Part shown: positions 1-64,000 of the stretch, in pieces
Position numbering within the stretch: position 1 is the first letter of the stretch
How the letters are laid out: every line of letters starts with the position of its first letter
IMG/VR virus record: IMGVR_UViG_3300015261_000002
Location: 1 to 64,000 of that record
Direction: 5' to 3' (one strand)
DNA length: 64,000 nt
Program-made: the position numbers and the translations under genes
The notes under the pieces: model-generated
Database searches by the model: none
What the model was told of the DNA's origin: nothing
The model's input: the letters and a program-made list of their open reading frames with translations, nothing else

Positions 1-690
1 GCACGGGCTGAGTTCATCATCAACCCGAAGACGGGTATCCACTACGACGCTTTCACCAAAATGGATGACGACAAGAAAATCGTCTACATGGTCGGCGATA
101 TCCAGAACCGGTTGCGTCGGGCAATCAACGACATCAACAAAGTGTTCCACGACGTCAAGAACAAAACCGACATCGTGCGCATTGACGGTGCAAAGGTAAA
201 CCTCGGCGACGAGTTGGCGTTAAAGACGCAGACCAAAGAGATCACGCAATTCGGTCTCTACCTTGATCGCATCCTCACCGAGGAAACCTCGTTCTACAAG
301 GACGAGTTGATCAAGTATGCGGCAGACGCGTTGGAAGGTTGTCCTCGTGACAAGGTGGCGTATGTCATCCAACAGTTCCCAGCGCTCTACAACAACCCGA
401 AGAAGCCGGAGTACAAACAGTTCGCTGACGCAGTTCTTCAGCACATGTTTGAATACCTACACACCAATGGTATTAAGAAAACCAACGTGTACGACGTCTT
501 GATCAAAATGCGCGGCGCCTATGGGGCTCCTCGTAGCAAGAACGACACGGTCAAGGTTATCCGAACCCTTGGTGACGAGATCGTCAAAGAACGAACGGGC
601 GTTAAAACCCAACAAACCGTGCAACTGGTACGTACCGCGCTGTGTCTCTACATCGTGCTGCGTATCCTGAGCAAGGATTATTTTGAGTAA
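1..690 (+). CDS. Conserved jumbo-phage hypothetical protein, 5'-truncated by the window edge
   Basis: Frame 1 is open from base 1 (ARAEFIINPK...) to TAA at 690 and has phage-like codon usage. No function recognised. Confidence 0.8.
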   Translation, partial: ARAEFIINPKTGIHYDAFTKMDDDKKIVYMVGDIQNRLRRAINDINKVFHDVKNKTDIVRIDGAKVNLGDELALKTQTKEITQFGLYLDRILTEETSFYKDELIKYAADALEGCPRDKVAYVIQQFPALYNNPKKPEYKQFADAVLQHMFEYLHTNGIKKTNVYDVLIKMRGAYGAPRSKNDTVKVIRTLGDEIVKERTGVKTQQTVQLVRTALCLYIVLRILSKDYFE

Positions 691-701
691 GGAGTGTTTC
701 A

Positions 702-1268
702 ATGCATTACTTTAACGTGGATGGTCAGAACGAGCTGACGGTAGCCGCTGCCCTGCACCAGATCAAAGACAAGCTTACCCTCGAAGGCAAGACTGTTGCT
801 ATCTGTTCGGACGTTGGTGTGGGATCCGACGCTCTGATGCAAGACCGCGATCTCTGGATGGCCATCACCCACCCCGACAAGAGCAACGAAGAAAAGATCG
901 TCGCCCTTCTTGAGGCACGTTCAAAGTTCTACAAAGAAACCCTACTCCCCGCCCTCAGTCAATACGAAATTGTGTTGGTAAAGGGCGGGTTGATTCATGA
1001 CATGCGTTGGATGGATTACCGCTCGGACTCTTTCCAAACTGTCTTGAAAGAAAACCTGGAGATGTTACAATCCCTGGGTGGTGTCGCTTATCCAGCGGGA
1101 GTAATCCTTGTGAAAGGAGTGGATGAGATCGACTTGACTGAAGGTTACACCGAGCTATTCGAAACACGGGCTCAACGTATGGGCGACGCCATGTCTCGTT
1201 TCAAGTACGTACAGTACGAGTTTGGTAACGGGGGTCGCTCTGATGTGAGCATGCTTCTCAACTCTTAA
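702..1268 (+). CDS. Degenerate thymidylate-kinase-fold protein lacking the P-loop
   Basis: RBS AAGGAG. Aligns by eye to the Tmk at 18350-19150 (ALLEARSKFYKETLLPAL vs ALLFNAARAENIKDVIRPAL), but GxxGxGKT and DR motifs are absent. Confidence 0.6.
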   Translation: MHYFNVDGQNELTVAAALHQIKDKLTLEGKTVAICSDVGVGSDALMQDRDLWMAITHPDKSNEEKIVALLEARSKFYKETLLPALSQYEIVLVKGGLIHDMRWMDYRSDSFQTVLKENLEMLQSLGGVAYPAGVILVKGVDEIDLTEGYTELFETRAQRMGDAMSRFKYVQYEFGNGGRSDVSMLLNS

Positions 1269-1284
1269 CACACGGAGACCAGCC

Positions 1285-1716
1285 ATGGTTCTTCAACACT
1301 TCGTAGGAACGAAAATCGTTAAGTCAAAACCAATGACAAGATTGGTGTACTGCGATTACAGAGGCTGGGAACTCCCAGCCGATGAAGATGGCTCTGATGA
1401 AGGCTATTTGGTCGAATACCTGGACGGCGGGAAACCTAACCATCCGGACCACGAAGGTTATATCTCCTGGGCGCCCAAGGAACAGCATGAAAATGCTTAC
1501 CTGTGTATGGGCAACCTGGGTACGTATACCCCGGCTCAACAAAAGTTGTTTGCACAAAAAGCTCAGCTGGAATACCAAATCAAATCACTTCGCCAAGAGA
1601 TCAAGGAAGTCGACGAGGTTCTCGTGACGACCTGGGAAGTGCAGCTGATGGAAACGCAGTTGGCTTACATGGAAGCACAATTAAACGTGCTGACGGAACG
1701 GACGGAGTGGTTCTGA
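1285..1716 (+). CDS. Two-domain phage protein: GTK..PM..GYLVEY..GYxSWxPK domain plus crAss001_48-like helical C-terminus
   Basis: RBS GGAG. Motif recognised from phage proteins often fused to DUF2829. Confidence 0.6.
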   Translation: MVLQHFVGTKIVKSKPMTRLVYCDYRGWELPADEDGSDEGYLVEYLDGGKPNHPDHEGYISWAPKEQHENAYLCMGNLGTYTPAQQKLFAQKAQLEYQIKSLRQEIKEVDEVLVTTWEVQLMETQLAYMEAQLNVLTERTEWF

Positions 1717-1723
1717 TTTTATG

Positions 1724-1777
1724 TAACTCCTCCCCTAACTCCTCCCCCTAGTCTTCACGGGCTAGGGCGGGAGTTAA
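1724..1777 (+). terminator. Imperfect stem-loop with duplicated left arm (TAACTCCTCCCC twice)
   Basis: Inverted repeat TAACTCC...GGAGTTA downstream of the 143-aa gene. Confidence 0.5.
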
Positions 1778-1818
1778 ATGTCCCCTATTCTGATACACCT
1801 ACTAAACACGAGACTACT

Positions 1819-2502
1819 ATGTCTGTCGACATCAGCAACTTTCTCATTGCCACACCGCTACCGGTCTCCATCACCAATCCGGTCGCCCTTGAAATCCCAG
1901 GCCTCGAAGCCCTGGAACGCTGTCCTGAAGTGATTCGCTTACTGGAGGATGGATCTCTTCAGATGTCTGCTTTAACGCTGGGAGCATCGAGTAAGAGCGT
2001 TAAGCGTACCCGCTGTGAATGGAAAGAGTCCGAGTACTGGTCTCTGGGTAGTGCGGACCGTCATTGGAGCCGCCAAGAAATGATCCTGGAAAAGGTCAAT
2101 GCTGCCCAAAAGGTGGTCATTGGTCAGATCCATGTCAAGAACGCTAACACCCCGCCTCTGAAGGTGTTCTGGAACCGGGGCAATATCACGGTAGGCTTCC
2201 GAGCCAGCTACGATAAACCCGATATCAAAAACTTCACTGTTCATGCAGGCGTTCCTCTGGGCGCCAAGTTCAAACTGAACATCGGGGTTACCCGAGCGGG
2301 TAAAGTGCAGATCAATGGTACTTGCAACGGGGTGGCATTCGAACCGTGCAATCTGCAAATGAACTACTCCTGGCAAAGACAGCTGCTGCAATTCCACGGC
2401 GGCGTCTACAACCAGGTTGATTACTCCGATGAAACCGCAGCCGATGATGGGTCGGTGTGCGTTATCAAAGCGCTGACTGTTTCACACAGTTCCGTCGAGT
2501 AG
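1819..2502 (+). CDS. Polysaccharide lyase family 7 (alginate-lyase-like)
   Basis: PL7 motifs RTRCEWKE (RxELR-like), VIGQIH and FHGGVYNQ (YFKAGxYxQ-like). Confidence 0.85.
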   Translation: MSVDISNFLIATPLPVSITNPVALEIPGLEALERCPEVIRLLEDGSLQMSALTLGASSKSVKRTRCEWKESEYWSLGSADRHWSRQEMILEKVNAAQKVVIGQIHVKNANTPPLKVFWNRGNITVGFRASYDKPDIKNFTVHAGVPLGAKFKLNIGVTRAGKVQINGTCNGVAFEPCNLQMNYSWQRQLLQFHGGVYNQVDYSDETAADDGSVCVIKALTVSHSSVE

Positions 2503-2543
2503 CAGCCATAACCCTGGAGCCTCCTTGCGGGGGCTCCAGGGTT
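2502..2543. terminator. Long stem-loop at a convergent junction, preceded by GCAGCCATA
   Basis: AACCCTGGAGCCTCC-TTGC-GGGGGCTCCAGGGTT, 15 bp with one G.T pair. Confidence 0.75.
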
Positions 2544-2550
2544 TAGGTGT

Positions 2551-5500
2551 TTACGCGCGTTTACGTTCTCGCAACATACGTTTAGCCCTTTCGAGTTTGG
2601 CGTCCTCGATAAGACTGTCCACGGTGAGGAGTTTCGCTGTTTCTGGAGGAAGCAGTTTGCTGAGCTTGTTGATCTCAGCTTCCAGACGCATCGCCAGGAT
2701 GTTGTCGTTGGTGTTCAACAGCTCATCCGTCAACTTCTGCACACGTTTCTTGATGTTGTCCATGAACGAGATAATGCTTGGATCAACTTCAGGAGCGCTC
2801 TTCTGCTTACCGGCGTCAAGGAGGTTACGCGTCTCCGACAACTGAATCCCGGTAGGAATCCCGTACATCGGTTTGTTTTGTCCCAACTTGATAAACCAGT
2901 ACGTCAGCAACCAGGCGATAACCAAGTCATCGTGCTGTTTACTGTCGTGGTCGATACGGTCTCCTTTCGTCTTGAGGTTGATCAACTCATCAGCCAGTCG
3001 ATCGTAGTTCAGCCCATACCCCGTTACCCCCACAGCTTCCTGAATTAAACCGTACAGGACTTCACGGGATTTAGCCGTGGTGTTAAATCCAAAGAACTGT
3101 TTGTACTTCAGGTAGAAGCTCTTACTGCGGTGAGCGAACTTGGTGTGCTGAACAGCCTCGTACTCCTTCGAATGGTTGACCGGGTCCTGGAAGATCTGGT
3201 TGTAGATCTTCGTGAACGGATCCATCCCTTTTGCCGGCAACATCACGAGGAGGTTATCGATCATGTGGTGAGCGTAGTTGCGTTCAATCACCAGCAGACT
3301 GTTTTCAAAGGTGGCCAGCATGTCCACAATGATCCCGGTTACATCATCCAGGAAAGCCAACTGATAACGTCCCACCCCAATCACCTTACCGGTTCGCATA
3401 CTGCGGATAATCAGCGTACAGGCGTCCTTGTTGATAGCCGATGAGGTATCCACCCCAATGAGGAAGAAGTCGTTATGGCTCTTCTTCGCCATCTCCAGCA
3501 GTTCTTGCTGCGTGACAAAGAAGTCTACAAACAGACCACTGTCACGATACTCCTTACTCCACACCTTATCCCGCTTCACGTTGTTGATCGCTTCACGGGT
3601 GATGTCGTCGAACACACGGTTCTCACCGTCTTCAACCCACATCAACAGCAAGTCGATCTTAGCCTTAGCCAAACTGAGGTTCAGGCTGTCAATCGTTTCA
3701 CGGACCCAGGCTTTGTCCTTGCCGAGTTGCAGGTAGTTATACACCAAGGCCACAGACGGTGACGTGGTCTTCTTCGGAGACGCTTTCAGCAATCGCATCT
3801 TCAGATGGCTTTCGCTGTAGGAGTCAAAGAACTTCTCACGCCACTCGGTCGACGTCATCAGCTTCTCAAACATGAACTCACCGCTTGGGTGAAGGGTCGT
3901 GTTTGGTGTCGTGATGTAACTGATCCCGTAAGGAATACCGCTGTCACGACAAATCTCCATCTCTGTCAGAGCAGAAGGAGAGCATCCGTTGATGATCGCC
4001 TCGATCCAGTTAATGTAACCTGGCTCGTCGTAGTTCGTGGTGCCTACCGTGAGACCCCGTCCAAGGTCACCTGCGGCGTCTTCACCCATCTGGGGTACCG
4101 AGATGGTCAGGGTGTTAACGTGCTCCTCCCCAAACGCTTTATACGTCAGGTAGTTACCCGCGTCCTTGTCTTTCCAGGTTGGGTTAACAAGGTACTTCGG
4201 CAAACAGGTTCGGATCTTTTTGATCGCGTCAATGAACTGAGCCCGGTTATCCGACTTCAGTGTCACAAGGTGAGACTTGTAGCCGCGCCCCATGATGTAC
4301 GTCAGCCAGAAAGCAATCACCTGTACCGATACCGTGTTGTGGGTGACCAGGAAGTCGTCAGTGACGTAGAGGTGTTCCTCGTTGTCGACTTCAATGCAGG
4401 TGCACGGTGCTTCACCGTAGTACTCGATCCGATCTACAAACAAACGGTTGTCGAATACAAACTCATCTTCAACGGTCTTGTACTTAAACAAAGCCATCGA
4501 AGCAGGAAGCGTAACCGTGAACTTACTGCCTTCCTTCAAAGCAGTGCCACCCAGTCCACGAGCGAGATACTGTACGTGACCGCCTACAAGCCTGCTGGAG
4601 GTCTTGTAGATGACACCCTCATCGCCGACTACTCCTTGGTCCAGAAACGCCTGTAACAGCAACAGGCGATCTTCCCAGGCCCCTTCCAGGTAGTCTACAG
4701 GCACCCCAAGCTCAGGATCGATAGAGATCTTCACATTCTCATCGGTCGAATGAATCTCACGACGATTACCCTTACAGACGAGTTCCAACCCTTCAGGCAG
4801 GTTCTCAACCAAGAAAGCATCGCAAGCATCCGACACCTTTTTGATCAACAGGTAACCACCAATCTGCTGAGCCCCGATCAAGGTCCCCATGACATACGGG
4901 TTGATCTTGAAGGTCTTTGCTTCTCCCTTCTCGGTCTCAATCAGTGGGAACTCAAGTTTAACCCCATCCTTGAGTTTCGTGATCATCTCGGCAGTCGTGT
5001 AGTCATCCCAGATGGGTTCGTCGTTAACCGTACGACCGTGGTCTGCCAGAGTCCACAGGTGCTCAGGCCCTGCGCTGACATAACGACCATCACTGGCATA
5101 AACACGGTACAGCCGTTTGATACCTTGAGCGTGGATACCGATAACCGTGGACTTCTTGCCGTAGCGATCGATAACCTCATCACCGGCTTGCAGATCCCCA
5201 ATCCGTCTCCAGGTCCCATCAGCCATGCGAACCTTGTCATTGTCATCCTGGTACTTGCCCTGTTGACGAGGCATGATCATGTACTGGGTGATGTGGTTCA
5301 GGTAGTTCCAGATAAAACTGATGTTCCCCCGATTCGCAAGGAACTGTCGGTCTGCCCGCAACTTACACACCTCACGGAGGAAGTACCAGAAGTTGGTCTC
5401 GCTCTCGTGCATGATCATGACTTTCTGTTCGTTTGTCAGATCGTCAGCGTAAGGGTCTACCCCGATAAGGGCCGGGTTGTTCAGTTGCAGCAGGAAGTTA

Positions 5501-5808
5501 AAGTTCTTAATCCCCTGTTGCCGAAAGATCTCAGCGGTCCGGATGAAACTGGTGTTACGGGTGGTGGTGTCAGGAATTGCACGATAACGAGCAAAGTCCT
5601 TTAGGAATCGAACGGTCTTGATCTTTGACAAACTGTCTTCATTGAAGTGAGCCATGATCAGCTCATCTTCGGTACGCTTCTCCCAGTCGACCCGGTTCTT
5701 ACGGTCGTCAATCAATTCACGTGGAAGGTTTTGTGCCCCAAGGTAATTCATGAGGTCTTTGGCAAACTTGAGCTGGCCCTCGTCTGCCGTATTCTCGGCT
5801 GTAGTCAT
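2551..5808 (-). CDS. terL: Terminase large subunit containing an intein
   Basis: After intein removal: Walker A PRQQGK|T, Walker B YDE, nuclease motif LIGVDTS. Position divergent from the sheath/tube genes matches phiKZ-like phages. ATG at 5808 preferred over GTG at 5826. Confidence 0.92.
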   Translation of the reverse strand: MTTAENTADEGQLKFAKDLMNYLGAQNLPRELIDDRKNRVDWEKRTEDELIMAHFNEDSLSKIKTVRFLKDFARYRAIPDTTTRNTSFIRTAEIFRQQGIKNFNFLLQLNNPALIGVDPYADDLTNEQKVMIMHESETNFWYFLREVCKLRADRQFLANRGNISFIWNYLNHITQYMIMPRQQGKYQDDNDKVRMADGTWRRIGDLQAGDEVIDRYGKKSTVIGIHAQGIKRLYRVYASDGRYVSAGPEHLWTLADHGRTVNDEPIWDDYTTAEMITKLKDGVKLEFPLIETEKGEAKTFKINPYVMGTLIGAQQIGGYLLIKKVSDACDAFLVENLPEGLELVCKGNRREIHSTDENVKISIDPELGVPVDYLEGAWEDRLLLLQAFLDQGVVGDEGVIYKTSSRLVGGHVQYLARGLGGTALKEGSKFTVTLPASMALFKYKTVEDEFVFDNRLFVDRIEYYGEAPCTCIEVDNEEHLYVTDDFLVTHNTVSVQVIAFWLTYIMGRGYKSHLVTLKSDNRAQFIDAIKKIRTCLPKYLVNPTWKDKDAGNYLTYKAFGEEHVNTLTISVPQMGEDAAGDLGRGLTVGTTNYDEPGYINWIEAIINGCSPSALTEMEICRDSGIPYGISYITTPNTTLHPSGEFMFEKLMTSTEWREKFFDSYSESHLKMRLLKASPKKTTSPSVALVYNYLQLGKDKAWVRETIDSLNLSLAKAKIDLLLMWVEDGENRVFDDITREAINNVKRDKVWSKEYRDSGLFVDFFVTQQELLEMAKKSHNDFFLIGVDTSSAINKDACTLIIRSMRTGKVIGVGRYQLAFLDDVTGIIVDMLATFENSLLVIERNYAHHMIDNLLVMLPAKGMDPFTKIYNQIFQDPVNHSKEYEAVQHTKFAHRSKSFYLKYKQFFGFNTTAKSREVLYGLIQEAVGVTGYGLNYDRLADELINLKTKGDRIDHDSKQHDDLVIAWLLTYWFIKLGQNKPMYGIPTGIQLSETRNLLDAGKQKSAPEVDPSIISFMDNIKKRVQKLTDELLNTNDNILAMRLEAEINKLSKLLPPETAKLLTVDSLIEDAKLERAKRMLRERKRA
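4336..5253 (-). mobile_element. 306-aa class-3-type intein (Tyr1) with degenerate LAGLIDADG remnants
   Basis: YQDDNDKVRMADG...IGDL...EHLW...CTCIEVD...VTHN|T, inserted between K and T of Walker A. Confidence 0.9.
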
Positions 5809-5848
5809 GATAGGTTCCCATTGCACATCAAAAAATAAAAGATACTCG

Positions 5849-5887
5849 CAAAAATAAAGCAGGCCCAGGGTGTTACCCCCAGGCCTG
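5849..5887 (-). terminator. Putative intrinsic terminator
   Basis: Imperfect GC hairpin followed on the minus strand by TTTATTTTT. Confidence 0.5.
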
Positions 5888-5897
5888 TTGTAGCGGG

Positions 5898-6128
5898 TTA
5901 CTTCAGGATCGACGCAGGGACACCAACTTCGGGATCCACTGGTTCTGCTTCTTCTTTCAGACGCTCATGAGTCGTCACAGCGCGGTTGTCGTAGATCAGC
6001 ACTTCACGGCTTTCACCGTTTTGCAGTGTGAACTGTTCGAACAGGCTACCGTCGGTGATGTTGAACACCTGGACCAGCACTTCTTTCGTATCCGCACAAT
6101 GAGCGGCAACCTTAACTTGCGATGTCAT
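5898..6128 (-). CDS. Small hypothetical protein (76 aa)
   Basis: RBS GGAG; fills the gap in a minus-strand operon. Confidence 0.75.
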   Translation of the reverse strand: MTSQVKVAAHCADTKEVLVQVFNITDGSLFEQFTLQNGESREVLIYDNRAVTTHERLKEEAEPVDPEVGVPASILK

Positions 6129-6160
6129 ACATTTCTCCGATAGGGATTACACGTATAACA

Positions 6161-7882
6161 TTAAGGCGCCAACTCCACGGTTACACCGGTCATGCCCAGT
6201 TGCAACTCAACGCCAGAGACGTCTTTGTTGATCCAGTTGACGTACCACGTCTTGCCCTTTTGCATGGCAATGGTGATCGCATTGGTCTGGTTCCAGGCTG
6301 TAATCGGGAACCGCCATTTACGGCCATCTTCATGCATCAGGTCGAAGTGAGTCGCCACCGGCGCCTTGTCTTCGTTGAAGATGTCGTAGCTTGGGTAGAT
6401 CGACCAGTACATCACGTTCAGCCACTCGTCGATGTGATCCTGACCGTTAGCAATGGTAAACGTGGTGTTAGCCCCGTTGTTCTTCGCCACGACATTCAAC
6501 GCCGTGTAGGCTGGCTTGCCGTAGGAGTAGTTGACACTCCAACGCTTGCCTGGACCGTTTACATCTTTCAACAACACAATCTCGGTGTGCTGAATGAACG
6601 GCACACTTTCATACGTCTGAGCGACGTCTTTGAGGTTGATGTTGAAGATGAGTGCCTGCGACAGACCATACGACGACGGTTTGTAGACCGGGCTCTTGTC
6701 GTTATAGGTAACCACCGCAGTAACGTCGGTAAACGTCTTGCGATCGAGGTCGTACAGGAAGTGCTGCAAACGGTAACCGTTGAGCGACGCATCCCATTGA
6801 GGGTAGGTGAAGATCCGTGGGCTGTAAGCACCCTTGGCTGCACCGGCCTCGAAGGTGTAGGTGTGTCGGGCAAAGTTCGGGTTACCCGGCTGAGCGACGT
6901 CATGCTGCTCGTTCGGGGCCAGTTTCTTGATCAACACCACGTCAGCACTTTGACCTGGGAACTTCGGACGGTATTCGTTAACGCCATGCAGCGTGTACTC
7001 ACCACCGTTGACCGGACCAGGTTCAGAAGTCGAACCGTCAGAGTAATGCGTAACCGCTCGCAGTTCGACAGACGACAGTTGAACGTTGACCGGAATGATC
7101 AGACGATCGCGATCGCTCACATGAGTGAACCATGGCGACAGCAGTTCCACACCGGTGACGTACTTGACGCCGATGTTGTGGTCTTTCATGTACGCCGAAT
7201 GCTGAACCATCAAAGGCTGAGCAGGCGGGATGAACGTTTCGCCATCGAAGAACACCAGCCAAGCACGCGTGCCATCCGGCAGAGCGAGTTCGTTCTTCGT
7301 TACGCTGAACGCACCGGTCGTCATGATCGACTTGTTCGTGTACTCGTTGATCAAGGCCAACTTAACCGGAACGGTCTTGCTGATCATGTTCATCGATTGG
7401 TCGTACTGAGCCGAGATGATGTTACCCTCGACAGCGGCATTACCCAGGTATACGAATGCATGGGTAGCACCCGGACGCATGATCGTCGCATCCACACGCG
7501 CCACGTTAGGGCGTACGGAGTAGTCGATCGACAGCAGAGCTTCACCGGCCATTGGACCACCACGGAGACCGTAGATGTAGTCCTGGTCGGTGGTGTTACC
7601 TTCGTCAACGTTGGTCAGGCGCCAAGGCACCAGGGTCGACTTCAGGGTAGCCTGCCAGTCCACTTTGGCAACGAGGTAAATCATGCCGTTAGGAGGATCA
7701 AACACCAGCTCCCCTTCCTGGGGCACAACGTACTTGGTCAGATCACTTGGTGGATGGACGTCTGGATCATAAATGTTCCAGAGGTAGTGGAAGTTTTTGC
7801 GTTCACCGGTGTTGAGGGGATGGATGTTCGTCCCCGCAACCGCAGCAATCGCGTTAGACAACGGCGACTGGTCAAACAGCAT
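6161..7882 (-). CDS. Virion structural protein (phiKZ gp26-like by synteny)
   Basis: 573-aa beta-rich ORF next to the terminase in the conserved block. Confidence 0.7.
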   Translation of the reverse strand: MLFDQSPLSNAIAAVAGTNIHPLNTGERKNFHYLWNIYDPDVHPPSDLTKYVVPQEGELVFDPPNGMIYLVAKVDWQATLKSTLVPWRLTNVDEGNTTDQDYIYGLRGGPMAGEALLSIDYSVRPNVARVDATIMRPGATHAFVYLGNAAVEGNIISAQYDQSMNMISKTVPVKLALINEYTNKSIMTTGAFSVTKNELALPDGTRAWLVFFDGETFIPPAQPLMVQHSAYMKDHNIGVKYVTGVELLSPWFTHVSDRDRLIIPVNVQLSSVELRAVTHYSDGSTSEPGPVNGGEYTLHGVNEYRPKFPGQSADVVLIKKLAPNEQHDVAQPGNPNFARHTYTFEAGAAKGAYSPRIFTYPQWDASLNGYRLQHFLYDLDRKTFTDVTAVVTYNDKSPVYKPSSYGLSQALIFNINLKDVAQTYESVPFIQHTEIVLLKDVNGPGKRWSVNYSYGKPAYTALNVVAKNNGANTTFTIANGQDHIDEWLNVMYWSIYPSYDIFNEDKAPVATHFDLMHEDGRKWRFPITAWNQTNAITIAMQKGKTWYVNWINKDVSGVELQLGMTGVTVELAP

Positions 7883-10544
7883 TGTTGTTCACCTCGAAGT
7901 AACCTTCAATCACGCAGACCGATTCCAGGTAGAGATCGTTAACCTGTTTGAAGAAGATGAGTTGTTTATCCGACACGGTGAGTTTACCGTAGTTAGCAAA
8001 CGGGGTAATAGCGAAATAACGACGGTCATACTTCAGCGTTACCGGGTCATACTTCAGCCACCAGACGTAAGACTTAAGAGCATCCTTGATGTCTTGGTTG
8101 CTGTAATAGGTATCACCGTCCGATTGGTTGGGCAAGCGGATCAAACCGTTCAGCACACCGTTTACCACCACGTTCATGAACGGGCTGTACAAACGGTATT
8201 TGTCTTGCAGGTTTGGAATCACCGCGCTACCAATGCCGGCCGGACGTTGGGGATCCCCATTTTCCCAGTGAATCTCTTCGTCATTCGTTTGAGGTTTCGG
8301 CAGGTACTTGGTCAGGTAGTCACTCACACGCTGATCGGTTTCACGGCTGCGTTGACGATAAGGCAACTCGTCATAGTCTTCCACGAAACGAATCGGACAC
8401 CAGTGGTGCTTAACCATGTACGGCTTACCGTTCAGAGGGTTACCGATGTCATCAGGAACGTCTCGCTCTGCCCGCGGTACTTCATCGGTCAGGTAAAGGG
8501 CTCCATTAATAACCGTACGAGTAACTCGATCACCGCGCAGATTATAACGATCAACGCGACCGATAACCCCACCATCCACAAATCCCAGTTCGGTGTCAGC
8601 GTTCGGCAGCACCACAGTTTTATCGAGACCCATAGCACGGACAGTAATCGTCTGAGGCCCGTCAACGAGGAATTCCTTGTTGTTGATGTAGCAGTACTGG
8701 CCTTCATAGATCCAATCCACTTTGTCAACCAACGGATGGCCGTTCAGCCAAATGTCGATCTGTGCCCAGGTCAGGCCGGTCAGGTGACCACCATCTTCGT
8801 AAATGTCCGTGATCGCAAACGCAAGGCTGTGATCCATGTGCTCGAGTTGGAACTGGTAACCGAGGATCTTCTTGTTGCTGATGAGGATCCCACGCTTGTT
8901 GACCCGGTCCAGCCCTTTCCAGATCAGCAGCCCATTCTCGATGCGATACATCGCTGGGTCACCTGTCACGTTCGTCCAGGGTCCAACGAGTTCGTTGAGG
9001 TTGATATTCCAACCTGACGTGTAAACCTGATAGTCCCAATCTTTCGAGACTTCAACGTCTTGGTTAGTAACCACCATGTCGAGGGTACGACCGGTAGAGC
9101 CCATCGTGAACTCAACCATGGCACAGGCTGGATTGTTCGGCGAGTAGTAAAGAACACCACTCATGTTCCGCCATTCCAACAGCTGACCGTTCTCGTCATG
9201 CTCCCAGGCTGTACAAGCCTCCTGGTAGGTCGCAGGGATGTCGACACCCCGGCTGCCTAGCAAGTAGGTCGCTCGAACCGGCGTCTCGCTCAGAACGCGT
9301 GTGGCGGCGTTGTAGCCTACCGACATGATGGCGTCTTCACGCTTCACATTCTTCCACTGCTTACGCAACAGCTTCATGACCGGACCTTGTTCCAATTGCT
9401 TAGCTGTCCATTCCGGCATGTTTGCCCGTGCGTCCACCATGGCTCGCATGATGTCGATGTCAGGCATCCGGTACAGGTAACGGATACGCTGATGTTCATG
9501 AGGCCACTGGAAGGTCCAGGCGGTCTTACGAATCAACACAAGGATACGGCAGTCGGCGATGTTCGACAGATCCGGGTGGTATTCGGTTGCTGCGTGCAAG
9601 ACATCGTCCGCAATGGCCACGTCCACATGGGTCAGTTGACGAATGGTCTTCTCATCATTGCGATGCAGATAAACCCCACGACGCTTACCACCCATCCAGT
9701 AGTAGTCGTTGTCGTCAAAGTAGCGAATGGTGAAATCGCCTTTGATCTTTGGTGGGTGCAGGATAACCTTGTCCTTCAGATCCATCTCGGAGTAGAAGGC
9801 CTGTAGCTGGTTGTACGCGTACAGTTCCGAGCGCAGCACCGTTGGGTCATGCCAGAACTCGATCACGTCACCCGGTGCAATCGGGTTGATCACAGAAGGC
9901 GGACCGTTGATGATCGTCCCGTTATGGAACAAGCCTGTGTAACCAGGCCGTGCCTTGACCGTTGCATAACGACCGAGGAACGTGCTGTATTCCGACGGGT
10001 TCTCGTACACACAGGTTTCAAGAATAAACGGGTTACCGGTTTCATTGGTAACGAGTCGGCTCTTGTCCACGAGGACCGAAGGCGTGTAGCAACGGAAGTG
10101 CATGTCGTCGCCATTCTTCACCGGAGTCTTGCTGAGCTTTTGAATCGCGATCAGAACAAGACCGTCGTAAGTCACCATGATCCAGCAGTGGCTACGGCTC
10201 TGCATGTAACCTTTCGTCGAATACACGTCGGTCAGCAAACCACGGGACTTGCACAACATCCCCAGGTTCACCCAACGGTCCAACGGATTGCGACGCAGCG
10301 TGTTGTTCTTGAAGTTCCAGTAACCTGGATGGAGACCACCTACCGAGAACACGTGGAAGAACGTATTCTTTTTCGGCAAGGACCGCCACTTGTTCATGTA
10401 GCTGAAGTTGGAACTGTAACCGTATTCCTCGGTAATGCGATTAAGCTTTACCTGGTACTGCTGGTTCTCTTCCGGATTAGACCAGAGATGATCGTCCGTG
10501 TATCGAACCAGCGGCGTATTGTCTTCCGGTCCACGAATACCCAT
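7872..10544 (-). CDS. Virion structural protein (phiKZ gp27-like by synteny)
   Basis: 890-aa ORF overlapping the next gene; size and position match the conserved block. Confidence 0.7.
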   Translation of the reverse strand: MGIRGPEDNTPLVRYTDDHLWSNPEENQQYQVKLNRITEEYGYSSNFSYMNKWRSLPKKNTFFHVFSVGGLHPGYWNFKNNTLRRNPLDRWVNLGMLCKSRGLLTDVYSTKGYMQSRSHCWIMVTYDGLVLIAIQKLSKTPVKNGDDMHFRCYTPSVLVDKSRLVTNETGNPFILETCVYENPSEYSTFLGRYATVKARPGYTGLFHNGTIINGPPSVINPIAPGDVIEFWHDPTVLRSELYAYNQLQAFYSEMDLKDKVILHPPKIKGDFTIRYFDDNDYYWMGGKRRGVYLHRNDEKTIRQLTHVDVAIADDVLHAATEYHPDLSNIADCRILVLIRKTAWTFQWPHEHQRIRYLYRMPDIDIMRAMVDARANMPEWTAKQLEQGPVMKLLRKQWKNVKREDAIMSVGYNAATRVLSETPVRATYLLGSRGVDIPATYQEACTAWEHDENGQLLEWRNMSGVLYYSPNNPACAMVEFTMGSTGRTLDMVVTNQDVEVSKDWDYQVYTSGWNINLNELVGPWTNVTGDPAMYRIENGLLIWKGLDRVNKRGILISNKKILGYQFQLEHMDHSLAFAITDIYEDGGHLTGLTWAQIDIWLNGHPLVDKVDWIYEGQYCYINNKEFLVDGPQTITVRAMGLDKTVVLPNADTELGFVDGGVIGRVDRYNLRGDRVTRTVINGALYLTDEVPRAERDVPDDIGNPLNGKPYMVKHHWCPIRFVEDYDELPYRQRSRETDQRVSDYLTKYLPKPQTNDEEIHWENGDPQRPAGIGSAVIPNLQDKYRLYSPFMNVVVNGVLNGLIRLPNQSDGDTYYSNQDIKDALKSYVWWLKYDPVTLKYDRRYFAITPFANYGKLTVSDKQLIFFKQVNDLYLESVCVIEGYFEVNNNAV

Positions 10545-10549
10545 GATGT

Positions 10550-11428
10550 TTACCCGTTGAGGTCGTAGGTGTAGTCGATGTGTTTGGTGAACGACTCCAG
10601 TACACCTTTGTTGTATTTAGGATCCAACGCCATACCCAACGGGGTCTTAGCGTACAGTTTGTAACGCGCTGCACCGTAGACCAATGCAGTAAACAAGCAC
10701 GGGGCTTCAGCCGCGGCAATGATCACCTTGCTACCCAGTGCCACAAAGCTGATACCGCCCAACAGCGCCATGAAGTCTTTGAACTCCACACCCTTCAGCT
10801 GATACAGCACGGGGTTATTGCGGATGGCGTCGAACAGGTCTTGCAGGGTGGAGAGTTTAGGCAGTTCTTCCACTACCCCGAGGATGTAACCCTTCTCGCT
10901 GCCGTAGATCGAACGGATTACGTTCAAGGCCAACAGCTCGAGATCAGTGGTGACATCTTCCTGGATGCAGATCATGTAGTACGCCAATAGGACCTTCAAA
11001 GTGAGGCCTGCGTTGACGTCCAAACCGGCTCGTTTGATGAGTCGGCTACCAAAAGCTTCAGCAAAAGCCTTCGTTGCCATGAGTCGGCAGTTCTTCAAAG
11101 GCACCACATCGCCTTCGGCTACGTCGTGTTGCATGAATGCCGCCAGACGCATGATCGCGATCTCGTTGGAGTTTACGACGGCGTTACTTTTGTTGCGGAA
11201 TGGACGTTCGTCATAGACGGTGATCATTTGACGATTGAACCCTTCCATGGTGATAGGAAAGGCGAAAATAGGGATCGGAAGGTCGGTTTCGTGAGTCACC
11301 ACAAACACCCCGGGCTTCTTTGTAGGGGTCAGATTGCGGGTCACGTGAAGGGTCTTGATAGTGCTCTCAACCTTGTCAGTGACCTTGAAGGGTTTCCCGA
11401 CCGTGGTGTCATAGGCGTTGATCAGCAT
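10550..11428 (-). CDS. Virion structural protein (phiKZ gp28-like by synteny)
   Basis: 292-aa ORF, RBS GAGG, divergent from the sheath gene. Confidence 0.7.
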   Translation of the reverse strand: MLINAYDTTVGKPFKVTDKVESTIKTLHVTRNLTPTKKPGVFVVTHETDLPIPIFAFPITMEGFNRQMITVYDERPFRNKSNAVVNSNEIAIMRLAAFMQHDVAEGDVVPLKNCRLMATKAFAEAFGSRLIKRAGLDVNAGLTLKVLLAYYMICIQEDVTTDLELLALNVIRSIYGSEKGYILGVVEELPKLSTLQDLFDAIRNNPVLYQLKGVEFKDFMALLGGISFVALGSKVIIAAAEAPCLFTALVYGAARYKLYAKTPLGMALDPKYNKGVLESFTKHIDYTYDLNG

Positions 11429-11444
11429 GAGGTTACCTCTAAAA

Positions 11445-11457
11445 ATAACATGTTATG
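11445..11457 (+). promoter_or_regulatory. Candidate late promoter (ATGTTATG) within a 12-bp palindrome ATAACATGTTAT
   Basis: TATG is the phiKZ late-promoter core. The same ATGTTATG occurs at 52432. Confidence 0.4.
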
Positions 11458-11546
11458 TGCCAGTGGTATAACACACTGTACGGCCCAGAAATGGCTAGCA
11501 TACGATTGTTTTAGGACCCACAAACAGGACATCAACGAGGTTCTCC

Positions 11547-13718
11547 ATGACTGTTCTTAACAGCATCATTCCGGGGAAAGTGAATAATCGTGGTATCAAC
11601 GACAAGTCGATCCCCGATTACACTATCTCCGACCCGACGTATCCGCTCCATCTTCCTGTGATTACCATGGTGACCCCGGTCGGTGATTTGGCGGATGACA
11701 AGGGTACCCAGTGGATCGCCACCGAGGACTTCGTTAAGAAGTTCGGTAACGTGATGGACCACAACACTCCGTTCTTCAACCCGAACGCTGCGCTGATCAG
11801 TCAGCTCATCAAAGGCGGTCAAGCTGCCATCGGTGTTCGTCGCGTATCGGCTAACAAAGAAGTTGCCCGTGTGGCAATCTCTGCGTTCGTACAACTGGTT
11901 GAATTGCCAGACTACGAACGTGACATGGCCGGTAAGTTCAAGCGCGACGCTGACGGCAAGAAGATCCCAACCGGTGAGAAATTCACCACTGCTCTGAGCA
12001 TCGAGATCAAACCTGATCCTGAAGCGAAGAAAGGTGTGGCGGTTGGTGCTCTGCAACGTCGTACCATCGCGGGCACTCCAGCCAACGGTGAAATCCCGGC
12101 CGTCCCTGACACCATCGTTTATCCGCTTTACGAAGCGGTAGCCGGTGTGGGCGACCTTTACAACCGCGGCGGTCTCGTGACCGGTGTTTCCGACAACGCT
12201 ATCAACTGGCGTCAGATTTCGGAATTCGTGATGGCAACGGGCGTGTTCCCGTTCGACCTGAAGATGTTCACCGAAAACGACAACGGTGGTCGCAGCTTCT
12301 CCAAGACGCCAAAGCGTCTGGAAACTGTTTCCTACACCCTCTTCAAAACCGAAGTCGGCGGTACCAAGTACGGCATCAAAGACGCCTTCGGCCAGTTCAC
12401 CGGCACGAACGTCAACCGCAAGGTTGTGCCTGTTCAACAGCCGTTCAACTCGGTGTACGTGTACGAAGACCACATCACTTCGCTCTGCCAGGCGATGTAT
12501 GCGGTTGAAGAACCGAACAACCCGAACCTGGTTGACGTGGGCCAGTTCCCGTACCAGCAGATGAACCCTTTCACCTGCGTGAACCACACCGGTGCTCCGT
12601 ACTACGCGCTCGTCAACACCGGCGCAGTGACCTGGGACATGACCGGTTCGGTTAAAGCCACTGGCGGCGTCTCGCCGTTCCTGGATGCCGACGGCAAGCT
12701 GCCTTCGTACGTGACCGTGCCTACTCTGGACGATCCGTTCAACGTGCTGGCCAACGCCAAGTACCCGATCACCAACGTTCAAGCTTGGGAAGTCAACAAC
12801 AAGCTGATGGCGCTGGACATGGCCGAGTACCTCGCCGGTACCGAAACCAAGAACTACACCAAGAACCGTCAATCCTTCTACTGGGACGTTGGTTTCTCCC
12901 AGGAAGTGAAAGACCTCGCGGTGCAGCTCCTGGCCAGCCGTAAAGACATCATCGTCATCCCGGATGCCACGGTGTTTGCTCCAGGCAGCACGAACAAACT
13001 GGCCGACGTGTACTCGCGCTTCACTGCGCTGTCCGCACAAGCCAAGCTGTTCCCGGAATCCCAGTACTGGGGTACCCCGACCTGCCGTTCGGCTGTGAAC
13101 CTGATCGAAGCGTACGTGATCGACGAGAAGAGCGGTGAAGCAATGTCGGGTAACCTCGACCTGGCCTACGCCTTTGCTCTGTTCGCTGGTAACGCCGCTG
13201 GCGTGATCCGTGCAGCGTTCTCGCCTGACAGCAAGAACAACCGCAACCTGCGTACCATGCACTCCCCGAACATCGAGTTCGAGGAAGATTTCGTTGCTGG
13301 TGACAACTTCACCAACGGCGGTATCACGCTGCGTCCGCGCAACACCGAAACCCTGTTCCGTCCATCGCTGGTTACCCTGTACCCGAACCCGGATTCCGTG
13401 TTGAAGGACTTGGTCACCAACTTCCTCTGCGTATGCATCGAGAAGATCGCGCAGGACGAGTGGAACAACGTCTGCGGTGACACCTCGCTGTCGGCTTCCG
13501 ACTACGTGGCGAACTTCAAAGACGGCGCGGAACGTAAGTGCCGCGATCGCCTCGGTGGCCTGTGCAAGTCCATCACGTTCGTTCCAAGCTACGACGAAAC
13601 CCAGCCGGGTGGTCGTGCGGTTCTGAACACCATCGCCCATGCTTACTTCAACAAAGGTAAGTACATGATGAACCTGGATCTCTTCGCTTACAATGAAGAA
13701 GATCTGGCCACTGCGTAA
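11547..13718 (+). CDS. Tail sheath protein (phiKZ gp29-like)
   Basis: 723 aa with strong codon bias and FYWDVGF motif, followed by the tube gene. Confidence 0.88.
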   Translation: MTVLNSIIPGKVNNRGINDKSIPDYTISDPTYPLHLPVITMVTPVGDLADDKGTQWIATEDFVKKFGNVMDHNTPFFNPNAALISQLIKGGQAAIGVRRVSANKEVARVAISAFVQLVELPDYERDMAGKFKRDADGKKIPTGEKFTTALSIEIKPDPEAKKGVAVGALQRRTIAGTPANGEIPAVPDTIVYPLYEAVAGVGDLYNRGGLVTGVSDNAINWRQISEFVMATGVFPFDLKMFTENDNGGRSFSKTPKRLETVSYTLFKTEVGGTKYGIKDAFGQFTGTNVNRKVVPVQQPFNSVYVYEDHITSLCQAMYAVEEPNNPNLVDVGQFPYQQMNPFTCVNHTGAPYYALVNTGAVTWDMTGSVKATGGVSPFLDADGKLPSYVTVPTLDDPFNVLANAKYPITNVQAWEVNNKLMALDMAEYLAGTETKNYTKNRQSFYWDVGFSQEVKDLAVQLLASRKDIIVIPDATVFAPGSTNKLADVYSRFTALSAQAKLFPESQYWGTPTCRSAVNLIEAYVIDEKSGEAMSGNLDLAYAFALFAGNAAGVIRAAFSPDSKNNRNLRTMHSPNIEFEEDFVAGDNFTNGGITLRPRNTETLFRPSLVTLYPNPDSVLKDLVTNFLCVCIEKIAQDEWNNVCGDTSLSASDYVANFKDGAERKCRDRLGGLCKSITFVPSYDETQPGGRAVLNTIAHAYFNKGKYMMNLDLFAYNEEDLATA

Positions 13719-13731
13719 GGAGTAAGTAGTT

Positions 13732-14634
13732 ATGGCAGCTGATACTAACTACCCACACCGTACAGACACGACGTTGATGCCAACGAGTGACCCGTTTGTC
13801 GAGGCCCTTGACCTCGGTAACCGTCCAGTCATCGATGGCGACGCCGGTGGTATGTACGGTTGGGCGGGTAACGTGTTCGAGTACATGTCGGCTCAGCCAC
13901 ATGTGTCTCAACAGGGCTGGTGCATTGTTCTGAGCACCCCCAACTTCTTCTCCCGTCTGCCCGGCGGCAACAAACTCCACTCTCTCTGCAAAGCGTTCTT
14001 CGAGAACCGTTCGCAAGAGTGGAGCGGCATCCGTGACTCCACTGAAATCAACTTCGGTTCGATGGAATGGACAGGTCACAAAATGTCGGTGGCTACCGGC
14101 GCTACCCGCAGCTTGGGTAGCGTGACCCACAAGGCCTACGACGTGGAAGGTGAAGTCTTCACTCACATGTTGAAGACCTGGTCGCGTTGGGGTGTCATGG
14201 ACCCTGAAATCCTGAACGCCAAAATGGTGATTCTGGATGATCCGGGCGACATGCTGCTCGACGACACCTCGTACTCGGCGATCTACTTCGAGCCAACCCG
14301 CAACATGAAGGACGTAGCTCACGCCGCGATCCTGGTAGCGGGTCAACCGACCACGACCGTTCCGATCGAGATCAAACGCAACAAAGCCGATGAAAACCAG
14401 ATCCGCTCCATCGAGATGGAATTCACCGGTGTGATCGAAATGGACACCCTCGCGGTGAAACAGATCGCTCGCAAAATGCTCCAACTCCTGCCACTGTTCA
14501 ACCCTGATGCAGTGACCGCGCCGGCTGGCTTCCAGGAACGTACTTCGGTACTGGAAAACCTGACCAACGCAGGTACCATCGAACGTATGACCGCGGCGAA
14601 AGCCACTGTCGAAAACGCCGACTACCTGGGTTAA
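13732..14634 (+). CDS. Tail tube protein (phiKZ gp30-like)
   Basis: 300 aa directly after the sheath, RBS AAGGAG, strong codon bias. Confidence 0.82.
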   Translation: MAADTNYPHRTDTTLMPTSDPFVEALDLGNRPVIDGDAGGMYGWAGNVFEYMSAQPHVSQQGWCIVLSTPNFFSRLPGGNKLHSLCKAFFENRSQEWSGIRDSTEINFGSMEWTGHKMSVATGATRSLGSVTHKAYDVEGEVFTHMLKTWSRWGVMDPEILNAKMVILDDPGDMLLDDTSYSAIYFEPTRNMKDVAHAAILVAGQPTTTVPIEIKRNKADENQIRSIEMEFTGVIEMDTLAVKQIARKMLQLLPLFNPDAVTAPAGFQERTSVLENLTNAGTIERMTAAKATVENADYLG

Positions 14635-14641
14635 GCGTAAA

Positions 14642-14687
14642 TATAACCCCTCCTGCCCCGCAAAGGGCAGGAGGGGTTATAGCTGCT
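14642..14687. terminator. 17-bp stem-loop at a convergent junction (TATAACC family)
   Basis: TATAACCCCTCCTGCCC-CGCAAA-GGGCAGGAGGGGTTATA. Confidence 0.8.
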
Positions 14688-14689
14688 AC

Positions 14690-15118
14690 TCAATAAAACC
14701 CTTTTCCATCGCGATTATCGAAGACAAAGATTTGACCATAGACACTGATCAACGCATTGTTGTTTCGATTTACCACCTCATTAAAGATCCAGAGGTCTTT
14801 TGAGTGAGGGGTATCCTCTGAACAGTGAGGAGCATAGGCCCTGATGTACCCACACATTTCCTTGTTGGTATAAGACACAGGGAAACGACACAGCCAGCCC
14901 AAAACGTTTCCGGAAAGCTGGGGCTCCTTCACCATTGCATCACGAATCATTGTTACCGTTCCGGCGTAGATTCCTAATCTGTACCAGAACGTCATACCGT
15001 CATCAGTCAAGGTAAGGCCGTAGAGCAATCCGCGTCTTTCCTTTCGTCTGACCACCAGTAAGACAACAACGGCAAGCCAGATCATAACCGTTATCAAATT
15101 CATGATGAGCTCTGACAT
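14690..15118 (-). CDS. Hypothetical membrane-anchored protein
   Basis: N-terminal hydrophobic helix followed by RRKERR. Confidence 0.7.
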   Translation of the reverse strand: MSELIMNLITVMIWLAVVVLLVVRRKERRGLLYGLTLTDDGMTFWYRLGIYAGTVTMIRDAMVKEPQLSGNVLGWLCRFPVSYTNKEMCGYIRAYAPHCSEDTPHSKDLWIFNEVVNRNNNALISVYGQIFVFDNRDGKGFY

Positions 15119-15123
15119 ACCTT

Positions 15124-15858
15124 TTACCTTCGAGCAAAAATGCGGTTATAGTTATTCTTCACAAGTCCTCCGATGTACTCAGGGTCGTCGGCTAGAGCTT
15201 GGAAGTTTCTTAACTGCTCCTGCTTGTTGTTAAGGACCATAATTGGCAGCGTTTTCCACGCCGTTCCACGTCGGCCAAAGCGTTCGGCAAAGCTACCCGC
15301 CAGCGCCAAGCACCATTCATCAGGGTCCATGGGGGCGAGATTCGGCGTAGAATTGTTTCTGACGAAATCAATGACCATCTTTGCGTGGTTCGGATAGAAG
15401 ACGTCTGTTAACAACCGCACCTCATTCGCAATGACTGAGATAGCGGTATCGACTGAGGGACGCAAGTTCATGGTAGTGGCTCGGCGACAACACTTGTAGA
15501 TGCTTTGAATTTCGTCGTCGGTAAAGAAGCCATCCGAGTGTTCATTCAAAAAGACAACCGCAAAAGCTGCTGATGCATCATTAGGGGTAGAACCATCATA
15601 GGTCCTGCCGGTCTCCATGAGCATCGTTACAGCGTACATGATGTGAAGAGCACCCGTAGGGAGGGAATGGAGATCAGACAGCTCCTTGGTAGCACACAGA
15701 GCGTTGTAGAGCCACTCATGATCGTAACCTTTAGGGTTTTTCTTCATGTGATTAAAAATCTTGAAGATAAAGTCCAAAGGTAGATGATTGCCAACGACGG
15801 TTAAGATCCCTTGAAACGTCTGAAAGTTTTTACGGTCCGCTGAACGGAAGCGGTTCAT
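15124..15858 (-). CDS. Degenerate HD-domain-like protein
   Basis: Spacing matches the HD fold (GYDHEW...AVTMLMETG...DASAAFA...FTDDEIQSI), but ME replaces HD. Confidence 0.5.
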   Translation of the reverse strand: MNRFRSADRKNFQTFQGILTVVGNHLPLDFIFKIFNHMKKNPKGYDHEWLYNALCATKELSDLHSLPTGALHIMYAVTMLMETGRTYDGSTPNDASAAFAVVFLNEHSDGFFTDDEIQSIYKCCRRATTMNLRPSVDTAISVIANEVRLLTDVFYPNHAKMVIDFVRNNSTPNLAPMDPDEWCLALAGSFAERFGRRGTAWKTLPIMVLNNKQEQLRNFQALADDPEYIGGLVKNNYNRIFARR

Positions 15859-15881
15859 AAGCTACTCCTGTCACTTAAGGC

Positions 15882-15926
15882 AAAAAAATAAAAGAGTAAG
15901 AGGTGGGGAGGAATACCCTCCCCATT
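15882..15926 (-). terminator. Intrinsic terminator
   Basis: TGGGGAGG/CCTCCCCA stem, then TCTTTTATTTTTTT on the minus strand. Confidence 0.65.
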
Positions 15927-15928
15927 CC

Positions 15929-16402
15929 TCAGTCTACTTCAGTCATGTTCGAAAAGTATTCAGAGAAATCAAATGCACTGCTAATACTCGCAGCAGTACA
16001 CTTATCCGAAATCAATTTCGTCACGCCCGTCTGTAAACTGTAATACGCCGAAATGACACCGCCCTTATCCATGTAGCCCACTGTAGTGAACTGTTGCCCA
16101 TCCGCCGAGTAGATCTCTCGCGTGTCGGTTGCCTCCGACGCTGAATGGTGGTAGGACGTACCCATGTCATTCCCTTGTTTCACGATCGTCTGTTCTGGTA
16201 GAACAAGGTCCTTACCGTAGAGAATCGTAAAGGTATCCGTCTTGGGGTCATGCAACACCAGGAGACTTTTGCCAGCCTCTGTATCGCAACTCAACAAGAC
16301 ATTTTCACGATGCTCTTTTGGTATTTCGTCAACAACGCCTGCCATAACAGAACTGGACTGAACGGAAACAAAGAACAGGAACAGCGCAACAAGCAAGCGC
16401 AT
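15929..16402 (-). CDS. Secreted or periplasmic protein with a signal peptide
   Basis: MRLLVALFLFFVSVQSSSVMA signal-like N-terminus; two Cys. Confidence 0.75.
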   Translation of the reverse strand: MRLLVALFLFFVSVQSSSVMAGVVDEIPKEHRENVLLSCDTEAGKSLLVLHDPKTDTFTILYGKDLVLPEQTIVKQGNDMGTSYHHSASEATDTREIYSADGQQFTTVGYMDKGGVISAYYSLQTGVTKLISDKCTAASISSAFDFSEYFSNMTEVD

Positions 16403-16443
16403 AACTTGACTCCTTTGATAAAGGGGAATATTCCTAATCCCCC

Positions 16444-16479
16444 AAAAAATAAAAGACAGAGGATTTCTCCTCTGTCTTT
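16444..16479 (-). terminator. Intrinsic terminator
   Basis: AAAGACAGAGGA/TCCTCTGTCTTT stem with a minus-strand T-tract. Confidence 0.75.
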
Positions 16480-16487
16480 CGTCCTGG

Positions 16488-17378
16488 TTAGATCAGTGTT
16501 ACGTTGTTAACCGAACCACAGGAGAAGCGATTGCCCTCCATGGCTTTGTTGTACGACGCGATACCTTGCTCGAGAGTGACGTTCTGAGATTTAGGGGTGT
16601 GGATCACACCGGCCACTGCACGAGTGGAGATGTGAGGTACACCGTCTTCGTCCAGATACAGTTCGTTGAGCGAGAAGTAGTCGTCGTCGATCAGGGCGAT
16701 TGGAATGGAGATACCGTCTTTATCCAGAGTCGCCACGCCGCACAGCTTCAGTGTGCCACCGATCGAGGAACGGTGATCGTCTTTCACAACGCCTTTAACA
16801 GCCTTTACCGCTTCGACCACTTTCGCGAAGCCGTAGCCACGCGTAGTGTTGACCACTGCCAGAGCACGGTCATCGGTCGATACTTCATCGTCAGGTACCA
16901 CACGCGCCACAACGCCCTTTTCCGGCATTGTTTCGGAAGCCACGTCAACACGCTTGGCGATACGGGCTTTAACGCCTGCATCAACCAGCGCATTAACATA
17001 ACGGCTGATGTTTTCTTGCGGGTGGTAAGTGCAGACGATCAGTTCCAGCTTCTCGGCAGTCAGTGCTGGTTCGCCGATGAAAGGACGCAGTGCCTTTGGT
17101 GCGTGCCAGGTCAGGATAAACGGCTGCTGGAGGTCTGGCGAATAACGTTCGAATACCACGACGGTACCCAGCACGGTGCCGATCAGAATGATGCGACGTG
17201 CCGTTGTTGGGCAAATGGTCTTCACCACTTGACCTTCAGCTACGAAGCAGTCAACAGCATGGTCGAAGTAACCAGTACCGTTTTTCCAGTCTGCATCAAA
17301 ATCGATTGCCACTTCCAGGCGCTGAAAGAGAGCAGTGAAATTACGAGCAATCAGTGCAGCAGAGGTAGAAATAGTCAT
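16488..17378 (-). CDS. Hypothetical early protein (WKNGTGYFD...VVVFERY N-terminal domain)
   Basis: RBS GGAG; directly downstream of a TATATTAC motif. Confidence 0.8.
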   Translation of the reverse strand: MTISTSAALIARNFTALFQRLEVAIDFDADWKNGTGYFDHAVDCFVAEGQVVKTICPTTARRIILIGTVLGTVVVFERYSPDLQQPFILTWHAPKALRPFIGEPALTAEKLELIVCTYHPQENISRYVNALVDAGVKARIAKRVDVASETMPEKGVVARVVPDDEVSTDDRALAVVNTTRGYGFAKVVEAVKAVKGVVKDDHRSSIGGTLKLCGVATLDKDGISIPIALIDDDYFSLNELYLDEDGVPHISTRAVAGVIHTPKSQNVTLEQGIASYNKAMEGNRFSCGSVNNVTLI

Positions 17379-17426
17379 GCGGTATTACTCCGGAGTATGA
17401 AAGACTTAATTGTCTTAATCACATGA

Positions 17427-17434
17427 GTAATATA
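17427..17434 (-). promoter_or_regulatory. phiKZ-type early promoter motif TATATTAC
   Basis: Exact match to the phiKZ early consensus, intergenic, about 50 nt upstream of an ATG. Confidence 0.7.
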
Positions 17435-17459
17435 GACCCAAAAAACAATGTATCTTAAA

Positions 17460-17499
17460 TATAACCTCTCCTAGCCTGTAAGGGCTAGGAGAGGTTATA
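17460..17499. terminator. 17-bp stem-loop (TATAACC family)
   Basis: TATAACCTCTCCTAGCC-TGTAAG-GGCTAGGAGAGGTTATA. Confidence 0.75.
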
Positions 17500-17506
17500 A
17501 GTGCAG

Positions 17507-18118
17507 TCACACAACTTTCTTGCGCTGGTCTTGGCCGATCGTCAACTCATACACTTCCTTCACAGGAATGATGCCCGTGCTTGGGTACAGCATAACGTGC
17601 GGGACGTTAGCCGCATACTTGTTGTAACCCCAGTCAAAGTCAGGGCGTGCTTTCGCCGCCAGATAACCAAACTTAGTGGTGCCTCTGGATAAGGTTTTGA
17701 GGAAGGCTTTGAACTCGGCTTTACTGTGCCCGACCTCGCCGTACTTCCTTTGCATCTTAAACAATTCAGCATTCCACAAAACGAGTGTTCTTGGGTCACC
17801 ATCTTCCCAGTTATGCTCTTTGGAGAACTCGTCCAGCAGTTCAGTCTTGCGGGCGCTTTCCACCACACGGAAACTGAACTTATCTTCCAGATCATCAACA
17901 TCGATCACGTGCTCGTAGAGCTTATGTCCCTTATACCAAAAAGGATGTCCTTTATCAAAGATATCCGGCATCAGCTTAGAGGGAATGGGATCGAAGAAGA
18001 ATGAGATATGGTCGAAGTAGTCGTCTGAGACCTTTACCCCAGGAGGCCCCGGAAGCCCGGATACCCGACGACTTTGCAGCTGGACGTATTGTGCGTCGGA
18101 ATAATGATAGAGCTTCAT
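17507..18118 (-). CDS. Conserved jumbo-phage hypothetical protein (MKLYHYS...HISFFFDPIP...VPHVMLYP)
   Basis: 203-aa ORF in a minus-strand operon. Confidence 0.75.
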   Translation of the reverse strand: MKLYHYSDAQYVQLQSRRVSGLPGPPGVKVSDDYFDHISFFFDPIPSKLMPDIFDKGHPFWYKGHKLYEHVIDVDDLEDKFSFRVVESARKTELLDEFSKEHNWEDGDPRTLVLWNAELFKMQRKYGEVGHSKAEFKAFLKTLSRGTTKFGYLAAKARPDFDWGYNKYAANVPHVMLYPSTGIIPVKEVYELTIGQDQRKKVV

Positions 18119-18126
18119 GGCGATCC

Positions 18127-18315
18127 CTACTTCTTAGGCAGTTGCAGGTCCATGCCGTAACCGAATTGCTTAGGCGGGTCAGCACGCTTTACAAAGTTCG
18201 GATCTTCCTTCAGCCCTTGAGGGCTCCAGGGTTGACGCTCTGGGGGAACGGTCGAGTAGACCTTACCCAAAGAATCCAGGTGAAGCCGTTGGCGCATTTC
18301 GTCATCAGGTGTCAT
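18127..18315 (-). CDS. Small hypothetical protein (62 aa)
   Basis: RBS GAGG; fills an operon gap. Confidence 0.6.
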   Translation of the reverse strand: MTPDDEMRQRLHLDSLGKVYSTVPPERQPWSPQGLKEDPNFVKRADPPKQFGYGMDLQLPKK

Positions 18316-18349
18316 AGCCTTATCCTCGTGTAGACTATAGCATCAATCG

Positions 18350-19150
18350 TTATGCGTCTTCAGCGGGAGTTGGATACGGCGCTGTTGCTGTCGCAAATTC
18401 ACGACTGGAGACACGTTGAGTAGGAGTGTCCGATACAACAAGATTGCCCAAAGTCTTTTGGTGCCGTTCCAAAAGACTGTCCACAGTTGGAACTACTTCG
18501 GGAACCGGACGTTGCTTCATCTTGTCGATGACCTTCATCAACTCAGGCATGATCTGTGCATACACCTGGTCTGGGTTTACCTCGGCATTTACCAGCACGT
18601 AACGCCCGTCGTGAATCCGGAACTTGGTTAGGTTCACATAGTTCCAACGAGCCACATTCAACTTTTCCATCGCCATGGAATCAAATTGATCGCGTGCCAT
18701 TTCCTCTGGGGAGATGCGTTTCTGAAAGATAGCAGGGTCACCATCCAGCAGGAACGTAATGTCCGGAAAGAAGTCACCATGCACGGCGTGGTGAAGATCC
18801 AGGAGTTTCTTCAGCCCCGCATCATGCTGGAAAGCAAACGTCGAATCGCAGAAACGATCACACAGTACAACTTTACCTTCTTGCAATGCTGGTCTGATAA
18901 CGTCTTTGATGTTCTCTGCCCGCGCGGCATTGAACAGTAACGCTACTGTTGTCGGATCCAGTTTACCTGGATTGCCCGGAATACCTTCACGACACAGCTT
19001 ACGCAGGTACTCAGCCGCAAAGGTACCGCCTGGCTCACGAGTACGCACGTACGGCACGTTGGCTTGTTGCAGTTGCGCTTCCATACGGTCCAGCACTGTG
19101 GTCTTACCAGAGCCCCCTAGCCCTTCTACAACGATTAACTGTCCTTTCAT
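18350..19150 (-). CDS. tmk: Thymidylate (dTMP) kinase
   Basis: VEGLGGSGKTT P-loop, TREPGG, LCDRF and PDITFLLD motifs. Confidence 0.95.
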   Translation of the reverse strand: MKGQLIVVEGLGGSGKTTVLDRMEAQLQQANVPYVRTREPGGTFAAEYLRKLCREGIPGNPGKLDPTTVALLFNAARAENIKDVIRPALQEGKVVLCDRFCDSTFAFQHDAGLKKLLDLHHAVHGDFFPDITFLLDGDPAIFQKRISPEEMARDQFDSMAMEKLNVARWNYVNLTKFRIHDGRYVLVNAEVNPDQVYAQIMPELMKVIDKMKQRPVPEVVPTVDSLLERHQKTLGNLVVSDTPTQRVSSREFATATAPYPTPAEDA

Positions 19151-19530
19151 TGAGTTGATGCCTTTTCAAGAGAAATAATGAGAGCCTCTACAGAATCCAT
19201 GGCATCTTTCAATAACGGTGGTTGAGCCACCCAAACAGAACCGTCTGGATAAAAGTCAACCACCTTACGAATGGGGCGGGATGGTCTGTAACGATCTCCC
19301 ACCACTTTGTCAGCTTCTTTCTGTACAGACAGGGCTCCGTTACCCCAGCTGTCATGCAGCGTGATAAGGAAACCGTTTAACTTTTGAGGACCCAATACCT
19401 TAAGCCTAGATTGAGCCTTCAGTCTAGCATACAGCCCTTTATAATCGTAAGCCGTCTTAGTCCCCACAGGTCGCTCCTTAAGCCACCGCTTCTTCCTGTT
19501 TAAAGGCGGGAAGTTTTCCCACCATTTCAA
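19147..19530 (-). CDS. Hypothetical protein (127 aa)
   Basis: ATGA-coupled to tmk; overlaps the upstream gene by 53 nt, so the start is uncertain. Confidence 0.55.
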   Translation of the reverse strand: MKWWENFPPLNRKKRWLKERPVGTKTAYDYKGLYARLKAQSRLKVLGPQKLNGFLITLHDSWGNGALSVQKEADKVVGDRYRPSRPIRKVVDFYPDGSVWVAQPPLLKDAMDSVEALIISLEKASTQ

Positions 19531-20422
19531 TATGAGCTTTCACAAAACGCTTGAAGTCATATACCGCGTTATGGTATTCGTGTTTATCAAACGTAATGTC
19601 GTACTTCCAGCTAAACAACTTACTCATTTCACTTACCAGATCCATCGCATCGTCAGGCAGCCCGACGTCAGACGGCAACCCATATCCACACATAATGCGA
19701 ATATGAGCTGGAATGTCAGTCAGAGCCACTTCCCAATGCTCGCGCATTTCCATATCCAGCTGCCGGCCAATTTCCTTTAGCTTTGTTGGATAGGCGTTAT
19801 AGGAGGCTTTATTTTCACGGCGGTGTATCGAGGCCTTGCCGTTAACCAAGGTCAGGTCTTTTAGCTTCTGCGGCAATATCGCGTAAATTTCTTTCTTGGT
19901 CAAATCCCACAGCGGCATGCGGAAAGGTGTCTCGAGGTTGTCCGCATTACCCAGTCGTCCGATAAGTGCGGGCATTGTGGTGATCAAATCGTGATAGTCC
20001 TGTTCGGAGTGATCCCACTCTTCCAACGAACTCTCAGCAGCATCCGCACGATTCCAACCAATCCAGGTACCAGGGCACTCGTCATAATTCATACGACGGA
20101 TATCGGCCATACCCAAAACAGTGGCCAATTGTTGGACAATGGAATTGCAGACCTGGTTCTCACCATCACTGCGTTTCATCCGTGCCGGGAATGGCGAAGA
20201 GAAACGGTAGGATACGTCCGCAATACGTCCACCTCCCGGAAATTCCATTTTCTTTACTTCCTGCACGATCAGCCACATTGCATACGCTTCATACATCATG
20301 GTCTCGGGAACCCCGGACACATTGATCATGTGCAAGTTAACTGTAAACCCTCGACGGAGGGCGAGTACCAACAAAGCGGTAGAGTCGATACCTGAACTGA
20401 AAGCAATGTTGACGTGTGGCAT
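19478..20422 (-). CDS. PP-loop (QueC-like) adenine-nucleotide alpha-hydrolase
   Basis: N-terminal IAFSSGIDST PP-loop and MPLWDLTKKEI (QueC PLxxxxKxEI-like). No C-terminal Cys cluster. Confidence 0.65.
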   Translation of the reverse strand: MPHVNIAFSSGIDSTALLVLALRRGFTVNLHMINVSGVPETMMYEAYAMWLIVQEVKKMEFPGGGRIADVSYRFSSPFPARMKRSDGENQVCNSIVQQLATVLGMADIRRMNYDECPGTWIGWNRADAAESSLEEWDHSEQDYHDLITTMPALIGRLGNADNLETPFRMPLWDLTKKEIYAILPQKLKDLTLVNGKASIHRRENKASYNAYPTKLKEIGRQLDMEMREHWEVALTDIPAHIRIMCGYGLPSDVGLPDDAMDLVSEMSKLFSWKYDITFDKHEYHNAVYDFKRFVKAHIEMVGKLPAFKQEEAVA

Positions 20423-20850
20423 TATTTCTTCTTCCTTGCTTTACGTTGAGGAGGTGCTATGTAATCGGGATCTGTGAAAATATGAACGTGTTCGGGACGC
20501 ACACCCAGCTCCAGTCCCTGAACCTCGGCAATACGACGTTTAATGAGATCTGGAAGAACCCGCATCTCACGGAGTACCGTTTCTTCGGAAAGGTACACGT
20601 CAGTGTGATGCCCTTTCTTAGAGTAGGGTCTTAGCACGAGAGACACGCCATCATAACCAATCTCCGCAACCGGAGAACGAAGGTTCTGGAAATCGTAGAA
20701 GTAAATGTTCGGTGACGAATGTTCACGTCTAACAATGACAATTGTTAAATCGCCAGCCCAGATACCTGATACGTTATCAGACAGCGTCCGGACTACTTCT
20801 TTGTACAACGCCTTTAGTTCTGCGTTCAGTTCTTTTGTTTTAGCGGCCAT
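20422..20850 (-). CDS. Hypothetical protein (about 142 aa, basic C-terminus)
   Basis: Start MAAKTK chosen because the longer ORF runs through a terminator and into the upstream gene. Confidence 0.7.
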   Translation of the reverse strand: MAAKTKELNAELKALYKEVVRTLSDNVSGIWAGDLTIVIVRREHSSPNIYFYDFQNLRSPVAEIGYDGVSLVLRPYSKKGHHTDVYLSEETVLREMRVLPDLIKRRIAEVQGLELGVRPEHVHIFTDPDYIAPPQRKARKKK

Positions 20851-20870
20851 TAATAAATTCCCCATTGGAC

Positions 20871-20907
20871 AAAAAATAAAACACCACCCTCCGAAGAGGG
20901 CAGTGCT
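20871..20907 (-). terminator. Intrinsic terminator
   Basis: CCCTC-CGAA-GAGGG hairpin (TTCG loop on the minus strand) plus TTTTATTTTTT. Confidence 0.7.
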
Positions 20908-20914
20908 ATTGCGG

Positions 20915-21736
20915 TTAGGCGGCCGCCGCGAAGTGCGACAAGATGTAGTCTTCAACCGCGTCGATCTGCTCGACGATCATTTGCGACCACGGCTCGAACG
21001 GACAGTCAGGGTTCTTGAACAGCGAATCGTTCTTGAGTTCATCGGCGGATGCCCAGGCAACGGCGTCGTTCTGAGGCTCGGCCATGTCGAAGCGAACGGC
21101 TTCAGAAGCGTCGATGGCGTACACCACACCGTAGTGGATGTTGCCGACGTAACCCGGTTCTGGTTTGCTGTCCATGACGAAACCGATTTTGTCGAACGAC
21201 TTACCGACCGTAGCGTCCTGGGCGTCGATCATGACACCGTTGGTAACGTCGTGACCGTCTTTGTCGAACAGCTTGACTTCTTCACCACCTTCGCGTTGAA
21301 CGGAATCATCGGTGGTTTCACCCAGGTCGATGATCGGGGTTTGCGTCAGCATTTCGTTTTCGACGATCTGGTGGTAAGAAAGATCGTAGCCTTCGATGTG
21401 GCCACCGGCACCCAGGCTCAACTTGGAGGCCAGACGACCTTCGTTGTTGGTCTTATTGCGACGGTAGACCATGAAGACAACCTGAGGGCGGTCTTGCTGG
21501 AGGTTTTGGACGATGCGGTAGAACAGGATGTAACCGATGCCTTGGCGCAGCAGTTCGAACTTGCCATTCAGCGCACGTACGGAGCCCATGGTGATGGCGT
21601 CGAGTTCGCGGATTGCTTGTTGCAGCTTGTCCTGCGGCAACAGCGTGAACGCGTTGTCAGGAACGATAGCGGCCAGGGATGGGCCGTGTACGCCGTAGGT
21701 GAATTCAGCGCCTTTAGGGATAGACTTCAACAGCAT
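20915..21736 (-). CDS. Nudix-family hydrolase (COG4112-like)
   Basis: YRR...EGRL..KLSLGAGGHIE...QREGGEEV...VGNIHYG. Confidence 0.8.
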   Translation of the reverse strand: MLLKSIPKGAEFTYGVHGPSLAAIVPDNAFTLLPQDKLQQAIRELDAITMGSVRALNGKFELLRQGIGYILFYRIVQNLQQDRPQVVFMVYRRNKTNNEGRLASKLSLGAGGHIEGYDLSYHQIVENEMLTQTPIIDLGETTDDSVQREGGEEVKLFDKDGHDVTNGVMIDAQDATVGKSFDKIGFVMDSKPEPGYVGNIHYGVVYAIDASEAVRFDMAEPQNDAVAWASADELKNDSLFKNPDCPFEPWSQMIVEQIDAVEDYILSHFAAAA

Positions 21737-21763
21737 GGGTGTTACTCCTGATGGATTAAACGA

Positions 21764-22699
21764 TTAGTCGTGACCGTGTTCACGGTAGTATTCGTTACGG
21801 GCTACACCTACCTGGTGAATCTCTTCCCAGGTCTTGCCCCCGAAGTTGTAGAACATACAGATAACCCAGCCCAGTGTAAGATGACCGTTGCGTTCACGCT
21901 CGCAGTTCACAAGGCTGATACTGTTGACTGGACGCAGTGGTTCACTTTCCAGAGCGGCAATCAGCGCTTGGCGGTGCTCTTCACCCTTAGCACCGAGCGG
22001 GGTCGAATAGCGTTCAGCACGCCACACTACCCAGGGATGATCATCCACTCCTACAGCCTTCTGACCAAAAGGACTCGGTTCATCCTTCTGGGGTTTGTAG
22101 AAGAGGCCATGGAAGCGGAGTTTTTCTTCTTTCGCTAAATCAGCAACAGCTGCGGTATAGTTTTTGCTAGCCATTTTTGGGTCTGCTTTGTTGAGAGTGG
22201 CGGTCATTACGACTTCCCTGTTGTATGGATTGAGTTGATATGCCCAAGGACTGATAACGTTTACTTGCCGTGTGGTGATTGGCGCAGCCAGGGAAACGCG
22301 CGGATCTACTTCTACCGTGCGAATATGTCCCTTGAAGTCAGGGTCTAGTTCCAAAGCTGCGTCGATAAGCGCCAGGTAAGTACCCGGACCCGCCATCATG
22401 TCCACAGCCGTAGCATCGTACCACTTGACTATGGCAGCGGATAAAACCTGCCGTAGCGTAAACGTGTTCATTGTTTTGGAGAGAAAACAATGCGTCTTGA
22501 TATCGCCATAGACATAATTGTACCAAGGGACGAACCCATCAGTATAAAACAAATGGCGGACAGACACTTCTAATTTGTTCTCTTCGAACTCGGGGGCTGT
22601 AAATACCGTGACTAAATAGTCCTTAATTACAAACTTGTCTTTAGGGCCAAAGAACACACCCATTTTAACAAGTAGTTCTACTAGCTCGTAGGTATCCAT
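21764..22699 (-). CDS. Hypothetical protein (311 aa)
   Basis: Long ORF in the operon; N-terminal LVKMGVFFGP motif. Confidence 0.75.
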   Translation of the reverse strand: MDTYELVELLVKMGVFFGPKDKFVIKDYLVTVFTAPEFEENKLEVSVRHLFYTDGFVPWYNYVYGDIKTHCFLSKTMNTFTLRQVLSAAIVKWYDATAVDMMAGPGTYLALIDAALELDPDFKGHIRTVEVDPRVSLAAPITTRQVNVISPWAYQLNPYNREVVMTATLNKADPKMASKNYTAAVADLAKEEKLRFHGLFYKPQKDEPSPFGQKAVGVDDHPWVVWRAERYSTPLGAKGEEHRQALIAALESEPLRPVNSISLVNCERERNGHLTLGWVICMFYNFGGKTWEEIHQVGVARNEYYREHGHD

Positions 22700-22702
22700 G
22701 GA

Positions 22703-23377
22703 CTACACCAATAAGCCGTTGTCGGCATTCACCATCAGTCCATTGATAACGTCGTTGTAGCGATGCAACGCATCTTTAAGGGTTTGATTGAAAGATACCC
22801 GTTCCATAGACCCTGGATAAATTTCGTACTTACCGTTCTGATGGTAGTTCATGAACCACCGGGCTTCGAGGAGGCCGTGTAATTCAGGTTGTTGCAGCTG
22901 GCCCAGACGAAAGATAACGTCGGTCGGATCTGAATGGTCCATACGAACCACCAGCTGACCTACCAGGATGTCAGGCAGCTTGGCCTCGAAGATACCGCGC
23001 TTGGCCAGTACCCACATCATTGCTTCTGGCGACAGCTGGTCTGATAACTCGCTGTGTTCTTTGCTCACGACGTAACGAGGAAGAGCCAGCGACACAGTCG
23101 ACCGGAGGGTGCTCTTTGAAATCAACCGGGTCCTTACCTCAGAAAGAACTTTTTCAATCACGTCCCGCGGGTAACCATCATTTACATCAAGTCCCGCCGG
23201 AGACAGTACCGCGATAGAGTCGGCGATCTGACTCGGGGACGGTAGCGAGATGTGGATCATTTTTGAGGCTAACCGAACGTCTACCTTGAATGTCGGCGTT
23301 CTTTCTGCCAGCTGTGCCGTCACTAGGTATTCTTCCGGACCCTCAAAAATACCCAACTGTCTTAATTCATGATACAT
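22703..23377 (-). CDS. Hypothetical protein (224 aa) with a possible internal repeat
   Basis: LRQLGIFEGP and LAKRGIFEAK motifs. Confidence 0.75.
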   Translation of the reverse strand: MYHELRQLGIFEGPEEYLVTAQLAERTPTFKVDVRLASKMIHISLPSPSQIADSIAVLSPAGLDVNDGYPRDVIEKVLSEVRTRLISKSTLRSTVSLALPRYVVSKEHSELSDQLSPEAMMWVLAKRGIFEAKLPDILVGQLVVRMDHSDPTDVIFRLGQLQQPELHGLLEARWFMNYHQNGKYEIYPGSMERVSFNQTLKDALHRYNDVINGLMVNADNGLLV

Positions 23378-23414
23378 GATCCACCCCCAGTAAAAAATGA
23401 AAATGCGTAATAGT

Positions 23415-23455
23415 GGATGACTAAGGATCTCTCCCTAGTCATCCTTTATCGCTGC
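23415..23455 (-). terminator. Stem-loop preceded on the minus strand by GCAGCGATA
   Basis: GGATGACTA...TAGTCATCC inverted repeat after the stop codon at 23463. Confidence 0.6.
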
Positions 23456-23462
23456 GGGTTAC

Positions 23463-23903
23463 TTAGCCAAACAGTTTGGCTGCCAGCGAGGCTGCGCTGT
23501 CACGGTGTTCTTGCAGCCAGTCGGTTTGCTCTTCGCTGTGGTAGTAGTCGATGGCAGTGGTGGACACGCCATGGATGAAGTCGTCGCCCACTTGCTGTTG
23601 CAGGTGGTGTTGGGAGTTGACGGTGAAACCGCCGAAGTCCAGGGTGCCGTCGATGGTGGTCAGCTTGTTGTTGTCAGCGAACTGATCGCGTGCGATTTGC
23701 GAAGTAGCAACTTCGACCTGGCCGGACAGTTGGTTGATGTAGGTCACGTGGGCCTGCATGGATTCCGGGGTGATGTCTTCCGGCAGTTCCAGCTTCGAGG
23801 CATCGAACGTAGCGTGGTTGGTCGCCTTGTCGTAAGTCGAGTTTTCAACCAGTTGTTTAACGGCTTCGTTCTGTGCGGCAGCGTATTCTTTATTCAAGCT
23901 CAT
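23463..23903 (-). CDS. Acidic, probably highly expressed early protein (146 aa)
   Basis: RBS GAGG before MSLNKE, strong codon bias, upstream TATATTAC motif. Confidence 0.8.
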   Translation of the reverse strand: MSLNKEYAAAQNEAVKQLVENSTYDKATNHATFDASKLELPEDITPESMQAHVTYINQLSGQVEVATSQIARDQFADNNKLTTIDGTLDFGGFTVNSQHHLQQQVGDDFIHGVSTTAIDYYHSEEQTDWLQEHRDSAASLAAKLFG

Positions 23904-23997
23904 TGTAAACCTCGTGAGTACAGGTGTGTGAAAAATAAGGAAGCAAGAAGAGGTGGTGTCCACGTCCCCCCAGACGGTAAGTCTGTTGCTCGGGAAA

Positions 23998-24010
23998 GTA
24001 ATATAGGTTT
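23998..24010 (-). promoter_or_regulatory. Early promoter motif AAACCTATATTAC
   Basis: Intergenic; the same 13-mer occurs at 47985-47997. Confidence 0.72.
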
Positions 24011-24043
24011 CAAATATTCTAACCCAAACAACAGACCTGGACC

Positions 24044-25063
24044 TTACTCGCTCAGTGGCTTGTCGAGAGTTTCACCGGCGAACGCCATACCTTCTTGCAC
24101 ATCAGCTTTAACTTGCTCAGCCGTGCCGTTAGCATTAACACCGACGGTCAGAGAAGATGCGCGCATCGCTTCTACCAACTGAGGAACCGACAGCTGGGAA
24201 GTCGACAAGAGTTGACGCATTTCGTCAGACAGCGGAGAAACAACCTGGACGTTATTGCCGTACAGCTCTTTCACGTGTTTGATGGTGCCTACCGGATCCT
24301 GATCATCTTTATCAATGATCACGGTCACCACACCAGCGCCGAGCATTGCAGCCACGTCACCCAGGTTATCGAACGGAGAGTCAGTGGCCAGCATGTCCAG
24401 CATGTCGAACGGGTTGTCCAGCAGGACAGTGCCTTCCGATACCGGCGAGTGATAGTAGGCGATCACCTGGCCGATGGTTTTCAGGAAGTATTCGTTGGTG
24501 AAACCGTCTTTCTCGAACATGGCTTCAAACATGTCGATCGAGCCCAGGTATTCAACCAGTGCAGTGTCGTGGTTCTCGGTGAGGTCGTAACGGGTCGCCA
24601 TGTACGACACCAGCGCCGTTGCCTTCTCACGAGGGGTAGTGGCTGCTGCCAGAGTGATCACGCCTTCATCGTAGCCCAGGAGGCGCACACCGACCATTTT
24701 GAACAGGTCGAGGTGGTCGTGGAACACATCGGCGGCGATGCGGTTGGAAATGGCAACGTTGGTGTTGTTTTCGGAAGCAACAGTCGCTTTGCTCCACGCG
24801 GTCAGATGGTTACCCACCGAACGCATGTTCTGCGCAACGATCTTGGCGATGTAGATGTGAACGGCATCGGACTTGATCGTGCTGACAGCCACACCCTTGA
24901 TCAGGTGGTTGTCGGTGTTTGCGTCTTTGGCGTTGTCCCATTCCTTCGAGGAGGTTTCCAGCAACGCCTGAACGATTTTGATACCGCCGGTGACTTCGCG
25001 CAGCGTGTTTACGAAAGACAGGGTTTCCAACAGCTGGGTAGCTGCACGCGATTGAGTATCCAT
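24044..25063 (-). CDS. Hypothetical protein (about 339 aa)
   Basis: RBS GAGG before MDTQSR; strong codon bias. Confidence 0.8.
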   Translation of the reverse strand: MDTQSRAATQLLETLSFVNTLREVTGGIKIVQALLETSSKEWDNAKDANTDNHLIKGVAVSTIKSDAVHIYIAKIVAQNMRSVGNHLTAWSKATVASENNTNVAISNRIAADVFHDHLDLFKMVGVRLLGYDEGVITLAAATTPREKATALVSYMATRYDLTENHDTALVEYLGSIDMFEAMFEKDGFTNEYFLKTIGQVIAYYHSPVSEGTVLLDNPFDMLDMLATDSPFDNLGDVAAMLGAGVVTVIIDKDDQDPVGTIKHVKELYGNNVQVVSPLSDEMRQLLSTSQLSVPQLVEAMRASSLTVGVNANGTAEQVKADVQEGMAFAGETLDKPLSE

Positions 25064-25130
25064 TGCTTCATCCTCTATGTTTTTAACAAAACGCACTAAT
25101 GGCTATATCTATAACCATGCCGTGAATAAA

Positions 25131-25166
25131 TATAACCCCTACCAGGTGTGAGCCTGGTAGGGGTTA
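25131..25166. terminator. 14-bp stem-loop (TATAACC family)
   Basis: TAACCCCTACCAGG-TGTGAG-CCTGGTAGGGGTTA. Confidence 0.7.
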
Positions 25167-25172
25167 ATGGGG

Positions 25173-26033
25173 TCACTTGAAGACCGAAAGTGCACTGGAA
25201 CGAACGATCTGAATCTTCTTGTCGTGTTGACCACGAAGACGTTGTTCTACTTCACGGATCATCGAAGTAACCCGCTCGTAACTTTCAGTACCAGCAAAGC
25301 GGGCTTGCGCGGCTTCGCTGTTTACCTTTTGCTTGCACATGAACAGGAACTCGTCAACCGTTGCTTCGACTTCGGCTGGCGTTGGGTTGTAAAGCGCGGT
25401 AGAGAGGAAGTCCTCCAGACCTGCTGTGCGGTGCTTGCAGGCTTCCAACATGCCCTGCTCCATTACCACGTCATAACCCGTCCAGTATTCCACCTCACGA
25501 ACGCGGTCACCCATCTGTTGCGGCTTGGTCACCGTACGGATGGAAATCGCCGTGTTCATGTCTGGATCTTCGATGCTGTCCTGGAACACTTCCTTGAGAG
25601 GACCGAACGAACGGATCTCCACCTGGTTGTGTACCGGGTCACGATCGCTACCCGTGATGTGGAAATGGATCTTCCGGATCGACGCACAGACGTTGGGTTC
25701 CAACACGGTACGCAAACGGTGGATCCACTGGTACAGATCCGTGATAGGCGTTTGAATGATGCGACCGCCTTCACGGGTCCAGAAGTACTGCGGAGGATGC
25801 CCCAGTTCACACCAGAGCTGGTTTTCGGCGGCACGACGGTTGAGGTCGCTGTCCGGGTTCATGCACTCTTTGACATACTCGTTGAAGCGATAACCCACAC
25901 CACCTCGGTTGAGGATGTTGAAACCACCTGCGTTCATCAGGTAGTAATGACCACCGGGTTCCATGGGCTTGAGAATACCCTTCTTGCCCGTCTGTGGCAG
26001 GATGGTACTGCCAAAGGTTAACTTCTGACTCAT
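25173..26033 (-). CDS. Prohead maturation protease (phiKZ gp175-like)
   Basis: ELGHP, AISIR and GYDVV motifs; G-L-E candidate autocleavage site; synteny. Confidence 0.85.
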   Translation of the reverse strand: MSQKLTFGSTILPQTGKKGILKPMEPGGHYYLMNAGGFNILNRGGVGYRFNEYVKECMNPDSDLNRRAAENQLWCELGHPPQYFWTREGGRIIQTPITDLYQWIHRLRTVLEPNVCASIRKIHFHITGSDRDPVHNQVEIRSFGPLKEVFQDSIEDPDMNTAISIRTVTKPQQMGDRVREVEYWTGYDVVMEQGMLEACKHRTAGLEDFLSTALYNPTPAEVEATVDEFLFMCKQKVNSEAAQARFAGTESYERVTSMIREVEQRLRGQHDKKIQIVRSSALSVFK

Positions 26034-26755
26034 ACGGGGACCCCTTTAATAATCTTCTCCAGATCAGTAACACGGTCATCAGGGTTCACAATTGCTGCCA
26101 CCGTGTTATCACGTTGGTAACCGCCCATGATTTTCGGGAAGGTCCCGTCGATCAATAGACCACTGTTGTTAAGACCCACAATGACTGGAGGTCGTCCTTC
26201 TAACATCGCCTTACTGTACCGGTACTGCCTTTCCAGGTTGTCTGGATCGCGGAACATTAATGACATGTAGACACGCATGACCTGAGGACTGCTACCGACC
26301 GGGTCGCCACTTTGAGAAGCCGCCAAGTCAAACATCGACGACAGGGCATCTTCAACAACATACCAGGGGCGTTTGGCGTAGTAGAGGAACTCCATGTAAT
26401 ACGCGTACGGGTGATTGGGCTCTTGCAGCACGTTGGTGTTCTCGATTACCGTGTCGCCTTTGGTAAACTCCAACACCAGGTACTGCACGCCCTTGATTGC
26501 AACTTCACGAATGCTCAGCGGAACAAGGGTAATGTCCATCAGCGACATCAGGGAAGCAAAACTTTCCCCTGGTATCACCAACCCAAGCACCGCCGGCGTT
26601 GTGACTGTTTCCCCGACGACTGCCATGCCGTTGTCAACAAAGCGTTTAGGAAGATGGATCTCGAAATCGCGTTTAGCAATAACGGACCCATCTTTCTGTT
26701 CGTCGAACAAACGGTCTGCAATCTTGAGGTCGTGCTTGAGATTGCTGACGTCCAT
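26030..26755 (-). CDS. Virion RNAP beta' C-terminal fragment (phiKZ gp176 / SPN3US gp244-like)
   Basis: Size and position next to the protease; C-terminal DLEKIIKG resembles the beta' terminus. Confidence 0.65.
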   Translation of the reverse strand: MDVSNLKHDLKIADRLFDEQKDGSVIAKRDFEIHLPKRFVDNGMAVVGETVTTPAVLGLVIPGESFASLMSLMDITLVPLSIREVAIKGVQYLVLEFTKGDTVIENTNVLQEPNHPYAYYMEFLYYAKRPWYVVEDALSSMFDLAASQSGDPVGSSPQVMRVYMSLMFRDPDNLERQYRYSKAMLEGRPPVIVGLNNSGLLIDGTFPKIMGGYQRDNTVAAIVNPDDRVTDLEKIIKGVPV

Positions 26756-26758
26756 CGA

Positions 26759-28291
26759 TTAAGCCCCGAGCAGACGCTTCACGAGTTCGTTGACGACGGC
26801 CACGGTCAGGCGCTCACGCTTGTCCATGACGTTGTCTTCTTTGCTCGTGTCCACGAAGGTGGCTTCAATAACGTCGGCGGTCAAGGTAGCACCGCAGGCG
26901 CGCAGGAACGCAGGAACCAGCGAGGTTTCCAGCAGCGTGTCCAGACGTGGATCCGATTCCTCGGTAACCACGGTATCGGCCTGAACCACATCACCGCCGG
27001 TAAAACGTTCGGCGAGAATGTAGTGGGCACGCTCCAGCTCAGAAGAGAAGGTCGACTGCACCCAGCTCATCAGCATCTGGTTTTCGCCACGGGCAACGTT
27101 GACACGTTCCAGCAGCAGCGCGTTTTCGGAGATGAAGTCGTTGATCGCTTTGACGCCGCCCTTGATGAACAGGTCGCGCGATTGAGTCGACAGCTTCTCG
27201 TGGATGTGGTTGAAGTAGGCTTTCGCGAATGCACCACCCTTACCGACGTCAGCGATGAACTCGGTCACAGTCATTGGTTTGCCGGTGAGGGCAGCCCAGT
27301 GGTAACCCATCAGCGCTTCGGTAAAGCCAACGCCTGCTTCCTGGATCTTTTCCAGGATACCGTTGGTGTAGAACACCTTCAGCTTGGCTTGCATGAAACG
27401 GGTGTCGCCGTACTGCGTCTGGTTGTGAGGAGTCAGCGAAGGCTGCTTCTCGGCCGCAATCACCAGCTGACGCTGACGGTAGACTTCTACCACCTTCTTC
27501 AGATTGATGAGGTACAGGGTCATGCCGTTCCACAGCAGGCTCACGTAACGACGGTAGGTCGCCAGCTCGCCTGTTTCCAGCCACGGCGCAGGATCTTCGC
27601 AGAAATACATCTTCGTCAGCAGCACATACATCTTCAGCAGCAGAACGAAACGCACCGACTTGATCTGCGAGAAATCGAAGATACCGTCGTTGTTAACGAA
27701 CAGGCCTTGCAGATCGTTGAAGTCGCAGATGTACCAGCTGGCATTGCCGAGCGACTCGTCGTCGTCTTCGAGGATGTTCAGCAGGTCGCCGTGAGAAGCG
27801 CCGATGAAGTCGACGATCTCTTTCTGATCCGGGTAGCGCCATTTCAGCTGGTTGGCCAGCTTCAGGTCAACACCGGTGTAGGTGAGCGACTTGTCGCGGA
27901 CTTCAGTTGGATACAGCGCCGATTCGAAGAACGGGTTGTCGACGTTGATGTACTGAACTTCGACCAGCTGCTCGGTCAGGCTTTGCAGTTGCTTGCGCGA
28001 GTACAGCAGCTGGGTGTCCTTCAGGACGCGGCGAGCCATCGGTACGCCGTAGGTACGGATGTTGCCGAGCGAGTCACGGATGATCTCAGCGAGACGCTCA
28101 GCGGACGCTTCAAGGGCCTCGGTGTGCATGTTGCCTTTACTGGCTTCCATGATTTCCTGACGGAAGCTGTCAGTGAAAGCCAATGCGCCACCCGACTCGC
28201 CGTTCAGACCGGCAATGACCGGACCCGGACGGAAGTTACCGCCGCCTACGGCGATCAGTTCGCCAAGTGCAATGCTGGATTCGCGAATCAT
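26759..28291 (-). CDS. Virion head protein (phiKZ gp177 / SPN3US gp243-like by synteny)
   Basis: ATG at 28291 (MIRESS) with RBS AAGGAG, coupled to the upstream small ORF. Confidence 0.65.
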   Translation of the reverse strand: MIRESSIALGELIAVGGGNFRPGPVIAGLNGESGGALAFTDSFRQEIMEASKGNMHTEALEASAERLAEIIRDSLGNIRTYGVPMARRVLKDTQLLYSRKQLQSLTEQLVEVQYINVDNPFFESALYPTEVRDKSLTYTGVDLKLANQLKWRYPDQKEIVDFIGASHGDLLNILEDDDESLGNASWYICDFNDLQGLFVNNDGIFDFSQIKSVRFVLLLKMYVLLTKMYFCEDPAPWLETGELATYRRYVSLLWNGMTLYLINLKKVVEVYRQRQLVIAAEKQPSLTPHNQTQYGDTRFMQAKLKVFYTNGILEKIQEAGVGFTEALMGYHWAALTGKPMTVTEFIADVGKGGAFAKAYFNHIHEKLSTQSRDLFIKGGVKAINDFISENALLLERVNVARGENQMLMSWVQSTFSSELERAHYILAERFTGGDVVQADTVVTEESDPRLDTLLETSLVPAFLRACGATLTADVIEATFVDTSKEDNVMDKRERLTVAVVNELVKRLLGA

Positions 28292-28464
28292 TTCGACGCT
28301 CCTTGAACGCAACCGGTGATGGCCTTGCTGATCTTTTCGTCCAGAACGGACTCACTCAGTGGAGCAAGGTATTGCAACCCTACTTTGGCGAGGGTCTTTT
28401 TGACCACCTCCACGGTATTGGCAACCGTGACGATGTTGGTGATGAGTTGCGCTTTATCAGTCAT
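28288..28464 (-). CDS. 58-aa protein missing from the ORF track (MTDKAQLITN...VQGASK)
   Basis: Hand-translated. RBS AGGAG, ATGA overlap with the next gene, fills the gap exactly. Confidence 0.75.
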   Translation of the reverse strand: MTDKAQLITNIVTVANTVEVVKKTLAKVGLQYLAPLSESVLDEKISKAITGCVQGASK

Positions 28465-28484
28465 CGGACCGATCTCCTGTAGGG

Positions 28485-29411
28485 TTAAAGTGATGAAGAG
28501 CTGGAGACACGATTCTTGGTCGCCATCCCTGAGTAATACGTGTCGTAGAGACGAGTGCAGATCTCGCCGACAGTGATGTCGCCATCTTTGTTGATATCGA
28601 ACCCGCTGTTTTGCAGGTAGGACTTCGCTTCGATGGGAACCGGTGAATCTTTGCGGAACAGAACTTCGTCTGGACCTTTACCTACCGCAGCAGGATAGAA
28701 GATCGTCAGATAGAAGTCTTCGAGGCGCTTGTAGACCTTGCCGCGCTTTTGCCACATTTCGAAATACTTGAACACCAGATCGAGTTGATCCAGTTGACTC
28801 ATGCGCTTGACGTCGTCGAGGGTGATGTTCAACCCGTAGGTCTTCGACAGGTCAGTCACTGCCGCAGTGCCGAACTGGATGAGACCCCAGTAGTTACTGC
28901 CGCCGTTGTTCTGTTTATCAGGACGATAGGTACCGCCCGATTCGAAGTGCATGCACGCCATCAGTGCAGACGCTGCACCCGGGAACATGTTTTGCTTCGT
29001 GCACCAGTCCCGAACCTTTTGAGTAAAGGCCGCAGGAACCAGCTTGCTCCAACCGAGGTCGTAGAACGGAACCTGGTTACGCTTGGCGTAGCTGAACAAC
29101 ACCTGACGCAAACCACCGAGGCTACCGTTACCCGGAATGCCATCAATTGCACCGGTATAGAGACCGATCAGCTTCAGGTTACTCTGGATGTCCTTGACCG
29201 CTTGTACTGCAACTTCGTAGCCAGCTCCTGAGGCAACAGGCAGGGGCACAGAGCGCCCCCCGTTGAGGAACAGGTGGTAGTCCTGAAACAGCTTCAGGAC
29301 CCCATCCCGACTTCCATTACCCCAGACGCCGTCAATACCACCAGAGTAGACATGGCCCTCACCGAGAACCACTTGAATGTCCTTAACCCCGTTGACTGTC
29401 CGGAAGCTCAT
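28485..29411 (-). CDS. Modular endolysin: two peptidoglycan-binding repeats plus lysozyme-like/SLT domain (EL188-like)
   Basis: VKDIQ...IDGxxGNGS twice; MHFESG, GLIQFG and DINKDG motifs. Confidence 0.85.
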   Translation of the reverse strand: MSFRTVNGVKDIQVVLGEGHVYSGGIDGVWGNGSRDGVLKLFQDYHLFLNGGRSVPLPVASGAGYEVAVQAVKDIQSNLKLIGLYTGAIDGIPGNGSLGGLRQVLFSYAKRNQVPFYDLGWSKLVPAAFTQKVRDWCTKQNMFPGAASALMACMHFESGGTYRPDKQNNGGSNYWGLIQFGTAAVTDLSKTYGLNITLDDVKRMSQLDQLDLVFKYFEMWQKRGKVYKRLEDFYLTIFYPAAVGKGPDEVLFRKDSPVPIEAKSYLQNSGFDINKDGDITVGEICTRLYDTYYSGMATKNRVSSSSSL

Positions 29412-29413
29412 CT

Positions 29414-32400
29414 TTACTTACCTCTGTAAATGGCAATAGCCTGTTTGGTAACCCCAACCGACAATTCACTCGTACCCAGTCGATCCCGTAAGCTCAGTAC
29501 CATGCGGTTAAAGCCGCCTTTAAAGCTACACTTGACGTCTACCACACGGCCGTCCTGAGTCATCAGCGGCTTCTTCATTACACCGTTGACGGTACCTTTC
29601 ATCTGGTTGGCAATCACGTATTTGTCCGAGGTGGTCGAGCCATCCATGGATTCAACGTAGACAGTAAACAATACCTTGCCAGGCGACAGCACAGGCTTAG
29701 CAACGTTCAGGTTGTTACCCACGCTACCTGTTGGAAAACTGCCGTCGATGGAAGACATGCGCTTGCGTTCTTTGTCTGCATTCGCAATCAATTTACGCAC
29801 ACTGTCAGACATCTTCTCCGTAGGTGAGTTGTACATCACCTCGATCTTGATCACCTCGCCATGATGCTTGGAACGATACTGTTTGATGCCCAAACGGTTA
29901 ATATCACCGATCTGAGCATTGTCGTCCCCAGCCCCAGCCAGGTGGCTCTCTTCAACTTCGCATAAAATCGCGTCGTAGTCGATTTGGTCACCTTGTTTGA
30001 CCCGGAAGGTCACAACCTTATCCACATCCACAACGAAAGTGTTCTTCGTCAGGAACGGGGTAATCGATTCCTCCATGATCTCTTTCGAAACCGCAATGGA
30101 GTCTTCGTAGGTGTCTTGGTCTTCTACCAGCGCAATACGAACTTGACGACCGTTAAGCCAAACCACTTGTCCTGGGCAGAATGGGTCACGTGCAAACCAC
30201 TGCTTGTCCCAACCCAGTACTTCACCCTTTGCAAACTTGTCACCGACCTTCATGTCAGTCACGCGGGTGTGACGATGGTACTCACCACTGGCCTCACCAA
30301 TAGCCAAGCCCAACGGATACTTCTCAACCGTACCGTCGTTATAGGTGATTTCCATGTGGTCACTTTCGACTGCCGTTACCTTGCCTGGCTCTTTAGCAAC
30401 CTTGCTGTAGAGTTCGGAAGTCCGTTGGGCGATGATGTTGTCATAGCCTGTCCGGGTGATTGGCATGGTGTAGTTTTCAGCACTGACCGCTTGAGACGCT
30501 TGAGTCGAGGTAAACATACCGCGCTTGGTGTCGTCCTTGTTCATACCAAACGCCAGGTTACCAGTCACCGACAACAGCGAGGTTGGCGACGGCTTGCTCT
30601 TCGTATCAATGTTGCCGCGGTAGTCGAGCACCAACGGGTCAGACGTCGTGTAGGTTACGAAACCTACCTTACCGCTGTCCTTGTTAGCCTCGGAGACTTT
30701 ACCCCGATACGACTTCAGCTGCACACGTGCACGCTTCCGTACCGTGATCTCAGTACGACCGCCCGTACCACCAAAGGTCAGCTCCTCCTGATCCTTCAAC
30801 TGGTGAATCGGGTTTACTTCCTCTACTCGGTTAACCGAGGTGTCCTTGAGGATGGCCATGATCACAGCTTCAGGATTGATCTCCAGCTTTTGTGCGCGAC
30901 CTTTACCTTTGTTGAAGAACTGACGAGAAGCCCCAACGAGAACTTTGTAGAAGTGTCCTGCAAAGCGCTCATAGCCCACGAACCGCTGCTCTTCCAATTC
31001 CACCTCATGACGGGTGTAATCGGTTTCCAGCAGCTTAGCTGCATCGATGAGCAGATAGTGGAAGGACTCACTGTACCCCATGCGTTTCAACTGGTCTTTC
31101 GTGACCGGGTCGATAAACATTTTGTACAGCAGGTTCATTTCAAGGAACTGCGAAGGACGAACCTTCGGATCTCCCATCAACGGACCCCACACGCCTTGGT
31201 TGTTCAGATCACTTCGGCTGAAGTTACTGATGTTGTTCAACTTAGGCAGACCACCAAAGATCAAGGTGGAGAGTTTCTCACGACGGTTAAAGATCAGGTA
31301 CTCATCGTTGAACTGGATGGCGTATTCATCGTCAGCCAGCTTTGGATTCGTCCCCATCGGCACGGCACGTGTGGTCGCCTTGGTGATCTTCAACAGCTGG
31401 TCAATACCGAAGTAGTAACACAGCACCACACCCAGTGGGAACAGATAGCCGCTGATGTTGATCACGGCATGCTCGTTAGGTGCTTTTCTGAAGTTGATCC
31501 CCATTAAACCTTCAAAGGTGTTAAACTCAACACCGTCGAGGTAGAGGTTACCGTAGCTATCGATCGTGATTGGCTTCTTATCCTTGACGCCAACCAGGAA
31601 CATCTCCGGCTTTGTGAACTTCTTGTACTCGGGATACTCTTCCAACAACTTGTCGATGCGGAAGTCCAGCATGTAACCGCCGACATTGATCCACTGGAAC
31701 CGACTGGCAAGGATGCTGTAGATCCGTGGACCGTTATAGTCACGGTTACGACCCGTACCCCGGCTCAGCGTAATGGTCTTGTCAGCCCCAGCACGCAGCA
31801 GGATTTGTTTCTTCAGCCACACACCCAGGTCGTCAACAACCTTTTTACTGCGGGTCACCATCAGCTGGCGGTCGTAGTGACTGGTCAGCAGAACAGTGCT
31901 TGCATCGATCTTCCGGATCGGTAGTTCCATGCGTTGCAGTTGCAGGTGGGACTTAACCCCGTCAACGGTAAAGGAGCCATCGTCGTTGCTCACCTTCGGG
32001 AAACGAACCGGGTGAGTGGATTGCTGACCGTCCGGGTGATGAACCTGAATGGTCACAACGTCGTAGGAACCTTCTACACCGTGGATCACTTCCTGCTTGT
32101 AGTCATTCAGTGCAAAACCGGCGTTCTGAATGCCCACCGCCATGCGAGCAATGTCCTTGTGCAGGAACTTGTTCACATAACCCTGCTTCAAGACCTTGGC
32201 ACGGCTCTGGAGCATCGAATCGTCGAGGATCGTGGGAATGTTGGCTTCAATCTTGGCGTCGCTTACAAGCGTCTCCAGCGCCTCCTGTTTGACCTCCATG
32301 AATTCAGCCAGACTCTGACCGTTCTCCATTTCGATGTGATAAACCTGAGTGCCTTTACGCATAAAGAACTGTTGTTCGGAAACAGACAGCTTACCTTCAC

Positions 32401-33787
32401 GCGCCTTCTCTTCCAGCGCCGCCATTACCCCGCTCTCGAACTTCGTGAACGGGTCCTTCTTGACCGAAGTCTCAGCCGATACCTTTTCCTGTTCGAGCAG
32501 ACGGTCATCTACATGTGATGTCCACTCTTCAATGCTTTCAGGATTTGTTCCGTCTCCCTCTTGTCCGGCCCCTTCATGAACGACGCTGTCAGTTCCTTTA
32601 CCCCCACCGAAAGCATCACGGAGAGGATCAGGATGATCAACAGTTCGCCCACTGTCATTTTTGCCAGGAAGCGCTCCTTCTCCGGGTCGATTGGATGCTT
32701 TGCTTTGCCCTTTCTCAGTTCGCGCCGCTTCTGCATCCAGGCGCCCAGACGCCTTTGCTTCTTCTCCTCGTCCATCGGATTCTTCCTCTTTTACAACTTC
32801 CTCTTCCGAGACACCACCCCGGGTAAGGTTCATCAGGGCTAAGTAAACACGCTTCGATGCGTTCAGACGTTTACTGTGTTTGTCACGCTCACTCTTCGGT
32901 GAACCTTCTTTCTCGGGTTTTGCCTTTGGATCCATTTCTGCATCCAACCACCCTTTCAGCGTACCGAGGTGTAGCACCAACGCACGACTGTTGAATACAA
33001 AGATTAGGTGGAAATCTTCGATGGCTTCAGCTGACAACTTGTTCAGCAGACTGTATTCGTAATCTCCAAACAGAAACGCCATCCAGTCCATTAACCAGTA
33101 AGAGCTTTCCTGCTTAGTTGTACGCACAGTCTTGTTGCTTGCCAACGGCCTGCCATCCCGGAAGCTCTGGACGTAATGATCGTAGTCGGTCATCAGTTCA
33201 GTAAAGGACGGCATGTGCAGTGGCAGGTCGATGCGGTAGAACTGTTTACGACGTTTTGCACGTTGGGCTTCTTCGTTAACGCCATCCATCAACAGGTTGA
33301 AGTGGTTGTAATACCGCTCGAAGTTGATGAACAACGAAGCACGAGGATGCCAGAGCATATCGGCAAGACCGTAGCTCTTAACGATCAACACCTTGTCCTT
33401 GTTGTAAACGGTATTGATGTCTTTCGTCCAGTTGTACTTGTAGTGCGTGCCGCGGTAACCGAGGATGATCTTGCGGGGTTCGATCTGTACACCACGACCG
33501 TTACCAATCACCGGGGTGTACTTGGCTGGGAACTCAACAAACACTTCATCAGGGTAGTTGCTGATAAAGGCTTCAGAAACCGAAGGACCGATCTCTTGTG
33601 GGTTGCTTGGAAAGAAGTGGACCAGCGAGGCGCGAGGCAAGATGATCTCGCCAATCCCGATGAAGACAGGGGCGATCAACTCTTGACGCTTGCGCTGCAC
33701 GAAGGCGCGATAGAACTGAGGGTATAACGCTTCATCCCCCGTTACCGCGTCTAGGGGACTCAGCGTGATCGCCGATGGGTTATTCAT
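29414..33787 (-). CDS. Virion RNA polymerase beta subunit, N-terminal part (phiKZ gp178-like)
   Basis: GGTGGR, SEANKDSGKVG, TYEDSIAVS, DKYVIANQMKGT and FNRMV motifs. Confidence 0.9.
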   Translation of the reverse strand: MNNPSAITLSPLDAVTGDEALYPQFYRAFVQRKRQELIAPVFIGIGEIILPRASLVHFFPSNPQEIGPSVSEAFISNYPDEVFVEFPAKYTPVIGNGRGVQIEPRKIILGYRGTHYKYNWTKDINTVYNKDKVLIVKSYGLADMLWHPRASLFINFERYYNHFNLLMDGVNEEAQRAKRRKQFYRIDLPLHMPSFTELMTDYDHYVQSFRDGRPLASNKTVRTTKQESSYWLMDWMAFLFGDYEYSLLNKLSAEAIEDFHLIFVFNSRALVLHLGTLKGWLDAEMDPKAKPEKEGSPKSERDKHSKRLNASKRVYLALMNLTRGGVSEEEVVKEEESDGRGEEAKASGRLDAEAARTEKGQSKASNRPGEGALPGKNDSGRTVDHPDPLRDAFGGGKGTDSVVHEGAGQEGDGTNPESIEEWTSHVDDRLLEQEKVSAETSVKKDPFTKFESGVMAALEEKAREGKLSVSEQQFFMRKGTQVYHIEMENGQSLAEFMEVKQEALETLVSDAKIEANIPTILDDSMLQSRAKVLKQGYVNKFLHKDIARMAVGIQNAGFALNDYKQEVIHGVEGSYDVVTIQVHHPDGQQSTHPVRFPKVSNDDGSFTVDGVKSHLQLQRMELPIRKIDASTVLLTSHYDRQLMVTRSKKVVDDLGVWLKKQILLRAGADKTITLSRGTGRNRDYNGPRIYSILASRFQWINVGGYMLDFRIDKLLEEYPEYKKFTKPEMFLVGVKDKKPITIDSYGNLYLDGVEFNTFEGLMGINFRKAPNEHAVINISGYLFPLGVVLCYYFGIDQLLKITKATTRAVPMGTNPKLADDEYAIQFNDEYLIFNRREKLSTLIFGGLPKLNNISNFSRSDLNNQGVWGPLMGDPKVRPSQFLEMNLLYKMFIDPVTKDQLKRMGYSESFHYLLIDAAKLLETDYTRHEVELEEQRFVGYERFAGHFYKVLVGASRQFFNKGKGRAQKLEINPEAVIMAILKDTSVNRVEEVNPIHQLKDQEELTFGGTGGRTEITVRKRARVQLKSYRGKVSEANKDSGKVGFVTYTTSDPLVLDYRGNIDTKSKPSPTSLLSVTGNLAFGMNKDDTKRGMFTSTQASQAVSAENYTMPITRTGYDNIIAQRTSELYSKVAKEPGKVTAVESDHMEITYNDGTVEKYPLGLAIGEASGEYHRHTRVTDMKVGDKFAKGEVLGWDKQWFARDPFCPGQVVWLNGRQVRIALVEDQDTYEDSIAVSKEIMEESITPFLTKNTFVVDVDKVVTFRVKQGDQIDYDAILCEVEESHLAGAGDDNAQIGDINRLGIKQYRSKHHGEVIKIEVMYNSPTEKMSDSVRKLIANADKERKRMSSIDGSFPTGSVGNNLNVAKPVLSPGKVLFTVYVESMDGSTTSDKYVIANQMKGTVNGVMKKPLMTQDGRVVDVKCSFKGGFNRMVLSLRDRLGTSELSVGVTKQAIAIYRGK

Positions 33788-33791
33788 ACCT

Positions 33792-35408
33792 TTATTTCTC
33801 CATACCGCTGGTGGCGGCTTTGAGCATAAACAAGATGGGTTCGTTTACAGGGTCATAAAGGAATCGACCGCTGCCGCTGATGTAGTACTCGCGTTTACCG
33901 AACAGGTCGTTCACTTGAGCCTTACTGTCTTCAGCGCACACACTGTTGCTGTTGAGCATGTCACCGTCGTGGTCGGAATCGAGGCCGGCCTCACGTGTTG
34001 GATCCACAGACATGGCGTCGAAGTAATCCGGACGCTCGCTGTTGTGAGGATAACGCAGGCACTCTTCGATTACTTCCCACTCGGTATTACGAATGGTCCG
34101 CGGTTTAGCCCCTTCAATGCTCAAGAGGTTAACCTTTGCAGGGAAGATAGAACCGATACCAATTACGGGGTAACGGGTCTGCTGAGAAACCTGTTCGCCG
34201 ATCACTTTGTGACAGGACAGGTAGTAGAGCTGCATGTAGGTGATCGGAGTCACCAGCTTGCGATCTTTACCCTCTGGCAGATCGTTGATGTCACTCAGGA
34301 CACAAACATCATGACCGTCGTCGTACACCAGCGCCAGATAGTGGCCAGAAAGGATGATGGGCTTGGAGCGGAGTCGTGCGTTACCAAATCCGTTAAAGAG
34401 TTTGGAGATGCCTGTGGCGGTTGACCACTTTTCGACAACGGCTGCTGAGACCTCAACATATTCATACTCCAGTGACTTACTGTTAACTAACTTGACATTT
34501 TGGGACCCTGGTTGAAAGATGTCACCCAGGTACTTGGTGAGCAGTGCGTGAATGCAGACGTACTGGAAGTTCAGCAACGCCTGATAGAGGCCCATGTCCA
34601 CCGAGTTCGGGTTAACCCCGTTCCCTTTGTGCAAGTGCTCTCTGGAGACCTTACGGGCGGTAATAACGTTACGGGTACCCGACACCACACCTCGGGTAGA
34701 GACCCGACGCTGGAAGAGACCCGACTTGCCGTCCATCAAGTCAAAGATGTACTGGTCGATGTCGTTGTAGGAACTCTGAAGCCCCCAACGAACTGTGTCA
34801 TACAGTGGGTTGTCCCCATCTTCCTTACTCGCGATCGATACAACCCGTGTGCGGAACAACAGCTTCCGATACAGATCGGTGATCTCAGGTTCAACCGTGG
34901 AACCGTCGGGTTGGAATTCGATGTCGCGCAAACCGGCAGGAGGGACCAACACCTTTGGAGCCAGTGCAATAGGCTTAAAGCGTTGGACCAGCTCAACCTT
35001 TTGTTTACGTTTGTAACTGTCGCTGAGAGTCGGATTCAATTCTCTGAAGTGTTTGATGAAGAAACTGAAACCGGTCTCCCCTTCGAGGAGGTTGGATTTT
35101 ATGAAATCTTTGGCCTGCGGGTCCCAGACGGCGTATTCCGTGCCTTTGACAATTCCGAGGTAAAGCGACTTTGTTTGAATCATCGCTTTAAAGTAAGTTG
35201 GGTTGAATATTTCTAATTTGGTATCAATGTACGCTTCGGTTTCGTCGCGCTGCTTGCTGCCCAATTTGCCAAAGATTTCAGGAGAATACAGACCCTCTTC
35301 GTTCAGGTTTTGGGTCATGCCTTCAAACGCGTCAGTGGACGTCACCGGTTGAAACACAGGCGGTGCGATTTTGTTAAAGTCCAGCAACGTAAGGTTTGTG
35401 GGTTTCAT
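33792..35408 (-). CDS. Virion RNA polymerase beta' catalytic subunit (phiKZ gp180-like)
   Basis: EGLYSPEIFG, GTRNVIT, TRYP and catalytic DHDGD. Confidence 0.9.
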   Translation of the reverse strand: MKPTNLTLLDFNKIAPPVFQPVTSTDAFEGMTQNLNEEGLYSPEIFGKLGSKQRDETEAYIDTKLEIFNPTYFKAMIQTKSLYLGIVKGTEYAVWDPQAKDFIKSNLLEGETGFSFFIKHFRELNPTLSDSYKRKQKVELVQRFKPIALAPKVLVPPAGLRDIEFQPDGSTVEPEITDLYRKLLFRTRVVSIASKEDGDNPLYDTVRWGLQSSYNDIDQYIFDLMDGKSGLFQRRVSTRGVVSGTRNVITARKVSREHLHKGNGVNPNSVDMGLYQALLNFQYVCIHALLTKYLGDIFQPGSQNVKLVNSKSLEYEYVEVSAAVVEKWSTATGISKLFNGFGNARLRSKPIILSGHYLALVYDDGHDVCVLSDINDLPEGKDRKLVTPITYMQLYYLSCHKVIGEQVSQQTRYPVIGIGSIFPAKVNLLSIEGAKPRTIRNTEWEVIEECLRYPHNSERPDYFDAMSVDPTREAGLDSDHDGDMLNSNSVCAEDSKAQVNDLFGKREYYISGSGRFLYDPVNEPILFMLKAATSGMEK

Positions 35409-35435
35409 TTAAAAATTATCCCTTAGGAGTTAAAG

Positions 35436-38400
35436 ATGGCCGATGATTTCGATTCATGGGACGACGATCCCTTCGGTGGCGATCTAGACTTTGACGACGA
35501 TTTTGATAAACCCAAGGCAGGTTTTATCAGAAGCTTTGCTACGGGCTTTCTTTCGGGTGTCGTCGGTAAGACTGTGGGTGACACCGATGCCAGGGTCAAT
35601 ACCCTCAAAATGGTTTTGCCCAATACCTGGCTCGGGGCATTCAGTAACGTTGCTCAACTGAACCAGCGTCGCCGTGAGGTGATGGAGGAAATAAAGGGAG
35701 ATAGTTACCAAACGGTACAGGATCTCCAGTATCTCGCAAAAAGGGCCGGATCCAAACTGGGTAAAGGGGGTCCTAATAAAATCTCCGATCAACTGATGAA
35801 GTTCAGTGGTCACGATTTTTCGGACTGGGAAAAGACCGACTTTACTGACGGCGACAGCGCCCCTCGCATGGAGGGAACGTCAGACAGTGAGATCAAAACG
35901 GTACTCGAAGCAAGCGAAGCAAATTCGCTGCTAGAACGAGAAACCATGGAAACCATTGCAGACCGTACGATGAGTATGATGTCTGAAGTGGGTGGTCGAA
36001 CCATTGGTGGTATCAACACACTTAACCGTGCGATGGTACGTAACAACCAGCTCATGGAACAGTTGGTCGACTATCAGCGTCGTGTGCAGGCTCGTCATGA
36101 TGCCATGCAGCTGAACGTCATGACCCGGATGTACCTGACAAACGCGAAGTACTACAAGTTCCAGGAAGCCGCCCAACACCGCGTTATCAGTGAACTGAAA
36201 AGCATCCGTGAATTCTCGAAAATGTCGGACTATGAGAAAACCTCTCACAGCCAGGCAATTCGTAAAGAGATCCGGTCGCAGTTCTTCAGTACCGTCCGTA
36301 GCAAGTTTGGCGGTATCTCTGAGTTCATTAACGACAAGTTCGGTAAGGATGCACGGGGCGAGACGATCGGGGCTGTCAGCGACGTTGTAGGCTCTGTACG
36401 GATGGCTGCTGAAATGACTGAGGGGATGACCCTCAATCTCGGCGACATCGCAGGTAATGCGGCAGCAGGTCTGTTTATCAGTCAGCTGCCTCGGTTGCTG
36501 AAAAGCGGTCGTGCTCGTGAGTACCTGGCCAAGTTCAAAAAGAACTATCCGAAACAAGCGAAGTGGGCAGAAGACGCCTATAAGCGAATGGAGGATCTCG
36601 GTAACGTTGCGACCTACACCACTGGCAATGCCACTGGGTTGGTTAACGCCATGCAGCGTCACTACAGCGGTGGCATGGATATCGAGGGTCATGAGGACTA
36701 CGAAGAGTACCTGGCGTCTCTGCCACCGGGTGCTAAGCCTACCCCGAAACTGGAGTGGGAAGTTCTCAACACACTGAAGAAGACGGCGAACAAAGGCCTG
36801 GGTGCGCTGTACAGCAACTCCTGGTCGAGCAGCGGTAGTCGTTACTCACTGACTAACCGTACGCTGGCTGACAGCTACGAGCAGTCTCAGTGGACCCGTC
36901 GCAGTGACCGTACCCTGAACGAAATCATTCCGCAGTGGCTCAGCCAGATTCACCTGTCGTTGGAAAAACAACGTACCGGTGATGACCGCATGAAGGCCAT
37001 GTCGTATGACTACGTAAAGGCTCGGTTCGTTTCGCACGACCAGAAAGTCAACAACGTTGTCAACAAGGTCATTGACCGTAACAGTTTCAGTTCGGTGGCT
37101 CAATCGTCGAACAACATCACAGACACAATTGACCAGCTGGGTTTGGGTGCGCTCAGTCCAGAGGCTAAACGTGCGCTGTCGATGGAACTGATCATGGGCA
37201 GCGATAAGGAAGAGGCGTTTACGCCTTGGAACTTCCTGAAGCTGGATCAGCACGCCAACGTGCCTCCAAAGATCGCCGCAGAAATCCGTCGGGCGATGAA
37301 GGCTGCTTTCGACATCACGGATAAACACATCAACGACTTTGAAACAGGCACCGATGCTGACCGCATCAAGATGGCGAGTTACCTGCCAACTGAAAAGGCC
37401 CGTAAGAACGTCGTGGGTGTGGCAGACGCTGTTAAAAGCCTCGGTAACCTGGTTCCGGACATCGCGGCACAGTTGGACATCCATAAAGGCACCGGCAGTT
37501 ATGACGCCTTGAAGGAAGCGGGGTTGATTGTCACGGATGAGTATAACCGTGATGACATCAACATGGATATGATTAAGCAGGCCCTGGCCTCTTACATCGC
37601 TGATCCAAACCGTCGCAATACAAGCATCCCTGATCGTGCGCCTCTCCCAACGCGTCCTGGGAGCTTTGGTGGGTTCCCTTACACTGTGCCGAACTTCGGC
37701 AACAGAACGCCTGTAATCCCCACTGAGGAGTCTTCAGAGGGCATTAAGGTACAGGGGATGGACAAGCTGACTGAGTCGCTGGCCAGTATGGGCGATTTGA
37801 AGGCAGCGATGCACAACATGGGTCCGAGCAACCCTCTGGGTCAGCTGCTGGACTTGGACCCGATGAACCGTGGGATGACGTCACTGAACGAGCAGGTTAA
37901 GCGTTTGGTAGAAATGGGGGCAGAGCGTAACGACCTCCTGACGCGCATCCTCAATAACCAACCCATGCGAAGCGCCGACTTAAACAATGCTGACACCCAA
38001 CGAGACATTGCGGCTGGTAAACGGTCGATCATCGATCGCTTGAAAGCAACAAACTTGAAGGACATGTTTAACAAGGGCGTGGGTAAACTGTTGGATGCAG
38101 AACCGCTGGTCCTGGGGGGTCTGTTGGGTGGTCTTGCCACCTACGCCTTCCACGACCCTAAAGCAGCTGCCTTGATCGGCGGTGGAGCTGCGGCTGCATT
38201 GGCGTACAACAAGTTCCGCACTATGGCCATGGTCAAGGCCGCCAAGGACAACGAAGACCTCTACGAGGAAGGTAACCCGGATGTTCCTATCCTGGAAGCC
38301 TGGAAGTTGGCTCGGGGCGATTACCTCGACATGACCACCGGCTATATCCTCAGTACCTGGGAAGGTATCAAGGGTAGCGTTAAAGACATCACCAGTGGCG

Positions 38401-41400
38401 TTATCATTGGTGCTCGTCGTCTGTCGGCAAAACTCTTTACAGCTGAGAACAAGGAAGTACTGCTCAGCGGTTTGAGTCGTATGCGAGATCTTACTCTTCG
38501 TGCATTCCGTTGGGCTGATCCATTTGGCCGTGCGGTAGCGTTGAAGGACAAGGTCGTTAATCGTTTCCACCAGATGGACGTTTACAAGGAGGGCGAAAAG
38601 ACTCCGGTGTTGGTAGGCAAGCGCTTTGCTACTGGCGAGTACTGGAAACGTGGTGAGAACGGTGAAGCAGTACAGCTGACAGGCTGGCATGAGATCGACG
38701 GTCCTGTTTACGATAAGGACGGCGAGATCATCATTACCCAAGAGGAATACGACCGCGGTCTGAAAACCTCGATGGGTGTGAGCATCAACAAGCTGGGGAT
38801 GGCCGGTAAGCGTTTCGGTGCTCTGACCATGGACCTGTTCAACAAAGCACGGGCAAAAGCAGCCCCTGCCTTTGGTAAGGCCAAGGATGCCACCACAAAG
38901 GCCTTTAAAGCCGATTACAGCCCGATCGTCAACTCGGTCGACCGTATCTACCACTTGCTGCTGAAGCACTGGGGTTACGCCGAGGAGAAACCTTCCAACG
39001 AAGGATCGGTTCCAGTCGGTGATGAGGAAGTTAACGTCCCTATCACTAACGTCAAGCCTCCAAAGCTGAAGGTGAAGTTGAAGTTGAAGGCTACGGCCTA
39101 CGACAAGAAGCCTGTCGGTCCGCTTGATCGTCTGGAGATTCCAAAGGCTGCTCAGCAAGCTGAAGTGAGCCCTGAGGAACTGGCCCGTCGCGAGGAAGAA
39201 GAGCGTGGCGGTAAAGCGGGTGCGTACGGTTCTGTGGATGAGGAAATCAAGAAGCGCATTCGTGAGCAACTTGGTGAACAGCCAGAACAGGACGTACGTC
39301 TGAACTCTCGTGCTGACAAGATGGCGAAGGCTAAGGCTAAGAAGGACGAAGACGCTAAGGATGCCTTGATCAAGATGAGCAAGGGCTTTGGCTTCTTTGG
39401 TGGTGGGGACAAGAAAGACAAGAAGGAAAGCGGCGGTATCTTTGGCATGTTGAAAGACGGCTTGGGTGCAATCGCAGGTGGTATCTTCGGCTTGACTAAG
39501 TTCTTTACCGGTTCTTGGTTTAACAGCTTTAAAACGCTCGGTACGTTTGCGAGCATTGGCATCAAGACCTTGCCGTTTATTGCGACGGGTATCGCTGCAA
39601 TGGCTAAGGGTCTCTTGGCTCTGGCTCGTGGTGAAGGCCTGGCGGGTGCCGGTGGGGATGCCTTGGATCACCTCCGTGGTAAGAAGCGCACCAAGGCTGA
39701 ACGCGACAAGATCCGTGCCCGTCGTAAAGCCCCACGCGGCCGTGTTATGAACGGCGGCATGAAAGTGGGTGCAGGCCTGGCACTGGGCTTGGGTGTTGAT
39801 GCGCTTGTGAACTCTGGCTTCATCGATGAAGGTGGAGCACTGGAGCACATTGGCGATATCGCTTCTACTGCAACGACGGTAGTGGGGACGTACCAGATGG
39901 CTGCTGGTGTCGCTGCGGCGGCAGGAGTGGACATTGGTGTCGGTGCGTTGGCAGCAGGTGCAGGGACCGCGGCTTCGGCTGCTTGGGGTCTGGCTGCTCC
40001 GTTGCTCTTTAACCCTGTCACTCTCGGTGTCTTGGCAGTTGGTGCAATCGGCTACGGCATTTATCGTTACGTGAAACGCGGTTCGGGTAAGCAGTACGAA
40101 CTCCGCATGACACAATACGGTGTGTCGGATCCTGATAGCGATCTGGCGAAGAAGATTCTCCAGGTGGAAGAGAAGCTGAAGGACTTCGTGGTTATTGGTA
40201 ATGGCAAGGCATCGCTGTCTAAGGATGCGCCGTTGCAAGAAGTACTCCAGGCTTTCATTCCGAACGCCAATGACAAGACTCAAATCGGCAGCGTATTCAG
40301 CTGGTTCAACGGACGTTTCAAACCTGTCTTCATGACCTACATGGCTTGCTTGGATGTCATCAAGTTGAAGTCGCTGAAGGAATATGACGACGCAGTTAGC
40401 CAAGACGTCTACAAGGTGGCGAAGCAAGTCCACCAGACCCTCGGCTCAGTGATGCCGTTCCCGTACTCGATTGTGGCTAAGATCGATCCGGAGACACCGC
40501 TGCTGGGTGAGAAGGCAACTGTGGTCCGTTGCAACAACTTGCTCGATGAGCTGAAGCAATACATCGATCGTAAAACCGATGCACCGGCTGATACCGATGT
40601 GATCAAAACCCCTGAAAGTGTGGCGATGCTTCAGAAGGAGCAAGCAACTCTCCAGGAGAAACTGAACGGACCAATGAGTGCGTTTGGTAGTGGTAGCGAA
40701 CGCATCCAAAACGTCGACGCAGCGAAGAAGCGCCTCAATGAAGTGAATACTCAGCTGTCTCAGTTGAATACAAGCTACAAGGTGTCTGCGGTTGCGGCCC
40801 AGGTCTTTGTCAAGGACTTGTTGCCTGATAACCGTCCGGTGGATATGCTCACCGGTATTCGTCTGGCGTGCTACGGTAACGATCTGGACTTGACCTGGCG
40901 TGTGGAAGCCGTTCTGAAACTGGAACGCTACTGCGAATCCCTGATGGTGGTTTCTGAAGGGGGTGCTCAGTTCAAAGGTCAAGTGGGTGACATGTTTGGC
41001 ATCTTTAAGGAAGCCTTCCGTCTTGACGCAGGGGATGCAGACAACTGGTGCCGGTGGTTCAAGGACCGCTTTATGCCGGTGCTCATCAACTACTTCAACC
41101 TCATGCAGAATTACCGTCGTGGTAATCCAGGCGTGGTGTGGAGGAGCCTGTCGGTTACCGCACGTTACGAGATTGCCCGAGGGCTGGTAGAGACAAAGGT
41201 AGAACCGGGACGTGGTCTGTTGGTACCGATCTGGGTCGTCAGGGCTTCGCCGTTTAAGGACTCGGTATCTCCGGGTAAACCAGACCGGGTTGACCGGATG
41301 CTGGATATCTTGGGGCAAGCCAGTACAACGGCTAAGCTGCGGGATCCTGAAAAGGAAGCCGGTAAAACGAGTACAAGTGCCTGGGCTAAAGAAATCTCCC

Positions 41401-43445
41401 CTCGCAAGGTGGGTGGTGACTTTACAACGAAGCGCGCAAACATCGATGATGTGAGCACGGCTAGAAATAGTCGCGACGTTGGCTTGGGTGGGCAATACGG
41501 TACGAGCACCAGTCGTGGTTCGGGGACTGGCAACACCTTTAACCTGGGCGGTGCTTATCAGACCCCAGGTAACTCCTACGGCTACCAACCGCTTACCGGT
41601 GACAGCGATACCAGTCACTTGGATCTGAGCGGTGTTCAGGCGGCCGATGGTAAGGACAACGGTGTTAAAGTTCCTAAGCAGTTGGCAGAGCAGCTCATCA
41701 TTCGCGAGATGTTGAAACAAGGCTTCACTGACCCTCGCGCTATTGCTGAGATGTTGGCGCTCACCAACTACGAGACTGGAGGTTTTGGTCGTACCGTAGA
41801 AAACATGAACTACACCACTCCTGAAAACCTGATGAAGACCTTCCGTGAGGTCACTAGTCTGGCACAGGCGCGAGCGCTTATTGCGGCTGGCCCTGTGGCT
41901 ATTGCCAACACTGTTTACGGTGGCGGTAAAGGTCAGTCGTTGGGCAACGTTGCTCCAGGGGATGGTTGGAAGTATCGTGGTCGTGGCTTGGTGCAACTGA
42001 CGGGTCGGGCTCAGTACGCTCGCATTGGACAACAACTGGGCATTGACCTGGTGAACAATCCGGAGCTGGCGTCGAACGATCCAAACGTTATGGCGGCGAT
42101 TGCGGTTAACTTCTACAAAAACAACAAGCTCCTGCAAAGCATCACCCAGGACGGTAACTTTGGTCGTGCAGCCACCGGTTTGAATGGTGGTAATGAACTG
42201 CCGGGTATGCCGAAGCGATTCCAGCTCTACACGCAGTACCTGCAACAGCTGACCAGCGGACAGTTAAAAGCTGACGACAAGGCGGCTCAGGGTACTAACG
42301 TCTCACCTGCAATGGGTGCTGGCGGCATGTACGGCAGTAATCCAGCCCCAACCATCGGTGGTGGTAACACACCTCAGATCGGTGCGGCTCCGGGTGGTGG
42401 CTCTCGTAACGCAGCGGCTTACGCAACACCTCCAAGCCTGATGTCTCCAGGTGGCGGTGGCGGGGATTACAGCGGCAACTACGGGAATGGTGGCGGTGGC
42501 GAACCAGGCTCTCTGGTTGGTGGCGGTGCGGGTATTAACTCGAGTGGATTGCGTCTTAAGTCAGGAGAGGCCATTGCGGGCGGTAACGCTCACCCTGGTA
42601 TTGTCCGTCTGGCTCAACTGATCCAGAGTCAAGTTCCAAACTTCCGTTACTTCTCTGCGCTGAATGATGCGTACCACCAACGTGCCAAGCCTAACTCCAA
42701 GCATGCTCAGGGGTTGGCGCTGGACTTTACGTTGACGAATGGTGTAAGTGGCAGTGAACAAGGGATGTCCGTTGTTAACACCATCATGCGTCAAGCCAAC
42801 ATGGGACCGCAGGATTATCTGTTGCTGAACGAGTACAAGAAAGCCTCGGCAGGAGCCACCGGCGGACACGTACACTTTGGGTTCAAAACCAAAGAAGCAG
42901 CCGATAAGTTTGCACAAGCAGCTGGTGCTAGTCAGCCAGCCGGTCAGGATACAACAGCGGGTGGTACGGTACAAGCCAAAGATCAGCAGTACGATCCAGG
43001 TCAAATGCCGTCTACTCCGCCAGATACGACGGCCGTTCCAACTCCGGCAATGAGGAGCAACGCTCAAGCGCCTGGCGCGAGCGCTCCGGTTACTCCGGGT
43101 GCGGGTGGGGGAGCAATCCCTGGTCCGTACACCAATCTTCCGTTGCCGGGAGCTGGCGGTACTACAAGTGACCCGAACGGTCCTGTGTCTGAGCCTGGTG
43201 CACCAACCCAGGCGAGCAAACAGCCACTGCCTGAAGGTTACGGTAAACCCGCGCCTAAACAGCAAGCCAACAGTCAGCAGCCTGTACCCGCTGACCCAGG
43301 TGGCTTGATGGAGAAACTGACCACTGTTGTAGGCGAAGGCACCAGTAAGCAGGACGACACCAATAGCCTGCTGAAAGTTATCGCTGAAACCTTGGCGAAG
43401 ATCGAGTCTAACTCGAAGCCTGCTCCAAGTAGCGTTAACATTTGA
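35436..43445 (+). CDS. Large tail / tape-measure-like protein with GH19 lysozyme and M15-like peptidase domains (phiKZ gp181-like)
   Basis: 2669 aa with hydrophobic segments. GH19 motifs ETGGF...ENMNY...YRGRGLVQLTG; peptidase motifs SKHAQGLALDF...HVHF. Confidence 0.85.
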   Translation: MADDFDSWDDDPFGGDLDFDDDFDKPKAGFIRSFATGFLSGVVGKTVGDTDARVNTLKMVLPNTWLGAFSNVAQLNQRRREVMEEIKGDSYQTVQDLQYLAKRAGSKLGKGGPNKISDQLMKFSGHDFSDWEKTDFTDGDSAPRMEGTSDSEIKTVLEASEANSLLERETMETIADRTMSMMSEVGGRTIGGINTLNRAMVRNNQLMEQLVDYQRRVQARHDAMQLNVMTRMYLTNAKYYKFQEAAQHRVISELKSIREFSKMSDYEKTSHSQAIRKEIRSQFFSTVRSKFGGISEFINDKFGKDARGETIGAVSDVVGSVRMAAEMTEGMTLNLGDIAGNAAAGLFISQLPRLLKSGRAREYLAKFKKNYPKQAKWAEDAYKRMEDLGNVATYTTGNATGLVNAMQRHYSGGMDIEGHEDYEEYLASLPPGAKPTPKLEWEVLNTLKKTANKGLGALYSNSWSSSGSRYSLTNRTLADSYEQSQWTRRSDRTLNEIIPQWLSQIHLSLEKQRTGDDRMKAMSYDYVKARFVSHDQKVNNVVNKVIDRNSFSSVAQSSNNITDTIDQLGLGALSPEAKRALSMELIMGSDKEEAFTPWNFLKLDQHANVPPKIAAEIRRAMKAAFDITDKHINDFETGTDADRIKMASYLPTEKARKNVVGVADAVKSLGNLVPDIAAQLDIHKGTGSYDALKEAGLIVTDEYNRDDINMDMIKQALASYIADPNRRNTSIPDRAPLPTRPGSFGGFPYTVPNFGNRTPVIPTEESSEGIKVQGMDKLTESLASMGDLKAAMHNMGPSNPLGQLLDLDPMNRGMTSLNEQVKRLVEMGAERNDLLTRILNNQPMRSADLNNADTQRDIAAGKRSIIDRLKATNLKDMFNKGVGKLLDAEPLVLGGLLGGLATYAFHDPKAAALIGGGAAAALAYNKFRTMAMVKAAKDNEDLYEEGNPDVPILEAWKLARGDYLDMTTGYILSTWEGIKGSVKDITSGVIIGARRLSAKLFTAENKEVLLSGLSRMRDLTLRAFRWADPFGRAVALKDKVVNRFHQMDVYKEGEKTPVLVGKRFATGEYWKRGENGEAVQLTGWHEIDGPVYDKDGEIIITQEEYDRGLKTSMGVSINKLGMAGKRFGALTMDLFNKARAKAAPAFGKAKDATTKAFKADYSPIVNSVDRIYHLLLKHWGYAEEKPSNEGSVPVGDEEVNVPITNVKPPKLKVKLKLKATAYDKKPVGPLDRLEIPKAAQQAEVSPEELARREEEERGGKAGAYGSVDEEIKKRIREQLGEQPEQDVRLNSRADKMAKAKAKKDEDAKDALIKMSKGFGFFGGGDKKDKKESGGIFGMLKDGLGAIAGGIFGLTKFFTGSWFNSFKTLGTFASIGIKTLPFIATGIAAMAKGLLALARGEGLAGAGGDALDHLRGKKRTKAERDKIRARRKAPRGRVMNGGMKVGAGLALGLGVDALVNSGFIDEGGALEHIGDIASTATTVVGTYQMAAGVAAAAGVDIGVGALAAGAGTAASAAWGLAAPLLFNPVTLGVLAVGAIGYGIYRYVKRGSGKQYELRMTQYGVSDPDSDLAKKILQVEEKLKDFVVIGNGKASLSKDAPLQEVLQAFIPNANDKTQIGSVFSWFNGRFKPVFMTYMACLDVIKLKSLKEYDDAVSQDVYKVAKQVHQTLGSVMPFPYSIVAKIDPETPLLGEKATVVRCNNLLDELKQYIDRKTDAPADTDVIKTPESVAMLQKEQATLQEKLNGPMSAFGSGSERIQNVDAAKKRLNEVNTQLSQLNTSYKVSAVAAQVFVKDLLPDNRPVDMLTGIRLACYGNDLDLTWRVEAVLKLERYCESLMVVSEGGAQFKGQVGDMFGIFKEAFRLDAGDADNWCRWFKDRFMPVLINYFNLMQNYRRGNPGVVWRSLSVTARYEIARGLVETKVEPGRGLLVPIWVVRASPFKDSVSPGKPDRVDRMLDILGQASTTAKLRDPEKEAGKTSTSAWAKEISPRKVGGDFTTKRANIDDVSTARNSRDVGLGGQYGTSTSRGSGTGNTFNLGGAYQTPGNSYGYQPLTGDSDTSHLDLSGVQAADGKDNGVKVPKQLAEQLIIREMLKQGFTDPRAIAEMLALTNYETGGFGRTVENMNYTTPENLMKTFREVTSLAQARALIAAGPVAIANTVYGGGKGQSLGNVAPGDGWKYRGRGLVQLTGRAQYARIGQQLGIDLVNNPELASNDPNVMAAIAVNFYKNNKLLQSITQDGNFGRAATGLNGGNELPGMPKRFQLYTQYLQQLTSGQLKADDKAAQGTNVSPAMGAGGMYGSNPAPTIGGGNTPQIGAAPGGGSRNAAAYATPPSLMSPGGGGGDYSGNYGNGGGGEPGSLVGGGAGINSSGLRLKSGEAIAGGNAHPGIVRLAQLIQSQVPNFRYFSALNDAYHQRAKPNSKHAQGLALDFTLTNGVSGSEQGMSVVNTIMRQANMGPQDYLLLNEYKKASAGATGGHVHFGFKTKEAADKFAQAAGASQPAGQDTTAGGTVQAKDQQYDPGQMPSTPPDTTAVPTPAMRSNAQAPGASAPVTPGAGGGAIPGPYTNLPLPGAGGTTSDPNGPVSEPGAPTQASKQPLPEGYGKPAPKQQANSQQPVPADPGGLMEKLTTVVGEGTSKQDDTNSLLKVIAETLAKIESNSKPAPSSVNI

Positions 43446-43450
43446 CTGTA

Positions 43451-43490
43451 TGGGAGGTGGGGTCACACCCACCTCCTCTTTTTTCTTTTC
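43451..43490 (+). terminator. Intrinsic terminator
   Basis: GGAGGTGGG/CCCACCTCC stem plus TCTTTTTTCTTTT. Confidence 0.75.
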
Positions 43491-43509
43491 ACCCACCAGG
43501 TATTTATCA

Positions 43510-45684
43510 ATGGCCGTAACAATTCGAGACAGGGACATTATCACCAAGTCGTTCCGTCTATTGACCCGTGGCGTACAACCCAGTGACCTGCTTCAACAAA
43601 TGGACTGGGATCGTTACTTCAACGTGTTCAGTAGTGCGACGGGTGACAACCGTTACGTTAACCCGATTCCACAATGCAGTCCCGCTACCGATCCTCGCTA
43701 CAGCCGTTTCCTCAACTCCTCTGAGGGCGGCATGGGTAGCATGTACAAAGAGGTGTACGAGAATAACGTCACCCTCTTGACCCTGACACCAAGCGTCCCT
43801 CAGTTTGCAGGACTGCTCAGCTTTATCACGAACATGTTCAGCCCTACTGCTGCGATCATTGCTAACAAAGGTCGTGCCCCCGGTACAGCGTTCTACATGG
43901 GTCAGGCGGCTACCGCTATTGCCTTCTGGCCAATGCAGCTTATCAGTATCAGTATTCAGTTCTTGGCCTTCCTGACCGATGCGCCTAAGAACAACTTCTG
44001 GACCTGTAAGCCTGCAATGGGTGCTTACACCATGGCAGCGACGGGCATCATGAACGACCTCATGGTTAAGCTGGGTTACATCGACCCGGTACTGCCTAAG
44101 CGTAACCAGGAACAAACGGATACCCTTTACGGACGTCCTGCTGATTACGACAACAGCAAAGCGGTTCAAGACCTCAGCTTGTTGATGCCGGACGTGATTA
44201 ACGCCGACGGTACACTCGACCTGATGCGTCTCATCATGAAGGGTACTCGTAAACACCGGGTGATGCTGAATAAGCTCGCTGCGATGGATAACGAGGCACT
44301 GACCACTCCTGATGAGAAACTGAGCCGCGCACAACAGCTCATGGAAGAGGTCACGTTTGATGACACTGTCTGGGCAGGTGATCCTACTCAAGAGTTTATT
44401 GAGAAGGAGATGAACTCGGTTGGCAAGTACCGTGGTGACGATGAAGGCAAGTTCGTTGAGCAGGACAGTGCGTACGCAAACGAAAGTGCTTATTCGAACA
44501 TCAACAACGCTGACCAAGGTTTGGCTTCCTTCGGGGTAGACCAGTCCAGTGCAGCGAATGGCGGGGCGGGCTCAAGCGCTGGGATGGAACCTTCCAGTCA
44601 GGGTGCTCCAGGTGCTACACCAGGTATTAACCCTAACCAACAATCCAATCGTCCTCAACCGGCTTCTTTGCAGACAGGTGGTAGCGCAGCGTTCGCTAAC
44701 GGGCAAACCATCTCGTACGAAGACAACCCGAATGACCGTACCTGGGCAGGCGATGTGGCCGACCTTGTACAGACGGCCTTCTCGGGTGGTCTCGATGCGA
44801 TCACGTTCCGGGTGGATGGTGCAGTAGGTCCTGTGACCGACAGCTTCTCGAACAGTCACTCTCCTTCTCCAATGGCGGAGAAGTTCAACTCGGTTGTTAA
44901 AGCTGCCAACGACTTCCGCTTTGACGTGGCGGGTGGTGCAACCGGTATCGGTATTATCGACTCTGTTGTTAACACCATCAAGGAAGGTGCTATCGGTGCG
45001 CTGTCTGGGACAGTAATCGGTAACATCCCCCTGGCGTTGGTTAACAACAGCTCTGTGAAGATTGCAGACCACTGGGACGGTTCGACAACTAACCTGCACA
45101 AGGAAAGCTACTCGATCTACTCCCACTGCAACTACGCTCACCCGTATGAACAGATCATGAAGGTCTGGGTACTGCTGTCGTTGTTCCTCCCGATGGTGGC
45201 TCCAAACAGTGCGGGTGGTTCTACTTACACCTCGCCGTTTATGTTGAAGGCTTTCTGTAAGTCGCGTTCGATCATTCGTACCGGCATGATGGAATCCCTA
45301 ACCTTTACCCTCGGCAGCGGTGATGGCGGGTGGACAATTGACCGTAAGCCGTTGAACATCAAGATCGACTTCACTATTGTTGACCTTGAGCCGTTGATCA
45401 CTGTTCCAGTTGACCGCTCCTTGAGCCTGCTGGACTTGACCAACCCATCGCAGGTAGCCAACCGTCTGTTTAACGACGACACGGCGTGGAACAACTTTGC
45501 ATCCCGTTTGACCGGTGTGGATTACCTTGACACCGTCATGAAGTACGCACGTCTCAACCGTAACCTCACAGGTATCTCCCTTGATATGAAACAGAGCATC
45601 CGGGCTGACAACATTGCAGCCAAGGTGAACGACTCGATCATCGGTGACCTGTCGCGTATCTTTGTAAGACCTGTTGCACGATAA
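43510..45684 (+). CDS. Virion tail/baseplate protein (phiKZ gp182-like)
   Basis: Follows the gp181-like gene; GMGSMYKEVYE and YTSPF motifs. Start MAVTIRD lies after the terminator. Confidence 0.7.
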   Translation: MAVTIRDRDIITKSFRLLTRGVQPSDLLQQMDWDRYFNVFSSATGDNRYVNPIPQCSPATDPRYSRFLNSSEGGMGSMYKEVYENNVTLLTLTPSVPQFAGLLSFITNMFSPTAAIIANKGRAPGTAFYMGQAATAIAFWPMQLISISIQFLAFLTDAPKNNFWTCKPAMGAYTMAATGIMNDLMVKLGYIDPVLPKRNQEQTDTLYGRPADYDNSKAVQDLSLLMPDVINADGTLDLMRLIMKGTRKHRVMLNKLAAMDNEALTTPDEKLSRAQQLMEEVTFDDTVWAGDPTQEFIEKEMNSVGKYRGDDEGKFVEQDSAYANESAYSNINNADQGLASFGVDQSSAANGGAGSSAGMEPSSQGAPGATPGINPNQQSNRPQPASLQTGGSAAFANGQTISYEDNPNDRTWAGDVADLVQTAFSGGLDAITFRVDGAVGPVTDSFSNSHSPSPMAEKFNSVVKAANDFRFDVAGGATGIGIIDSVVNTIKEGAIGALSGTVIGNIPLALVNNSSVKIADHWDGSTTNLHKESYSIYSHCNYAHPYEQIMKVWVLLSLFLPMVAPNSAGGSTYTSPFMLKAFCKSRSIIRTGMMESLTFTLGSGDGGWTIDRKPLNIKIDFTIVDLEPLITVPVDRSLSLLDLTNPSQVANRLFNDDTAWNNFASRLTGVDYLDTVMKYARLNRNLTGISLDMKQSIRADNIAAKVNDSIIGDLSRIFVRPVAR

Positions 45685-45698
45685 AAACTCAGTGGTAA

Positions 45699-45741
45699 CT
45701 ATAACCCCTCCTACCCCGCAAAGGGTAGGAGGGGTTATAGC
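45699..45741. terminator. 18-bp stem-loop at a convergent junction, near-copy of 14642-14683
   Basis: CTATAACCCCTCCTACCC-CGCAAA-GGGTAGGAGGGGTTATAG. Confidence 0.8.
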
Positions 45742-45744
45742 GTT

Positions 45745-46848
45745 TTAGAAGGCGTACTTTGCGGCACCAGGGAATTGACCCCTGAGTTGTACCAGCGCAG
45801 ACTGGTCATGGAACATACCAGCGGTGCACAACAGTGGAACCAGATCGTCCACAGGTTGCAGCAACTTCTTCAGGTCAGGACTCGCAGCATTCATCAACCC
45901 CAGGTCCAGCACTTTACCGAAGTATGTCTGCTTCATGTACCACTCAGGGCCGATCAAGTCCGTAAGGATAGCCAGCAGCTTAGTGCGGATTGCCGGGTAC
46001 TCTTCAGGAATAGCCGTCTTGTCAAAACGGAAGTTGCTGAACAGCACCGAAACAAAGCGTGGGTATTTGCTCAACAGCACGTTCTTTGTTTGCGTGTCAA
46101 ACAGCTTCAGCATGGCATCCATGGATTCGATGTCACCATTGGTGATCACGTTCTGCATGGCTTCCAGTGCAGCATCGCGCTTGATCAGTTCAAACCCTTT
46201 CGGGTAGGAATCCCAGATTCGACGATAGCTGTCAGACATACCAAACATCGTGGCATTCTTCAGCACACTGTTGTAGAACGCGCCCTTAACACTCGTGTCC
46301 AGCAGGTCGTCTAAACCAGCGGCTTTTCCCAGCATGTTCAGTGTCTGCTTACCGAGTTGCCCACGCCAGTTATCATTGACGCGAAACTTTGTGCCGTTCG
46401 TGGTCAAGATATTGCTGATGTTCAAGCCGGTGATCTTCTTGAACTCGTCTGCCAAGGAGGCCGACAGAGCCCGAGCCGCACCGCTTTGACCATTCACCTT
46501 GTAACCCGCAGCACCCGTAACCGCCGAGATGATTGCGTTGTCACTGAAGGTGATCCCATCGGGTCCCATCCGGATACTCTTCGTGAGATCCTTAAGGTTC
46601 AGGTGGCCACCCGACAACGAACCAATAATGCCGTTCAGTTGTTCTACCGCAGTCGAACGGTATTGGGAGATCGTGCCCAGCACACCAGTATCACGGCTGG
46701 TCTTTAACGCCACACCTTGTTTCTGGTTAGCGGTGGTAACGTCAGCAGGTGTCAGTGACGATTCCTTGACCGACTTCATTGCAGTGTTCGTGTTCGTCTG
46801 GAAACTGCTCACCGAGGGGTTGAGGTCCAGTCCGCTGAATAAGTCCAT
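45745..46848 (-). CDS. Probable virion structural protein (367 aa)
   Basis: RBS GGAG; position convergent on the gp182-like gene. Confidence 0.65.
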   Translation of the reverse strand: MDLFSGLDLNPSVSSFQTNTNTAMKSVKESSLTPADVTTANQKQGVALKTSRDTGVLGTISQYRSTAVEQLNGIIGSLSGGHLNLKDLTKSIRMGPDGITFSDNAIISAVTGAAGYKVNGQSGAARALSASLADEFKKITGLNISNILTTNGTKFRVNDNWRGQLGKQTLNMLGKAAGLDDLLDTSVKGAFYNSVLKNATMFGMSDSYRRIWDSYPKGFELIKRDAALEAMQNVITNGDIESMDAMLKLFDTQTKNVLLSKYPRFVSVLFSNFRFDKTAIPEEYPAIRTKLLAILTDLIGPEWYMKQTYFGKVLDLGLMNAASPDLKKLLQPVDDLVPLLCTAGMFHDQSALVQLRGQFPGAAKYAF

Positions 46849-46864
46849 GGAATGTCTCCACTAA

Positions 46865-46910
46865 ACAAAAAAATAAAGAGGTCGAGGTGGGGGAAGACCC
46901 CCACCTATAC
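46865..46910 (-). terminator. Intrinsic terminator
   Basis: AGGTGGGG/CCCCACCT stem with minus-strand TCTTTATTTTTTT. Confidence 0.65.
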
Positions 46911-46918
46911 CCTACCGG

Positions 46919-47359
46919 TCAAGAACTTTCAGGTTCGTCACGTACCGGAGGAATCTCTATGCGGTCTTTACCAACAATCCGCAAGGGCTCCGATATCTCG
47001 TAAACTTTGCCTTCGGTGTCTGTTACCCTCATGATAACTTCAACCTTGGCCATCCTTAAAATTGAAAGTCCTTCCAGAAACTTGCTGAATGTAAGGCCAG
47101 GCTTCTGGAAATAGGTGTCCTTGATGTTGCCGGTTCGGGTTGTCCTTTCCTCTTTTGCTTTATCAGGATCTTCGGTCGTTACCTTCCAGTCCAGGTAGTC
47201 TCGCAGATAGCTGATCCACTTACGCGGAGTCATGTCCATCTTTCGTAGCAGCTGCCTGAACAACCGCGCCGGTGTGTCCTGGAGCTGGTCGTCATCTACA
47301 TACTTGTGCGAGATACTGTCCAGCTGGTTAGCCCTTAGGTCTTTCTTTGGCTTCTCCAT
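46919..47359 (-). CDS. Hypothetical protein, possible HTH-like DNA binder
   Basis: Basic protein with an LTFSKFLEGLSIL segment. Confidence 0.6.
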   Translation of the reverse strand: MEKPKKDLRANQLDSISHKYVDDDQLQDTPARLFRQLLRKMDMTPRKWISYLRDYLDWKVTTEDPDKAKEERTTRTGNIKDTYFQKPGLTFSKFLEGLSILRMAKVEVIMRVTDTEGKVYEISEPLRIVGKDRIEIPPVRDEPESS

Positions 47360-47954
47360 TGAGCACCCTTAGCTGTGATTGCACAATTAGCCGAGCAATG
47401 GCGATAAGATCTTCAGTCAACATTTTGAAGTGCTTGCTCGTTAAAAATGCATCGAGTGGTGGATTGAAGGAATTCTTCTTAGCCTTAGCTTGCTCAGGTG
47501 TTAACTGCGAAAGATGATTCTCACAGTACAGCCTGACCAGACTAACCCCATGCGTAAAGAAAAGTTCCGTGGTATAACCACTGCTGTACCAGTCCATGAA
47601 TGGTACCTTACTGCCCACGCCAAAACTCCGGAAAGTATCTTCTACCTTTACCGGGTTAGCGCGTATTAGCCCCTCTAAGAGCCTGTGAGCCTCTCCAGAG
47701 GTGCGTGTATAAACGCTGAGCTCTATGGTGTAGAACCAGGCGAAGTCTTCCTCAAACTCAAGCAGGGCGACCTGAGCCAGCGCATCGTATAGAAGTGTCA
47801 CAGAGTCAATAAAACGGACCTTTGCGGACCCGTAACCTCTTTGTACCTCATCGAATTGATTTAGCAGCTGATTGAAGTGTTCCAGCTGCGCCCATTTCCC
47901 AATCAAAGGAAGCTTGCCTAGTACCTGTAATACGGATCGCTTGGTGAGTATCAT
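47328..47954 (-). CDS. Hypothetical protein (208 aa)
   Basis: Downstream of an early promoter motif; overlaps the next gene. Confidence 0.7.
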   Translation of the reverse strand: MILTKRSVLQVLGKLPLIGKWAQLEHFNQLLNQFDEVQRGYGSAKVRFIDSVTLLYDALAQVALLEFEEDFAWFYTIELSVYTRTSGEAHRLLEGLIRANPVKVEDTFRSFGVGSKVPFMDWYSSGYTTELFFTHGVSLVRLYCENHLSQLTPEQAKAKKNSFNPPLDAFLTSKHFKMLTEDLIAIARLIVQSQLRVLNGEAKERPKG

Positions 47955-47984
47955 GAACTCATGCCCCTTACTGTTCTCAGACTA

Positions 47985-47997
47985 GTAATATAGGTTT
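47985..47997 (-). promoter_or_regulatory. Early promoter motif AAACCTATATTAC
   Basis: Identical to 23998-24010; in a divergent intergenic gap. Confidence 0.72.
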
Positions 47998-48005
47998 AAA
48001 AAATT

Positions 48006-48563
48006 ATGGACAGCACAGAAGAAGCAGTAAAACCAGTTATTCCGAAAGAGATCTCTCCGTTTGCGGACACCATGTCGGACTTGGACAAGAAGCACAAGAC
48101 CGAAGATGATGAAGCCGCTGAGGCCATGGAAACCCTGCGCAAGGCACTGGTCATTGACCTGGAAGACGAAGACCAGAACAAACTGGTAGAAGCGATCCAA
48201 CAGAACCGAGCCTTGCTGCTGAAGTACGCCATGCAGCAATACCTCTCCAAACCAACCAGCGCCTCCCTTCTGGAAGGTGTCAGTTCGTTGATCGGACACA
48301 TGGAAAAAACCGTACGGGATAACCGTAAGGAAAAAGCCAAAAAGAAAGAAGGCGAAACGAACGTACTGGCGTTCAACCAGATGCTCGAAGCCATGAAAAG
48401 CATCAGCAGTGGTGCGGTTGCCTTGCCGGTCTTTGATATGTCGAGCTTCTTGCTCGATCCTAACAAGTCGCTGCTGGACACCGCCAAAGATGTTGCTCCA
48501 ATCAAGCCAGAAGAATTGGTGCAGGGTAACTCGTTGGTCGATATAGATGGCAACCCGGTGTAA
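48006..48563 (+). CDS. Hypothetical helical protein (185 aa)
   Basis: Good codon bias; followed by a hairpin. Confidence 0.75.
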   Translation: MDSTEEAVKPVIPKEISPFADTMSDLDKKHKTEDDEAAEAMETLRKALVIDLEDEDQNKLVEAIQQNRALLLKYAMQQYLSKPTSASLLEGVSSLIGHMEKTVRDNRKEKAKKKEGETNVLAFNQMLEAMKSISSGAVALPVFDMSSFLLDPNKSLLDTAKDVAPIKPEELVQGNSLVDIDGNPV

Positions 48564-48573
48564 AAACATTTCA

Positions 48574-48619
48574 CAGCATAAAGGCTAGAGTGGAGGCACT
48601 GCCTCCACTCTAGTTAGCC
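48574..48619. terminator. Stem-loop at a convergent junction, preceded by CAGCATA
   Basis: CTAGAGTGGAGGC-ACT-GCCTCCACTCTAG. Confidence 0.7.
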
Positions 48620-48622
48620 CGG

Positions 48623-49360
48623 TCATTTTTCCGCGTAATCAAAGAACTGATGCTTGATCGGCACCAGGGTGATCGCCGTTCCCAACGACAAGCTCATGCT
48701 GAAGATCAGGTCAGAAACACTACCGGTAAAGGTGTCGAGTTTCTTGGCCAGGATATCCGGCACGATAAACGCTGTGTTTGGAATCGGTGTCTGGCTCAGG
48801 GTTTCGATCAACAGCTTCGAGTCCTCGCCAATCAGCGAATCATACTTGAACACGTAACGGAACTGCTTGTAGTACTGAGCAGTCATCTTCGACGGATCAG
48901 CGCTGAACGTCTTCACCGTTACTAGCCCTTTGAATGCTGCCCGGCAATGGACGACAAAATCATCGAGCATCGCTTGGTCGAATTCATAGGGGAAGGTATT
49001 AACGTTGAGGTTAACGGTCTTAATGCCCACCGGCCGTTCTTCAAGTTGCTCCAACTGCACAACAGTGCGGATGAATTCATTGTAGAAGTTGGACGGGTAG
49101 TACATCAGCCAGTCGCTCAGGCTTCGCTTCTTCCAGGCCTTCTCGTACTTCTCCCGATCGATGTTGAAGAACGGGTAGCTGAACGTGTCCATCTCGCGGG
49201 CTTTGTAGTTGTCGGCCACGTGCAGATCCCAGAGGCGATTACCTTCTGCGATTCGCTTGGTATCATCTTCAATACCCTCAGTCATCAACAGACTGAGCAG
49301 CCCACGACGAGGATCATAGATACAATCGATCTCCGTGTAGATTTCTAAGACCTTGTTCAT
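48623..49360 (-). CDS. Conserved hypothetical protein (245 aa)
   Basis: YTEIDCIYDPR N-terminus, weakly HAD-like; coupled to the upstream gene. Confidence 0.7.
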   Translation of the reverse strand: MNKVLEIYTEIDCIYDPRRGLLSLLMTEGIEDDTKRIAEGNRLWDLHVADNYKAREMDTFSYPFFNIDREKYEKAWKKRSLSDWLMYYPSNFYNEFIRTVVQLEQLEERPVGIKTVNLNVNTFPYEFDQAMLDDFVVHCRAAFKGLVTVKTFSADPSKMTAQYYKQFRYVFKYDSLIGEDSKLLIETLSQTPIPNTAFIVPDILAKKLDTFTGSVSDLIFSMSLSLGTAITLVPIKHQFFDYAEK

Positions 49361-49797
49361 TTCTCACCGCCTTTATCACCGACCTTCTCACCAGCATCCG
49401 GTAACTCCAAGCGCATGGCGTCGCCGTACACACGGGTGGCCAGCAGGAGAAGGTAGGACACTGCTTTGTGGTCTGCGTGACGTGTTGCAGCCTCACCACC
49501 TGGCGTGCCAGAGATAACAGTGTTCAGCAAGTTTTCAAAATCGTCGATGAGCTTTTCACGAGAGGCGCCCAGGTCGGTCAGTACCTGCATCTGGAAATTG
49601 ATCCAGCCGTCGTAGGCATCGCCGTCTTCACCCACGGCCTTAAAGAAAGCGTCGTAGGCCTCACCGAAACGGATCAGTGGAACAAAGAAGATACCTGACA
49701 GTGGAATCTTCAGGCTAGGAAACTCTCTTGGCTGAAGATCCACCAACGCGTTGTTGATCACCACTTTAAGGTGCAACAGGTCATTCATGTCATCCAT
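49357..49797 (-). CDS. Hypothetical protein (146 aa)
   Basis: Operonic, ATGA overlap. Confidence 0.7.
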   Translation of the reverse strand: MDDMNDLLHLKVVINNALVDLQPREFPSLKIPLSGIFFVPLIRFGEAYDAFFKAVGEDGDAYDGWINFQMQVLTDLGASREKLIDDFENLLNTVISGTPGGEAATRHADHKAVSYLLLLATRVYGDAMRLELPDAGEKVGDKGGEK

Positions 49798-49805
49798 GGT
49801 GCACC

Positions 49806-50486
49806 TTAAGTCCGGGAGTTCATGTTGTTATCGATACCACGCGCTCGCAACAGATAGTGCGCAGTCTTCAACACCTTGGCGATGTCGCCACGCTCCAGGC
49901 TGGAGTTGGTGTTTGTCTTACCGGTGGTAAGGATGTCGTTCTTGTACGCACGCAGGGCCTGCTGGTCACCACCCTTGACGTTATACAGTTCGTTGGCCAT
50001 GATGGTCAGACCGAGGTTACGAAGAACGGTAATCTCAGGCTGACTGATGCCCGTTGAACGGCTGTCACCCATGACCTGCCCTGTGAGGTCGTCGATGGCT
50101 GTGTCGTCTTTGGCAGCGGAGAACTTTTTTACCCACATCTGACGTTGTTTACGCAGCACATCGGTACCCACGATAGCGGTGTACGGTGTCATCGACTTGA
50201 TGCCCGTTTCCTCATCGTAGATCACCAGCCGTTGTTCCAAGGACACGTTGTATTCCTTGGCCAGCTTCTTCAGGTTTTCCCAGTCAATCATCTCATCCGG
50301 GTTATGGTTGCTTCCCCAGATGGCCAGTACACCGATTTCTTCCAGCTTGACCATGAACTCGTCAAACTGTTTGTCGTTTAAGGCTTTGAACAACCGCTCG
50401 TAGATAACACGGTTGCCACCGCCCTTGGTGACTTTACCCATAAACGTCAGGATAAAGTCTTCAAATCCCTTACGGTTCTTTGCCAT
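49806..50486 (-). CDS. Virion RNAP beta C-terminal fragment (phiKZ gp149 / SPN3US gp218-like)
   Basis: DDLTGQV.GDSR...ISQPE and KGGD, equivalent to the beta C-terminal region. Confidence 0.8.
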   Translation of the reverse strand: MAKNRKGFEDFILTFMGKVTKGGGNRVIYERLFKALNDKQFDEFMVKLEEIGVLAIWGSNHNPDEMIDWENLKKLAKEYNVSLEQRLVIYDEETGIKSMTPYTAIVGTDVLRKQRQMWVKKFSAAKDDTAIDDLTGQVMGDSRSTGISQPEITVLRNLGLTIMANELYNVKGGDQQALRAYKNDILTTGKTNTNSSLERGDIAKVLKTAHYLLRARGIDNNMNSRT

Positions 50487-50489
50487 GGT

Positions 50490-50867
50490 TTACTTCCTCA
50501 GGTACCCGTACTTGGTGTAAGGCTTGTTGGCGTTGGTCACCACCTCACAGGCCATCGAGAGGAAGGGATCGTTTTGTGCGATCGTGATGGTTACCAGGCG
50601 GTCGAACAGCATGGTGACGTTTTCCAACGTTTGACCAAACACGGTTTTGTTCTTGTCGTCGACCGGAATCACTTGGATGGATTCGTCAACGTTACCCAGC
50701 CCGTACTTACCAGAAACAGTGAACATGGTAATGCCTTCGGCTGAGCGTTCGGCCAACTTAGCTTTCAAGTTCGCCATGTAAGTGAAAGGATCTGCACACA
50801 GGTTGATAAAATTACTGTCGGCAACCACCAACACGACATTTCCACATTGTTCGGTATCCATGCTCAC
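50490..50867 (-). CDS. Hypothetical protein (125 aa)
   Basis: Operonic alpha/beta ORF. Confidence 0.65.
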   Translation of the reverse strand: MSMDTEQCGNVVLVVADSNFINLCADPFTYMANLKAKLAERSAEGITMFTVSGKYGLGNVDESIQVIPVDDKNKTVFGQTLENVTMLFDRLVTITIAQNDPFLSMACEVVTNANKPYTKYGYLRK

Positions 50868-50924
50868 TTTCCCCTAAATAAGAATAGGGACTCGATGAAT
50901 TGAGTCCCCCTATACATTGCCGCA

Positions 50925-52415
50925 TTACTTAGCGACTTTCTTTTCCAGCCAGTACGGCTTACGTTCGCCAATGGCGATTTTCAACAGCTCCATAGTTGAG
51001 ACGGTGTGCTTCTTGATCTCTGGGTTCGTGTGCCAATAGTACACGGTGTTTTCCAGAATGTCGTCCCAGCTATACCCCTGCTCTTTGATTTTTTGGTAGA
51101 GTTCTTGGGGTGTGATGCGGTAACGCTTTGGTGTATCGAGCCAGAAGGCTTGCATGTGCAGCATCTGGTAGCAGATCGTCAGTGCACGTTCCAGCTTAGG
51201 ATCGGACAGTGTCTTCTCCCAGATGGTAGTACGGCCGAGTTTCAGCTCAGGGTACAGAACACAGGCGTGGCTGATCGCCGAGCCTTCCAGACCAAACATG
51301 CCATTCGTTTTCATAGCATGATACATGGTCAGACCTTCCTGGATCCCTAGACTTTGGGAACCAATAAAGAAGAAACTGCCACCACTGCTGCCACTCTTGT
51401 TACGATAAGCAGTGAATGGGTAAAACAGTAGATCAGGGTTTTCTTTAGCATCTGCATCGAGGACAATGTCTTTACCGAACGGGTTAGGGTACAGCCATTC
51501 CTGGCCGCTTTTCAATGCGGAACCCTTGATGATCTCCCAGCCTACTTGTGGGACACGCATCATCGACTTCGGCCCTTTAAGCTTCTTGCCAGGACGAATG
51601 AAGACGGATTCCTTTTCTTGTGGGCGACCGGTCATGTTGATCGTGTCAACAACCTGGGCCGTCCAGAACTGCACGCAGCCGATTTCACCGCCCAGTACGT
51701 CGGCGTCTTCGTAAACGATACGCTTCATGTTACCGATGGCCATGTCACGGGTACGCTTCTCGCCGCCTTCGTCGACGTCGCCGTCTTGGAAGTGAGCAGA
51801 GACCTTGTGGAAGTGCATCTCGGAGATCGAGTCCACAAAGGTAATGATCGGAGTGATCAGCTTGATTGGCAAACCATCGTTACCCAGGTACGGGGTTTCG
51901 ATGTAGATATCTTTCTTCGCCTTGATATCTTCTTTAACTTTGGCGTTGAGGTCCTTGAAGAAGTTGTGGACCCAGGTACCGTCAACACCGGCGATCTCAG
52001 CCTTTGGATCATGACGACCAAATGGATTGGCCTTGTGATCGTTACGGTTGAAATAGAAGAAACGTTTGTTAAGAACGTGTTCGTTGAAATAACCGGGAAT
52101 GCCACACTCACGGTCATACATGTCGGCCATACGCTTCACCGACAACGTGGCCTCGATATCCATGACGAAAGCAATCGACGTTGGAATGCGAAACAACAGG
52201 CGCACGATTTGCAGTGCGGTCTCACCAGTCTTCTGCGTGTTGTTACCGCCGGTCACTGCGTTGTTACGGCACGCGCCACCGTTGAGGTAGGTGATACCGT
52301 TTGGACCGATTACGTGTTCGCCGTTAACCATGTCGTTGATCGGTGACACGTTGTACGCGGGAATCAATGCGTCAGATGATTTAATGTCTTCAACAAAAGA
52401 AAACGGACTCGCCAT
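50925..52415 (-). CDS. UvsX/RecA-like recombinase (phiKZ gp152-like)
   Basis: Divergent Walker A GGNNTQKT, MDIEAT, FVDSIS and RNKSG motifs; synteny. Confidence 0.75.
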   Translation of the reverse strand: MASPFSFVEDIKSSDALIPAYNVSPINDMVNGEHVIGPNGITYLNGGACRNNAVTGGNNTQKTGETALQIVRLLFRIPTSIAFVMDIEATLSVKRMADMYDRECGIPGYFNEHVLNKRFFYFNRNDHKANPFGRHDPKAEIAGVDGTWVHNFFKDLNAKVKEDIKAKKDIYIETPYLGNDGLPIKLITPIITFVDSISEMHFHKVSAHFQDGDVDEGGEKRTRDMAIGNMKRIVYEDADVLGGEIGCVQFWTAQVVDTINMTGRPQEKESVFIRPGKKLKGPKSMMRVPQVGWEIIKGSALKSGQEWLYPNPFGKDIVLDADAKENPDLLFYPFTAYRNKSGSSGGSFFFIGSQSLGIQEGLTMYHAMKTNGMFGLEGSAISHACVLYPELKLGRTTIWEKTLSDPKLERALTICYQMLHMQAFWLDTPKRYRITPQELYQKIKEQGYSWDDILENTVYYWHTNPEIKKHTVSTMELLKIAIGERKPYWLEKKVAK

Positions 52416-52431
52416 TGCAGTCTTCCTGATA

Positions 52432-52439
52432 ATGTTATG
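52432..52439 (+). promoter_or_regulatory. Candidate late promoter ATGTTATG
   Basis: Same octamer as upstream of the sheath gene, about 80 nt before an ATG. Confidence 0.4.
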
Positions 52440-52519
52440 AATTCAATCCAGGGGCCATCCGCCCAATCATTATTGGGCAAACTGCCCTCCCCCAAACTAT
52501 AGTGATACAGAGGTCAGTA

Positions 52520-53341
52520 ATGGAACAATCCACTGAAACCCCGAACTACCTGGCACTGGTACAGAAACCAGAACCCTTTACTGTTCAAGGCTTTGAAGCC
52601 CTGGGCCTGGGTGAAAACTTTAAGCTGTTCTTTAAAGAGTTCACATCTTCGATCGACAACCGCATGGCAACGCTGAGCAAGTCTATCCACAAGGTAGATG
52701 CCTCCGCTGCCCTTCTCAACATCGAGCGCAATAAAGTGCTCTATGTGAAGAACACCGGTGTTGAAATCCTGACCCCCGAAGGTTTCTCCGCGGGCATGGG
52801 TAACATGATGGCACATACCAAAGCGGTAACCGCCGGTATCTACATCGTGTGCAGTTTGAAAACCGAAGCATCGAGACTATATGATTGGCTGAAACAAGTC
52901 ATTCGTACCGGTCGCATCGATCGCAGCTTCGGCTGGACCATTCGTGACTTCGACACGGCCCTGAGCAAGACCGAAAACTTCGTACGTCAACTGCCTACCG
53001 GTAGCCGTAAACTGAAGTTCAACCTCGGTCAGGTCTACTTCAACTTCGACGAGTTCTTTGACTGTGTCAATACCTTCAACGACACGGTACAGACCCTCGG
53101 CGCTCGTGATGTGGAAATGCTCGCCAAGGAACTGTCGAACGTCTACGAACTCGGTGAATTGCTCGTACACAAGATCAAGACGAGCGAACTGGTGATCAAT
53201 GAACAAGGCATCGACGACATCGAAACCGTCGTAAACAAGTTCGTTGCCCTCACCAACCTGTCGGGTGCCGTCCTGGTGCTCCTGAATGACCTCACAGCGG
53301 TCTTCAACGAACAGGTCAAGACCATCGCAGCCCTTCGTTAA
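52520..53341 (+). CDS. Virion head protein (phiKZ gp153-like by synteny)
   Basis: RBS GAGG; N-terminal G-F-E candidate protease site. Confidence 0.65.
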   Translation: MEQSTETPNYLALVQKPEPFTVQGFEALGLGENFKLFFKEFTSSIDNRMATLSKSIHKVDASAALLNIERNKVLYVKNTGVEILTPEGFSAGMGNMMAHTKAVTAGIYIVCSLKTEASRLYDWLKQVIRTGRIDRSFGWTIRDFDTALSKTENFVRQLPTGSRKLKFNLGQVYFNFDEFFDCVNTFNDTVQTLGARDVEMLAKELSNVYELGELLVHKIKTSELVINEQGIDDIETVVNKFVALTNLSGAVLVLLNDLTAVFNEQVKTIAALR

Positions 53342-53344
53342 CAA

Positions 53345-53392
53345 GCAGCCATAAACCTAACTACAGGAGCCCACACAGGCTCCTGTAGTTAG
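53345..53392. terminator. 15-bp stem-loop at a convergent junction, preceded by GCAGCCATA
   Basis: CTAACTACAGGAGCC-CACACA-GGCTCCTGTAGTTAG. Confidence 0.78.
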
Positions 53393-53400
53393 TAAGCGTT

Positions 53401-54918
53401 TTATGAATTTCTTCCCAGCTCAGCTTCTGACAGTACACGAAGATTTGCTCCTGCACTGGTGTGCACGTAGATAAAGTCGTTTGTCTTTACCAGCGTACAG
53501 AAACGCATGCCTTGTGCGTTCCGGGAATCAACAGCTACCCACACCTCTACATCAGGATCTTCTACCGAGTTAAACGCGTTACGCTCTGGAATGTCGTAAC
53601 CCACAGACAACGTGATCGGAACTGGCTTAACCGCATTGCGATGTTCGACCGGAACCTTAAAGGTTGTCTTGAGCTGGTTGAAGTCAGGATGCAACTTCAA
53701 CTTAGTGACGCCCTTGCCATTGACTTCCTTGACGTAGATCAGATCCGTGATGTTGTAGAACTTGGTATCACCAAAGACGTTCTTCTCATCCTTCTTGAGG
53801 AAAGACTCGAGTACTATGTCCATGGTGTCCAAGAACTCACGGATACGGTACGACATCAGGACCGGCGAGATCAGTTCGATCAGGACCGGTTTGCCATTGC
53901 CTTTAGTAACAGGCGAGACAAGGTTGTTGTCTTCCTTAACAGCAGGAATACTGTCCAGCATGCGCGCAACGTCTTTGCTCGTGAGGTTGTTGAGCGTTCC
54001 TGCCGACAGGTACCCATCAGGGTTCGCAATCTTCTTGGCAGTAAACTCATACATCTTGTCCAACAACTTGATTGGAGTCAAGGTGTACAACTTCGAATAC
54101 GTCACGTCCGGGGTGATTTTCCCGTAATAGTTTTTGTCGGGTTCCACTTTACCGAAACTGTAGACTCGGTACCCGTTAAAGAGATCGTAAAACTTTTCGT
54201 ACTGACCGGTTTCGAAGTACCAACGACTGGCGCTGACTATCTTGTTAAAATCCGTCTCTGGGTTCTCGTATTCCTTACGAGACATTACCGAAATATCCGG
54301 CTTCTGCTCATGACCCCATACGCTGGATATCTCAGCGATTTCCATTTGCTTGTGAGCGAGACGGTTACCCAACCCACCCTCAGCAGATCCTGGAAGATCG
54401 AAAAACAACTTACGTTCCTTGTTGTTCCTCAGAATCTCCAGTTGTTCGCACAGTTCGATACCGGTTTTGATTTCTTCCGGAGTCAGGACATGCTTACCCA
54501 CCTTCACGTCCTGGCCGGATACCACTTTCCAAGCAGGTTCCTGCATGCGGCTAATGAGTTCGAGTTCCTTGTGAGGCGTTACAATCCATAGGTTCTTTTG
54601 CCCACGCTCGTTAGCGACTTTCAGAACTTCCAAGAATCCTTTCATCAAGCTGTCAATCAAACTGCTTGCATTAGGCACAATCAGATTGACGATGTCCTGG
54701 ACTACTACAACGGTGTTCGGTTTTTGCTTGTTGCCAGTGTAGTACCCTGTCGAGGTCGCTACATCTTTGGCCAACTTTTTCTTGCCCTCTTCTTTAACAT
54801 CATAGGTATAACCATGGCCACCCATGTAGTAATGATGTTTCCGACGACCTTCCTTGGGCTCTAAGGCATTTGCAATGAGATAAACGACCATGTTTATCGT
54901 TGGAATATTTTCGTCCAT
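53401..54918 (-). CDS. RNase H-like protein (phiKZ gp155-like) with apparently degenerate catalytic residues
   Basis: Synteny and size; GGHGYTY and LGNRLAH (GNxxAD-like); first strand VVYLIAN lacks the Asp. Confidence 0.6.
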   Translation of the reverse strand: MDENIPTINMVVYLIANALEPKEGRRKHHYYMGGHGYTYDVKEEGKKKLAKDVATSTGYYTGNKQKPNTVVVVQDIVNLIVPNASSLIDSLMKGFLEVLKVANERGQKNLWIVTPHKELELISRMQEPAWKVVSGQDVKVGKHVLTPEEIKTGIELCEQLEILRNNKERKLFFDLPGSAEGGLGNRLAHKQMEIAEISSVWGHEQKPDISVMSRKEYENPETDFNKIVSASRWYFETGQYEKFYDLFNGYRVYSFGKVEPDKNYYGKITPDVTYSKLYTLTPIKLLDKMYEFTAKKIANPDGYLSAGTLNNLTSKDVARMLDSIPAVKEDNNLVSPVTKGNGKPVLIELISPVLMSYRIREFLDTMDIVLESFLKKDEKNVFGDTKFYNITDLIYVKEVNGKGVTKLKLHPDFNQLKTTFKVPVEHRNAVKPVPITLSVGYDIPERNAFNSVEDPDVEVWVAVDSRNAQGMRFCTLVKTNDFIYVHTSAGANLRVLSEAELGRNS

Positions 54919-54977
54919 TCGATGTGCCCTTAAGAGGTGTAGTTACACATTAATGAGCTCCCGGGTGAAGATTCACA

Positions 54978-55430
54978 TCAAGGACGTCGAAGAGCTTTAT
55001 CGAGCAGCACTTTGTTGTTTTTCCGCAAGAGGTCGTTCTCGTCCAGAGTCTGGATAAGCTGTAAACGCAACCAGTGGTTTTGTTCAAACAGTCGAGCGTT
55101 CGTCTTGAGGAACAGGATATTTTCTTGCTTTAAGGTCGCGTTCTGACCGGCAAGCATGTCGTTGATGCGAATGAACCCTTTGATAGGTCCACCGTTGTCC
55201 CCATCGAACAAAAGGTTTACTTTAGAAATACCCTCCTCCATGTCCGAGAGTTCAGTACGCATATTGACGTTTGCAATCAAAAGACTGGTCACGAGAAACA
55301 TGAGTACCGTCACCAAGAAGATCGAGGTCTTCAGCGCCGATGTTAATTGCTCTTCAAGTGTTTCACCCTTTGTCAACGAGAGGACAAATTCTATAGATCT
55401 GTTGGTTAGCTCTCTAAAGACCGCTAACAT
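54978..55430 (-). CDS. Membrane protein with one TM helix and a coiled coil
   Basis: SIFLVTVLMFLVTSLLIA followed by heptad repeats. Confidence 0.7.
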   Translation of the reverse strand: MLAVFRELTNRSIEFVLSLTKGETLEEQLTSALKTSIFLVTVLMFLVTSLLIANVNMRTELSDMEEGISKVNLLFDGDNGGPIKGFIRINDMLAGQNATLKQENILFLKTNARLFEQNHWLRLQLIQTLDENDLLRKNNKVLLDKALRRP

Positions 55431-55462
55431 GGGACCATTCCTTACTGAAGAGGTGAGAGTTT

Positions 55463-56806
55463 ATGAGCGTTACAATGTTTTTGTCTTTCGGCAGTATTTC
55501 ACCACTTTATAACAACAATCCCGAGAATGCCGCCCCACTGGGAGAGCTCTCTAACAAATCCAGGAGCTATCAGAAAGATCCTGGTACCTTTACCCGTACT
55601 GATGTTGCTACGGTTACTGAACTGGTTAACTTCCTCAGCATTACCGATGAAGTTGAAGTCAAGATGCCTACCAGCATTGCGCTGGTACAGATCGGTATCA
55701 GTGACTGGTTGTACGCACAGGCGAAGTTGGGCAACATTACCAGCAGTCGTCCAAACACGCTAGCTCTTTTGAAGGCAAACTTTTCCAACAACATCGATAT
55801 TACTGATGTTGGTGAAATGGTTACCGACAATGCCATCTGGATGCCAAGTTTCGTACAAGGCGCCCATCTGGTAAACGGCGAGCGTCAAGAGTTCTACCTG
55901 TGGTTTGCTGACGCTTACTTCCAGGATCAATTCCCCCGGGTTAAGTTCACCGCAGTGCATCCGCTTCCTCTTGAGGAAATGGACTTCCTGATGAACGCCA
56001 ACTACAAGCAGATTGAAGCCCGCTTGTTGATGGAAACCCCAAAGGTTATCGAAGACCGCCTGAAGACCCTGAACAGCGACAGTGCATGGCCCTATACCGA
56101 CCGGGATGTGTTGGAGTTCCAGATCATGGACCTCATTAACACCCCAAGCTTCAACGTCGGTAGCTGGACCTACATCTGGTGGGGTAACGGCAAAGACGCC
56201 GAAGATCAACTCTTCGATCAACTCCAAAAGGAGATTCTCGACAATTCCGAGTACCCACGTTCGCGTTGGGAAGAGAAGATCCCGGATCTGTTCAACCCGC
56301 TCGAGTTCTACGTCATCCCAAGCTTCGACCGCTATGGTCTGTTGAACAAGGCCAACGGTGCTAAGCAGTTCTCCCCTATCACCGATCGTGAAACCATGAT
56401 GGTGTTGGTGGACAAGTACCTGACGCCGAACATGACGAGTGACCACGTCATAAAATCCATGCAGATGGTTCCGTTCATGTACAAGTCGCTCAACTGTGCC
56501 TTTGTGGCGAAGTTGAATAACCGTGCAGGCATGGAAAAGATCACAGCGCTGTTCCCGGATTACTCGCTGATTTCTCCACTCGATCCAGACTTCGGTCTGA
56601 TCTCCGATGTAACGATGGACTTCATTCGTCGTATGGAAGATCTGCTGGCTGCTGCTGAAACGGTTACCCCGATCAGTCTGCCGCCTCAGGGTATCACCCG
56701 AGTAGAACGGTTCGGCAAGGTTTACGTGGCTCGTCGTATTGGCAAGGTGAAGATCCTGGTCTTGACGCGTTATCAAATGCTGCAAGACGGTGTAGTGAGT
56801 AACTAA
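55463..56806 (+). CDS. Virion structural protein (phiKZ gp157-like by synteny)
   Basis: RBS GAGG; LGELS and IPDLF..EFYVIP motifs. Confidence 0.65.
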   Translation: MSVTMFLSFGSISPLYNNNPENAAPLGELSNKSRSYQKDPGTFTRTDVATVTELVNFLSITDEVEVKMPTSIALVQIGISDWLYAQAKLGNITSSRPNTLALLKANFSNNIDITDVGEMVTDNAIWMPSFVQGAHLVNGERQEFYLWFADAYFQDQFPRVKFTAVHPLPLEEMDFLMNANYKQIEARLLMETPKVIEDRLKTLNSDSAWPYTDRDVLEFQIMDLINTPSFNVGSWTYIWWGNGKDAEDQLFDQLQKEILDNSEYPRSRWEEKIPDLFNPLEFYVIPSFDRYGLLNKANGAKQFSPITDRETMMVLVDKYLTPNMTSDHVIKSMQMVPFMYKSLNCAFVAKLNNRAGMEKITALFPDYSLISPLDPDFGLISDVTMDFIRRMEDLLAAAETVTPISLPPQGITRVERFGKVYVARRIGKVKILVLTRYQMLQDGVVSN

Positions 56807-56808
56807 CC

Positions 56809-57549
56809 ATGGCAGATCAAAACCTGATCCCGGCTATTAATGCCGCGGGTCGCTTCGAAGCGGCAGCGCCTTTCAATGCTGTCGTTAACCAGGATGTCTA
56901 CTACACAGTAGAGGCCACCCGAACCATCCACGAGATGGAAGGTGCCAAGCTGGATATGTACAGCCTGGTCTTTCAACCGGTGGGGGTTTCACCCGAAGAC
57001 TTCCCAGTTGTGCTGAAACGAGCCAAAGATGCCGGAGCTATTATCTGCGCGTTGCTGGACCGTAACGGTACTCCGGTTTATGTACCCTCCACCTACCTGA
57101 CGTCGTTCCCGATGGTAGATGGTGTGTCGTATGAGCGTATGTGCATGATCGCTGATCTGGGTCCTGTGCCGCCGTCCATGCGTGAAGCAATGCAACAGGT
57201 ACTGGATCACACCAACCAGTACATCGCTGCCACCATGGGTATCACCTCTACCGTAAGACTGGGGACGATTCCAACGGTCGGGTATGTCAGTCAGAACCAA
57301 GCCGATGCTTACGAGAACACGCGTAAGGAAAACATCACCGACAGCAGTAATGATGTCGCCAAGGTAAGAGCACTGACTCAACAGGCCGCTTCGAAGGATG
57401 CATACATTTCGAAACTGGAGGCCGACCTGATCGGTACGAAGAACACCTTGACCACCACCCAGGCAAAACTTACCGCCACGCAAGCAGCTTTGGCCAGTGC
57501 AAACGAGGCGTTGGTAGCGGCTGGGTTACCCGCGATACCAGTACCCTGA
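56809..57549 (+). CDS. Conserved protein with a C-terminal coiled-coil extension
   Basis: Operonic; YVPSTYL..FP and DLGP motifs. Confidence 0.7.
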   Translation: MADQNLIPAINAAGRFEAAAPFNAVVNQDVYYTVEATRTIHEMEGAKLDMYSLVFQPVGVSPEDFPVVLKRAKDAGAIICALLDRNGTPVYVPSTYLTSFPMVDGVSYERMCMIADLGPVPPSMREAMQQVLDHTNQYIAATMGITSTVRLGTIPTVGYVSQNQADAYENTRKENITDSSNDVAKVRALTQQAASKDAYISKLEADLIGTKNTLTTTQAKLTATQAALASANEALVAAGLPAIPVP

Positions 57550-57550
57550 A

Positions 57551-57594
57551 GCAGCCATAACGCCTCTAACAGCCCTTGTGGGGGCTGTTAGAGG
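57551..57594. terminator. 13-bp stem-loop at a convergent junction, preceded by GCAGCCATA
   Basis: CCTCTAACAGCCC-TTGTGG-GGGCTGTTAGAGG. Confidence 0.75.
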
Positions 57595-57604
57595 TAGTCG
57601 TGGT

Positions 57605-59332
57605 TTACACCTGACGAATCGATCCAACTTCAATGCCGTCATCGCCTTCAACTACCTGACGGTAGGTGTACGGTTTGATGTACGGGCACTGAACGTCGAG
57701 CAGATAGCCATAGACCGCATCGACAAAGCTTTGCGTGTAGCTGTTCAGGATCTGCTTCTTGAAGTCCAGCTCTTCGTTTTCGATCGGAGTCGGGCGACCT
57801 TCTTCGTGATACTCGTAAACGACCCACTCGTTCAGATCGAGACCGATGTTGCCGCCGTGAGCGGTCAGCTTCGTGATCACTTCGTTCGCCACTTCTTCCA
57901 TGTACTTGACGCCGTACGCTGGAGAGAAACCGTAGACACGGTTCAGGAAGTGACTCGACGCCATCAGTTGTTCTTTGAGGTTGGTGTCAAAGATCTCCTG
58001 AATCATCGGATGCGGGTTGATCATGTCGCGGTGCTTCTGGAACATGCGATTGATCTGGCGCGTGCCGTGGCTGATGCGCTTGACGTTGACCTGAACGGAC
58101 TTGCTGTACGAAGACCACTCGAAGATGTTGATCGGTTCATCACCGAGAACGATCTCCCCGGATTCAGGCAGACGAGGGTAAACGCGATCCAGCGCAACGT
58201 TCATCTCTTTCAGACCATTGACACCCTTGAAGCTCAGGTAGAGGTCGTGGTCTTTTTCCTTGACGAGGTCGGCCAGTTTCAGAGCGATACGGTTGAGTTC
58301 AGACAGACGACCACGGAGGTCTTCGTTCATGCGCTCGCAGACTTCTTTGACGAGGGTAAAGTCGCCATCTACGAGTTCATCGATCGGCTCTTTGCTGAAC
58401 GAGAGCGGGAAGAAGGACAGCGGCAACTCTATAGGCGCCTGGGTTACATTGAGGTTGAAACCCCGCTCGGAGTGACGACGTTGGTGGGTCCACTTCATCG
58501 GGTCTTCGCCTTCCATCTCGTAGAAGAAGACCGGAATGTCCTTGCTCCGAACAACAAACGAGCGCGACACTTCATCCACCTGGAAACGGAACCAGGTCAC
58601 TTCCTGATCGCCATCCATGCCGAGGTAACGGAAGATACGCAGATAGACAGGATACGTCAGGTCGATGCGGGGGTCGTGTGCCACTACGCTGAACGGCACA
58701 TCGGTAACCGCCATCATGAAGAAACGGATCAACGCGGCGGTAGTCTTTGGAAGACTGTCGTCACGGTTCGGGAAGATCTGCGGCAGCGAGTGCATTGCGT
58801 TGGCGAGCATGCCGGCGATGTTGGCTTCCTTGGTGCTACTGGCAAAGCTTTCCACCGGACCAACTTTAATCGTGGCGTCATCGGTACCTTCTTTTGGTGT
58901 GGTCATGTCCTTCAGAAGCTCACCGAAGCTTTCAGGGGAGTGCGTTTCAACAAGAACAGCATCACCCGCTTGATGCAGTACCTGAGCCTCGCCGTCGGCA
59001 ATAACGAGTTCACCTTTTTCATCACGTTCGTGAACTGGCTGTTCGTACGCCAATGGAACACGATCACCGGCTTCGTTGGTGGTCTCAACAGGCAGCTCCA
59101 TAACTTCTGCCAGTTTGTCCATGTGATTGTTCCAGTCGGTCAGCTGTACCGGGATACCTTCTGGCATCTTTTCGATGTAACCTTCTTTGGGAGCGTTAGC
59201 CCGAGTCTCTTCGACCAGCGTATGCCATTCTTCGTCAGTCCCAACAAAACCTTTTGCCACCGCATTTTCGTAGGAAGCGTCAGGGTGGACGTAACCAATG
59301 TCACCGCCTACATCTTTCTTTTCATCGCTCAT
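57605..59332 (-). CDS. Hypothetical protein (575 aa) with an acidic N-terminal region
   Basis: Long ORF with strong codon bias and RBS GAGGG. Confidence 0.8.
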   Translation of the reverse strand: MSDEKKDVGGDIGYVHPDASYENAVAKGFVGTDEEWHTLVEETRANAPKEGYIEKMPEGIPVQLTDWNNHMDKLAEVMELPVETTNEAGDRVPLAYEQPVHERDEKGELVIADGEAQVLHQAGDAVLVETHSPESFGELLKDMTTPKEGTDDATIKVGPVESFASSTKEANIAGMLANAMHSLPQIFPNRDDSLPKTTAALIRFFMMAVTDVPFSVVAHDPRIDLTYPVYLRIFRYLGMDGDQEVTWFRFQVDEVSRSFVVRSKDIPVFFYEMEGEDPMKWTHQRRHSERGFNLNVTQAPIELPLSFFPLSFSKEPIDELVDGDFTLVKEVCERMNEDLRGRLSELNRIALKLADLVKEKDHDLYLSFKGVNGLKEMNVALDRVYPRLPESGEIVLGDEPINIFEWSSYSKSVQVNVKRISHGTRQINRMFQKHRDMINPHPMIQEIFDTNLKEQLMASSHFLNRVYGFSPAYGVKYMEEVANEVITKLTAHGGNIGLDLNEWVVYEYHEEGRPTPIENEELDFKKQILNSYTQSFVDAVYGYLLDVQCPYIKPYTYRQVVEGDDGIEVGSIRQV

Positions 59333-59373
59333 CTTTTTCCCTCTTTTTAAATGGGTGCCATCGGAGGCAGTTC

Positions 59374-62217
59374 ATGCTTAACTTATTTTCAGTTGCTGTA
59401 AGGCAAACTGGGGTCTTTGTACATATCACAGGAGTTTCATACGGCGCCCTGTCACGAGATATCGAGAAGTTCTACAGCAGTTCATTGCTCACCAAATGGC
59501 AGATCCGCCGAGAGACCTGGGATTCCATCAAGGTTCATAACTTCTTTCTGGTAGAGCTGCACATCATCCTGGGTGAACTGCTAAAGGTTCGTAACCTCCG
59601 TAGTCGTCGTAGAGAGTTGGCAGAATTAAAACACCTGCTTGAAACGGAAACCTGGATCAAAGATACTGTCAATCCTGCTGGTAAGCGGTTCGACTTCAAA
59701 AAGCTGGATCGCTTCAACGTGGTTCCTTTCCCGAAACAGCGTGAGTTTCTGGAACAGTACCCCATCATCAAACAGAGCTATCACCTTAAAGGATTGTTGC
59801 TCGATGCCGCAGTGGGTAGCGGTAAGGCGATGCCACTGAACACGCAAGTCAAGGTGCCGGGTGGCTGGAAGCGTCTTGGCGACCTTAAGATAGGTGACCA
59901 GGTGATAGGACCCAAGGGTAACGTCGCTAACGTCACAGGTTACTTCCCTCAAGGTGTAACCGAGAGTTTCCGTTTTACCTTTGAAGACGGACGTACTGCT
60001 GACTCTCACCCATTGCATTTGTGGGAAGTGGCGGAGTCAGGATTTGACGGCAGTGGTAATGCGGTGGGTCAGACCCATGTGACCACGACAAAGGATATCG
60101 TGAATCACTTCGACCAGTTCAGTTACCACATCCCATTGGTAGGTGATGTCGGTGACAGTATTGAACCGTCAGCACTCGACCTGGAGCAGATCGCCACCGG
60201 GCTGCTGACTGCTGGTATACATATGGCCGACCCAGTGACAGAACTTTCCTACGTGGATCGTCGTCAGATCGCCAAGCACATGATCGAAAAGTCGGGCTGT
60301 CATTTGTCTGAGGTTGGGGTGTCAGTAATCACCGATAATGCCTACGGCGCCACAAACTTCCAGAAGCTCATGTGGAGCCTTGGGGGCGTCGCTAACCTCG
60401 AAACCTTTGGTGACCTGTTCAAGGTTAGCTTTAAGCACCGAGACATCGCCTGGCTCGTCGACAGCCTTGTATTGGAGTCCCTCGGTAACATCCTCGACGT
60501 TACCCAGTACATGAACCTGAAGTTGAAGCTGGTCGCCATCCAGCAGCAGCCGCAGATCGAAACCGCCTGCATCAGTATTGACAGTGAAGACTGCCTTTAC
60601 ATCGTTGACAACTGGATCGTCACGCACAACACCGTAACCTCGTTGATGTGGTCGATGCTTGTCAGTGATAACAAATGCATCATCGTCTGCCCTCTGAACA
60701 TCGTTGAAGAAGTTTGGCTGGGCAACATGAGGAAGCGCCTCAAAGAGATGCCGCGGGTATGGACGTCTACGTCAGGTCGTTTGTTAACGGACGATTACGA
60801 CTACTACATCATCCACTACGAATTCCTCCAGGGGAATCACTACGACCACATGCGTAAATGGTTTAACGAAGCCATGAAGCGCAACAAGAAGAAGTTCAGC
60901 TTGATCGTCGATGAGTCTCACAACTTTAACGACATCAAGTCTAAGCAGACTCGCCGGTTAGTAGAGTTGGCGGACGATGGGTTGTTCGAAGACTCCCTAC
61001 CGATGTCTGGGACACCGCTGAAGGCACTTGGGAGTGAGATCTACCCCATCACCTGCCTTATCGACAAACACTTCGACAAGCCGGCCAGAGAGTTCTTCAT
61101 GGCGAGCTATGGACGTAACCGTCCCGCGCTAATCTCGTTGTTGGCCAACCGTATCGGGCGTGGGAAGTTCTCCATTCCTGAACTGGCTGGTATGGGCGAT
61201 CCTCCTCCGTTTGAGATCATCAAGGTTAAAATCCCCGACGGGGATAAGTACACCCTGGAATCCATTCGCCTGGAGATGCAGAACTACATTGTGGAACGGT
61301 TCGCGTTCTACAGTAAGCACATGGCGCAGTTCATCGTGTTCTATAACGATGTAATTCAGCGCTATGAGTATTCGATCGCTAAACAACCCAAAGAACTTGC
61401 TGACCTGAAACGCTACAAGGCTATCGTTAACCGCTTCCGTACCCAGGGGTATAACAACTTCACGGACTCGGTCGACAGCGCCTTCTGCAAGGCTGTAGAG
61501 GAGGATATTGAACGTGGTCTAAAAGGTCCTGAGCTGGCTGAGTTCCGTAATGTGAAATCGGCCGTTAAGTACCTGGCGTTGAAGATCCGTGGTGAGGCGT
61601 TGGGTAATGTCTTGAGTCGTGCTCGTATCAATGCGATTAAAGACTTGATCGCGCACGCTGAACTGCCTAAGTACATCAACGACGTAGAGAAGAAAACCTT
61701 GATTTTTACCTCTTACGTCGAAGCCTTGAAACTCTCGGTAGACTACTTGGCTGCCCAGGGCTTTAAGCCTGTATCGGTGTACGGTGAGAACAGCAGTGAA
61801 CGTGACGCCACCGTCAAGCTGTTTGCCGAAGATCCAAAGATCAACCCGCTGACAGCCACGTACAACAGTCTGAAAGAAGGTTACCCGATGTTGATGGCTA
61901 ACCAGATCATTGGACTGGACTCCCCATTCAGGGAACATGAACTGCGACAAGTAAAAGGAAGGATCTGGCGCACCGGTCAGGATGCCGCCCAGTGTTTCTT
62001 CCGTATGCTGGATATGGATACCGGAGATAAGCTCAACATCACCACGCGCAGTCTGGACATCCTGGCCTGGAGTAAAGAACAGGTAGATGCCTTGATGGGT
62101 CGCATGGAAGGTCACGTGGCGTTTGCTAACGTAACCGGTGAGGAGTGTCTCGATATCAGCGAAGAATTAATCGGTCGTCCGTTGAAGATGACTAACAGTG
62201 TTCTCTCACTCTTTTAA
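59374..62217 (+). CDS. SF2 (SNF2-like) helicase containing an intein
   Basis: GSGK|T, VDESH, MSGTP and GRIWRTGQ motifs; RBS GGAGG before MLNLFS. Confidence 0.88.
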   Translation: MLNLFSVAVRQTGVFVHITGVSYGALSRDIEKFYSSSLLTKWQIRRETWDSIKVHNFFLVELHIILGELLKVRNLRSRRRELAELKHLLETETWIKDTVNPAGKRFDFKKLDRFNVVPFPKQREFLEQYPIIKQSYHLKGLLLDAAVGSGKAMPLNTQVKVPGGWKRLGDLKIGDQVIGPKGNVANVTGYFPQGVTESFRFTFEDGRTADSHPLHLWEVAESGFDGSGNAVGQTHVTTTKDIVNHFDQFSYHIPLVGDVGDSIEPSALDLEQIATGLLTAGIHMADPVTELSYVDRRQIAKHMIEKSGCHLSEVGVSVITDNAYGATNFQKLMWSLGGVANLETFGDLFKVSFKHRDIAWLVDSLVLESLGNILDVTQYMNLKLKLVAIQQQPQIETACISIDSEDCLYIVDNWIVTHNTVTSLMWSMLVSDNKCIIVCPLNIVEEVWLGNMRKRLKEMPRVWTSTSGRLLTDDYDYYIIHYEFLQGNHYDHMRKWFNEAMKRNKKKFSLIVDESHNFNDIKSKQTRRLVELADDGLFEDSLPMSGTPLKALGSEIYPITCLIDKHFDKPAREFFMASYGRNRPALISLLANRIGRGKFSIPELAGMGDPPPFEIIKVKIPDGDKYTLESIRLEMQNYIVERFAFYSKHMAQFIVFYNDVIQRYEYSIAKQPKELADLKRYKAIVNRFRTQGYNNFTDSVDSAFCKAVEEDIERGLKGPELAEFRNVKSAVKYLALKIRGEALGNVLSRARINAIKDLIAHAELPKYINDVEKKTLIFTSYVEALKLSVDYLAAQGFKPVSVYGENSSERDATVKLFAEDPKINPLTATYNSLKEGYPMLMANQIIGLDSPFREHELRQVKGRIWRTGQDAAQCFFRMLDMDTGDKLNITTRSLDILAWSKEQVDALMGRMEGHVAFANVTGEECLDISEELIGRPLKMTNSVLSLF
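59827..60630 (+). mobile_element. 268-aa class-3-type intein (Ala1) with a decayed endonuclease region
   Basis: AMPLNTQV..PGGWKRLGDL...LHLW...TACISID...VTHN|T, inserted in Walker A. Confidence 0.9.
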
Positions 62218-62230
62218 GGGAAGATCCGTT

Positions 62231-63229
62231 ATGTATGAAGAAGTTCCAGAAGTAAGTCACGTTGAAGCTGTCATGGACGGCATGCTGGACAGCCTGAGCG
62301 GTAATGAGAGCCTCGATCTCACTCAGGCCCAGCGTTACCTTGCCGGTGTGCTTGAATCGGCTGACATGGTGCGTTGGAGCGTTCAGGGTACTGAAGGTTT
62401 CTTCAGTTCGATTGGCGATGGTCTCAAAGCTGCATGGGACTACGTCATGAAGATGTTCAAATCCGTCTACGACTTCTTCTTTGGCAAGAAGAACAAGGAA
62501 GACTCTGATGCAGCCAAGTCAAGCGTGAAAGACGCCAGCTCGGCTATCAAGGAGGTTGAGTCTCCTGAGGTGACCGAACAGAACGCACAGGCTGTCCTCA
62601 AACAAGTCGAAAAGAAAATCGACAAACTTCCAGAGTCCGCAAAGAAAAAGGAACTCAAGAAGAAGGTTGAAAATGCGAAGGCTGATCCAGCCAAAGCAAA
62701 AGCAGCTGCGCCTGGCCTGATCAAGGAAGTCTACGACGAGAGCATGATTGACCTGCCGCGGATGAACGCTGTGGCTAAAAAGTTCAACCAGCTCTATACC
62801 GACCTCCTGAAACGTAAAGACGAATACAAGGCCCATGTCGGTGCTGGTGACCGTCAAGTGTTAGGCCACGCCCTCGAGCAATTCCTGAACGGGTTTACCG
62901 GTCTCAAGGAACCGCGTAAAGGTCTGGCTGAATCGAAGGCGTGGCTCACCTGGGCTGGTCGTTGCCTGGAAGCCACCGATAACAGCCTGCTGACCATCAA
63001 GGCCATGAAGTCCGAGCACGAACATGCCATCAAGGATGTTCAAGCGAAGATCGACGGGCTTCAGAAGAGCCAACATACCAAGCAGGAGCTGGTGGCAGAA
63101 ATTGCTGACCTCAAGCGTGTGATGGCCACCATCGTGACGGTTATCAAGATCGCAGATGAAACGCGGGATTGCATCCGTCTGATGGCGAAGGATATCGAAT
63201 CCTGCTGCGTGAAAACGAAAGAAAATTAA
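62231..63229 (+). CDS. Probable internal head protein (propeptide-type)
   Basis: G-N-E and G-T-E candidate protease sites, then an amphipathic helix (AAWDYVMKMFKSVYDFF) and coiled coil. Confidence 0.65.
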   Translation: MYEEVPEVSHVEAVMDGMLDSLSGNESLDLTQAQRYLAGVLESADMVRWSVQGTEGFFSSIGDGLKAAWDYVMKMFKSVYDFFFGKKNKEDSDAAKSSVKDASSAIKEVESPEVTEQNAQAVLKQVEKKIDKLPESAKKKELKKKVENAKADPAKAKAAAPGLIKEVYDESMIDLPRMNAVAKKFNQLYTDLLKRKDEYKAHVGAGDRQVLGHALEQFLNGFTGLKEPRKGLAESKAWLTWAGRCLEATDNSLLTIKAMKSEHEHAIKDVQAKIDGLQKSQHTKQELVAEIADLKRVMATIVTVIKIADETRDCIRLMAKDIESCCVKTKEN

Positions 63230-63230
63230 A

Positions 63231-63272
63231 AGCCATAGTACCCTACCTAACCCACATGGGTTAGGTAGGGTA
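63231..63272. terminator. 15-bp stem-loop at a convergent junction, preceded by AGCCATA
   Basis: TACCCTACCTAACCC-ACAT-GGGTTAGGTAGGGTA. Confidence 0.78.
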
Positions 63273-63279
63273 TAACGGT

Positions 63280-63546
63280 TCACCAATTATCGATCGGACC
63301 GTAAAAGCCAACGTAGATTGCAACAGCTTTATCGATGTCTCGTTGTGTTTCTGCTGCCATCTGCCGAGCTGTGAAAGAATCCGCTGGATTCTCCAACTGA
63401 TGGACAAGATCCGCAAAACACTTTTTAGTGAACTCAAGTTGCTCAATGTGCTTGAGCATTCTGAGCTTCCTCTCCAGGTCTACGGCTCTTTGCTTACGGC
63501 AGTTAATCGCAGACGTGTTTCGGAATAACGGAAGAACTTGTCCCAT
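63280..63546 (-). CDS. Hypothetical protein (88 aa)
   Basis: RBS GAGGT. Confidence 0.7.
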   Translation of the reverse strand: MGQVLPLFRNTSAINCRKQRAVDLERKLRMLKHIEQLEFTKKCFADLVHQLENPADSFTARQMAAETQRDIDKAVAIYVGFYGPIDNW

Positions 63547-63573
63547 GTCGCACCTCGGTTAGTTAGCGGTTAA

Positions 63574-63879
63574 TTATTCATCCTTCTCGTAGTGGTATTC
63601 AAACCAATAATCCGGGAAGGCACCATCAGGAAGAATATGCACTTCGGTTTCCCCCAGATAACCAATCAGGCCCATTGCGCAGGTATCCGGATCGGCCTTC
63701 TTTTTCTTCTCTGGATAAAGGGTTACCCCACTCGCCAAAGTGAACTGACGTTTGAACTCACGGTCTTGCTGAATACGATCATTCAGAGATTTTGTCCCGT
63801 AAATTGCCGACGACTTCAAGTGCAACGCCAAGCGCAGATAGTGGGTGCTTGTCGGTTTACTGTCTTTGATCACAGCCAT
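63574..63879 (-). CDS. Hypothetical protein (101 aa)
   Basis: RBS GAGGT. Confidence 0.7.
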   Translation of the reverse strand: MAVIKDSKPTSTHYLRLALHLKSSAIYGTKSLNDRIQQDREFKRQFTLASGVTLYPEKKKKADPDTCAMGLIGYLGETEVHILPDGAFPDYWFEYHYEKDE

Positions 63880-63890
63880 GGACTACGACC

Positions 63891-64000
63891 TCAATGTAAT
63901 GAACGTGTTGGATTGGCGGTGGCTTTCTTCATTGCCGCCGTAACCAAACTGTTCGTGTAGTTCTGATCTTCGTTCATGAGTTTGAGCAGAGAAGGACTGG
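63891..64000 (-). CDS. 3' end of a gene running off the window (...MNEDQNY...TRSLH*)
   Basis: Open minus-strand frame ending in TGA at 63891, just before the next RBS. Confidence 0.5.
   Translation of the reverse strand, partial: SPSLLKLMNEDQNYTNSLVTAAMKKATANPTRSLH

What the first reader, a model, noticed from the sequence alone, without database searches (positions are those of the whole stretch)
702..1268. Catalytically dead paralogue of thymidylate kinase
Seen: the protein aligns along its length with the window's intact Tmk (FNVDGQNELTVAA vs IVVEGLGGSGKTT; LLPALSQYEIVLVKG vs IRPALQEGKVVLCDR; YPAGVILVKG vs FPDITFLLDG). The P-loop GKT and the DR motif are gone, yet the ORF is intact with a good RBS. 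Inference: a repurposed pseudokinase, such as a nucleotide binder, a dominant-negative partner of dimeric Tmk, or a decoy against nucleotide-sensing defence.
Basis: partly seen in the sequence, partly recalled or inferred. Interest (0 to 1): 0.62.

Follow-up and report, generated by a model that had tools for sequence, protein, structure and literature searches.

The report
Dead thymidylate-kinase copy in jumbo phage
A jumbo phage keeps, next to its working thymidylate kinase, a second copy that has the kinase fold but has lost every part needed to transfer phosphate; selection still preserves it in a whole clade of related phages, so it must now do some other, still unknown job.

Summary
ORF 702-1268 (+, 188 aa, AGGAG 7 nt upstream) is a real gene. 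A family-only AlphaFold model (pLDDT 89) matches only thymidylate kinases (Tmk): VIA-align Z 16.6, 169/188 residues aligned, top 50 PDB entries all Tmk. A profile search of 1.8 billion proteins, hhalign (95%) and BLASTP to Erwinia phage Joad gp6 (E 3e-8) show homology.

The kinase machinery is gone in all 20 family members. There is no Walker A (0/20, against 24/25 true Tmks). The Asp-Arg pair after strand 3 is replaced by x-Gly. The thymine-reading Gln is lost. A 17-19-residue deletion removes the LID and its Arg.

The gene is not decaying. dN/dS is 0.08-0.20, its slot beside the terminase is fixed, and 11 of 11 genomes also carry one intact Tmk. Its nearest active relatives are the Joad gp6/P0011 type of Tmk, not the co-resident Tmk, and the co-resident Tmk has been swapped in place between close phages.

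It is therefore a conserved, previously undescribed Tmk-derived pseudoenzyme. What it does is inferred only: most likely non-catalytic binding at a remodelled acceptor site. Interest is moderate.

The parts
690..694 (+). Shine-Dalgarno AGGAG. It overlaps the last base of the upstream gene's TAA stop (688-690) and lies 7 nt before the ATG.
   Evidence: Read directly from the sequence.
702..1268 (+). CDS of the Tmk-derived pseudoenzyme (188 aa plus TAA). It is single-copy in the 224,747-bp genome.
   Evidence: AF2 pLDDT 89.1, pTM 0.87. The fold matches only Tmks.
723..749 (+). Degenerate P-loop (residues G8-A16), aligned to Tmk G10-T18. The Walker A Gly15, Lys16 and Thr17 positions are T, V and A here.
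   Evidence: Lys is absent in 20/20 members and the Walker A pattern is found in 0/20. The segment is conserved at 0.59x the family mean, one of the two least conserved elements, against 1.27x the mean in Tmks.
810..812 (+). Asp37, invariant in the family, at the position of the invariant Glu of the Tmk (T)REPGG loop. The rest of that loop is lost.
918..920 (+). Arg73, invariant (20/20), equivalent to the invariant Tmk Arg77 in helix 3. The role of that Arg in binding the dTMP phosphate is taken from my own knowledge of Tmk structures.
   Evidence: The equivalence is the same in every alignment tried.
981..1013 (+). Segment after strand 3 (K94-M104). K94-G95 replace Asp-Arg, and G95-G96 and D100 are (nearly) invariant new residues. 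W103 keeps the aromatic of Tmk's Y/F-Q pair, but M104 replaces the Gln.
   Evidence: Joint MAFFT alignment, BLASTP to Joad gp6 and column counts. hhalign's gapped alternative is disfavoured.
1032..1100 (+). Family signature F111-G133: helix 5, a loop and the start of strand 4, with the motif ILKENxEMLQSxGGxAYPxG. It is the most conserved part of the family.
   Evidence: Conservation is 1.47x and 1.34x the family mean, against 0.85x and 0.98x in Tmks. A weaker form is present in Joad gp6 and P0011 only.
1113..1118 (+). Site (K138|G139) of the 17-19-residue deletion, relative to all Tmks, that removes helix 7 and the LID with its invariant Arg.
   Evidence: Joint alignment. The span between strands 4 and 5 is 28 aa, against 45 aa in the window's Tmk.
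18350..19150 (-). The co-resident intact thymidylate kinase (266 aa, Walker A GLGGSGKT, DR motif present).
   Evidence: PF02223 1.6e-31, TIGR00041 1e-36.

Best explanation
The gene encodes a pseudoenzyme. It is a 188-aa protein with a thymidylate-kinase fold, and it descends from the divergent Tmk type seen in Erwinia phage Joad/RisingSun gp6 and in P0011. It has lost all the elements a Tmk uses to move phosphate from ATP to dTMP: the Walker A loop with its Lys and Thr, the Asp-Arg pair after strand 3, the Gln that reads thymine, and, through a 17-19-residue deletion, the LID with its Arg.

It is the window's member of an orthologous family of at least 20 proteins, so far found only in uncultured phiKZ-like jumbo phages on contigs of up to about 215-235 kb. 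In each genome examined it is single-copy and sits in the same slot beside the terminase. Every genome that carries it also has a separate intact Tmk about 17 kb away. It evolves under purifying selection. It is therefore not a kinase and not a decaying gene; it has a maintained non-kinase role.

How it works is inference only. Constraint has moved from the ATP site to helix 3, to the helix 5-loop-strand 4 signature, and to a few residues on the strand-end crest where Tmk binds dTMP (D37, R73, the new G95-G96, D100). I think the most likely mechanism is binding without turnover of a phosphate-bearing, nucleotide-like ligand at this remodelled acceptor site, acting as a sensor or sequestering protein in the cytoplasm. 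A protein-binding scaffold role comes close behind.

My odds: Tmk-derived fold and homology 0.95; no kinase activity 0.85; a selected function 0.9; the specific ligand-binding mechanism about 0.35.
For: Fold: an AF2 model built from a family-only alignment has pLDDT 89.1. Foldseek against PDB returns Tmks for all top 50 hits, E down to 4.5e-7. VIA-align gives Z 16.6, rmsd 3.0 A, 169/188 residues aligned, and all 50 entries are Tmks. The top BFVD hits are phage dTMP kinases. The Atlas shape search gives TM 0.66-0.73. The language-model feature search gives 0.93 to Tmk clusters.

Homology.

Motif loss: Walker A is present in 0/20 family members against 24/25 Tmks, and Lys16 is replaced by A/V/T/G. 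DR is replaced by x-G, Gln by M/V/I, and the LID is deleted.

Selection: NG86 dN/dS is 0.08-0.20 at dS 0.3-1.2. Twenty intact orthologues go down to 25% identity. Gene order is conserved in divergent members.

Co-occurrence: 11/11 genomes with the family hold exactly one canonical Tmk with an intact P-loop. Joad and five other related records have one Tmk and no family member.

Shift of constraint. Retained crest residues D37 and R73 (20/20), G96 and D100 (20/20), G95 (19/20).
Against: There is no experiment. Much of the dTMP site is eroded too: the REPGG loop, the DR Arg and the Gln are lost, and the base-stacking aromatic is aliphatic in 20/20 members. D37 and R73 could therefore be kept for structural reasons only. 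The most conserved segment (residues 111-133) is not at the strand-end crest and could equally well be a protein interface.
Confidence: 0.6

Rival explanations
1. It is a regulatory or dominant-negative partner of dimeric Tmk, phage or host. The dead copy would form a heterodimer with an active Tmk and tune or block dTDP synthesis, as dead paralogues do for some other enzymes.
For: Tmks are dimers (PMC3169407). The dead copy always co-occurs with an intact Tmk (11/11). Helix 3 and the helix 5 region are its best-conserved parts. There are precedents for dead paralogues that regulate the active enzyme (PMC3663545 and PMC6395007).
Against: Between G000 and G001 the dead copy is 92% identical, while the co-resident Tmk was replaced in place by a 44%-identical allele. 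That is hard to reconcile with a co-evolved specific interface. The dead copy derives from a different Tmk subtype than the co-resident one. The two genes lie 17 kb apart on opposite strands. Co-occurrence is also expected simply because every related genome examined carries one Tmk.
Confidence: 0.12
2. It is a protein-binding scaffold or assembly factor unrelated to nucleotides. The Tmk fold would be kept only as a stable frame, and the conserved helix 5-loop surface would bind another phage protein, possibly one from the neighbouring morphogenesis block.
For: The strongest constraint is on residues 111-133, not on the former active site. The gene has a fixed place in a + strand gene string (DUF7484, phrog_2921 protein, this gene, 143-aa protein) next to the terminase, DUF7193 and a PhiKZ gp28-like vertex protein. 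Both nucleotide sites are eroded.
Against: No partner has been identified, and none of the neighbours has a known function. Part of the 111-133 motif is inherited from active gp6/P0011-type Tmks, so it may be structural. Invariant R73, D37, G96 and D100 on the ligand crest would be unexplained.
Confidence: 0.25
3. It is a counter-defence decoy or sponge. The protein would soak up a nucleotide-derived immune signal, or mimic Tmk towards a host defence that senses or attacks phage nucleotide-metabolism enzymes.
For: It is restricted to one clade, is an extra gene and has a nucleotide-enzyme fold. In Joad, the Tmk most similar to this family is followed directly by a Tad2-like anti-Thoeris sponge gene, so nucleotide metabolism and anti-defence genes do sit together in this phage group.
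Against: There is no match to defence-related models. The fixed position, strong conservation and dN/dS of about 0.1-0.2 are unlike the fast-turnover accessory islands where anti-defence genes usually lie (my own knowledge). No binding data exist.
Confidence: 0.1
4. It is still an enzyme: a phosphotransferase or other nucleotide-modifying activity that uses non-canonical residues.
For: Invariant polar residues remain (D37, R73, D100, E120, Y172). Two members (P0008, P0136) keep a K-T dipeptide in a P-loop that is one residue short.
Against: Walker A is present in 0/20 members, and the loop is one of the two least conserved segments of the family. There is no acidic residue at the end of strand 3, and the LID is deleted in all members. 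The Walker A Lys is treated as essential in P-loop kinases (my own knowledge; PMC3169407 describes the motif).
Confidence: 0.05
5. It is a decaying pseudogene or a chance ORF.
For: There is no Pfam, PHROG or NCBIfam match.
Against: dN/dS is 0.08-0.20. There are 20 full-length orthologues with a conserved start and length. The fold prediction is confident, there is a good RBS, and synteny is conserved.
Confidence: 0.01

Closest known systems
Canonical thymidylate kinase (Tmk/TMPK, PF02223, TIGR00041), for example the window's own gene at 18350-19150 and the solved M. tuberculosis, P. aeruginosa, T. thermophilus and S. aureus enzymes
   Same: The fold is the same over nearly the whole length (Z up to 16.6, 165-175 residues aligned), and the order of strands and helices matches. 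Shared conserved residues are the helix-3 Arg (R73), the Pro in helix 3 (P83), the Pro before strand 4 (P131) and the aromatic residue of the Y/F-Q pair.
   Different: The family has no Walker A, no DR, no Gln, no REPGG loop and no LID, and its C-terminus is shorter (178-188 aa against about 205-266 aa). It scores below every family-model threshold. The pattern of constraint is reversed.
Divergent active-type Tmks: Erwinia phage Joad/RisingSun gp6, and metagenomic P0011
   Same: These are the closest sequences with intact P-loops (60.6 and 45.4 bits to the family profile; BLASTP E 3e-8). They share the helix-3 motif (LEQR...LPA) and an early form of the helix-5 signature.
   Different: They keep Walker A, the Arg of DR (Joad has S-R, P0011 has D-R), Y-Q and the LID. 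They pass the Pfam threshold (76.5 and 75.6 bits). gp6 is the only Tmk in Joad.
The second thymidylate kinase homologue of onion yellows phytoplasma (Miyata et al. 2003, Microbiology 149:2243, as cited in PMC11592322)
   Same: One genome carries two Tmk homologues, and the paper's title says that one of them has catalytic activity. This is a precedent for an extra Tmk-like gene beside the working enzyme.
   Different: It is a bacterial case linked to mobile units, not a phage case. I could not read the paper, so which motifs that homologue keeps is unknown to me. There is no sequence relationship beyond the shared superfamily.
Viral and parasite pseudoenzyme paralogues: vaccinia B12 pseudokinase with B1 kinase (PMC6395007), and the trypanosomatid dead deoxyhypusine synthase paralogue (PMC3663545)
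   Same: The logic is the same: a catalytically dead paralogue kept under selection beside the active enzyme.
   Different: The folds and chemistry are unrelated. In those cases the dead copy acts on or with the active paralogue, which the Tmk allele swap seen here argues against.

Membership tests
Thymidylate kinase (EC 2.7.4.9; PF02223 / TIGR00041) | Tmk (NMP-kinase-like, five-stranded alpha/beta) fold | tested here: met
   pLDDT 89 model. Foldseek, VIA-align and the Atlas search return Tmks only or almost only.
Thymidylate kinase (EC 2.7.4.9; PF02223 / TIGR00041) | Score above the curated family-model thresholds | tested here: not met
   No PF02223 or TIGR00041 match even at E <= 1, for the target or for P0006-P0010.
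Thymidylate kinase (EC 2.7.4.9; PF02223 / TIGR00041) | Walker A P-loop GX4GK[ST] (PMC3169407) | tested here: not met
   0/20 family members against 24/25 Tmks. The Lys position holds A, V, T or G.
Thymidylate kinase (EC 2.7.4.9; PF02223 / TIGR00041) | Asp-Arg (DRY/F/H) motif at the end of strand 3 | tested here: not met
   K94-G95 here, and [KVIHA]-G across the family, in the ungapped joint alignment and in BLASTP to Joad gp6. hhalign's alternative (R102, present in 15/20) is disfavoured.
Thymidylate kinase (EC 2.7.4.9; PF02223 / TIGR00041) | LID segment carrying basic residues or the catalytic Arg (type II TMPK; PMC3169407) | tested here: not met
   A 17-19-residue deletion directly after strand 4 occurs in all members, and the invariant Arg145 column has no counterpart.
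Thymidylate kinase (EC 2.7.4.9; PF02223 / TIGR00041) | dTMP-site residues (helix-3 Arg, Y/F-Q pair, REPGG loop, stacking aromatic) | tested here: inconclusive
   The Arg is kept in 20/20 and the aromatic in 20/20. The Gln, the REPGG loop (except an Asp in place of the Glu) and the stacking aromatic are lost. No coordinates were available to test whether a pocket remains.
Thymidylate kinase (EC 2.7.4.9; PF02223 / TIGR00041) | dTMP kinase activity | not testable with these tools
   This needs an enzyme assay.
Pseudoenzyme (dead paralogue of an active enzyme) | Demonstrable homology to an active enzyme family | tested here: met
Pseudoenzyme (dead paralogue of an active enzyme) | Loss of residues required for catalysis, across the family | tested here: met
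Pseudoenzyme (dead paralogue of an active enzyme) | Maintained by purifying selection (not a pseudogene) | tested here: met
   dN/dS 0.08-0.20. Twenty intact orthologues and conserved synteny.
Pseudoenzyme (dead paralogue of an active enzyme) | An active counterpart is present in the same genome | tested here: met
   11/11 genomes.
Pseudoenzyme (dead paralogue of an active enzyme) | Absence of activity shown experimentally | not testable with these tools
   This needs purified protein.

The most novel reading that the evidence does not exclude
The family is a new kind of phage nucleotide-binding pseudoenzyme. A Tmk shell has had its ATP half dismantled, and its acceptor half has been rebuilt (R73, the new Gly-Gly after strand 3, D100) to hold a nucleotide without turning it over. 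It would act as a sponge or sensor, for a host immune signal or for thymidylate-pool intermediates, in phiKZ-like jumbo phages that encode Tmk but no thymidylate synthase.
Probability: 0.12. Interest if true: 0.8.

Novelty: new variant of a known kind. Interest (0 to 1): 0.5.

Why it matters
Dead enzyme copies that selection keeps are a recurring way for viruses and cells to make regulators, sensors and decoys. I found no description of one derived from thymidylate kinase in phages, and the family has no match in Pfam, PHROGs or NCBIfam. The present case is clean and testable: a small soluble protein, a confident model, 20 orthologues, a clear nearest active relative (Joad gp6, from a cultured Erwinia phage) and a defined list of lost and newly fixed residues. 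It also shows how the gene content of phiKZ-like phages evolves. The working Tmk behaves as a swappable cassette, while the dead copy is inherited vertically. If the protein binds a nucleotide, it could reveal a new sponge or sensor fold. If it binds a protein, it would show a metabolic fold reused as a scaffold.

Tried and rejected
- Family scans (Pfam, PHROGs, NCBIfam, PADLOC) and a PDB sequence search of the target gave nothing.
- The first AF2 run, on six near-identical sequences, was unusable (pLDDT 43). It was replaced by the 20-sequence family-only run.
- hhalign suggested a displaced D-x-R motif, that Q112 corresponds to the Tmk Gln, and that R156 corresponds to the LID Arg. I rejected these after the joint alignment and the BLASTP to Joad gp6.
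- Complex prediction of the target with the window's Tmk gave score 0.00 and no verdict. This is neither support nor evidence against.
- The genome search could not reach the ENA/JGI/Logan contigs, so I used IMG/VR records for the co-occurrence test instead.
- RisingSun genes at the equivalent slot beside the terminase show no similarity to the target or to its downstream neighbour. The flanks of Joad gp6 are not similar to the flanks of the window's Tmk, so I could not establish which locus is ancestral.
- The 'careful' tree did not finish, so only quick trees are reported. Without Joad gp6 and P0011, the attachment point of the family is unresolved (support 81).
- A literature search for the Tmk dimer-interface helices gave nothing usable, so I make no argument from the interface.

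Full report
WHAT IS THERE

The window is the first 64 kb of a complete 224,747-bp virus record with direct terminal repeats. It is a phiKZ-like jumbo phage. Its nearest cultured relatives are Erwinia phages RisingSun and Joad, with about 72% DNA identity over the terminase. It encodes a PhiKZ gp28-like vertex protein and DUF7193. A divergent, sub-threshold tubulin (PhuZ-like) lies just upstream of the window's start across the genome ends (compare).

ORF 702-1268 (+) is 188 aa. AGGAG at 690-694 lies seven nt before the ATG and overlaps the stop of the upstream gene. The next gene starts 16 nt after the ORF's stop.

IS THE SIMILARITY REAL?

The family libraries are silent on the target. The direct comparison with the window's Tmk is only marginal (E 0.008). 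Five independent lines nevertheless converge.

- The only weak tblastn hits among 50,697 phage records are Tmk genes. A divergent family member (P0009) hits the RisingSun and Joad Tmk at E 2e-5 and 1e-4.
- An exhaustive profile search of 1.8 billion proteins found five more distant family members, and then P0011 at E 9e-4. P0011 is a bona fide Tmk with an intact P-loop and DR motif.
- hhalign of the family against 25 true Tmks gives 95% probability, E 2.5e-8, over 148 columns. Without P0011 it still gives 86%.
- The target aligns to Joad gp6 at E 3e-8 over residues 6-187.
- The language-model feature search returns Tmk clusters (score 0.93, 177 shared features).

FOLD

A first model from six near-identical sequences failed (pLDDT 43). 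With 20 family members and no Tmk in the alignment, the model reached pLDDT 89.1 and pTM 0.87.

- Foldseek against PDB returned thymidylate kinases for all top 50 hits, E down to 4.5e-7.
- VIA-align gave Z 16.6, rmsd 3.0 A, 169 of 188 residues aligned, and all 50 entries are Tmks.
- The top BFVD hits are phage dTMP kinases, several from phages I recognise as jumbo phages.
- The Atlas shape search gave TM 0.66-0.73 over 171-178 residues.

WHAT HAS BEEN LOST

Column counts and a joint L-INS-i alignment of family members, Joad gp6, P0011 and canonical Tmks show the following.

- The Walker A pattern is present in 0/20 family members against 24/25 Tmks. The Lys column holds A, V, T or G.
- The P-loop is one of the two least conserved elements of the family (0.59x its mean), whereas in Tmks it is among the most conserved (1.27x).
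- The Asp-Arg pair after strand 3 is replaced by [KVIHA]-Gly, followed by an invariant second Gly.
- The Y/F-Q pair keeps its aromatic residue but loses the Gln.
- The REPGG loop is gone except for an Asp in place of the Glu.
- The stacking aromatic is aliphatic in all members.
- A 17-19-residue deletion directly after strand 4 removes the LID with its invariant Arg. The role of that Arg in type II TMPKs is described in PMC3169407.

hhalign alone had suggested a displaced D-x-R and a retained Gln and LID Arg. The ungapped alignment to the closest active relatives contradicts this, and I dropped the idea.

The following survive in all 20 members: D37, R73 (the helix-3 Arg), P83 and P131. New family-specific invariants are G96, D100, L115, E120, G126, G133 and Y172. 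The signature ILKENxEMLQSxGGxAYPxG (residues 114-133) is the most conserved part of the family (1.47x its mean, against 0.85x in Tmks).

NOT A DYING GENE

- Among close orthologues, dN/dS is 0.08-0.20 at dS 0.3-1.2. For the genuine Tmk in comparable genome pairs it is 0.04-0.08.
- Members down to 25% identity keep the length (178-188 aa), the start (M-x-Y) and the position. The gene order is DUF7484, a roughly 460-aa phrog_2921 protein, this gene, then an alginate-lyase-fold protein and the terminase, with small rearrangements.
- The gene is single-copy in its own genome.

DISTRIBUTION AND ORIGIN

The family has at least 20 clusters at 90% identity, plus 11 IMG/VR loci. All come from uncultured phages, with contigs reaching about 215-235 kb. 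No cultured phage carries a member.

Every one of the 11 virus records that hold the family also holds exactly one canonical Tmk with an intact P-loop. Joad and five other related records hold one Tmk and no family member.

In quick ML trees the family is one clade (100*) on a stem of about 4.5 substitutions per site. It is not sister to the co-resident Tmks.

The family profile scores Joad gp6 at 60.6 bits and P0011 at 45.4 bits, and all 131 other Tmks at 15 bits or less. Those two also share an early form of the helix-5 signature. I therefore take the grouping with them as real and not only long-branch attraction. The inferred history is that a gp6-type Tmk became free to lose catalysis in a lineage that also had a canonical Tmk. 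Which copy came first, and where, is not resolved.

BEARING ON MECHANISM

Between G000 and G001 the dead copy is 92% identical, but the working Tmk is only 44% identical. The flanks align at 69-90% DNA identity, while about 650 bp of the Tmk core do not align at all, so the allele was swapped in place. This argues against a co-evolved heterodimer with the co-resident Tmk. The complex prediction gave no verdict and is not used as evidence.

The phage encodes no ThyA or ThyX. In the related nucleus-forming phage Asesino, Tmk is cytoplasmic (PMC11724907).

The remaining conserved crest residues are D37, R73, G95-G96 and D100. A Gly-Gly at the end of a strand just before a helix start is a typical anion-binding geometry (my own knowledge). 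From this I infer that the most likely mechanism is binding without turnover of a phosphate-bearing, nucleotide-like ligand (about 0.35). A protein-binding scaffold is next (about 0.25). Tmk regulation (0.12), counter-defence sponge or decoy (0.10) and residual catalysis (0.05) follow.

NOVELTY AND VERDICT

I found no description of a dead Tmk paralogue in phages. The nearest precedents are the two Tmk homologues of onion yellows phytoplasma (Miyata 2003, seen only as a citation) and unrelated viral or parasite pseudoenzymes.

This is a new variant of a known kind: a pseudoenzyme family derived from Tmk. Its core interpretation is supported, and its specific functional guesses remain open, one of them weakened. 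Interest is moderate (0.5).

Noticed in passing
window 18350-19150 (-), against L025 (G001:41987-45562): The intact Tmk behaves as a swappable cassette. Between two phages whose dead copies are 92% identical, the Tmk proteins are only 44% identical. About 650 bp of the coding core have no DNA similarity, while the flanks align at 69-90%. The Tmk trees and the dead-copy distances are discordant: G001's Tmk groups with G003's.
   Followed up: partly
L002:4567-4938 (Erwinia phage Joad gp7, record 7316-7687): This gene is annotated 'putative thymidylate kinase' but is a Tad2-like Thoeris anti-defence domain (PF11195, E 3.7e-9, above the cut-off). It is probably misannotated because it lies directly after the real Tmk, gp6.
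   Followed up: partly
L002:3839-4564 (Joad gp6): Joad's only Tmk is itself unusual. It has Ser-Arg instead of Asp-Arg after strand 3 and a family-like helix-5 motif, and its PF02223 match covers only profile positions 1-146. It may be a halfway form, and it comes from a cultured phage that could be assayed.
   Followed up: partly
window 1819-2502 (+): A 227-aa protein with a full-length Alginate_lyase2 (PF08787, 2.7e-37) match, next to the terminase. Its strand and its side of the dead-Tmk gene differ among relatives: - strand in L004 and L011, upstream of the family gene in L007.
   Followed up: no
window 2551-5826 (-): A 1091-aa homologue of the RisingSun 'terminase large subunit' (which one record also annotates as an ATP-dependent helicase). 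It has no Pfam match at E <= 0.001 despite its size. Long antisense ORFs (3805-4656 and 4750-5604) lie inside it.
   Followed up: no
window 1285-1716 (+): A 143-aa protein co-transcribed after the dead Tmk. Its N-terminal half matches phrog_872, and its C-terminal coiled part weakly matches crAss001_48 (PF21825, E 7e-4, below the cut-off). It is present in close relatives but absent or replaced in divergent ones (L007, L008).
   Followed up: no
G000 whole genome; G000:C1:220146-220577 (-): The genome has no ThyA or ThyX, so the phage has a Tmk but no thymidylate synthase. A divergent tubulin (PF00091, E 1.2e-6, below the cut-off), presumably PhuZ-like, lies about 5 kb before the window's start across the genome ends.
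   Followed up: partly
window 18350-18700 (-), C-terminal part of the intact Tmk: The window's Tmk is 266 aa, about 50 aa longer than typical Tmks. The extension has no Pfam match, and its length varies among co-resident Tmks (217-264 aa).
   Followed up: no

What the first reader, a model, noticed from the sequence alone, without database searches (positions are those of the whole stretch)
702..54918. Recurring intact but de-catalysed nucleotide-enzyme folds: a possible decoy repertoire
Four full-length ORFs appear to keep a nucleotide or nucleic-acid enzyme scaffold while losing key residues: Tmk-like (702), HD-like (15124), QueC-like without Zn cysteines (19478) and RNase H-like (53401). 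None has a frameshift or premature stop, which argues against simple decay. Inference: exaptation as sponges, decoys or structural parts, as is known for large eukaryotic DNA viruses. The four need not form one system.
Basis: inference. Interest (0 to 1): 0.6.

Follow-up and report, generated by a model that had tools for sequence, protein, structure and literature searches.

The report
Three dead enzymes in jumbo phage
In this jumbo phage three of the four flagged genes are enzyme folds that have lost their catalytic residues but are kept by selection; they are unrelated genes, not a decoy set, and the clearest one is a known DNA-polymerase helper whose RNase H activity now sits in a separate gene.

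Summary
The window is the first 64 kb of a complete 224.7-kb EL-like (chimallivirus-type) jumbo phage. All four ORFs are intact and under purifying selection (pN/pS 0.10-0.20, like neighbouring genes).

- **702-1268:** a Tmk derivative. The P-loop Gly/Lys, the DR motif and the LID are gone. An intact Tmk lies at 18350-19150.
- **15124-15858:** an HD-domain derivative (HD changed to ET, two further His lost).
- **53401-54918:** the ortholog of Rhc (phiKZ gp155/Nlp2, Goslar gp190), the RNase H-clamp subunit of the chimallivirus DNA polymerase. Its RNase HI fold is confirmed (Z about 12), but D10, D70, H124 and D134 are replaced.
- **19478-20422:** this one is not de-catalysed. It keeps the PP-loop (SSGIDS) and is a divergent QueC-superfamily ATPase, not a QueC.

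The dead Rhc domain marks one large clade. All 9 such genomes tested carry a separate canonical RNase HI. All 6 genomes with an intact Rhc domain have none. This is one evolutionary transition, best read as the catalytic activity moving to a separate gene.

Nothing supports a decoy or sponge repertoire. The four genes are scattered, have different distributions, and one has a published structural role.

The parts
702..1268 (+). P0001, 188 aa: pseudo-thymidylate kinase. It is a Tmk-fold derivative without the P-loop Gly/Lys, the DR motif or the LID. The NMP-site Arg R73 is kept, and a new invariant motif ENLEMLQS-GG-AYPAG lies at 117-133.
   Evidence: dN/dS 0.11-0.16. The synteny DUF7484 / 460-476 aa gene / this gene holds in relatives down to 33% identity.
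15124..15858 (-). P0002, 244 aa: pseudo-HD-domain protein (H to W49, HD to E82-T83, H to A127, D152 kept). It is the ortholog of EL gp003, next to the tail tube and sheath genes.
   Evidence: dN/dS 0.09-0.14. No PF01966 match anywhere in the genome.
19478..20422 (-). P0003, 314 aa: divergent PP-loop ATP pyrophosphatase of the QueC superfamily. The PP-loop S9-S-G-I-D-S14 is retained, there is no Zn-Cys motif, and a C-terminal extension covers about 205-314. It is the ortholog of EL gp200.
   Evidence: pN/pS 0.18 with dS saturated. No PF06508 or TGT match in the genome.
18350..19150 (-). Canonical thymidylate kinase with an intact P-loop (GLGGSGKTT) and DRF motif. It lies directly downstream of P0003, as EL gp201 follows gp200.
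   Evidence: PF02223 at 7.8e-33 and 1.6e-31. Sequence. EL synteny.
53401..54918 (-). P0004, 505 aa: the Rhc (RNase H-clamp) ortholog. Residues about 6-206 have the RNase HI fold with a dead active site (I15, D89, P115, A179, H189). Residues about 223-496 form a sliding-clamp-like domain.
   Evidence: phrog_3265 at 1e-113. hhalign to phiKZ gp155: 98.4%, E 6.5e-15, full length. AF2 model pLDDT 87. Fold searches. Catalytic columns. dN/dS 0.07-0.11.
50925..52415 (-). UvsX/RecA-like recombinase. Its neighbourhood has the same gene order as phiKZ gp152-gp155, which supports orthology of P0004 with gp155.
   Evidence: phrog_97 at 2.1e-30. phiKZ gene order.

Best explanation
These are four independent genes of an EL-like nucleus-forming-type jumbo phage. 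Three are true pseudoenzymes kept for non-catalytic roles. One is probably an active enzyme.

1. P0004 is the phage's Rhc. Its clamp-like C-terminal domain binds DNA and the split B-family DNA polymerase and boosts replication; this is shown for phiKZ and Goslar and inferred here by orthology. In the ancestor of a large clade (EL, RisingSun, Miami, pTD1, the Aeromonas phages, OBP, and the Serratia and Pantoea phages) the RNase H active site was lost. The fold stayed under selection. These genomes carry a separate canonical RNase HI (here at genome 114270-114683), which most likely supplies the hybrid-cleaving activity in trans (inferred).
2. P0001 is a Tmk derivative that cannot bind ATP in the P-loop or transfer phosphate. 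It keeps the NMP-side arginine and has gained a new invariant motif. It most likely acts by binding a nucleotide or a protein partner (inferred, weak).
3. P0002 is an HD-fold protein without its metal site. Its role is unknown and probably structural or binding.
4. P0003 is a divergent PP-loop ATPase with an unknown substrate. Its conserved position next to the real Tmk hints at nucleotide metabolism (inferred).
For: Identity of the phage: best protein matches are EL and RisingSun at about 52-55%, and the genome is a 224,747-bp record with terminal repeats.

Rhc:
- Full-length profile match to phiKZ gp155.
- RNase HI fold at Z 11-12.7.
- Clamp matches over residues 223-496: Z 5.4-6.7, Foldseek probability 0.85-0.96.
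- Published function in PMC12571901, PMC13648698 and PMC13648687.
- Catalytic columns across 120 homologs: D at the D10 column in 8, at D102 in 7, H at H161 in 0, D at D171 in 5.
- Named phages split cleanly into intact and dead types.
- PF00075 sits in a separate 163-185 aa ORF in 9 of 9 dead-type genomes, and only inside Rhc in 6 of 6 intact-type genomes.
- The window genome's own stand-alone RNase HI has D, E, D, H and D intact.
- The dead domain itself has pN/pS 0.10-0.13.

Tmk-like. HD-like. PP-loop. Selection.
Against: - No experiment bears on this phage.
- The dead-Rhc genomes form one side of a single well-supported branch (96/97). The 9-versus-6 pattern is therefore one co-inherited transition, not repeated independent evidence.
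- An acidic residue at the E48-equivalent (D89 here) is kept in 83 of 120 homologs. Some non-canonical activity cannot be excluded.
- The P0001 model is poor (pLDDT 43). Its Tmk assignment rests on several weak but concordant lines.
- RisingSun gp238 passes the Pfam HD cut-off only narrowly (22.5 against 22 bits).
Confidence: 0.7

Rival explanations
1. Decoy or sponge repertoire. The dead folds bind nucleotides, signalling molecules or host defence proteins and so blunt host immunity.
For: P0001 keeps the NMP-site arginine R73 while losing the ATP side. All four genes are under purifying selection. P0001 is confined to a narrow group of uncultured relatives, as accessory counter-defence genes often are.
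Against: P0004 has a documented replication role in its orthologs (PMC13648698, PMC13648687). P0003 keeps its catalytic loop. No ligand, partner or defence-related neighbour was found for P0001 or P0002. The four genes share no locus, strand or distribution.
Confidence: 0.1
2. The catalytic residues have only moved. The proteins are still enzymes with non-canonical active sites.
For: P0004 and most of its homologs keep an acidic residue near the E48 position. P0002 keeps D152 and has E82 in place of the HD histidine. P0001 has a new invariant polar motif at 117-133.
Against: In Rhc, three of the four carboxylates and the histidine are replaced, mostly by hydrophobic residues, Pro, Ala or His, and the replacing residues vary between relatives. 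In P0001 the whole LID is deleted and the P-loop Gly and Lys are gone across the family. A separate intact Tmk and a separate intact RNase HI exist in the genome.
Confidence: 0.1
3. The pattern is only an impression created by fast divergence of phage proteins, and the fold assignments are wrong.
For: Pfam finds nothing significant in any of the four. The P0001 model is of low confidence. The PDB profile hits for P0001 and P0002 are not significant.
Against: P0004 has a high-confidence model with strong RNase HI matches. P0001 and P0002 each have two or more independent lines pointing to the same family. Bridging homologs with intact motifs exist for all three.
Confidence: 0.05

Closest known systems
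Rhc (RNase H-clamp) = phiKZ gp155/Nlp2 = Goslar gp190, a chimallivirus DNA-polymerase accessory subunit
   Same: Full-length homology and the same two-domain build, an RNase HI fold plus a PCNA/9-1-1-like clamp domain. The neighbourhood also matches, with a recombinase nearby.
   Different: phiKZ and Goslar Rhc have an intact DEDD-H site and cleave hybrids in vitro. Here, and in the whole EL/OBP/pTD1/Aeromonas-type clade, D10, D70, H124 and D134 are replaced, and a separate RNase HI gene is present. None of the three papers I searched by keyword mentions this.
Thymidylate kinase (PF02223)
   Same: Length and order of secondary-structure elements. The region around the NMP-site Arg and the following helix-strand aligns with real Tmk.
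   Different: P-loop GxxxxGKT is replaced by V-D-G-Q-N-E-L-T. REPGG and DR(F/Y) are replaced, the latter by G95-G96. The LID of about 45 residues is deleted. No Pfam match.
HD-domain phosphohydrolases (PF01966), e.g. RisingSun gp238
   Same: Homologous over 95% of its length. The last Asp of the H..HD..D pattern is kept.
   Different: Both His residues and the HD dyad are replaced, in this clade and in EL gp003.
QueC family and other PP-loop ATP pyrophosphatases (QueC, Cap9/QatC, LarE, TilS)
   Same: The N-terminal PP-loop, and a P-L-W-D-x-x-K-K-E-I segment that aligns with a weak, non-significant match in Cap9. The best PDB hit is Cap9, E 9.3e-4. The Aeromonas homolog scores PF06508.
   Different: There is no C(x)8CxxCxxC zinc motif, and by eye neither the YxQxHxxE nor the VPxRN motif listed in PMC13329287 is present. 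The genome has no 7-deazaguanine pathway genes. A C-terminal extension of about 110 residues is unique to this family.

Membership tests
Rhc (RNase H-clamp) of chimalliviruses | Full-length homology to phiKZ gp155 / Goslar gp190 | tested here: met
   hhalign 98.4%, E 6.5e-15, 442 aligned columns. tblastn reaches Goslar, RAY, SPN3US and PCH45 through the C-terminal domain.
Rhc (RNase H-clamp) of chimalliviruses | N-terminal RNase HI fold | tested here: met
   Z 11-12.7, 133-162 aligned residues, rmsd about 3 A, model residues 6-206.
Rhc (RNase H-clamp) of chimalliviruses | C-terminal sliding-clamp-derived domain | tested here: inconclusive
   The only non-RNase-H matches over residues 223-496 are clamps: 3ggr_B Z 6.7, 7st9_H 6.3, ASFV clamp 5.8; Foldseek probability 0.85-0.96. 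Z is below 8 and the domain was not folded alone.
Rhc (RNase H-clamp) of chimalliviruses | Binding to the DNAP-N/DNAP-C polymerase core and to DNA | not tested
   Known only for phiKZ and Goslar (PMC13648687, PMC13648698).
Catalytically active RNase HI (PF00075) | D10, E48, D70, D134 carboxylates and H124 (E. coli numbering) | tested here: not met
   The positions are I15, D89 (or none), P115, H189 and A179. No Pfam match.
Thymidylate kinase (PF02223) | P-loop GxxxxGK[ST], DR(Y/F/H) motif and LID | tested here: not met
   All three are absent across the 11-member family. No Pfam match.
Thymidylate kinase (PF02223) | Tmk/NMP-kinase fold | tested here: inconclusive
   The model has pLDDT 43. Its Foldseek top hits are Tmk at E about 1e-2, TM about 0.4. 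The profile reaches a real Tmk at E 9e-4. Look-alike score 0.93.
HD-domain phosphohydrolase (PF01966) | H...HD...D metal-binding residues | tested here: not met
   W49, E82-T83 and A127 replace them; only D152 is kept. No Pfam match.
HD-domain phosphohydrolase (PF01966) | HD fold | tested here: inconclusive
   Homology to an HD-scoring protein and HD look-alikes at 0.95. No structure was predicted.
QueC (PF06508) | SGGxDS PP-loop | tested here: met
   S-S-G-I-D-S at residues 9-14; SGGVES in EL and Miami.
QueC (PF06508) | C(x)8CxxCxxC zinc motif and a preQ0-pathway context | tested here: not met
   No such motif; there are only three scattered, non-conserved Cys. No PF06508 or TGT match in the genome.

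The most novel reading that the evidence does not exclude
In a large clade of chimalliviruses the polymerase subunit Rhc is naturally nuclease-dead. Its RNase H work has been handed to a separate RNase HI that must then reach the phage nucleus. This would be a natural separation-of-function that could explain why catalytic-dead Rhc rescues phiKZ fully but Goslar only partly. Alongside it, the pseudo-Tmk and pseudo-HD proteins would be nucleotide-binding regulators or sponges.
Probability: 0.35. Interest if true: 0.6.

Novelty: new variant of a known kind. Interest (0 to 1): 0.45.

Why it matters
Rhc was described only recently, and its two published systems disagree on whether its nuclease activity is needed. 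A whole clade with a naturally dead RNase H domain and a stand-alone RNase HI gives a ready-made test. It predicts that the clamp role and the hybrid-cleaving role can be split between two proteins.

The pseudo-Tmk family appears undescribed. Pfam, PHROGs and the cultured-phage records give no match, and one literature search found nothing. Together with the pseudo-HD protein, it adds examples of selected pseudoenzymes in phages.

The result also warns that database labels such as "ribonuclease" or "QueC-like" on jumbo-phage genes do not show activity.

Tried and rejected
- Megablast of 8 kb against phage records found nothing.
- Pfam, NCBIfam and PHROGs gave no useful hit for P0001 or P0002.
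- tblastn of P0001 against 50,697 phage records found nothing.
- PDB sequence and profile searches were not significant for P0001, P0002 and P0004.
- The AF2 model of P0001 from six close sequences was poor (pLDDT 43), so its fold search is only a weak pointer.
- Biopython dN/dS failed for P0003 because synonymous sites are saturated. I replaced it with my own Nei-Gojobori counts and a bootstrap.
- I considered P0003 as part of a 7-deazaguanine pathway and rejected it: the genome has no QueC or TGT match.
- I considered testing a P0001-Tmk heterodimer with complex prediction. I did not run it, because I do not claim that they bind.
- I did not use the sequencing-run tools; expression in a metagenome-derived phage was unlikely to be informative.
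- The IMG/VR record G002 is a 48% fragment and gave no information.
Full report
**What the window is.** The window is the first 64 kb of a single 224,747-bp virus record with direct terminal repeats, rated complete. No phage record matches it at the DNA level. Its proteins are closest to Pseudomonas phage EL and Erwinia phages Joad and RisingSun, at about 52-55% identity. The gene content is typical of phiKZ-like jumbo phages:
- split virion RNA polymerase beta subunits at 29414-33787 and 33792-35408;
- a 2669-aa tail protein with a lysin domain;
- a large terminase and a UvsX-like recombinase;
- tail sheath, tail tube and an S80 protease, identified from the gene calls of relatives.

**The four ORFs are real and selected.** All four are uninterrupted and have homologs of the same length in related uncultured genomes of 214-228 kb.

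| ORF | dN/dS against relatives at 75-92% protein identity |
|---|---|
| P0001 | 0.11-0.16 |
| P0002 | 0.09-0.14 |
| P0004 | 0.07-0.11 |
| P0003 | about 0.08-0.12 where dS is not saturated |
| Control genes (sheath, tube, protease, small neighbours) | 0.03-0.25 |

Bootstrap pN/pS never exceeded 0.36 in 1000 resamples for any of the four. Neutral decay is excluded.

**P0001 (702-1268), Tmk-like.**
- Pfam, PHROGs and tblastn against cultured phages find nothing.
- The word search finds five close relatives.
- A profile search of 1.84 billion representatives adds five distant members (27-42% identity) and, at E 9e-4, a bona fide thymidylate kinase. That kinase scores PF02223 at 5e-21.
- All listed language-model look-alikes that carry a family are Thymidylate_kin clusters, score 0.93.
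- The three best PDB profile hits are Tmk, though not significant.
- hhalign to the phage's own Tmk gives E 9e-4 over 69 columns.
- The low-confidence model (pLDDT 43) has the beta-alpha order of an NMP kinase, and its Foldseek list is led by Tmk entries.

Aligned with six real Tmks, the family shows four losses:
- V-D-G-Q-N-E-L-T in place of GxxxxGKT;
- no REPGG motif;
- G95-G96 in place of DR(F/Y);
- a deletion of about 45 residues that removes the LID.

The arginine of the NMP site (R73) and P83 are invariant. A new motif, ENLEMLQS-GG-AYPAG at 117-133, is almost invariant. An intact Tmk lies at 18350-19150. P0001 is therefore a second, dead copy of the fold. Its position after a DUF7484 gene and a 460-476-aa gene is kept in relatives down to 33% identity.

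**P0002 (15124-15858), HD-like.** tblastn finds EL gp003 (28% identity) and RisingSun gp238 (24% over 95% of the length), which is annotated as a phosphohydrolase. gp238 scores PF01966 HD just above the cut-off. Twenty-four of the 30 look-alike hits are clusters in which some members carry PF01966 HD, score 0.95. Two alignments show these changes in this clade, with the HD dyad also lost in EL:

| gp238 residue | P0002 residue |
|---|---|
| H42 | W49 |
| HD dyad | E82-T83 |
| later His | A127 |
| final Asp | D152 (retained) |

The genome has no other HD match. The gene sits beside the tail tube and sheath genes, as in EL.

**P0003 (19478-20422), QueC-like.** This ORF differs from the other three.
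- The N-terminus carries S-S-G-I-D-S. EL gp200 and Miami gp102 have SGGVES, and the Aeromonas homolog has SGGLDS and scores PF06508.
- The best solved relative is the QueC-family protein Cap9 (E 9.3e-4).
- A review of the family defines QueC by SGGxDS plus C(x)8CxxCxxC. It also shows that related active enzymes such as LarE and the GMP-synthase-like cluster keep the loop but lack the zinc motif (PMC13329287).
- P0003 has no zinc motif, and the genome has no QueC or TGT match.

So P0003 is not a QueC, but nothing shows that it is inactive. It is followed by the real Tmk, as EL gp200 is followed by gp201.

**P0004 (53401-54918), RNase H-like.** It matches phrog_3265 "ribonuclease" at 1e-113, has homologs in 121 jumbo-phage records and has 147 metagenomic relatives. 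A 32-sequence profile aligns with phiKZ gp155 over its full length (98.4%, E 6.5e-15). gp155 itself scores PF00075.

The AF2 model (pLDDT 87) has two parts:
- an RNase HI fold at residues 6-206 (Z 11-12.7);
- a C-terminal part whose only other structural matches are sliding clamps (Z 5.4-6.7 over 223-496; Foldseek probability 0.85-0.96).

This is the architecture published as Rhc, the RNase H-clamp subunit of the chimallivirus DNA polymerase (PMC13648698, PMC13648687). The published results on its nuclease activity are:
- In phiKZ the D102N mutant has no RNase H activity yet fully complements (PMC12571901).
- In Goslar the D119N mutant rescues replication only partly and does not rescue late transcription (PMC13648698).

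**The dead active site is clade-wide.** In this ORF the catalytic positions are I15 (D10), P115 (D70, equal to phiKZ D102), A179 (H124) and H189 (D134). Only an acidic residue near E48 (D89) remains. Across 120 homologs the counts are:

| Column | Homologs with the catalytic residue |
|---|---|
| D10 | D in 8 |
| D102 | D in 7 |
| H161 | H in 0 |
| D171 | D in 5 |

None of the residue patterns that one search listed combines the three aspartates. Among named phages the split is clean:
- Intact motifs: phiKZ, Goslar, RAY, SPN3US, PCH45, phiEaH2.
- Lost motifs: EL, RisingSun, Miami, pTD1, Aeromonas D3 and AerS_266, OBP, Survivor, Sureiya and the IMG/VR relative.

On a tree of the clamp domain the dead type forms one side of a branch with 96/97 support. 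This fits a single loss.

**Complementary RNase HI.**
- PF00075 scans of whole genomes find exactly one match in each genome.
- In the 9 dead-type genomes tested it is a separate ORF of 163-185 aa (E 1e-39 to 1e-46).
- In the 6 intact-type genomes it lies inside Rhc.
- The window genome's small enzyme has all five catalytic residues.

I read this as a hand-over of the nuclease activity to a separate gene, with the Rhc domain kept for a non-catalytic role; its own pN/pS is 0.10-0.13. Because the dead type arose once, the 9-versus-6 pattern is a single transition and cannot prove cause. Keyword searches of the text of the three Rhc papers found no mention of it.

**Verdict on the interpretation.** Three of the four observations hold and the fourth does not. 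The genes are unrelated, scattered and differently distributed. The best-understood one is a replication protein, not a decoy. For P0001 and P0002 a binding role is possible, including sponge-like nucleotide binding, but it is untested.

Noticed in passing
window 18350-19150 (-), compared with L008, L009, L007: The real Tmk is 80% identical to the allele in one relative but only 43-46% identical to those in two others. Flanking genes stay at 65-87%. This suggests replacement of the Tmk allele within a conserved neighbourhood.
   Followed up: partly
window 2551-5826 (-): The terminase large-subunit ORF is 1091 aa, but PHROG terminase profiles match only residues 18-398. Relatives have the same length. 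The long C-terminal part is unexplained.
   Followed up: no
window 19147-19530 (-): A 127-aa ORF overlaps the 3' end of P0003 and the start of the Tmk ORF. No gene is called there in relatives and Pfam finds nothing. It is probably not a gene, and the Tmk start is probably downstream of the first ATG.
   Followed up: partly
window 1-690 (+): An ORF runs off the 5' end of the record. Relatives have a 460-476-aa gene here, so the record starts inside a gene. This fits an arbitrary cut of a terminally repeated assembly.
   Followed up: no
L017 (Erwinia phage phiEaH2) 3040-4098: The phiEaH2 homolog of P0003 has lost the PP-loop (A---GMSES in alignment A5). A truly degenerate form of this family may therefore exist in SPN3US-like phages.
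   Followed up: no
window 6122-7942 (+) and 6161-7882 (-); also 11532-13640 (-) and 11547-13718 (+): Very long open frames lie on both strands over the same stretch. The plus-strand frame of the second pair is the tail sheath. The antisense frames are probably compositional.
   Followed up: no

What the first reader, a model, noticed from the sequence alone, without database searches (positions are those of the whole stretch)
2502..63272. Long hairpins without U-tracts at all seven convergent junctions, most with a flanking GCAGCNATA motif
Seen: each +/- junction (2510, 14642, 45699, 48585, 53357, 57563, 63239) has a 13-18 bp stem and no poly-T on either side. A shared motif precedes the stem: GCAGCCATA (2502, 53345, 57551), AGCCATA (63231), CAGCATA (48574), and on the minus strand GCAGCTATA (14687) and GCAGCGATA (23455). 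Several co-directional gaps instead have shorter hairpins with TTTATTTTT tails. Inference: a second signal class, such as a phage-RNAP- or factor-dependent bidirectional terminator, an RNA-processing or stability site, or a DNA cruciform bound by a phage protein.
Basis: partly seen in the sequence, partly recalled or inferred. Interest (0 to 1): 0.68.

Follow-up and report, generated by a model that had tools for sequence, protein, structure and literature searches.

The report
Two-way phiKZ-type transcription terminators
The long hairpins between genes that face each other are this giant phage's own two-way transcription stop signals. They are the same kind already mapped in phage phiKZ, and the "GCAGCCATAA" motif is the stop signal's tail read from the opposite strand.

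Summary
All seven convergent junctions in the window carry a 13-18 bp hairpin without a canonical U-tract. GCAGCNATA occurs 8 times in the window against 0.8 expected.

Genome-wide (224.7 kb jumbo phage with phiKZ-type RNA polymerases), 16-17 of 18 convergent junctions have such hairpins. There are 23 perfect stems of 13 bp or more against 0.13 expected.

The motif does not functionally precede the stem. It is the reverse complement of a 3' box, GTTATRGCTGCTT, that follows the hairpin in the direction of transcription. All 41 intergenic copies in four related genomes have this orientation, including every co-directional gap.

phiKZ has the same layout at 19 of 20 convergent junctions: C-rich arm, G-rich arm, then TTATG-YY-GT on both sides. 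That is the published terminator consensus, mapped by long-read RNA sequencing, with bidirectional cases at convergent genes.

In relatives the stems change by paired substitutions, the loops vary or flip, and the box stays.

Verdict: these are bidirectional phiKZ-type terminators with a lineage-specific, GC-richer tail, so a new member of a known kind. No RNA data exist for this phage, so termination is inferred. How a hairpin plus this box stops the polymerase is still unexplained.

The parts
2500..2543 (-). Junction 1. Hairpin 2510-2543 (15 bp, one T.G pair, loop of 4). The 3' box TATGGCTGC lies on the minus strand at 2502-2510. It serves the terminase-like gene 2551-5808 (minus). The TAG stop of the plus gene 1819-2502 abuts the box.
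14642..14688 (+). Junction 2. Perfect 17-bp hairpin 14642-14681. The box TATAGCTGC lies on the plus strand at 14678-14686 and overlaps the last four stem bases. It serves the virion-protein gene 13732-14634 (plus).
45699..45740 (.). Junction 3. Perfect 18-bp hairpin. TTATAG forms the outer stem on both strands, and there is no full box.
48572..48613 (-). Junction 4. Perfect 14-bp hairpin 48585-48613. On the minus strand the tail TTTATGCTGTG (48572-48582) is the phiKZ form of the box.
53343..53392 (-). Junction 5. Perfect 15-bp hairpin 53357-53392. The box TATGGCTGC lies on the minus strand at 53345-53353. It serves the ribonuclease gene 53401-54918 (minus). The box is kept in seven IMG/VR relatives, although two of them have an entirely different stem.
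57549..57594 (-). Junction 6. Perfect 13-bp hairpin 57563-57594. The box lies on the minus strand at 57551-57559. It serves gene 57605-59332 (minus). Relative G001 has one compensated pair.
63231..63272 (-). Junction 7. Perfect 16-bp hairpin 63239-63272. A half-box, CTATGGCT, lies on the minus strand at 63231-63238 and is followed by a T-rich stretch.
17460..17499 (-). The same kind of palindrome (17 bp, TATAAC...GTTATA) in a co-directional minus gap. A promoter-like pair (TTAAGATACA, then CTATATTAC) follows it.
23410..23455 (.). Hairpin 23410-23449 (13 bp core) in a co-directional minus gap. On the transcribed minus strand the tail is CTATTACGCATTTT.
25133..25166 (-). Perfect 14-bp palindrome (TAAC...GTTA) in a co-directional minus gap.
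16443..16480 (-). Example of the T-tailed class: a 12-13 bp hairpin followed by TTTATTTTTTG. Others lie at 5829-5887, 15881-15924, 20870-20900 and 46866-46906 (all minus), and at 43453-43490 (plus).

Best explanation
These are factor-independent, hairpin-type terminators for the phage's own multisubunit RNA polymerases. They are of the kind mapped in phiKZ and 201phi2-1, here built as perfect palindromes so that one element stops transcription from both sides of a convergent gene pair.

Proposed mechanism. The RNA made from either strand reads C-rich arm, loop, G-rich arm, at -27 to -38 kcal/mol. It is followed at 0-9 nt by a tail that begins TTAT. In this lineage the tail is either TTTATTTTTTG or the box (G)TTATRGCTGCTT. 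The T-rich tail is found mostly in co-directional gaps. The box is found mostly at convergent junctions and replaces the T-run there. Read from the other strand, the box is GCAGCYATAA just before the stem, and its end (TAG or TAA) often serves as the stop codon of the opposing gene.

Shown here:
- the hairpins and the box are far beyond chance
- the orientation of the box relative to genes
- paired substitutions in stems and retention of the box in relatives
- the same architecture in phiKZ

Inferred, not shown:
- RNA 3' ends actually form here in this phage
- the weak UUAU part of the RNA-DNA hybrid, or recognition of the box by the polymerase, replaces a U-tract
For: (1) The genome is a chimallivirus-type jumbo phage.
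- RNAP beta-like subunits lie at 29414-33787, 33792-35408 and 49806-50486.
- A PhuZ tubulin is present.
- The closest cultured relatives are RisingSun (67% aa) and EL (61% aa).
- Sigma-70-like promoters are not enriched.

(2) 16-17 of 18 convergent junctions genome-wide hold a perfect 13-18 bp hairpin. Stems of 13 bp or more number 23 against 0.13 expected.

(3) GCAGC[CT]ATAA has 11 copies. All are intergenic and all lie 0-6 nt from a hairpin. Five IMG/VR relatives have 5-12 copies each, against 0-1 for the control.

(4) Orientation. In G000, G001, G003 and G005, all 41 intergenic copies of TATRGCTGC have the gene on their 5' side co-oriented. This includes about six independent co-directional gaps, where the order is always stop codon, hairpin, box.

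(5) Co-directional hairpins fold better on the transcribed strand (31 against 10, mean 2.7 kcal/mol), so they act as RNA. Convergent hairpins are symmetric on the two strands, as a two-way RNA signal must be.

(6) Orthologous junctions. 42 of 461 compared pairs changed on both sides and stayed Watson-Crick. Only 4 of 30 loops are unchanged. At 71% aa distance the stem sequence is replaced, yet the box is kept at 6 sites.

(7) phiKZ, analysed the same way, has a hairpin at 19 of 20 convergent junctions. TAT[GA] lies at the stem end on 32 of 38 sides against 15% background. The tails read TTATGCTGTTAA, TTATGCCGT or ATTATGTCGT. This is the published consensus ...GGGRRGG-BY-TTAT-KYYGT from 61 mapped terminators. 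That study also found six bidirectional terminators between convergent genes (PMC10914365).

(8) 201phi2-1 has 132 mapped 3' ends, 15 of them bidirectional, and eight terminators were validated in vivo (PMC11512511).

(9) The box consensus in this clade is gTTATRGCTGCtt. It is the phiKZ tail with one extra G and higher GC.
Against: - No RNA run holds this phage, so no 3' end has been mapped here.
- About 13 of 32 directional sides at convergent hairpins have neither a box nor a T-run. The tail therefore cannot be strictly required, or those sides terminate poorly.
- In the co-directional copies a T6 run follows the box by 4-7 nt, which leaves open where the transcript ends.
- The exact box is not enriched in RisingSun, EL or phiKZ. 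Homology of the tails rests on TTATG and on position, not on full identity.
- Perfect palindromes can also be kept perfect by intrastrand template switching, and the flipped loops show that this happens. Paired substitutions are therefore weaker evidence of selection than they look.
- The comparisons among relatives are not phylogenetically independent.
Confidence: 0.72

Rival explanations
1. The box is a late promoter, or a terminator-promoter composite. It contains TATG, which is the phiKZ late promoter core with G as the start site. On this view the polymerase restarts just after the hairpin.
For: - The phiKZ nvRNAP needs TATG, and sequence downstream of it matters (PMC4666361).
- In the four co-directional copies the box lies 70-100 nt upstream of the next gene.
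Against: - About two thirds of copies (27 of 41) point into the 3' end of an opposing gene.
- A third of copies read TATA rather than TATG, whereas each of the four positions is needed in phiKZ.
- In phiKZ both sides of 19 convergent junctions carry the tail, yet only four antisense RNAs with a defined start were found.
- The tested late promoter upstream of phiKZ gene 119 has no hairpin before its TATG.
Confidence: 0.08
2. The hairpins mainly protect or define mRNA 3' ends after the fact, as a stability or processing site. The box would be a nuclease or RNA-binding-protein site, and the polymerase would stop elsewhere.
For: - Very stable stems (-27 to -38 kcal/mol) would block 3' exonucleases.
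- The box is conserved as sequence.
- A phage ribonuclease gene lies next to one site.
Against: - With gaps of only 50-60 nt and opposing genes, polymerases that did not stop would run antisense through the neighbouring gene at every junction.
- In phiKZ the same elements are the 3' ends of primary transcripts, and similar 201phi2-1 elements terminate in a reporter without phage proteins.
- This rival is partly compatible with the main explanation, because terminator hairpins also stabilise RNA.
Confidence: 0.12
3. A DNA-level element: a cruciform or palindrome bound by a phage protein, or a site used in replication, recombination or packaging.
For: - The arms are perfectly complementary.
- Loops flip to their reverse complement between relatives (8 of 30), which shows that the DNA hairpin forms at least during replication.
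Against: - The elements sit strictly at gene ends and never inside genes.
- The box is oriented relative to gene direction.
- The co-directional members of the same family use G.U pairs on the transcribed strand, which is an RNA property.
- Stem sequences are not conserved, so there is no fixed protein site apart from the box.
Confidence: 0.05
4. Selfish or neutral repeated palindromes (REP- or MITE-like) that accumulate in the only free space, with no role of their own.
For: - The hairpins at 14642 and 45699 are nearly identical.
- Arm words such as CTACTCCTACTCCC recur in this genome and in RisingSun.
Against: - Most stems differ in sequence.
- Occupancy of convergent junctions is 16-17 of 18 here, 19 of 20 in RisingSun and 19 of 20 in phiKZ.
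- The hairpin persists at orthologous junctions while its sequence turns over.
Confidence: 0.03

Closest known systems
phiKZ conserved intrinsic terminator motif and its bidirectional terminators (Putzeys et al. 2024, PMC10914365)
   Same: - C-rich 5' arm, short loop, G-rich 3' arm, then a tail beginning TTAT(G).
- Placed after stop codons.
- One shared element between convergent genes, with the tail on both strands, so that ...CATAA precedes the stem on the other strand.
- The phage has the same kind of RNA polymerases.
   Different: - Stems here are 13-18 bp, against 8-11 bp in phiKZ.
- The tail is GTTATRGCTGCTT rather than TTATG-YY-GT and is less T-rich. This genome is 51.6% GC and phiKZ is 36.8% GC.
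- Usually only one side carries the full box.
- 3' ends are mapped in phiKZ but not here.
201phi2-1 terminators (PMC11512511)
   Same: 132 mapped 3' ends, 15 of them bidirectional. Its motif A is said to resemble the phiKZ terminator motif. Combined motifs give elongated stems. Eight terminators were active in vivo.
   Different: I did not analyse its sequence here. Its authors link long stems to resistance to antitermination, which is untested for this phage.
Canonical bacterial intrinsic (Rho-independent) terminators, including bidirectional ones at convergent genes (own knowledge: Ju et al. 2019, Nat Microbiol)
   Same: A GC-rich hairpin directly after the gene. A single hairpin shared by convergent genes.
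   Different: There is no 7-9 nt U-tract abutting the stem on 13 of 14 sides in the window. A conserved non-U box stands in its place.
RisingSun (the nearest cultured relative I analysed; EL is also close but its junctions were not examined)
   Same: RisingSun has a perfect hairpin of 9 bp or more at 19 of 20 convergent junctions (median stem 13 bp), with similar arm words and TTAT tails.
   Different: GCAGCYATAA is absent from RisingSun, and TATRGCYGS is not enriched in RisingSun or EL. In RisingSun the tails are TTAT followed by T-rich sequence.

Membership tests
phiKZ-type conserved terminator | Stem-loop with a C-rich 5' arm and a G-rich 3' arm | tested here: met
   15 of 17 convergent hairpins read pyrimidine/C-rich arm, then G-rich arm, on both strands.
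phiKZ-type conserved terminator | TTAT(K-YY-GT) region directly after the stem | tested here: met
   TAT[GA] lies at the stem end on 22 of 32 sides, against 3.8% background. The clade consensus is gTTATRGCTGCtt. The tail is similar to the phiKZ tail but not identical.
phiKZ-type conserved terminator | Lies downstream of stop codons, and is shared by convergent genes when bidirectional | tested here: met
   16-17 of 18 convergent junctions have the hairpin. Stop codons lie 5-21 nt from the stems.
phiKZ-type conserved terminator | Host phage encodes phiKZ-type multisubunit RNA polymerases | tested here: met
   RNAP beta-like families at three window genes, and a PhuZ tubulin.
phiKZ-type conserved terminator | Primary transcript 3' ends map to the element | not testable with these tools
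   No RNA run holds this sequence. The only full holder is a rhizosphere metagenome.
Canonical intrinsic terminator | U-tract immediately after the stem | tested here: not met
   Only one of 14 sides (48585, minus strand) passes a test of at least 5 T in 8 bases with the whole stem.
phiKZ late promoter | TATG with G as the start site, placed ahead of a gene in sense orientation | tested here: not met
   A third of boxes read TATA, and 27 of 41 face the end of an opposing gene. Start sites could not be tested.
Rfam RNA families | Match at the family's gathering score | tested here: not met
   No match anywhere in the 64 kb window.
Repeated mobile palindromes (REP/MITE-like) | Copies share sequence, not only shape | tested here: not met
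   Stems differ in sequence, except the pair 14642 and 45699. The hairpin persists at orthologous sites while its sequence is replaced.

The most novel reading that the evidence does not exclude
The box may be an active stop signal read by the phage polymerase, rather than a weak-hybrid stand-in for a U-tract. It begins with TATG/TATA. In phiKZ, nvRNAP needs those four letters at late promoters. If its promoter-recognition subunit also reads them, a promoter-like element met during elongation could pause the enzyme just as the hairpin forms. That would be termination without a U-tract, assisted by a promoter element, in a multisubunit RNA polymerase.

The idea would explain three things:
- the tail is conserved as sequence from phiKZ to this soil phage
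- the tail tolerates high GC
- the tail keeps a near-fixed place after stems of any sequence
Probability: 0.12. Interest if true: 0.7.

Novelty: new member of a known kind. Interest (0 to 1): 0.3.

Why it matters
The result gives a clean annotation rule for this uncultivated clade of nucleus-forming jumbo phages: operon ends are hairpin plus TTAT tail, and the element is two-way at convergent genes.

It also shows that the phiKZ terminator architecture reaches well beyond Pseudomonas phages and survives a 15-point rise in GC content.

It isolates a compact, conserved, non-U tail (GTTATRGCTGCTT). This tail is a good substrate for asking how phiKZ-type polymerases terminate, which published work describes but does not explain.

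The elements are also candidate strong, short, bidirectional insulators for synthetic biology.

Tried and rejected
- Public RNA data. One search found only DNA holders: a rhizosphere metagenome that is probably the source, one roughly 95% relative and some small shares. I therefore did not use read laying.
- Near-identical DNA search in cultured phages gave only a 36-nt match.
- Rfam gave nothing in the window.
- Supplementary tables of the phiKZ study are not held, so mapped 3' coordinates could not be matched to the phiKZ palindromes.
- Link between tail type and time of expression. Genes ahead of the box include terminase, virion proteins, an internal head protein, a ribonuclease and PhuZ. 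Promoter-like motifs show no pattern with tail type. No association was found.
- The idea that the motif works ahead of the stem on the same strand as the stop codon. I rejected this because in co-directional gaps the motif lies on the antisense strand.
- The idea that the phiKZ late promoter P119L follows a hairpin. It does not.
- No covariance model was built. Stems vary in length and sequence, and pattern counts with shuffles answered the enrichment question.
- The large protein searches, structure prediction and complex prediction were not needed.


Full report
**What the window is.** The window is the first 64 kb of a single 224,747-bp contig with 51.6% GC. It encodes several RNA polymerase beta-like subunits, a tail sheath, a terminase-like protein and virion proteins. 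The genome also has a PhuZ tubulin. The nearest cultured phages at protein level are Erwinia phage RisingSun (67%) and Pseudomonas phage EL (61%). DNA-level similarity is limited to a 36-nt match. The only full holder among public runs is a rhizosphere metagenome, and no RNA run holds the sequence. It is therefore an uncultivated phiKZ-type (nucleus-forming) jumbo phage that should transcribe with its own polymerases. Sigma-70-like promoters are, if anything, fewer than in shuffles.

**Checking the observation.**
- My gene calls (221 genes, 93% coding) give seven +/- junctions in the window. Each holds one hairpin of 13-18 bp. Six are perfect, and the one at 2510 has one T.G pair.
- A scan for canonical terminators needs at least 5 T in 8 bases right after the stem. 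It catches only one of the fourteen sides as a whole hairpin.
- GCAGCNATA occurs 8 times against 0.81 expected. Five copies touch hairpins. Three copies inside genes look like chance.
- The shorter T-tailed hairpins in co-directional gaps are real.
One addition is that three co-directional gaps (17460, 23410, 25133) carry the same long palindromes.

**Whole genome.**
- 16-17 of 18 convergent junctions have a perfect 13-18 bp hairpin.
- Perfect stems of 13 bp or more number 23, against 0.13 in simulations.
- The strict motif GCAGC[CT]ATAA has 11 copies. All are intergenic and all lie 0-6 nt from a hairpin.
- Five related IMG/VR genomes each hold 5-12 copies, against 0-1 for a reversed control.

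**Which way the motif faces.** In four co-directional gaps of minus-strand genes, the motif lies on the plus strand. On the transcribed strand the order is therefore stop codon, hairpin, then YTATRGCTGCTA, followed a few bases later by a T6 run. I called genes in three fully fetched relatives. All 41 intergenic copies of TATRGCTGC in the four genomes have the gene on their 5' side co-oriented. The gene on the 3' side is opposed in 27 copies and co-oriented in the rest. About six of the co-directional sites are independent, and none shows the reverse order. So the functional reading is hairpin, then box. The box ends in CTA or TTA, which read from the other strand is TAG or TAA. This explains why the opposing gene's stop codon so often abuts it. 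The weak copy at 23455 (N = G) is the one case that lies on the antisense strand of a co-directional gap.

**RNA or DNA.** I folded each gap on both strands. Co-directional hairpins are more stable on the transcribed strand in 31 cases against 10 (mean 2.7 kcal/mol). This is the signature of G.U pairs and hence of an RNA-level role. Convergent hairpins are very stable (-27 to -38 kcal/mol) and equal on the two strands. A signal that must fold in transcripts from both directions should look like this, because any G.U pair on one strand is an A.C mismatch on the other.

**Relatives.**
- At the ribonuclease junction (53341/53401), five relatives keep the stem and vary the loop. Two distant relatives (71% aa) have a wholly different, equally perfect stem and the same box after it.
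- Across orthologous convergent junctions, 42 of 461 compared pairs changed on both sides and stayed Watson-Crick. Only 4 of 30 loops are identical. Eight of 30 loops are the exact reverse complement of the reference loop.
- The box is kept at six orthologous sites in the distant genome G005, and at some junctions it changes sides.
- Flipped loops show that the DNA palindromes undergo template switching, which can also keep arms perfect. The paired changes are therefore supportive evidence of selection, not proof. The comparisons are also not independent.

**Comparison with what is known.**
- Long-read mapping of phiKZ transcripts found 133 termination regions. 61 share a stem-loop followed by a TTAT region, with consensus BCCYCCCC-HWWD-GGGRRGG-BY-TTAT-KYYGT. 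Six were bidirectional terminators between convergent genes (PMC10914365).
- 201phi2-1 has 132 mapped 3' ends, 15 of them bidirectional. Its main motif resembles the phiKZ terminator motif, and eight terminators were active in a reporter (PMC11512511).
- I fetched phiKZ and ran the same analysis. 19 of 20 convergent junctions have a hairpin. TAT[GA] lies at the stem end on 32 of 38 sides (background 15%). The tails read TTATGCTGTTAA, TTATGCCGT or ATTATGTCGT. On the other strand the stem is therefore preceded by ...TAA-CAGCATAA.
- RisingSun shows the same hairpins with TTAT tails at 19 of 20 junctions.
- In this clade the tail consensus is gTTATRGCTGCtt. The exact box is not enriched in RisingSun, EL or phiKZ.
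- The element is therefore a member of the phiKZ terminator family, with a lineage-specific, GC-richer tail and longer stems. The extra stem length comes partly from ATAA pairing with TTAT when both strands carry the tail, as at 14642, 45699, 17460 and 25133.

**Mechanism.**
- Most likely: the nascent hairpin forms while the hybrid holds UUAU followed by GGCUGC, and the phage polymerase releases.
- The T-rich tail TTTATTTTTTG is the commoner alternative on the majority strand. The box is preferred where an opposing gene lies close: 9-10 of about 32-35 convergent sides, against 3-4 of 51 co-directional sides.
- About 13 convergent sides have neither tail, so the hairpin with TTAT in its outer stem may be enough, or those sides may leak.
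- The tail contains TATG, the phiKZ late promoter core (PMC4666361). I do not think it is a promoter. A third of copies read TATA. Most copies point into the end of an opposing gene. phiKZ shows only four antisense RNAs with a defined start despite 38 such tails. The tested promoter of phiKZ gene 119 has no hairpin before it.
- The coincidence does leave a more novel reading open: promoter-element-assisted pausing and termination.

**Limits.**
- No transcript ends exist for this phage. Read laying was not used because no RNA run was on record.
- Gene calls are my own heuristic.
- The supplementary coordinates of the phiKZ study were not available.

Noticed in passing
window 14659-14664 and 45717-45722; genome junctions 136700, 145584, 177328: Hairpin loops flip to their exact reverse complement between close relatives (for example cgcaaa and tttgcg) in 8 of 30 comparisons. 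This is a sign of template switching within the palindromes.
   Followed up: partly
window 14642-14681 and 45699-45740: Two hairpins at unrelated junctions are almost the same sequence: one pair differs and the loop is identical. This suggests copying or conversion between terminators.
   Followed up: no
window 17427-17458 (minus), also 23998-24006 and 47985-47993; genome 64310, 111070, 120270, 148090: A promoter-like pair: TTAAGATACA, then about 12 nt, then CTATATTAC. The same TATATTAC core stands upstream of several phiKZ genes in the stretch read. It is probably the early (virion polymerase) promoter class.
   Followed up: partly
genome 66728, 88031, 95204, 97923, 109173, 153407, 203788, 220679 (outside the window): A second promoter-like word, AAACCTACATTAT, lies 20-60 nt upstream of minus-strand genes.
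   Followed up: no
window 23400-13413 region: 23400-23413 (minus); genome 137066 and 148142: A third tail type follows hairpins: CTATTACGCATTTT. It is conserved at the orthologous junction in two relatives.
   Followed up: no
window 5829-5839, 15881-15892, 16443-16453, 20870-20880, 46866-46877 (all minus): The T-tail of co-directional terminators is a fixed word, TTTATTTTTT(T)G. It is often separated from the stem by 4-10 nt and lies about 20 nt ahead of the next start codon. It is more constrained than a plain U-tract needs to be.
   Followed up: partly
window 2551-5808 (minus): The terminase-like ORF is 1085 aa, but family matches cover only residues 12-392. The rest is unassigned.
   Followed up: no
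window 1-20000 and 44001-64000: Sigma-70-like promoter matches are fewer than in shuffles (8 against 14.6, and 11 against 15.4). This fits transcription that does not depend on the host polymerase.
   Followed up: no
genome 222344-222970 (outside the window): A 625-nt divergent gap near the contig end holds an AT-rich palindrome and GC-rich alternating runs. It may be an origin or terminal region.
   Followed up: no

What the first reader, a model, noticed from the sequence alone, without database searches (positions are those of the whole stretch)
4336..5253. Terminase intein that begins with tyrosine
Seen: removing 306 aa restores Walker A (PRQQGK|TVSV), which fixes intein residue 1 as Tyr (TAC at 5253-5251). 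Standard inteins need Cys or Ser at position 1. The class 3 triplet is present: block B Trp (EHLW), block F Cys (CTCIEV), block G Thr (VTHN), with Thr at +1. Class 3 inteins initiate with the block F Cys and typically start with Ala or Pro. A bulky Tyr1 in an essential gene implies splicing still works, and could make DNA packaging conditional on splicing.
Basis: partly seen in the sequence, partly recalled or inferred. Interest (0 to 1): 0.75.

Follow-up and report, generated by a model that had tools for sequence, protein, structure and literature searches.

The report
Class 3 terminase intein starting with tyrosine
The large terminase gene of this soil jumbo phage is interrupted in its ATP-binding loop by a real self-splicing intein that begins with tyrosine, but this is an ordinary variant of a known intein class in which the first residue is not catalytic and varies freely.

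Summary
The terminase (TerL) ORF at 2551-5826 (-) carries a 306-aa intein at 4336-5253. It lies between Lys and Thr of Walker A (PRQQGK|T), begins with Tyr (TAC 5253-5251) and ends THN|T.

Intein-less TerLs of phiKZ-type phages align with a gap over exactly these 306 residues. The Tyr is not a sequencing error. Six independent metagenome assemblies (42-81% intein identity) also have Tyr there, encoded by TAC or TAT.

It has every sequence hallmark of a class 3 intein: His65/Trp67, Cys286, Thr304-His305-Asn306 and Thr+1. Its closest solved structures are class 3 DnaB inteins.

The claim that Tyr1 is exceptional fails. Class 3 inteins are defined by a non-nucleophilic residue 1. Among 308 Trp-Cys-Thr inteins I collected, residue 1 is A, M, P, L, F, E, S, Y, D, Q or G. 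Within the orthologous jumbo-phage TerL inteins it changed at least 23 times, and Tyr falls in at least 4 separate groups.

Phages EL, RisingSun, Miami and Aphrodite1 carry the same intein at the same site with Q, L, N and E.

The homing-endonuclease motifs have decayed, which points to a fixed, vertically inherited intein.

Verdict: a new member of a known kind, of low interest.

The parts
2551..5826 (-). Large terminase (TerL) precursor ORF, 1091 aa from the first GTG. The likely real start is the ATG at 5808, giving 1085 aa, as in the identical database protein P0001.
   Evidence: It is 63% identical to phage EL gp011 'terminase large subunit' and 59% to RisingSun gp240. The N-extein hits PHROG 2, terminase large subunit, at 4.8e-34. 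It is the only TerL copy in the 224,747-bp genome.
5254..5271 (-). First half of Walker A (P-R-Q-Q-G-K); Lys191 is residue -1 of the intein.
   Evidence: G190 and K191 are invariant in alignments A1 and A2. In intein-less homologues the motif runs straight on into T/S.
4336..5253 (-). Class 3 intein, 306 aa (Tyr1 to Asn306).
   Evidence: The gap in intein-less TerLs matches exactly. The AlphaFold2 model has pLDDT 97. Its best fold matches are intein-homing endonucleases (PI-SceI, TliVMA), and the class 3 DnaB inteins 6BS8/6RIX also match. The best sequence matches among solved structures are 6RIX, 6BS8 and 6RIY, all class 3.
5251..5253 (-). Intein residue 1, Tyr (TAC), non-nucleophilic.
   Evidence: It aligns with position 1 of block A (V8, M10-A11-D12-G13 are in register). 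Relatives use both TAC and TAT.
5053..5061 (-). Block B His65-Leu66-Trp67 (B:10 His and the class 3 Trp at B:12).
   Evidence: H and W are invariant in 121 of 121 aligned sequences and in A3.
4396..4404 (-). Block F Cys284-Thr-Cys286. Cys286 is F:4, the predicted initiating nucleophile. Cys284 (F:2) is an optional second Cys.
   Evidence: F:4 Cys is invariant in 121 of 121. F:2 is Cys in 87 of 294 class 3 inteins and in 38 of 79 TerL-type ones.
4336..4344 (-). Block G Thr304-His305-Asn306 (class 3 Thr, penultimate His, cyclising Asn).
   Evidence: Invariant in 121 of 121.
4333..4335 (-). Thr+1, the C-extein nucleophile and also the Thr of Walker A (GKT).
   Evidence: T in 118 and S in 3 of 121. 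It aligns with T/S after GK in intein-less TerLs.
4462..4956 (-). Middle domain: a LAGLIDADG-type homing-endonuclease fold whose two catalytic acidic residues are lost (Ala128 where relatives have the Asp of GDG; Gly207 where relatives have the second Asp of DTDG).
   Evidence: Motif alignment. No Pfam LAGLIDADG hit for the window, against 28 of 68 relatives. This part evolves faster (58-73% aa identity) than the splicing parts (73-90%).
2551..4335 (-). C-extein: the rest of the ATPase and the nuclease domain of TerL, plus the stop codon.
   Evidence: Alignments A1 and A2. It is 86-95% identical in the closest relatives, with mostly synonymous differences.

Best explanation
This is a functional class 3 intein resident in the P-loop of the only terminase large subunit of an EL-like jumbo phage. 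After translation, Cys286 (block F:4), helped by His65 and Trp67, attacks the Lys191-Tyr192 peptide bond and takes the N-extein as a thioester. The N-extein is then passed to the hydroxyl of Thr+1. Asn306 cyclises, assisted by His305, to release the intein. An O-to-N shift then forms the Lys-Thr bond, which completes Walker A (PRQQGKT). Tyr1 contributes only its backbone amide as leaving group, and its side chain is not catalytic. It is one of many interchangeable residues at a position that drifts, mostly among hydrophobic residues one nucleotide apart (Tyr TAC, Phe TTC, Leu, Met). The endonuclease domain has lost its catalytic residues, so the intein no longer homes and is inherited vertically with TerL. 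What is shown: the boundaries, the motifs, the fold, the variability of residue 1 and purifying selection on the splicing blocks. What is inferred: the chemistry, taken from studied class 3 inteins, and that splicing occurs at all, because TerL is single-copy and essential.
For: Exact boundaries from intein-less homologues. The class 3 Trp-Cys-Thr (WCT) triplet, the His-Asn end and Thr/Ser+1 are invariant in 121 relatives. The nearest solved structures are class 3 inteins; the fold prediction has pLDDT 97 and intein fold matches. Residue 1 in 308 WCT inteins: A152, M29, P28, L23, F19, E12, S11, Y8, D7, Q5, G5. On a tree of 79 TerL-type inteins built without residue 1, there are at least 23 changes of residue 1, and Tyr falls in at least 4 groups even counting only well-supported branches. 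Named phages with the same intein at the same site have Q, L, M, N, E and L. Splicing blocks are under purifying selection: against P0002 the N-terminal splicing part shows 44 synonymous and 10 non-synonymous codon differences. The genome has a single TerL. Literature: class 3 is defined by a non-nucleophilic residue 1 co-varying with WCT, and is found in phage terminases and helicases, mostly in the P-loop. P1A, P1S and P1C mutants of the prototype still splice (PMC2807308).
Against: No experiment on this protein exists. Neither splicing nor dependence on Cys286 has been demonstrated. In the prototype, changing residue 1 lowered efficiency and raised side cleavage, so residue 1 is not strictly neutral. 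Tyr is uncommon (8 of 308), and in my sample it occurs only in the jumbo-phage TerL lineage.
Confidence: 0.85

Rival explanations
1. Tyr1 is functionally special. Its bulky phenol tunes or gates the first step, so that terminase maturation, and hence packaging, is conditional on temperature, redox state or timing.
For: Residue 1 substitutions change splicing efficiency and side reactions in the prototype class 3 intein. Tyr has been kept through synonymous codon change within the window's clade of four 90%-identity clusters. A class 3 P-loop intein in M. smegmatis DnaB is a redox switch through its block F Cys (PMC6195587). Here a second Cys sits two residues before the catalytic Cys.
Against: Orthologous inteins in the same site of the same essential gene use A, M, L, F, P, Q, E, D, N or G, with at least 23 switches. 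The sister lineages of each Tyr group carry F, L or P. No other active-site residue changes along with Tyr. The second Cys is present in only about half of the TerL-type inteins and is not linked to Tyr.
Confidence: 0.08
2. The insert is a dead intein that no longer splices, and the gene or the assembled phage is defective.
For: The homing endonuclease part is decayed. The genome is a metagenome assembly, not a cultured phage.
Against: Every splicing residue is intact and invariant. The splicing blocks show a strong excess of synonymous change. The insert splits Walker A of the only TerL in a genome rated 100% complete with terminal repeats. Cultured, viable phages (EL, RisingSun, FishSpeaker, Miami, Aphrodite1, AerS_266) carry the same intein.
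Confidence: 0.03
3. The Tyr codon is a sequencing or assembly error, or the true splice site lies elsewhere so that residue 1 is a nucleophile.
For: None beyond the fact that the record comes from a single metagenome.
Against: Six other assemblies have Tyr at this position, using both codons. An independent re-assembly of the source run is identical at about 71x word depth. There is no Cys, Ser or Thr within the first 13 residues. Any other boundary would remove the Walker A Lys or Thr.
Confidence: 0.01

Closest known systems
Class 3 inteins (prototype: mycobacteriophage Bethlehem DnaB intein; also D. radiodurans Snf2, M. smegmatis DnaBi1, M. chimaera DnaB1; PMC2807308, PMC6195587, PMC7664689)
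   Same: Non-nucleophilic residue 1. Trp at B:12, Cys at F:4 and Thr at G:5. His-Asn end and Thr+1. Insertion after the Lys of an ATPase P-loop. An aromatic residue 10 positions after the F:4 Cys (Tyr296, matching Phe330 of the prototype). These are also the nearest solved structures by sequence.
   Different: Residue 1 is Tyr rather than Pro (Bethlehem) or Ala (DnaB inteins). Block B position 7 is Gly. A full-size but catalytically decayed LAGLIDADG domain is retained. Splicing is untested.
TerL P-loop intein of Pseudomonas phage EL gp011 and its orthologues in RisingSun/Joad, FishSpeaker, Miami, Aphrodite1 and AerS_266
   Same: Same host gene, same insertion point (GK|T) and the same class 3 signature. 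Intein identity is 30-43% and whole-protein identity 45-64%. EL-like members share the decayed endonuclease motifs.
   Different: Residue 1 is Q, L, M, N, E and L in those phages. Tyr1 appeared only in uncultured relatives (P0002-4, P0011, P0023, P0054, P0056).
Mycobacteriophage TerL1-a 'classic P-loop' inteins (Kelley et al. 2016, PMC5050341)
   Same: The intein lies between the invariant Lys and the nucleophilic Thr of the TerL Walker A. Phage terminases are the main home of phage inteins.
   Different: A different, unrelated TerL family and different hosts. Many of those inteins still carry canonical LAGLIDADG endonucleases.

Membership tests
Class 3 intein | Hint (intein splicing) fold with blocks A, B, F and G | tested here: met
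   AlphaFold2 model, pLDDT 97. Foldseek matches PI-SceI and TliVMA at E 1e-11 to 1e-12 and the class 3 DnaB inteins at about 5e-6. phmmer matches 6RIX and 6BS8.
Class 3 intein | No Cys/Ser/Thr nucleophile at intein residue 1 | tested here: met
   Tyr1 (TAC 5253-5251). The boundary is fixed by intein-less TerLs.
Class 3 intein | Trp at block B position 12, two residues after the block B His | tested here: met
   His65-Leu-Trp67, invariant in 121 of 121.
Class 3 intein | Cys at block F position 4 | tested here: met
   Cys286, invariant in 121 of 121.
Class 3 intein | Thr at block G position 5, a C-terminal Asn, and Thr or Ser at +1 | tested here: met
   Thr304-His305-Asn306|Thr.
Class 3 intein | Splicing proceeds through a block F branched thioester and requires the F:4 Cys | not testable with these tools
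   This needs a reporter assay with C286A/S, T+1A and N306A mutants.
LAGLIDADG homing endonuclease (active) | Two LAGLIDADG helices, each ending in a catalytic Asp or Glu | tested here: not met
   The window has G-A-Q where relatives have G-D-G, and D-Q-G where relatives have D-T-D-G. No Pfam LAGLIDADG_3 hit. The fold is retained.
Terminase large subunit (jumbo-phage phiKZ/EL type) | Homology across ATPase and nuclease domains, with Walker A G-K-T/S restored on removing the insert | tested here: met
   Alignments A1 and A2. PHROG 2 hit for the N-extein. RefSeq annotation of the orthologues.

The most novel reading that the evidence does not exclude
The natural series of first residues (A, M, L, F, Y, P, Q, E, D, N, G) in one orthologous TerL intein is not neutral. 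It sets lineage-specific splicing rates. With Tyr1, and perhaps together with the Cys284-x-Cys286 pair, maturation of terminase is delayed or made redox-sensitive, so that it times DNA packaging in this phage.
Probability: 0.08. Interest if true: 0.45.

Novelty: new member of a known kind. Interest (0 to 1): 0.15.

Why it matters
It matters little as a discovery. P-loop class 3 inteins in phage terminases were described in 2009-2010, and the same intein sits in published phages such as EL and RisingSun. Two things are mildly useful. First, the jumbo-phage TerL lineage offers a ready-made natural mutational scan of residue 1 of a class 3 intein: at least ten different residues in the same site of the same essential gene. 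That supports the view that the class 3 mechanism is indifferent to the side chain at position 1, and it could guide the choice of traceless-cleavage or split-intein scaffolds. Second, the intein is fixed across several jumbo-phage genera with a decayed endonuclease. That is a clear case of an intein that has stopped being mobile and is simply carried along.

Tried and rejected
- **Pfam on the whole protein and the insert.** Only a sub-threshold Hom_end_hint hit.
- **PHROGs on the C-extein.** Nothing at 1e-5. TerL identity therefore rests on the N-extein hit and on alignments to annotated TerLs.
- **Raw-read check of the codon.** Only Logan contigs were served, not reads. The source-run contig is identical but not independent. 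A second sample's contig is 91% identical without indels, but its base at 5251-5253 was not among the differences listed, so relatives' DNA was fetched instead.
- **Tori & Perler 2011 (PMC3133030).** Not held. The supplementary table of the 2010 paper listing the first residues of known class 3 inteins is not held either. Whether Tyr1 was already tabulated in InBase could therefore not be checked.
- **Pseudomonas phage vB_PQ1.** This was the best tblastn hit, but its TerL region is fragmented into many small genes, so it was not used.
- **Antisense ORFs 3805-4656 (+) and 4750-5604 (+).** Considered as possible antisense-encoded endonucleases. They have no Pfam hit and run out into the exteins, so they were rejected as compositional ORFs.
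- **Automatic residue-1 census.** It mis-assigned three EL-like proteins (P0014, P0015, P0060), which were scored as K or V and wrongly counted among the non-TerL hosts, because of an insertion in block A. In the MAFFT alignment P0014 and P0015 have Pro1 and P0060 has Leu1. The counts are good to within a few.

Full report
**What is there.** The window is the first 64 kb of a 224,747-bp virus record with direct terminal repeats, rated 100% complete. It was assembled from a rhizosphere metagenome. On the minus strand, ORF 2551-5826 encodes a 1091-aa protein, or 1085 aa from the ATG at 5808, which is the length of the identical database protein P0001. It is the large terminase (TerL). It is 63% identical to Pseudomonas phage EL gp011, 59% to Erwinia phage RisingSun gp240, and 45-57% to TerLs of FishSpeaker, Miami, Aphrodite1 and AerS_266. 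Its N-terminal part hits PHROG 2, 'terminase large subunit'. It is the only TerL in the genome.

**Checking the observation.** The sequence reads ...IMPRQQGK|YQDDNDKVRMADG ... EHLW ... PCTCIEVD ... FLVTHN|TVSVQ. TAC is at 5253-5251, the terminal AAC at 4338-4336 and Thr+1 at 4335-4333. Block A is in register with canonical inteins (V8, M10-A11-D12-G13), which puts Tyr at position 1. The boundaries are also confirmed independently. TerLs of phiKZ-type phage KTN4, of SPN3US and of Noxifer have no insert. They read PRQTGK-SVS, RQHGK-TVG and PRQTGK-SGS, and they align with a single gap over exactly residues 192-497 of the window protein.

**Is the Tyr codon real?** Only assembled contigs, not raw reads, were available. 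The source run's independent re-assembly is identical at about 71x word depth. A second sample holds a 91%-identical copy without indels. More telling is the DNA of six related TerLs from other samples, with 42-81% intein identity. All have Tyr at this position: five use TAC and one uses TAT, and the neighbouring Gln, Gly and Lys codons vary synonymously. A sequencing error is excluded.

**What kind of intein.** In an alignment of 120 database relatives plus the window, several residues are invariant: His65, Trp67, Cys286, Thr304, His305 and Asn306 (intein numbering). Position +1 is Thr in 118 and Ser in 3. This is the Trp-Cys-Thr (WCT) signature that defines class 3 inteins, together with a non-nucleophilic first residue and Thr/Ser+1 (Tori et al. 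2010, PMC2807308). [quoted passage not shown] By sequence, the nearest solved structures are all class 3 or class-3-grafted inteins: 6RIX and 6RIY, 6BS8, and 6RIZ. An AlphaFold2 model built on 68 relatives has mean pLDDT 97. It matches intein-homing endonuclease structures such as PI-SceI and the TliVMA and PhoVMA inteins, as well as the class 3 DnaB mini-inteins.

**Is Tyr1 unusual?** No. In the seven named phages the same intein at the same site starts with Y (window), Q (EL), L (RisingSun), M (FishSpeaker), N (Miami), E (Aphrodite1) and L (AerS_266). I located 308 WCT inteins in 263 proteins from two database searches. Their residue 1 counts are:

| Residue 1 | Count |
|---|---|
| A | 152 |
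| M | 29 |
| P | 28 |
| L | 23 |
| F | 19 |
| E | 12 |
| S | 11 |
| Y | 8 |
| D | 7 |
| Q | 5 |
| G | 5 |

A few others make up the rest. Three EL-like proteins were mis-scored by the automatic back-calculation, so the counts are good to within a few.

Among the 79 TerL-type inteins the counts are M 21, L 19, F 11, A 10, Y 8, Q 3, then D, P and E at 2 each and G at 1. I built a maximum-likelihood tree of these 79 without residue 1. It needs at least 23 changes of that residue. Tyr forms at least four separate groups even if only well-supported branches are trusted:
- the window's clade (P0001-P0004);
- P0011, which sits inside a Phe clade;
- P0023, which sits next to a Pro pair;
- P0054 and P0056.

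Tyr, Phe and Leu, and likewise Leu and Met, are single-nucleotide neighbours. In contrast to residue 1, residue 2 is Gln in 219 of 294. In the prototype class 3 intein, P1A, P1S and P1C mutants still splice, with reduced efficiency. But a bulky first residue is common: Phe and Tyr together make up about 9% of my sample.

**How it most likely works.** The chemistry is inferred from studied class 3 inteins (PMC2807308, PMC4031507, PMC6195587).
1. Cys286 attacks the Lys191-Tyr192 amide bond and forms a branched thioester.
2. The N-extein is passed to the hydroxyl of Thr+1.
3. Asn306 cyclises and releases the intein.
4. The ester rearranges to a Lys-Thr peptide bond, which completes Walker A.

That splicing actually happens is also an inference. 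It rests on three points: the split Walker A in a single-copy essential gene, the invariant catalytic residues, and purifying selection. For example, against P0002 the N-terminal splicing part shows 44 synonymous and 10 non-synonymous codon differences. Packaging necessarily waits for splicing, as with any P-loop intein. I found nothing that links this to Tyr1 or shows regulation.

**The endonuclease part.** Relatives in helicases keep the two LAGLIDADG motifs (…LLGDG… and …LxDTDG…), and 28 of 68 hit Pfam LAGLIDADG_3. In the window and throughout the EL-like TerL clade, the catalytic Asp positions are replaced: Ala128 in G-A-Q and Gly207 in D-Q-G. The domain is also shorter, and it evolves faster than the splicing parts (58-73% against 73-90% identity). 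Every TerL of this clade that I examined has the intein. Together this fits a fixed, immobile, vertically inherited intein.

**Other inteins in the genome.** The genome holds two more class 3 inteins, both after a P-loop GK and both starting with Ala. One is in an SNF2-like helicase inside the window (59827-60630, +, 268 aa). The other is in a DEAD-like helicase at genome 193229-193984 (-, 252 aa). So the phage uses the commonest first residue (Ala) and Tyr side by side.

**Verdict.** The supposed anomaly, Tyr at position 1, is an uncommon but recurrent state of a hypervariable, non-catalytic position in a well-known intein class, at a well-known insertion site, in a gene whose cultured-phage orthologues carry the same intein. 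It is a new member of a known kind, and interest is low. I recall that InBase listed phage EL ORF11, ORF39 and ORF40 inteins, which would match the three seen here. That is from memory and was not checked.

Noticed in passing
window 59827-60630 (+), inside ORF 59254-62217: A second class 3 intein (268 aa) in the P-loop of an SNF2-like helicase: ...AVGSGK|AMPLNTQV...HLWEV...TACISID...IVTHN|TVTS. It starts with Ala and has the Trp/Cys/Thr triplet. No LAGLIDADG motif is recognisable.
   Followed up: partly
outside the window: genome G000:C1:193229-193984 (-), locus L011 ORF 2081-4417 (-): A third class 3 intein (252 aa) in the P-loop of a DEAD-like helicase (PTGGGK|ALANDT...DHQWEV...TTCIAVE...IVTHN|TYMG). 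It also starts with Ala. The genome therefore has three class 3 inteins, all after GK.
   Followed up: partly
window 4396-4404 (-): A Cys-x-Cys pair in block F: Cys284 lies two residues before the catalytic Cys286. A Cys at this position occurs in 87 of 294 class 3 inteins and in 38 of 79 TerL-type ones. It could form a redox or metal trap with the catalytic Cys, as another Cys does in M. smegmatis DnaBi1. This is untested.
   Followed up: partly
window 5248-5250 (-), intein residue 2: Residue 1 is hypervariable, but residue 2 is Gln in 219 of 294 class 3 inteins, across both terminase and helicase hosts. I did not find its role discussed in the papers I could read.
   Followed up: no
window 4462-4956 (-): The homing-endonuclease domain keeps its fold but has lost both catalytic acidic residues throughout the EL-like TerL clade. 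This indicates an intein that is fixed and no longer mobile.
   Followed up: yes
window 1819-2502 (+): The gene convergent with TerL encodes an alginate lyase (Pfam PF08787, E 2.7e-37). It is conserved at the same place in the closest relatives (L012, L013, L015). This hints at an alginate-producing host such as a rhizosphere Pseudomonas or Azotobacter.
   Followed up: partly
window 3805-4656 (+), 4750-5604 (+), 6122-7942 (+): Long open frames run antisense to TerL and to the neighbouring 573-aa gene. The two opposite TerL have no Pfam hit and run across the intein-extein borders. The one at 6122-7942 was not searched. They look like by-products of codon composition rather than genes.
   Followed up: partly
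locus L022 (Pseudomonas phage vB_PQ1, PQ516283.1, 13454-17430): In this GenBank record the TerL-plus-intein region is annotated as a string of small genes and a 'CRISPR' repeat. It looks like a frameshift-ridden assembly of an EL-like phage.
   Followed up: no
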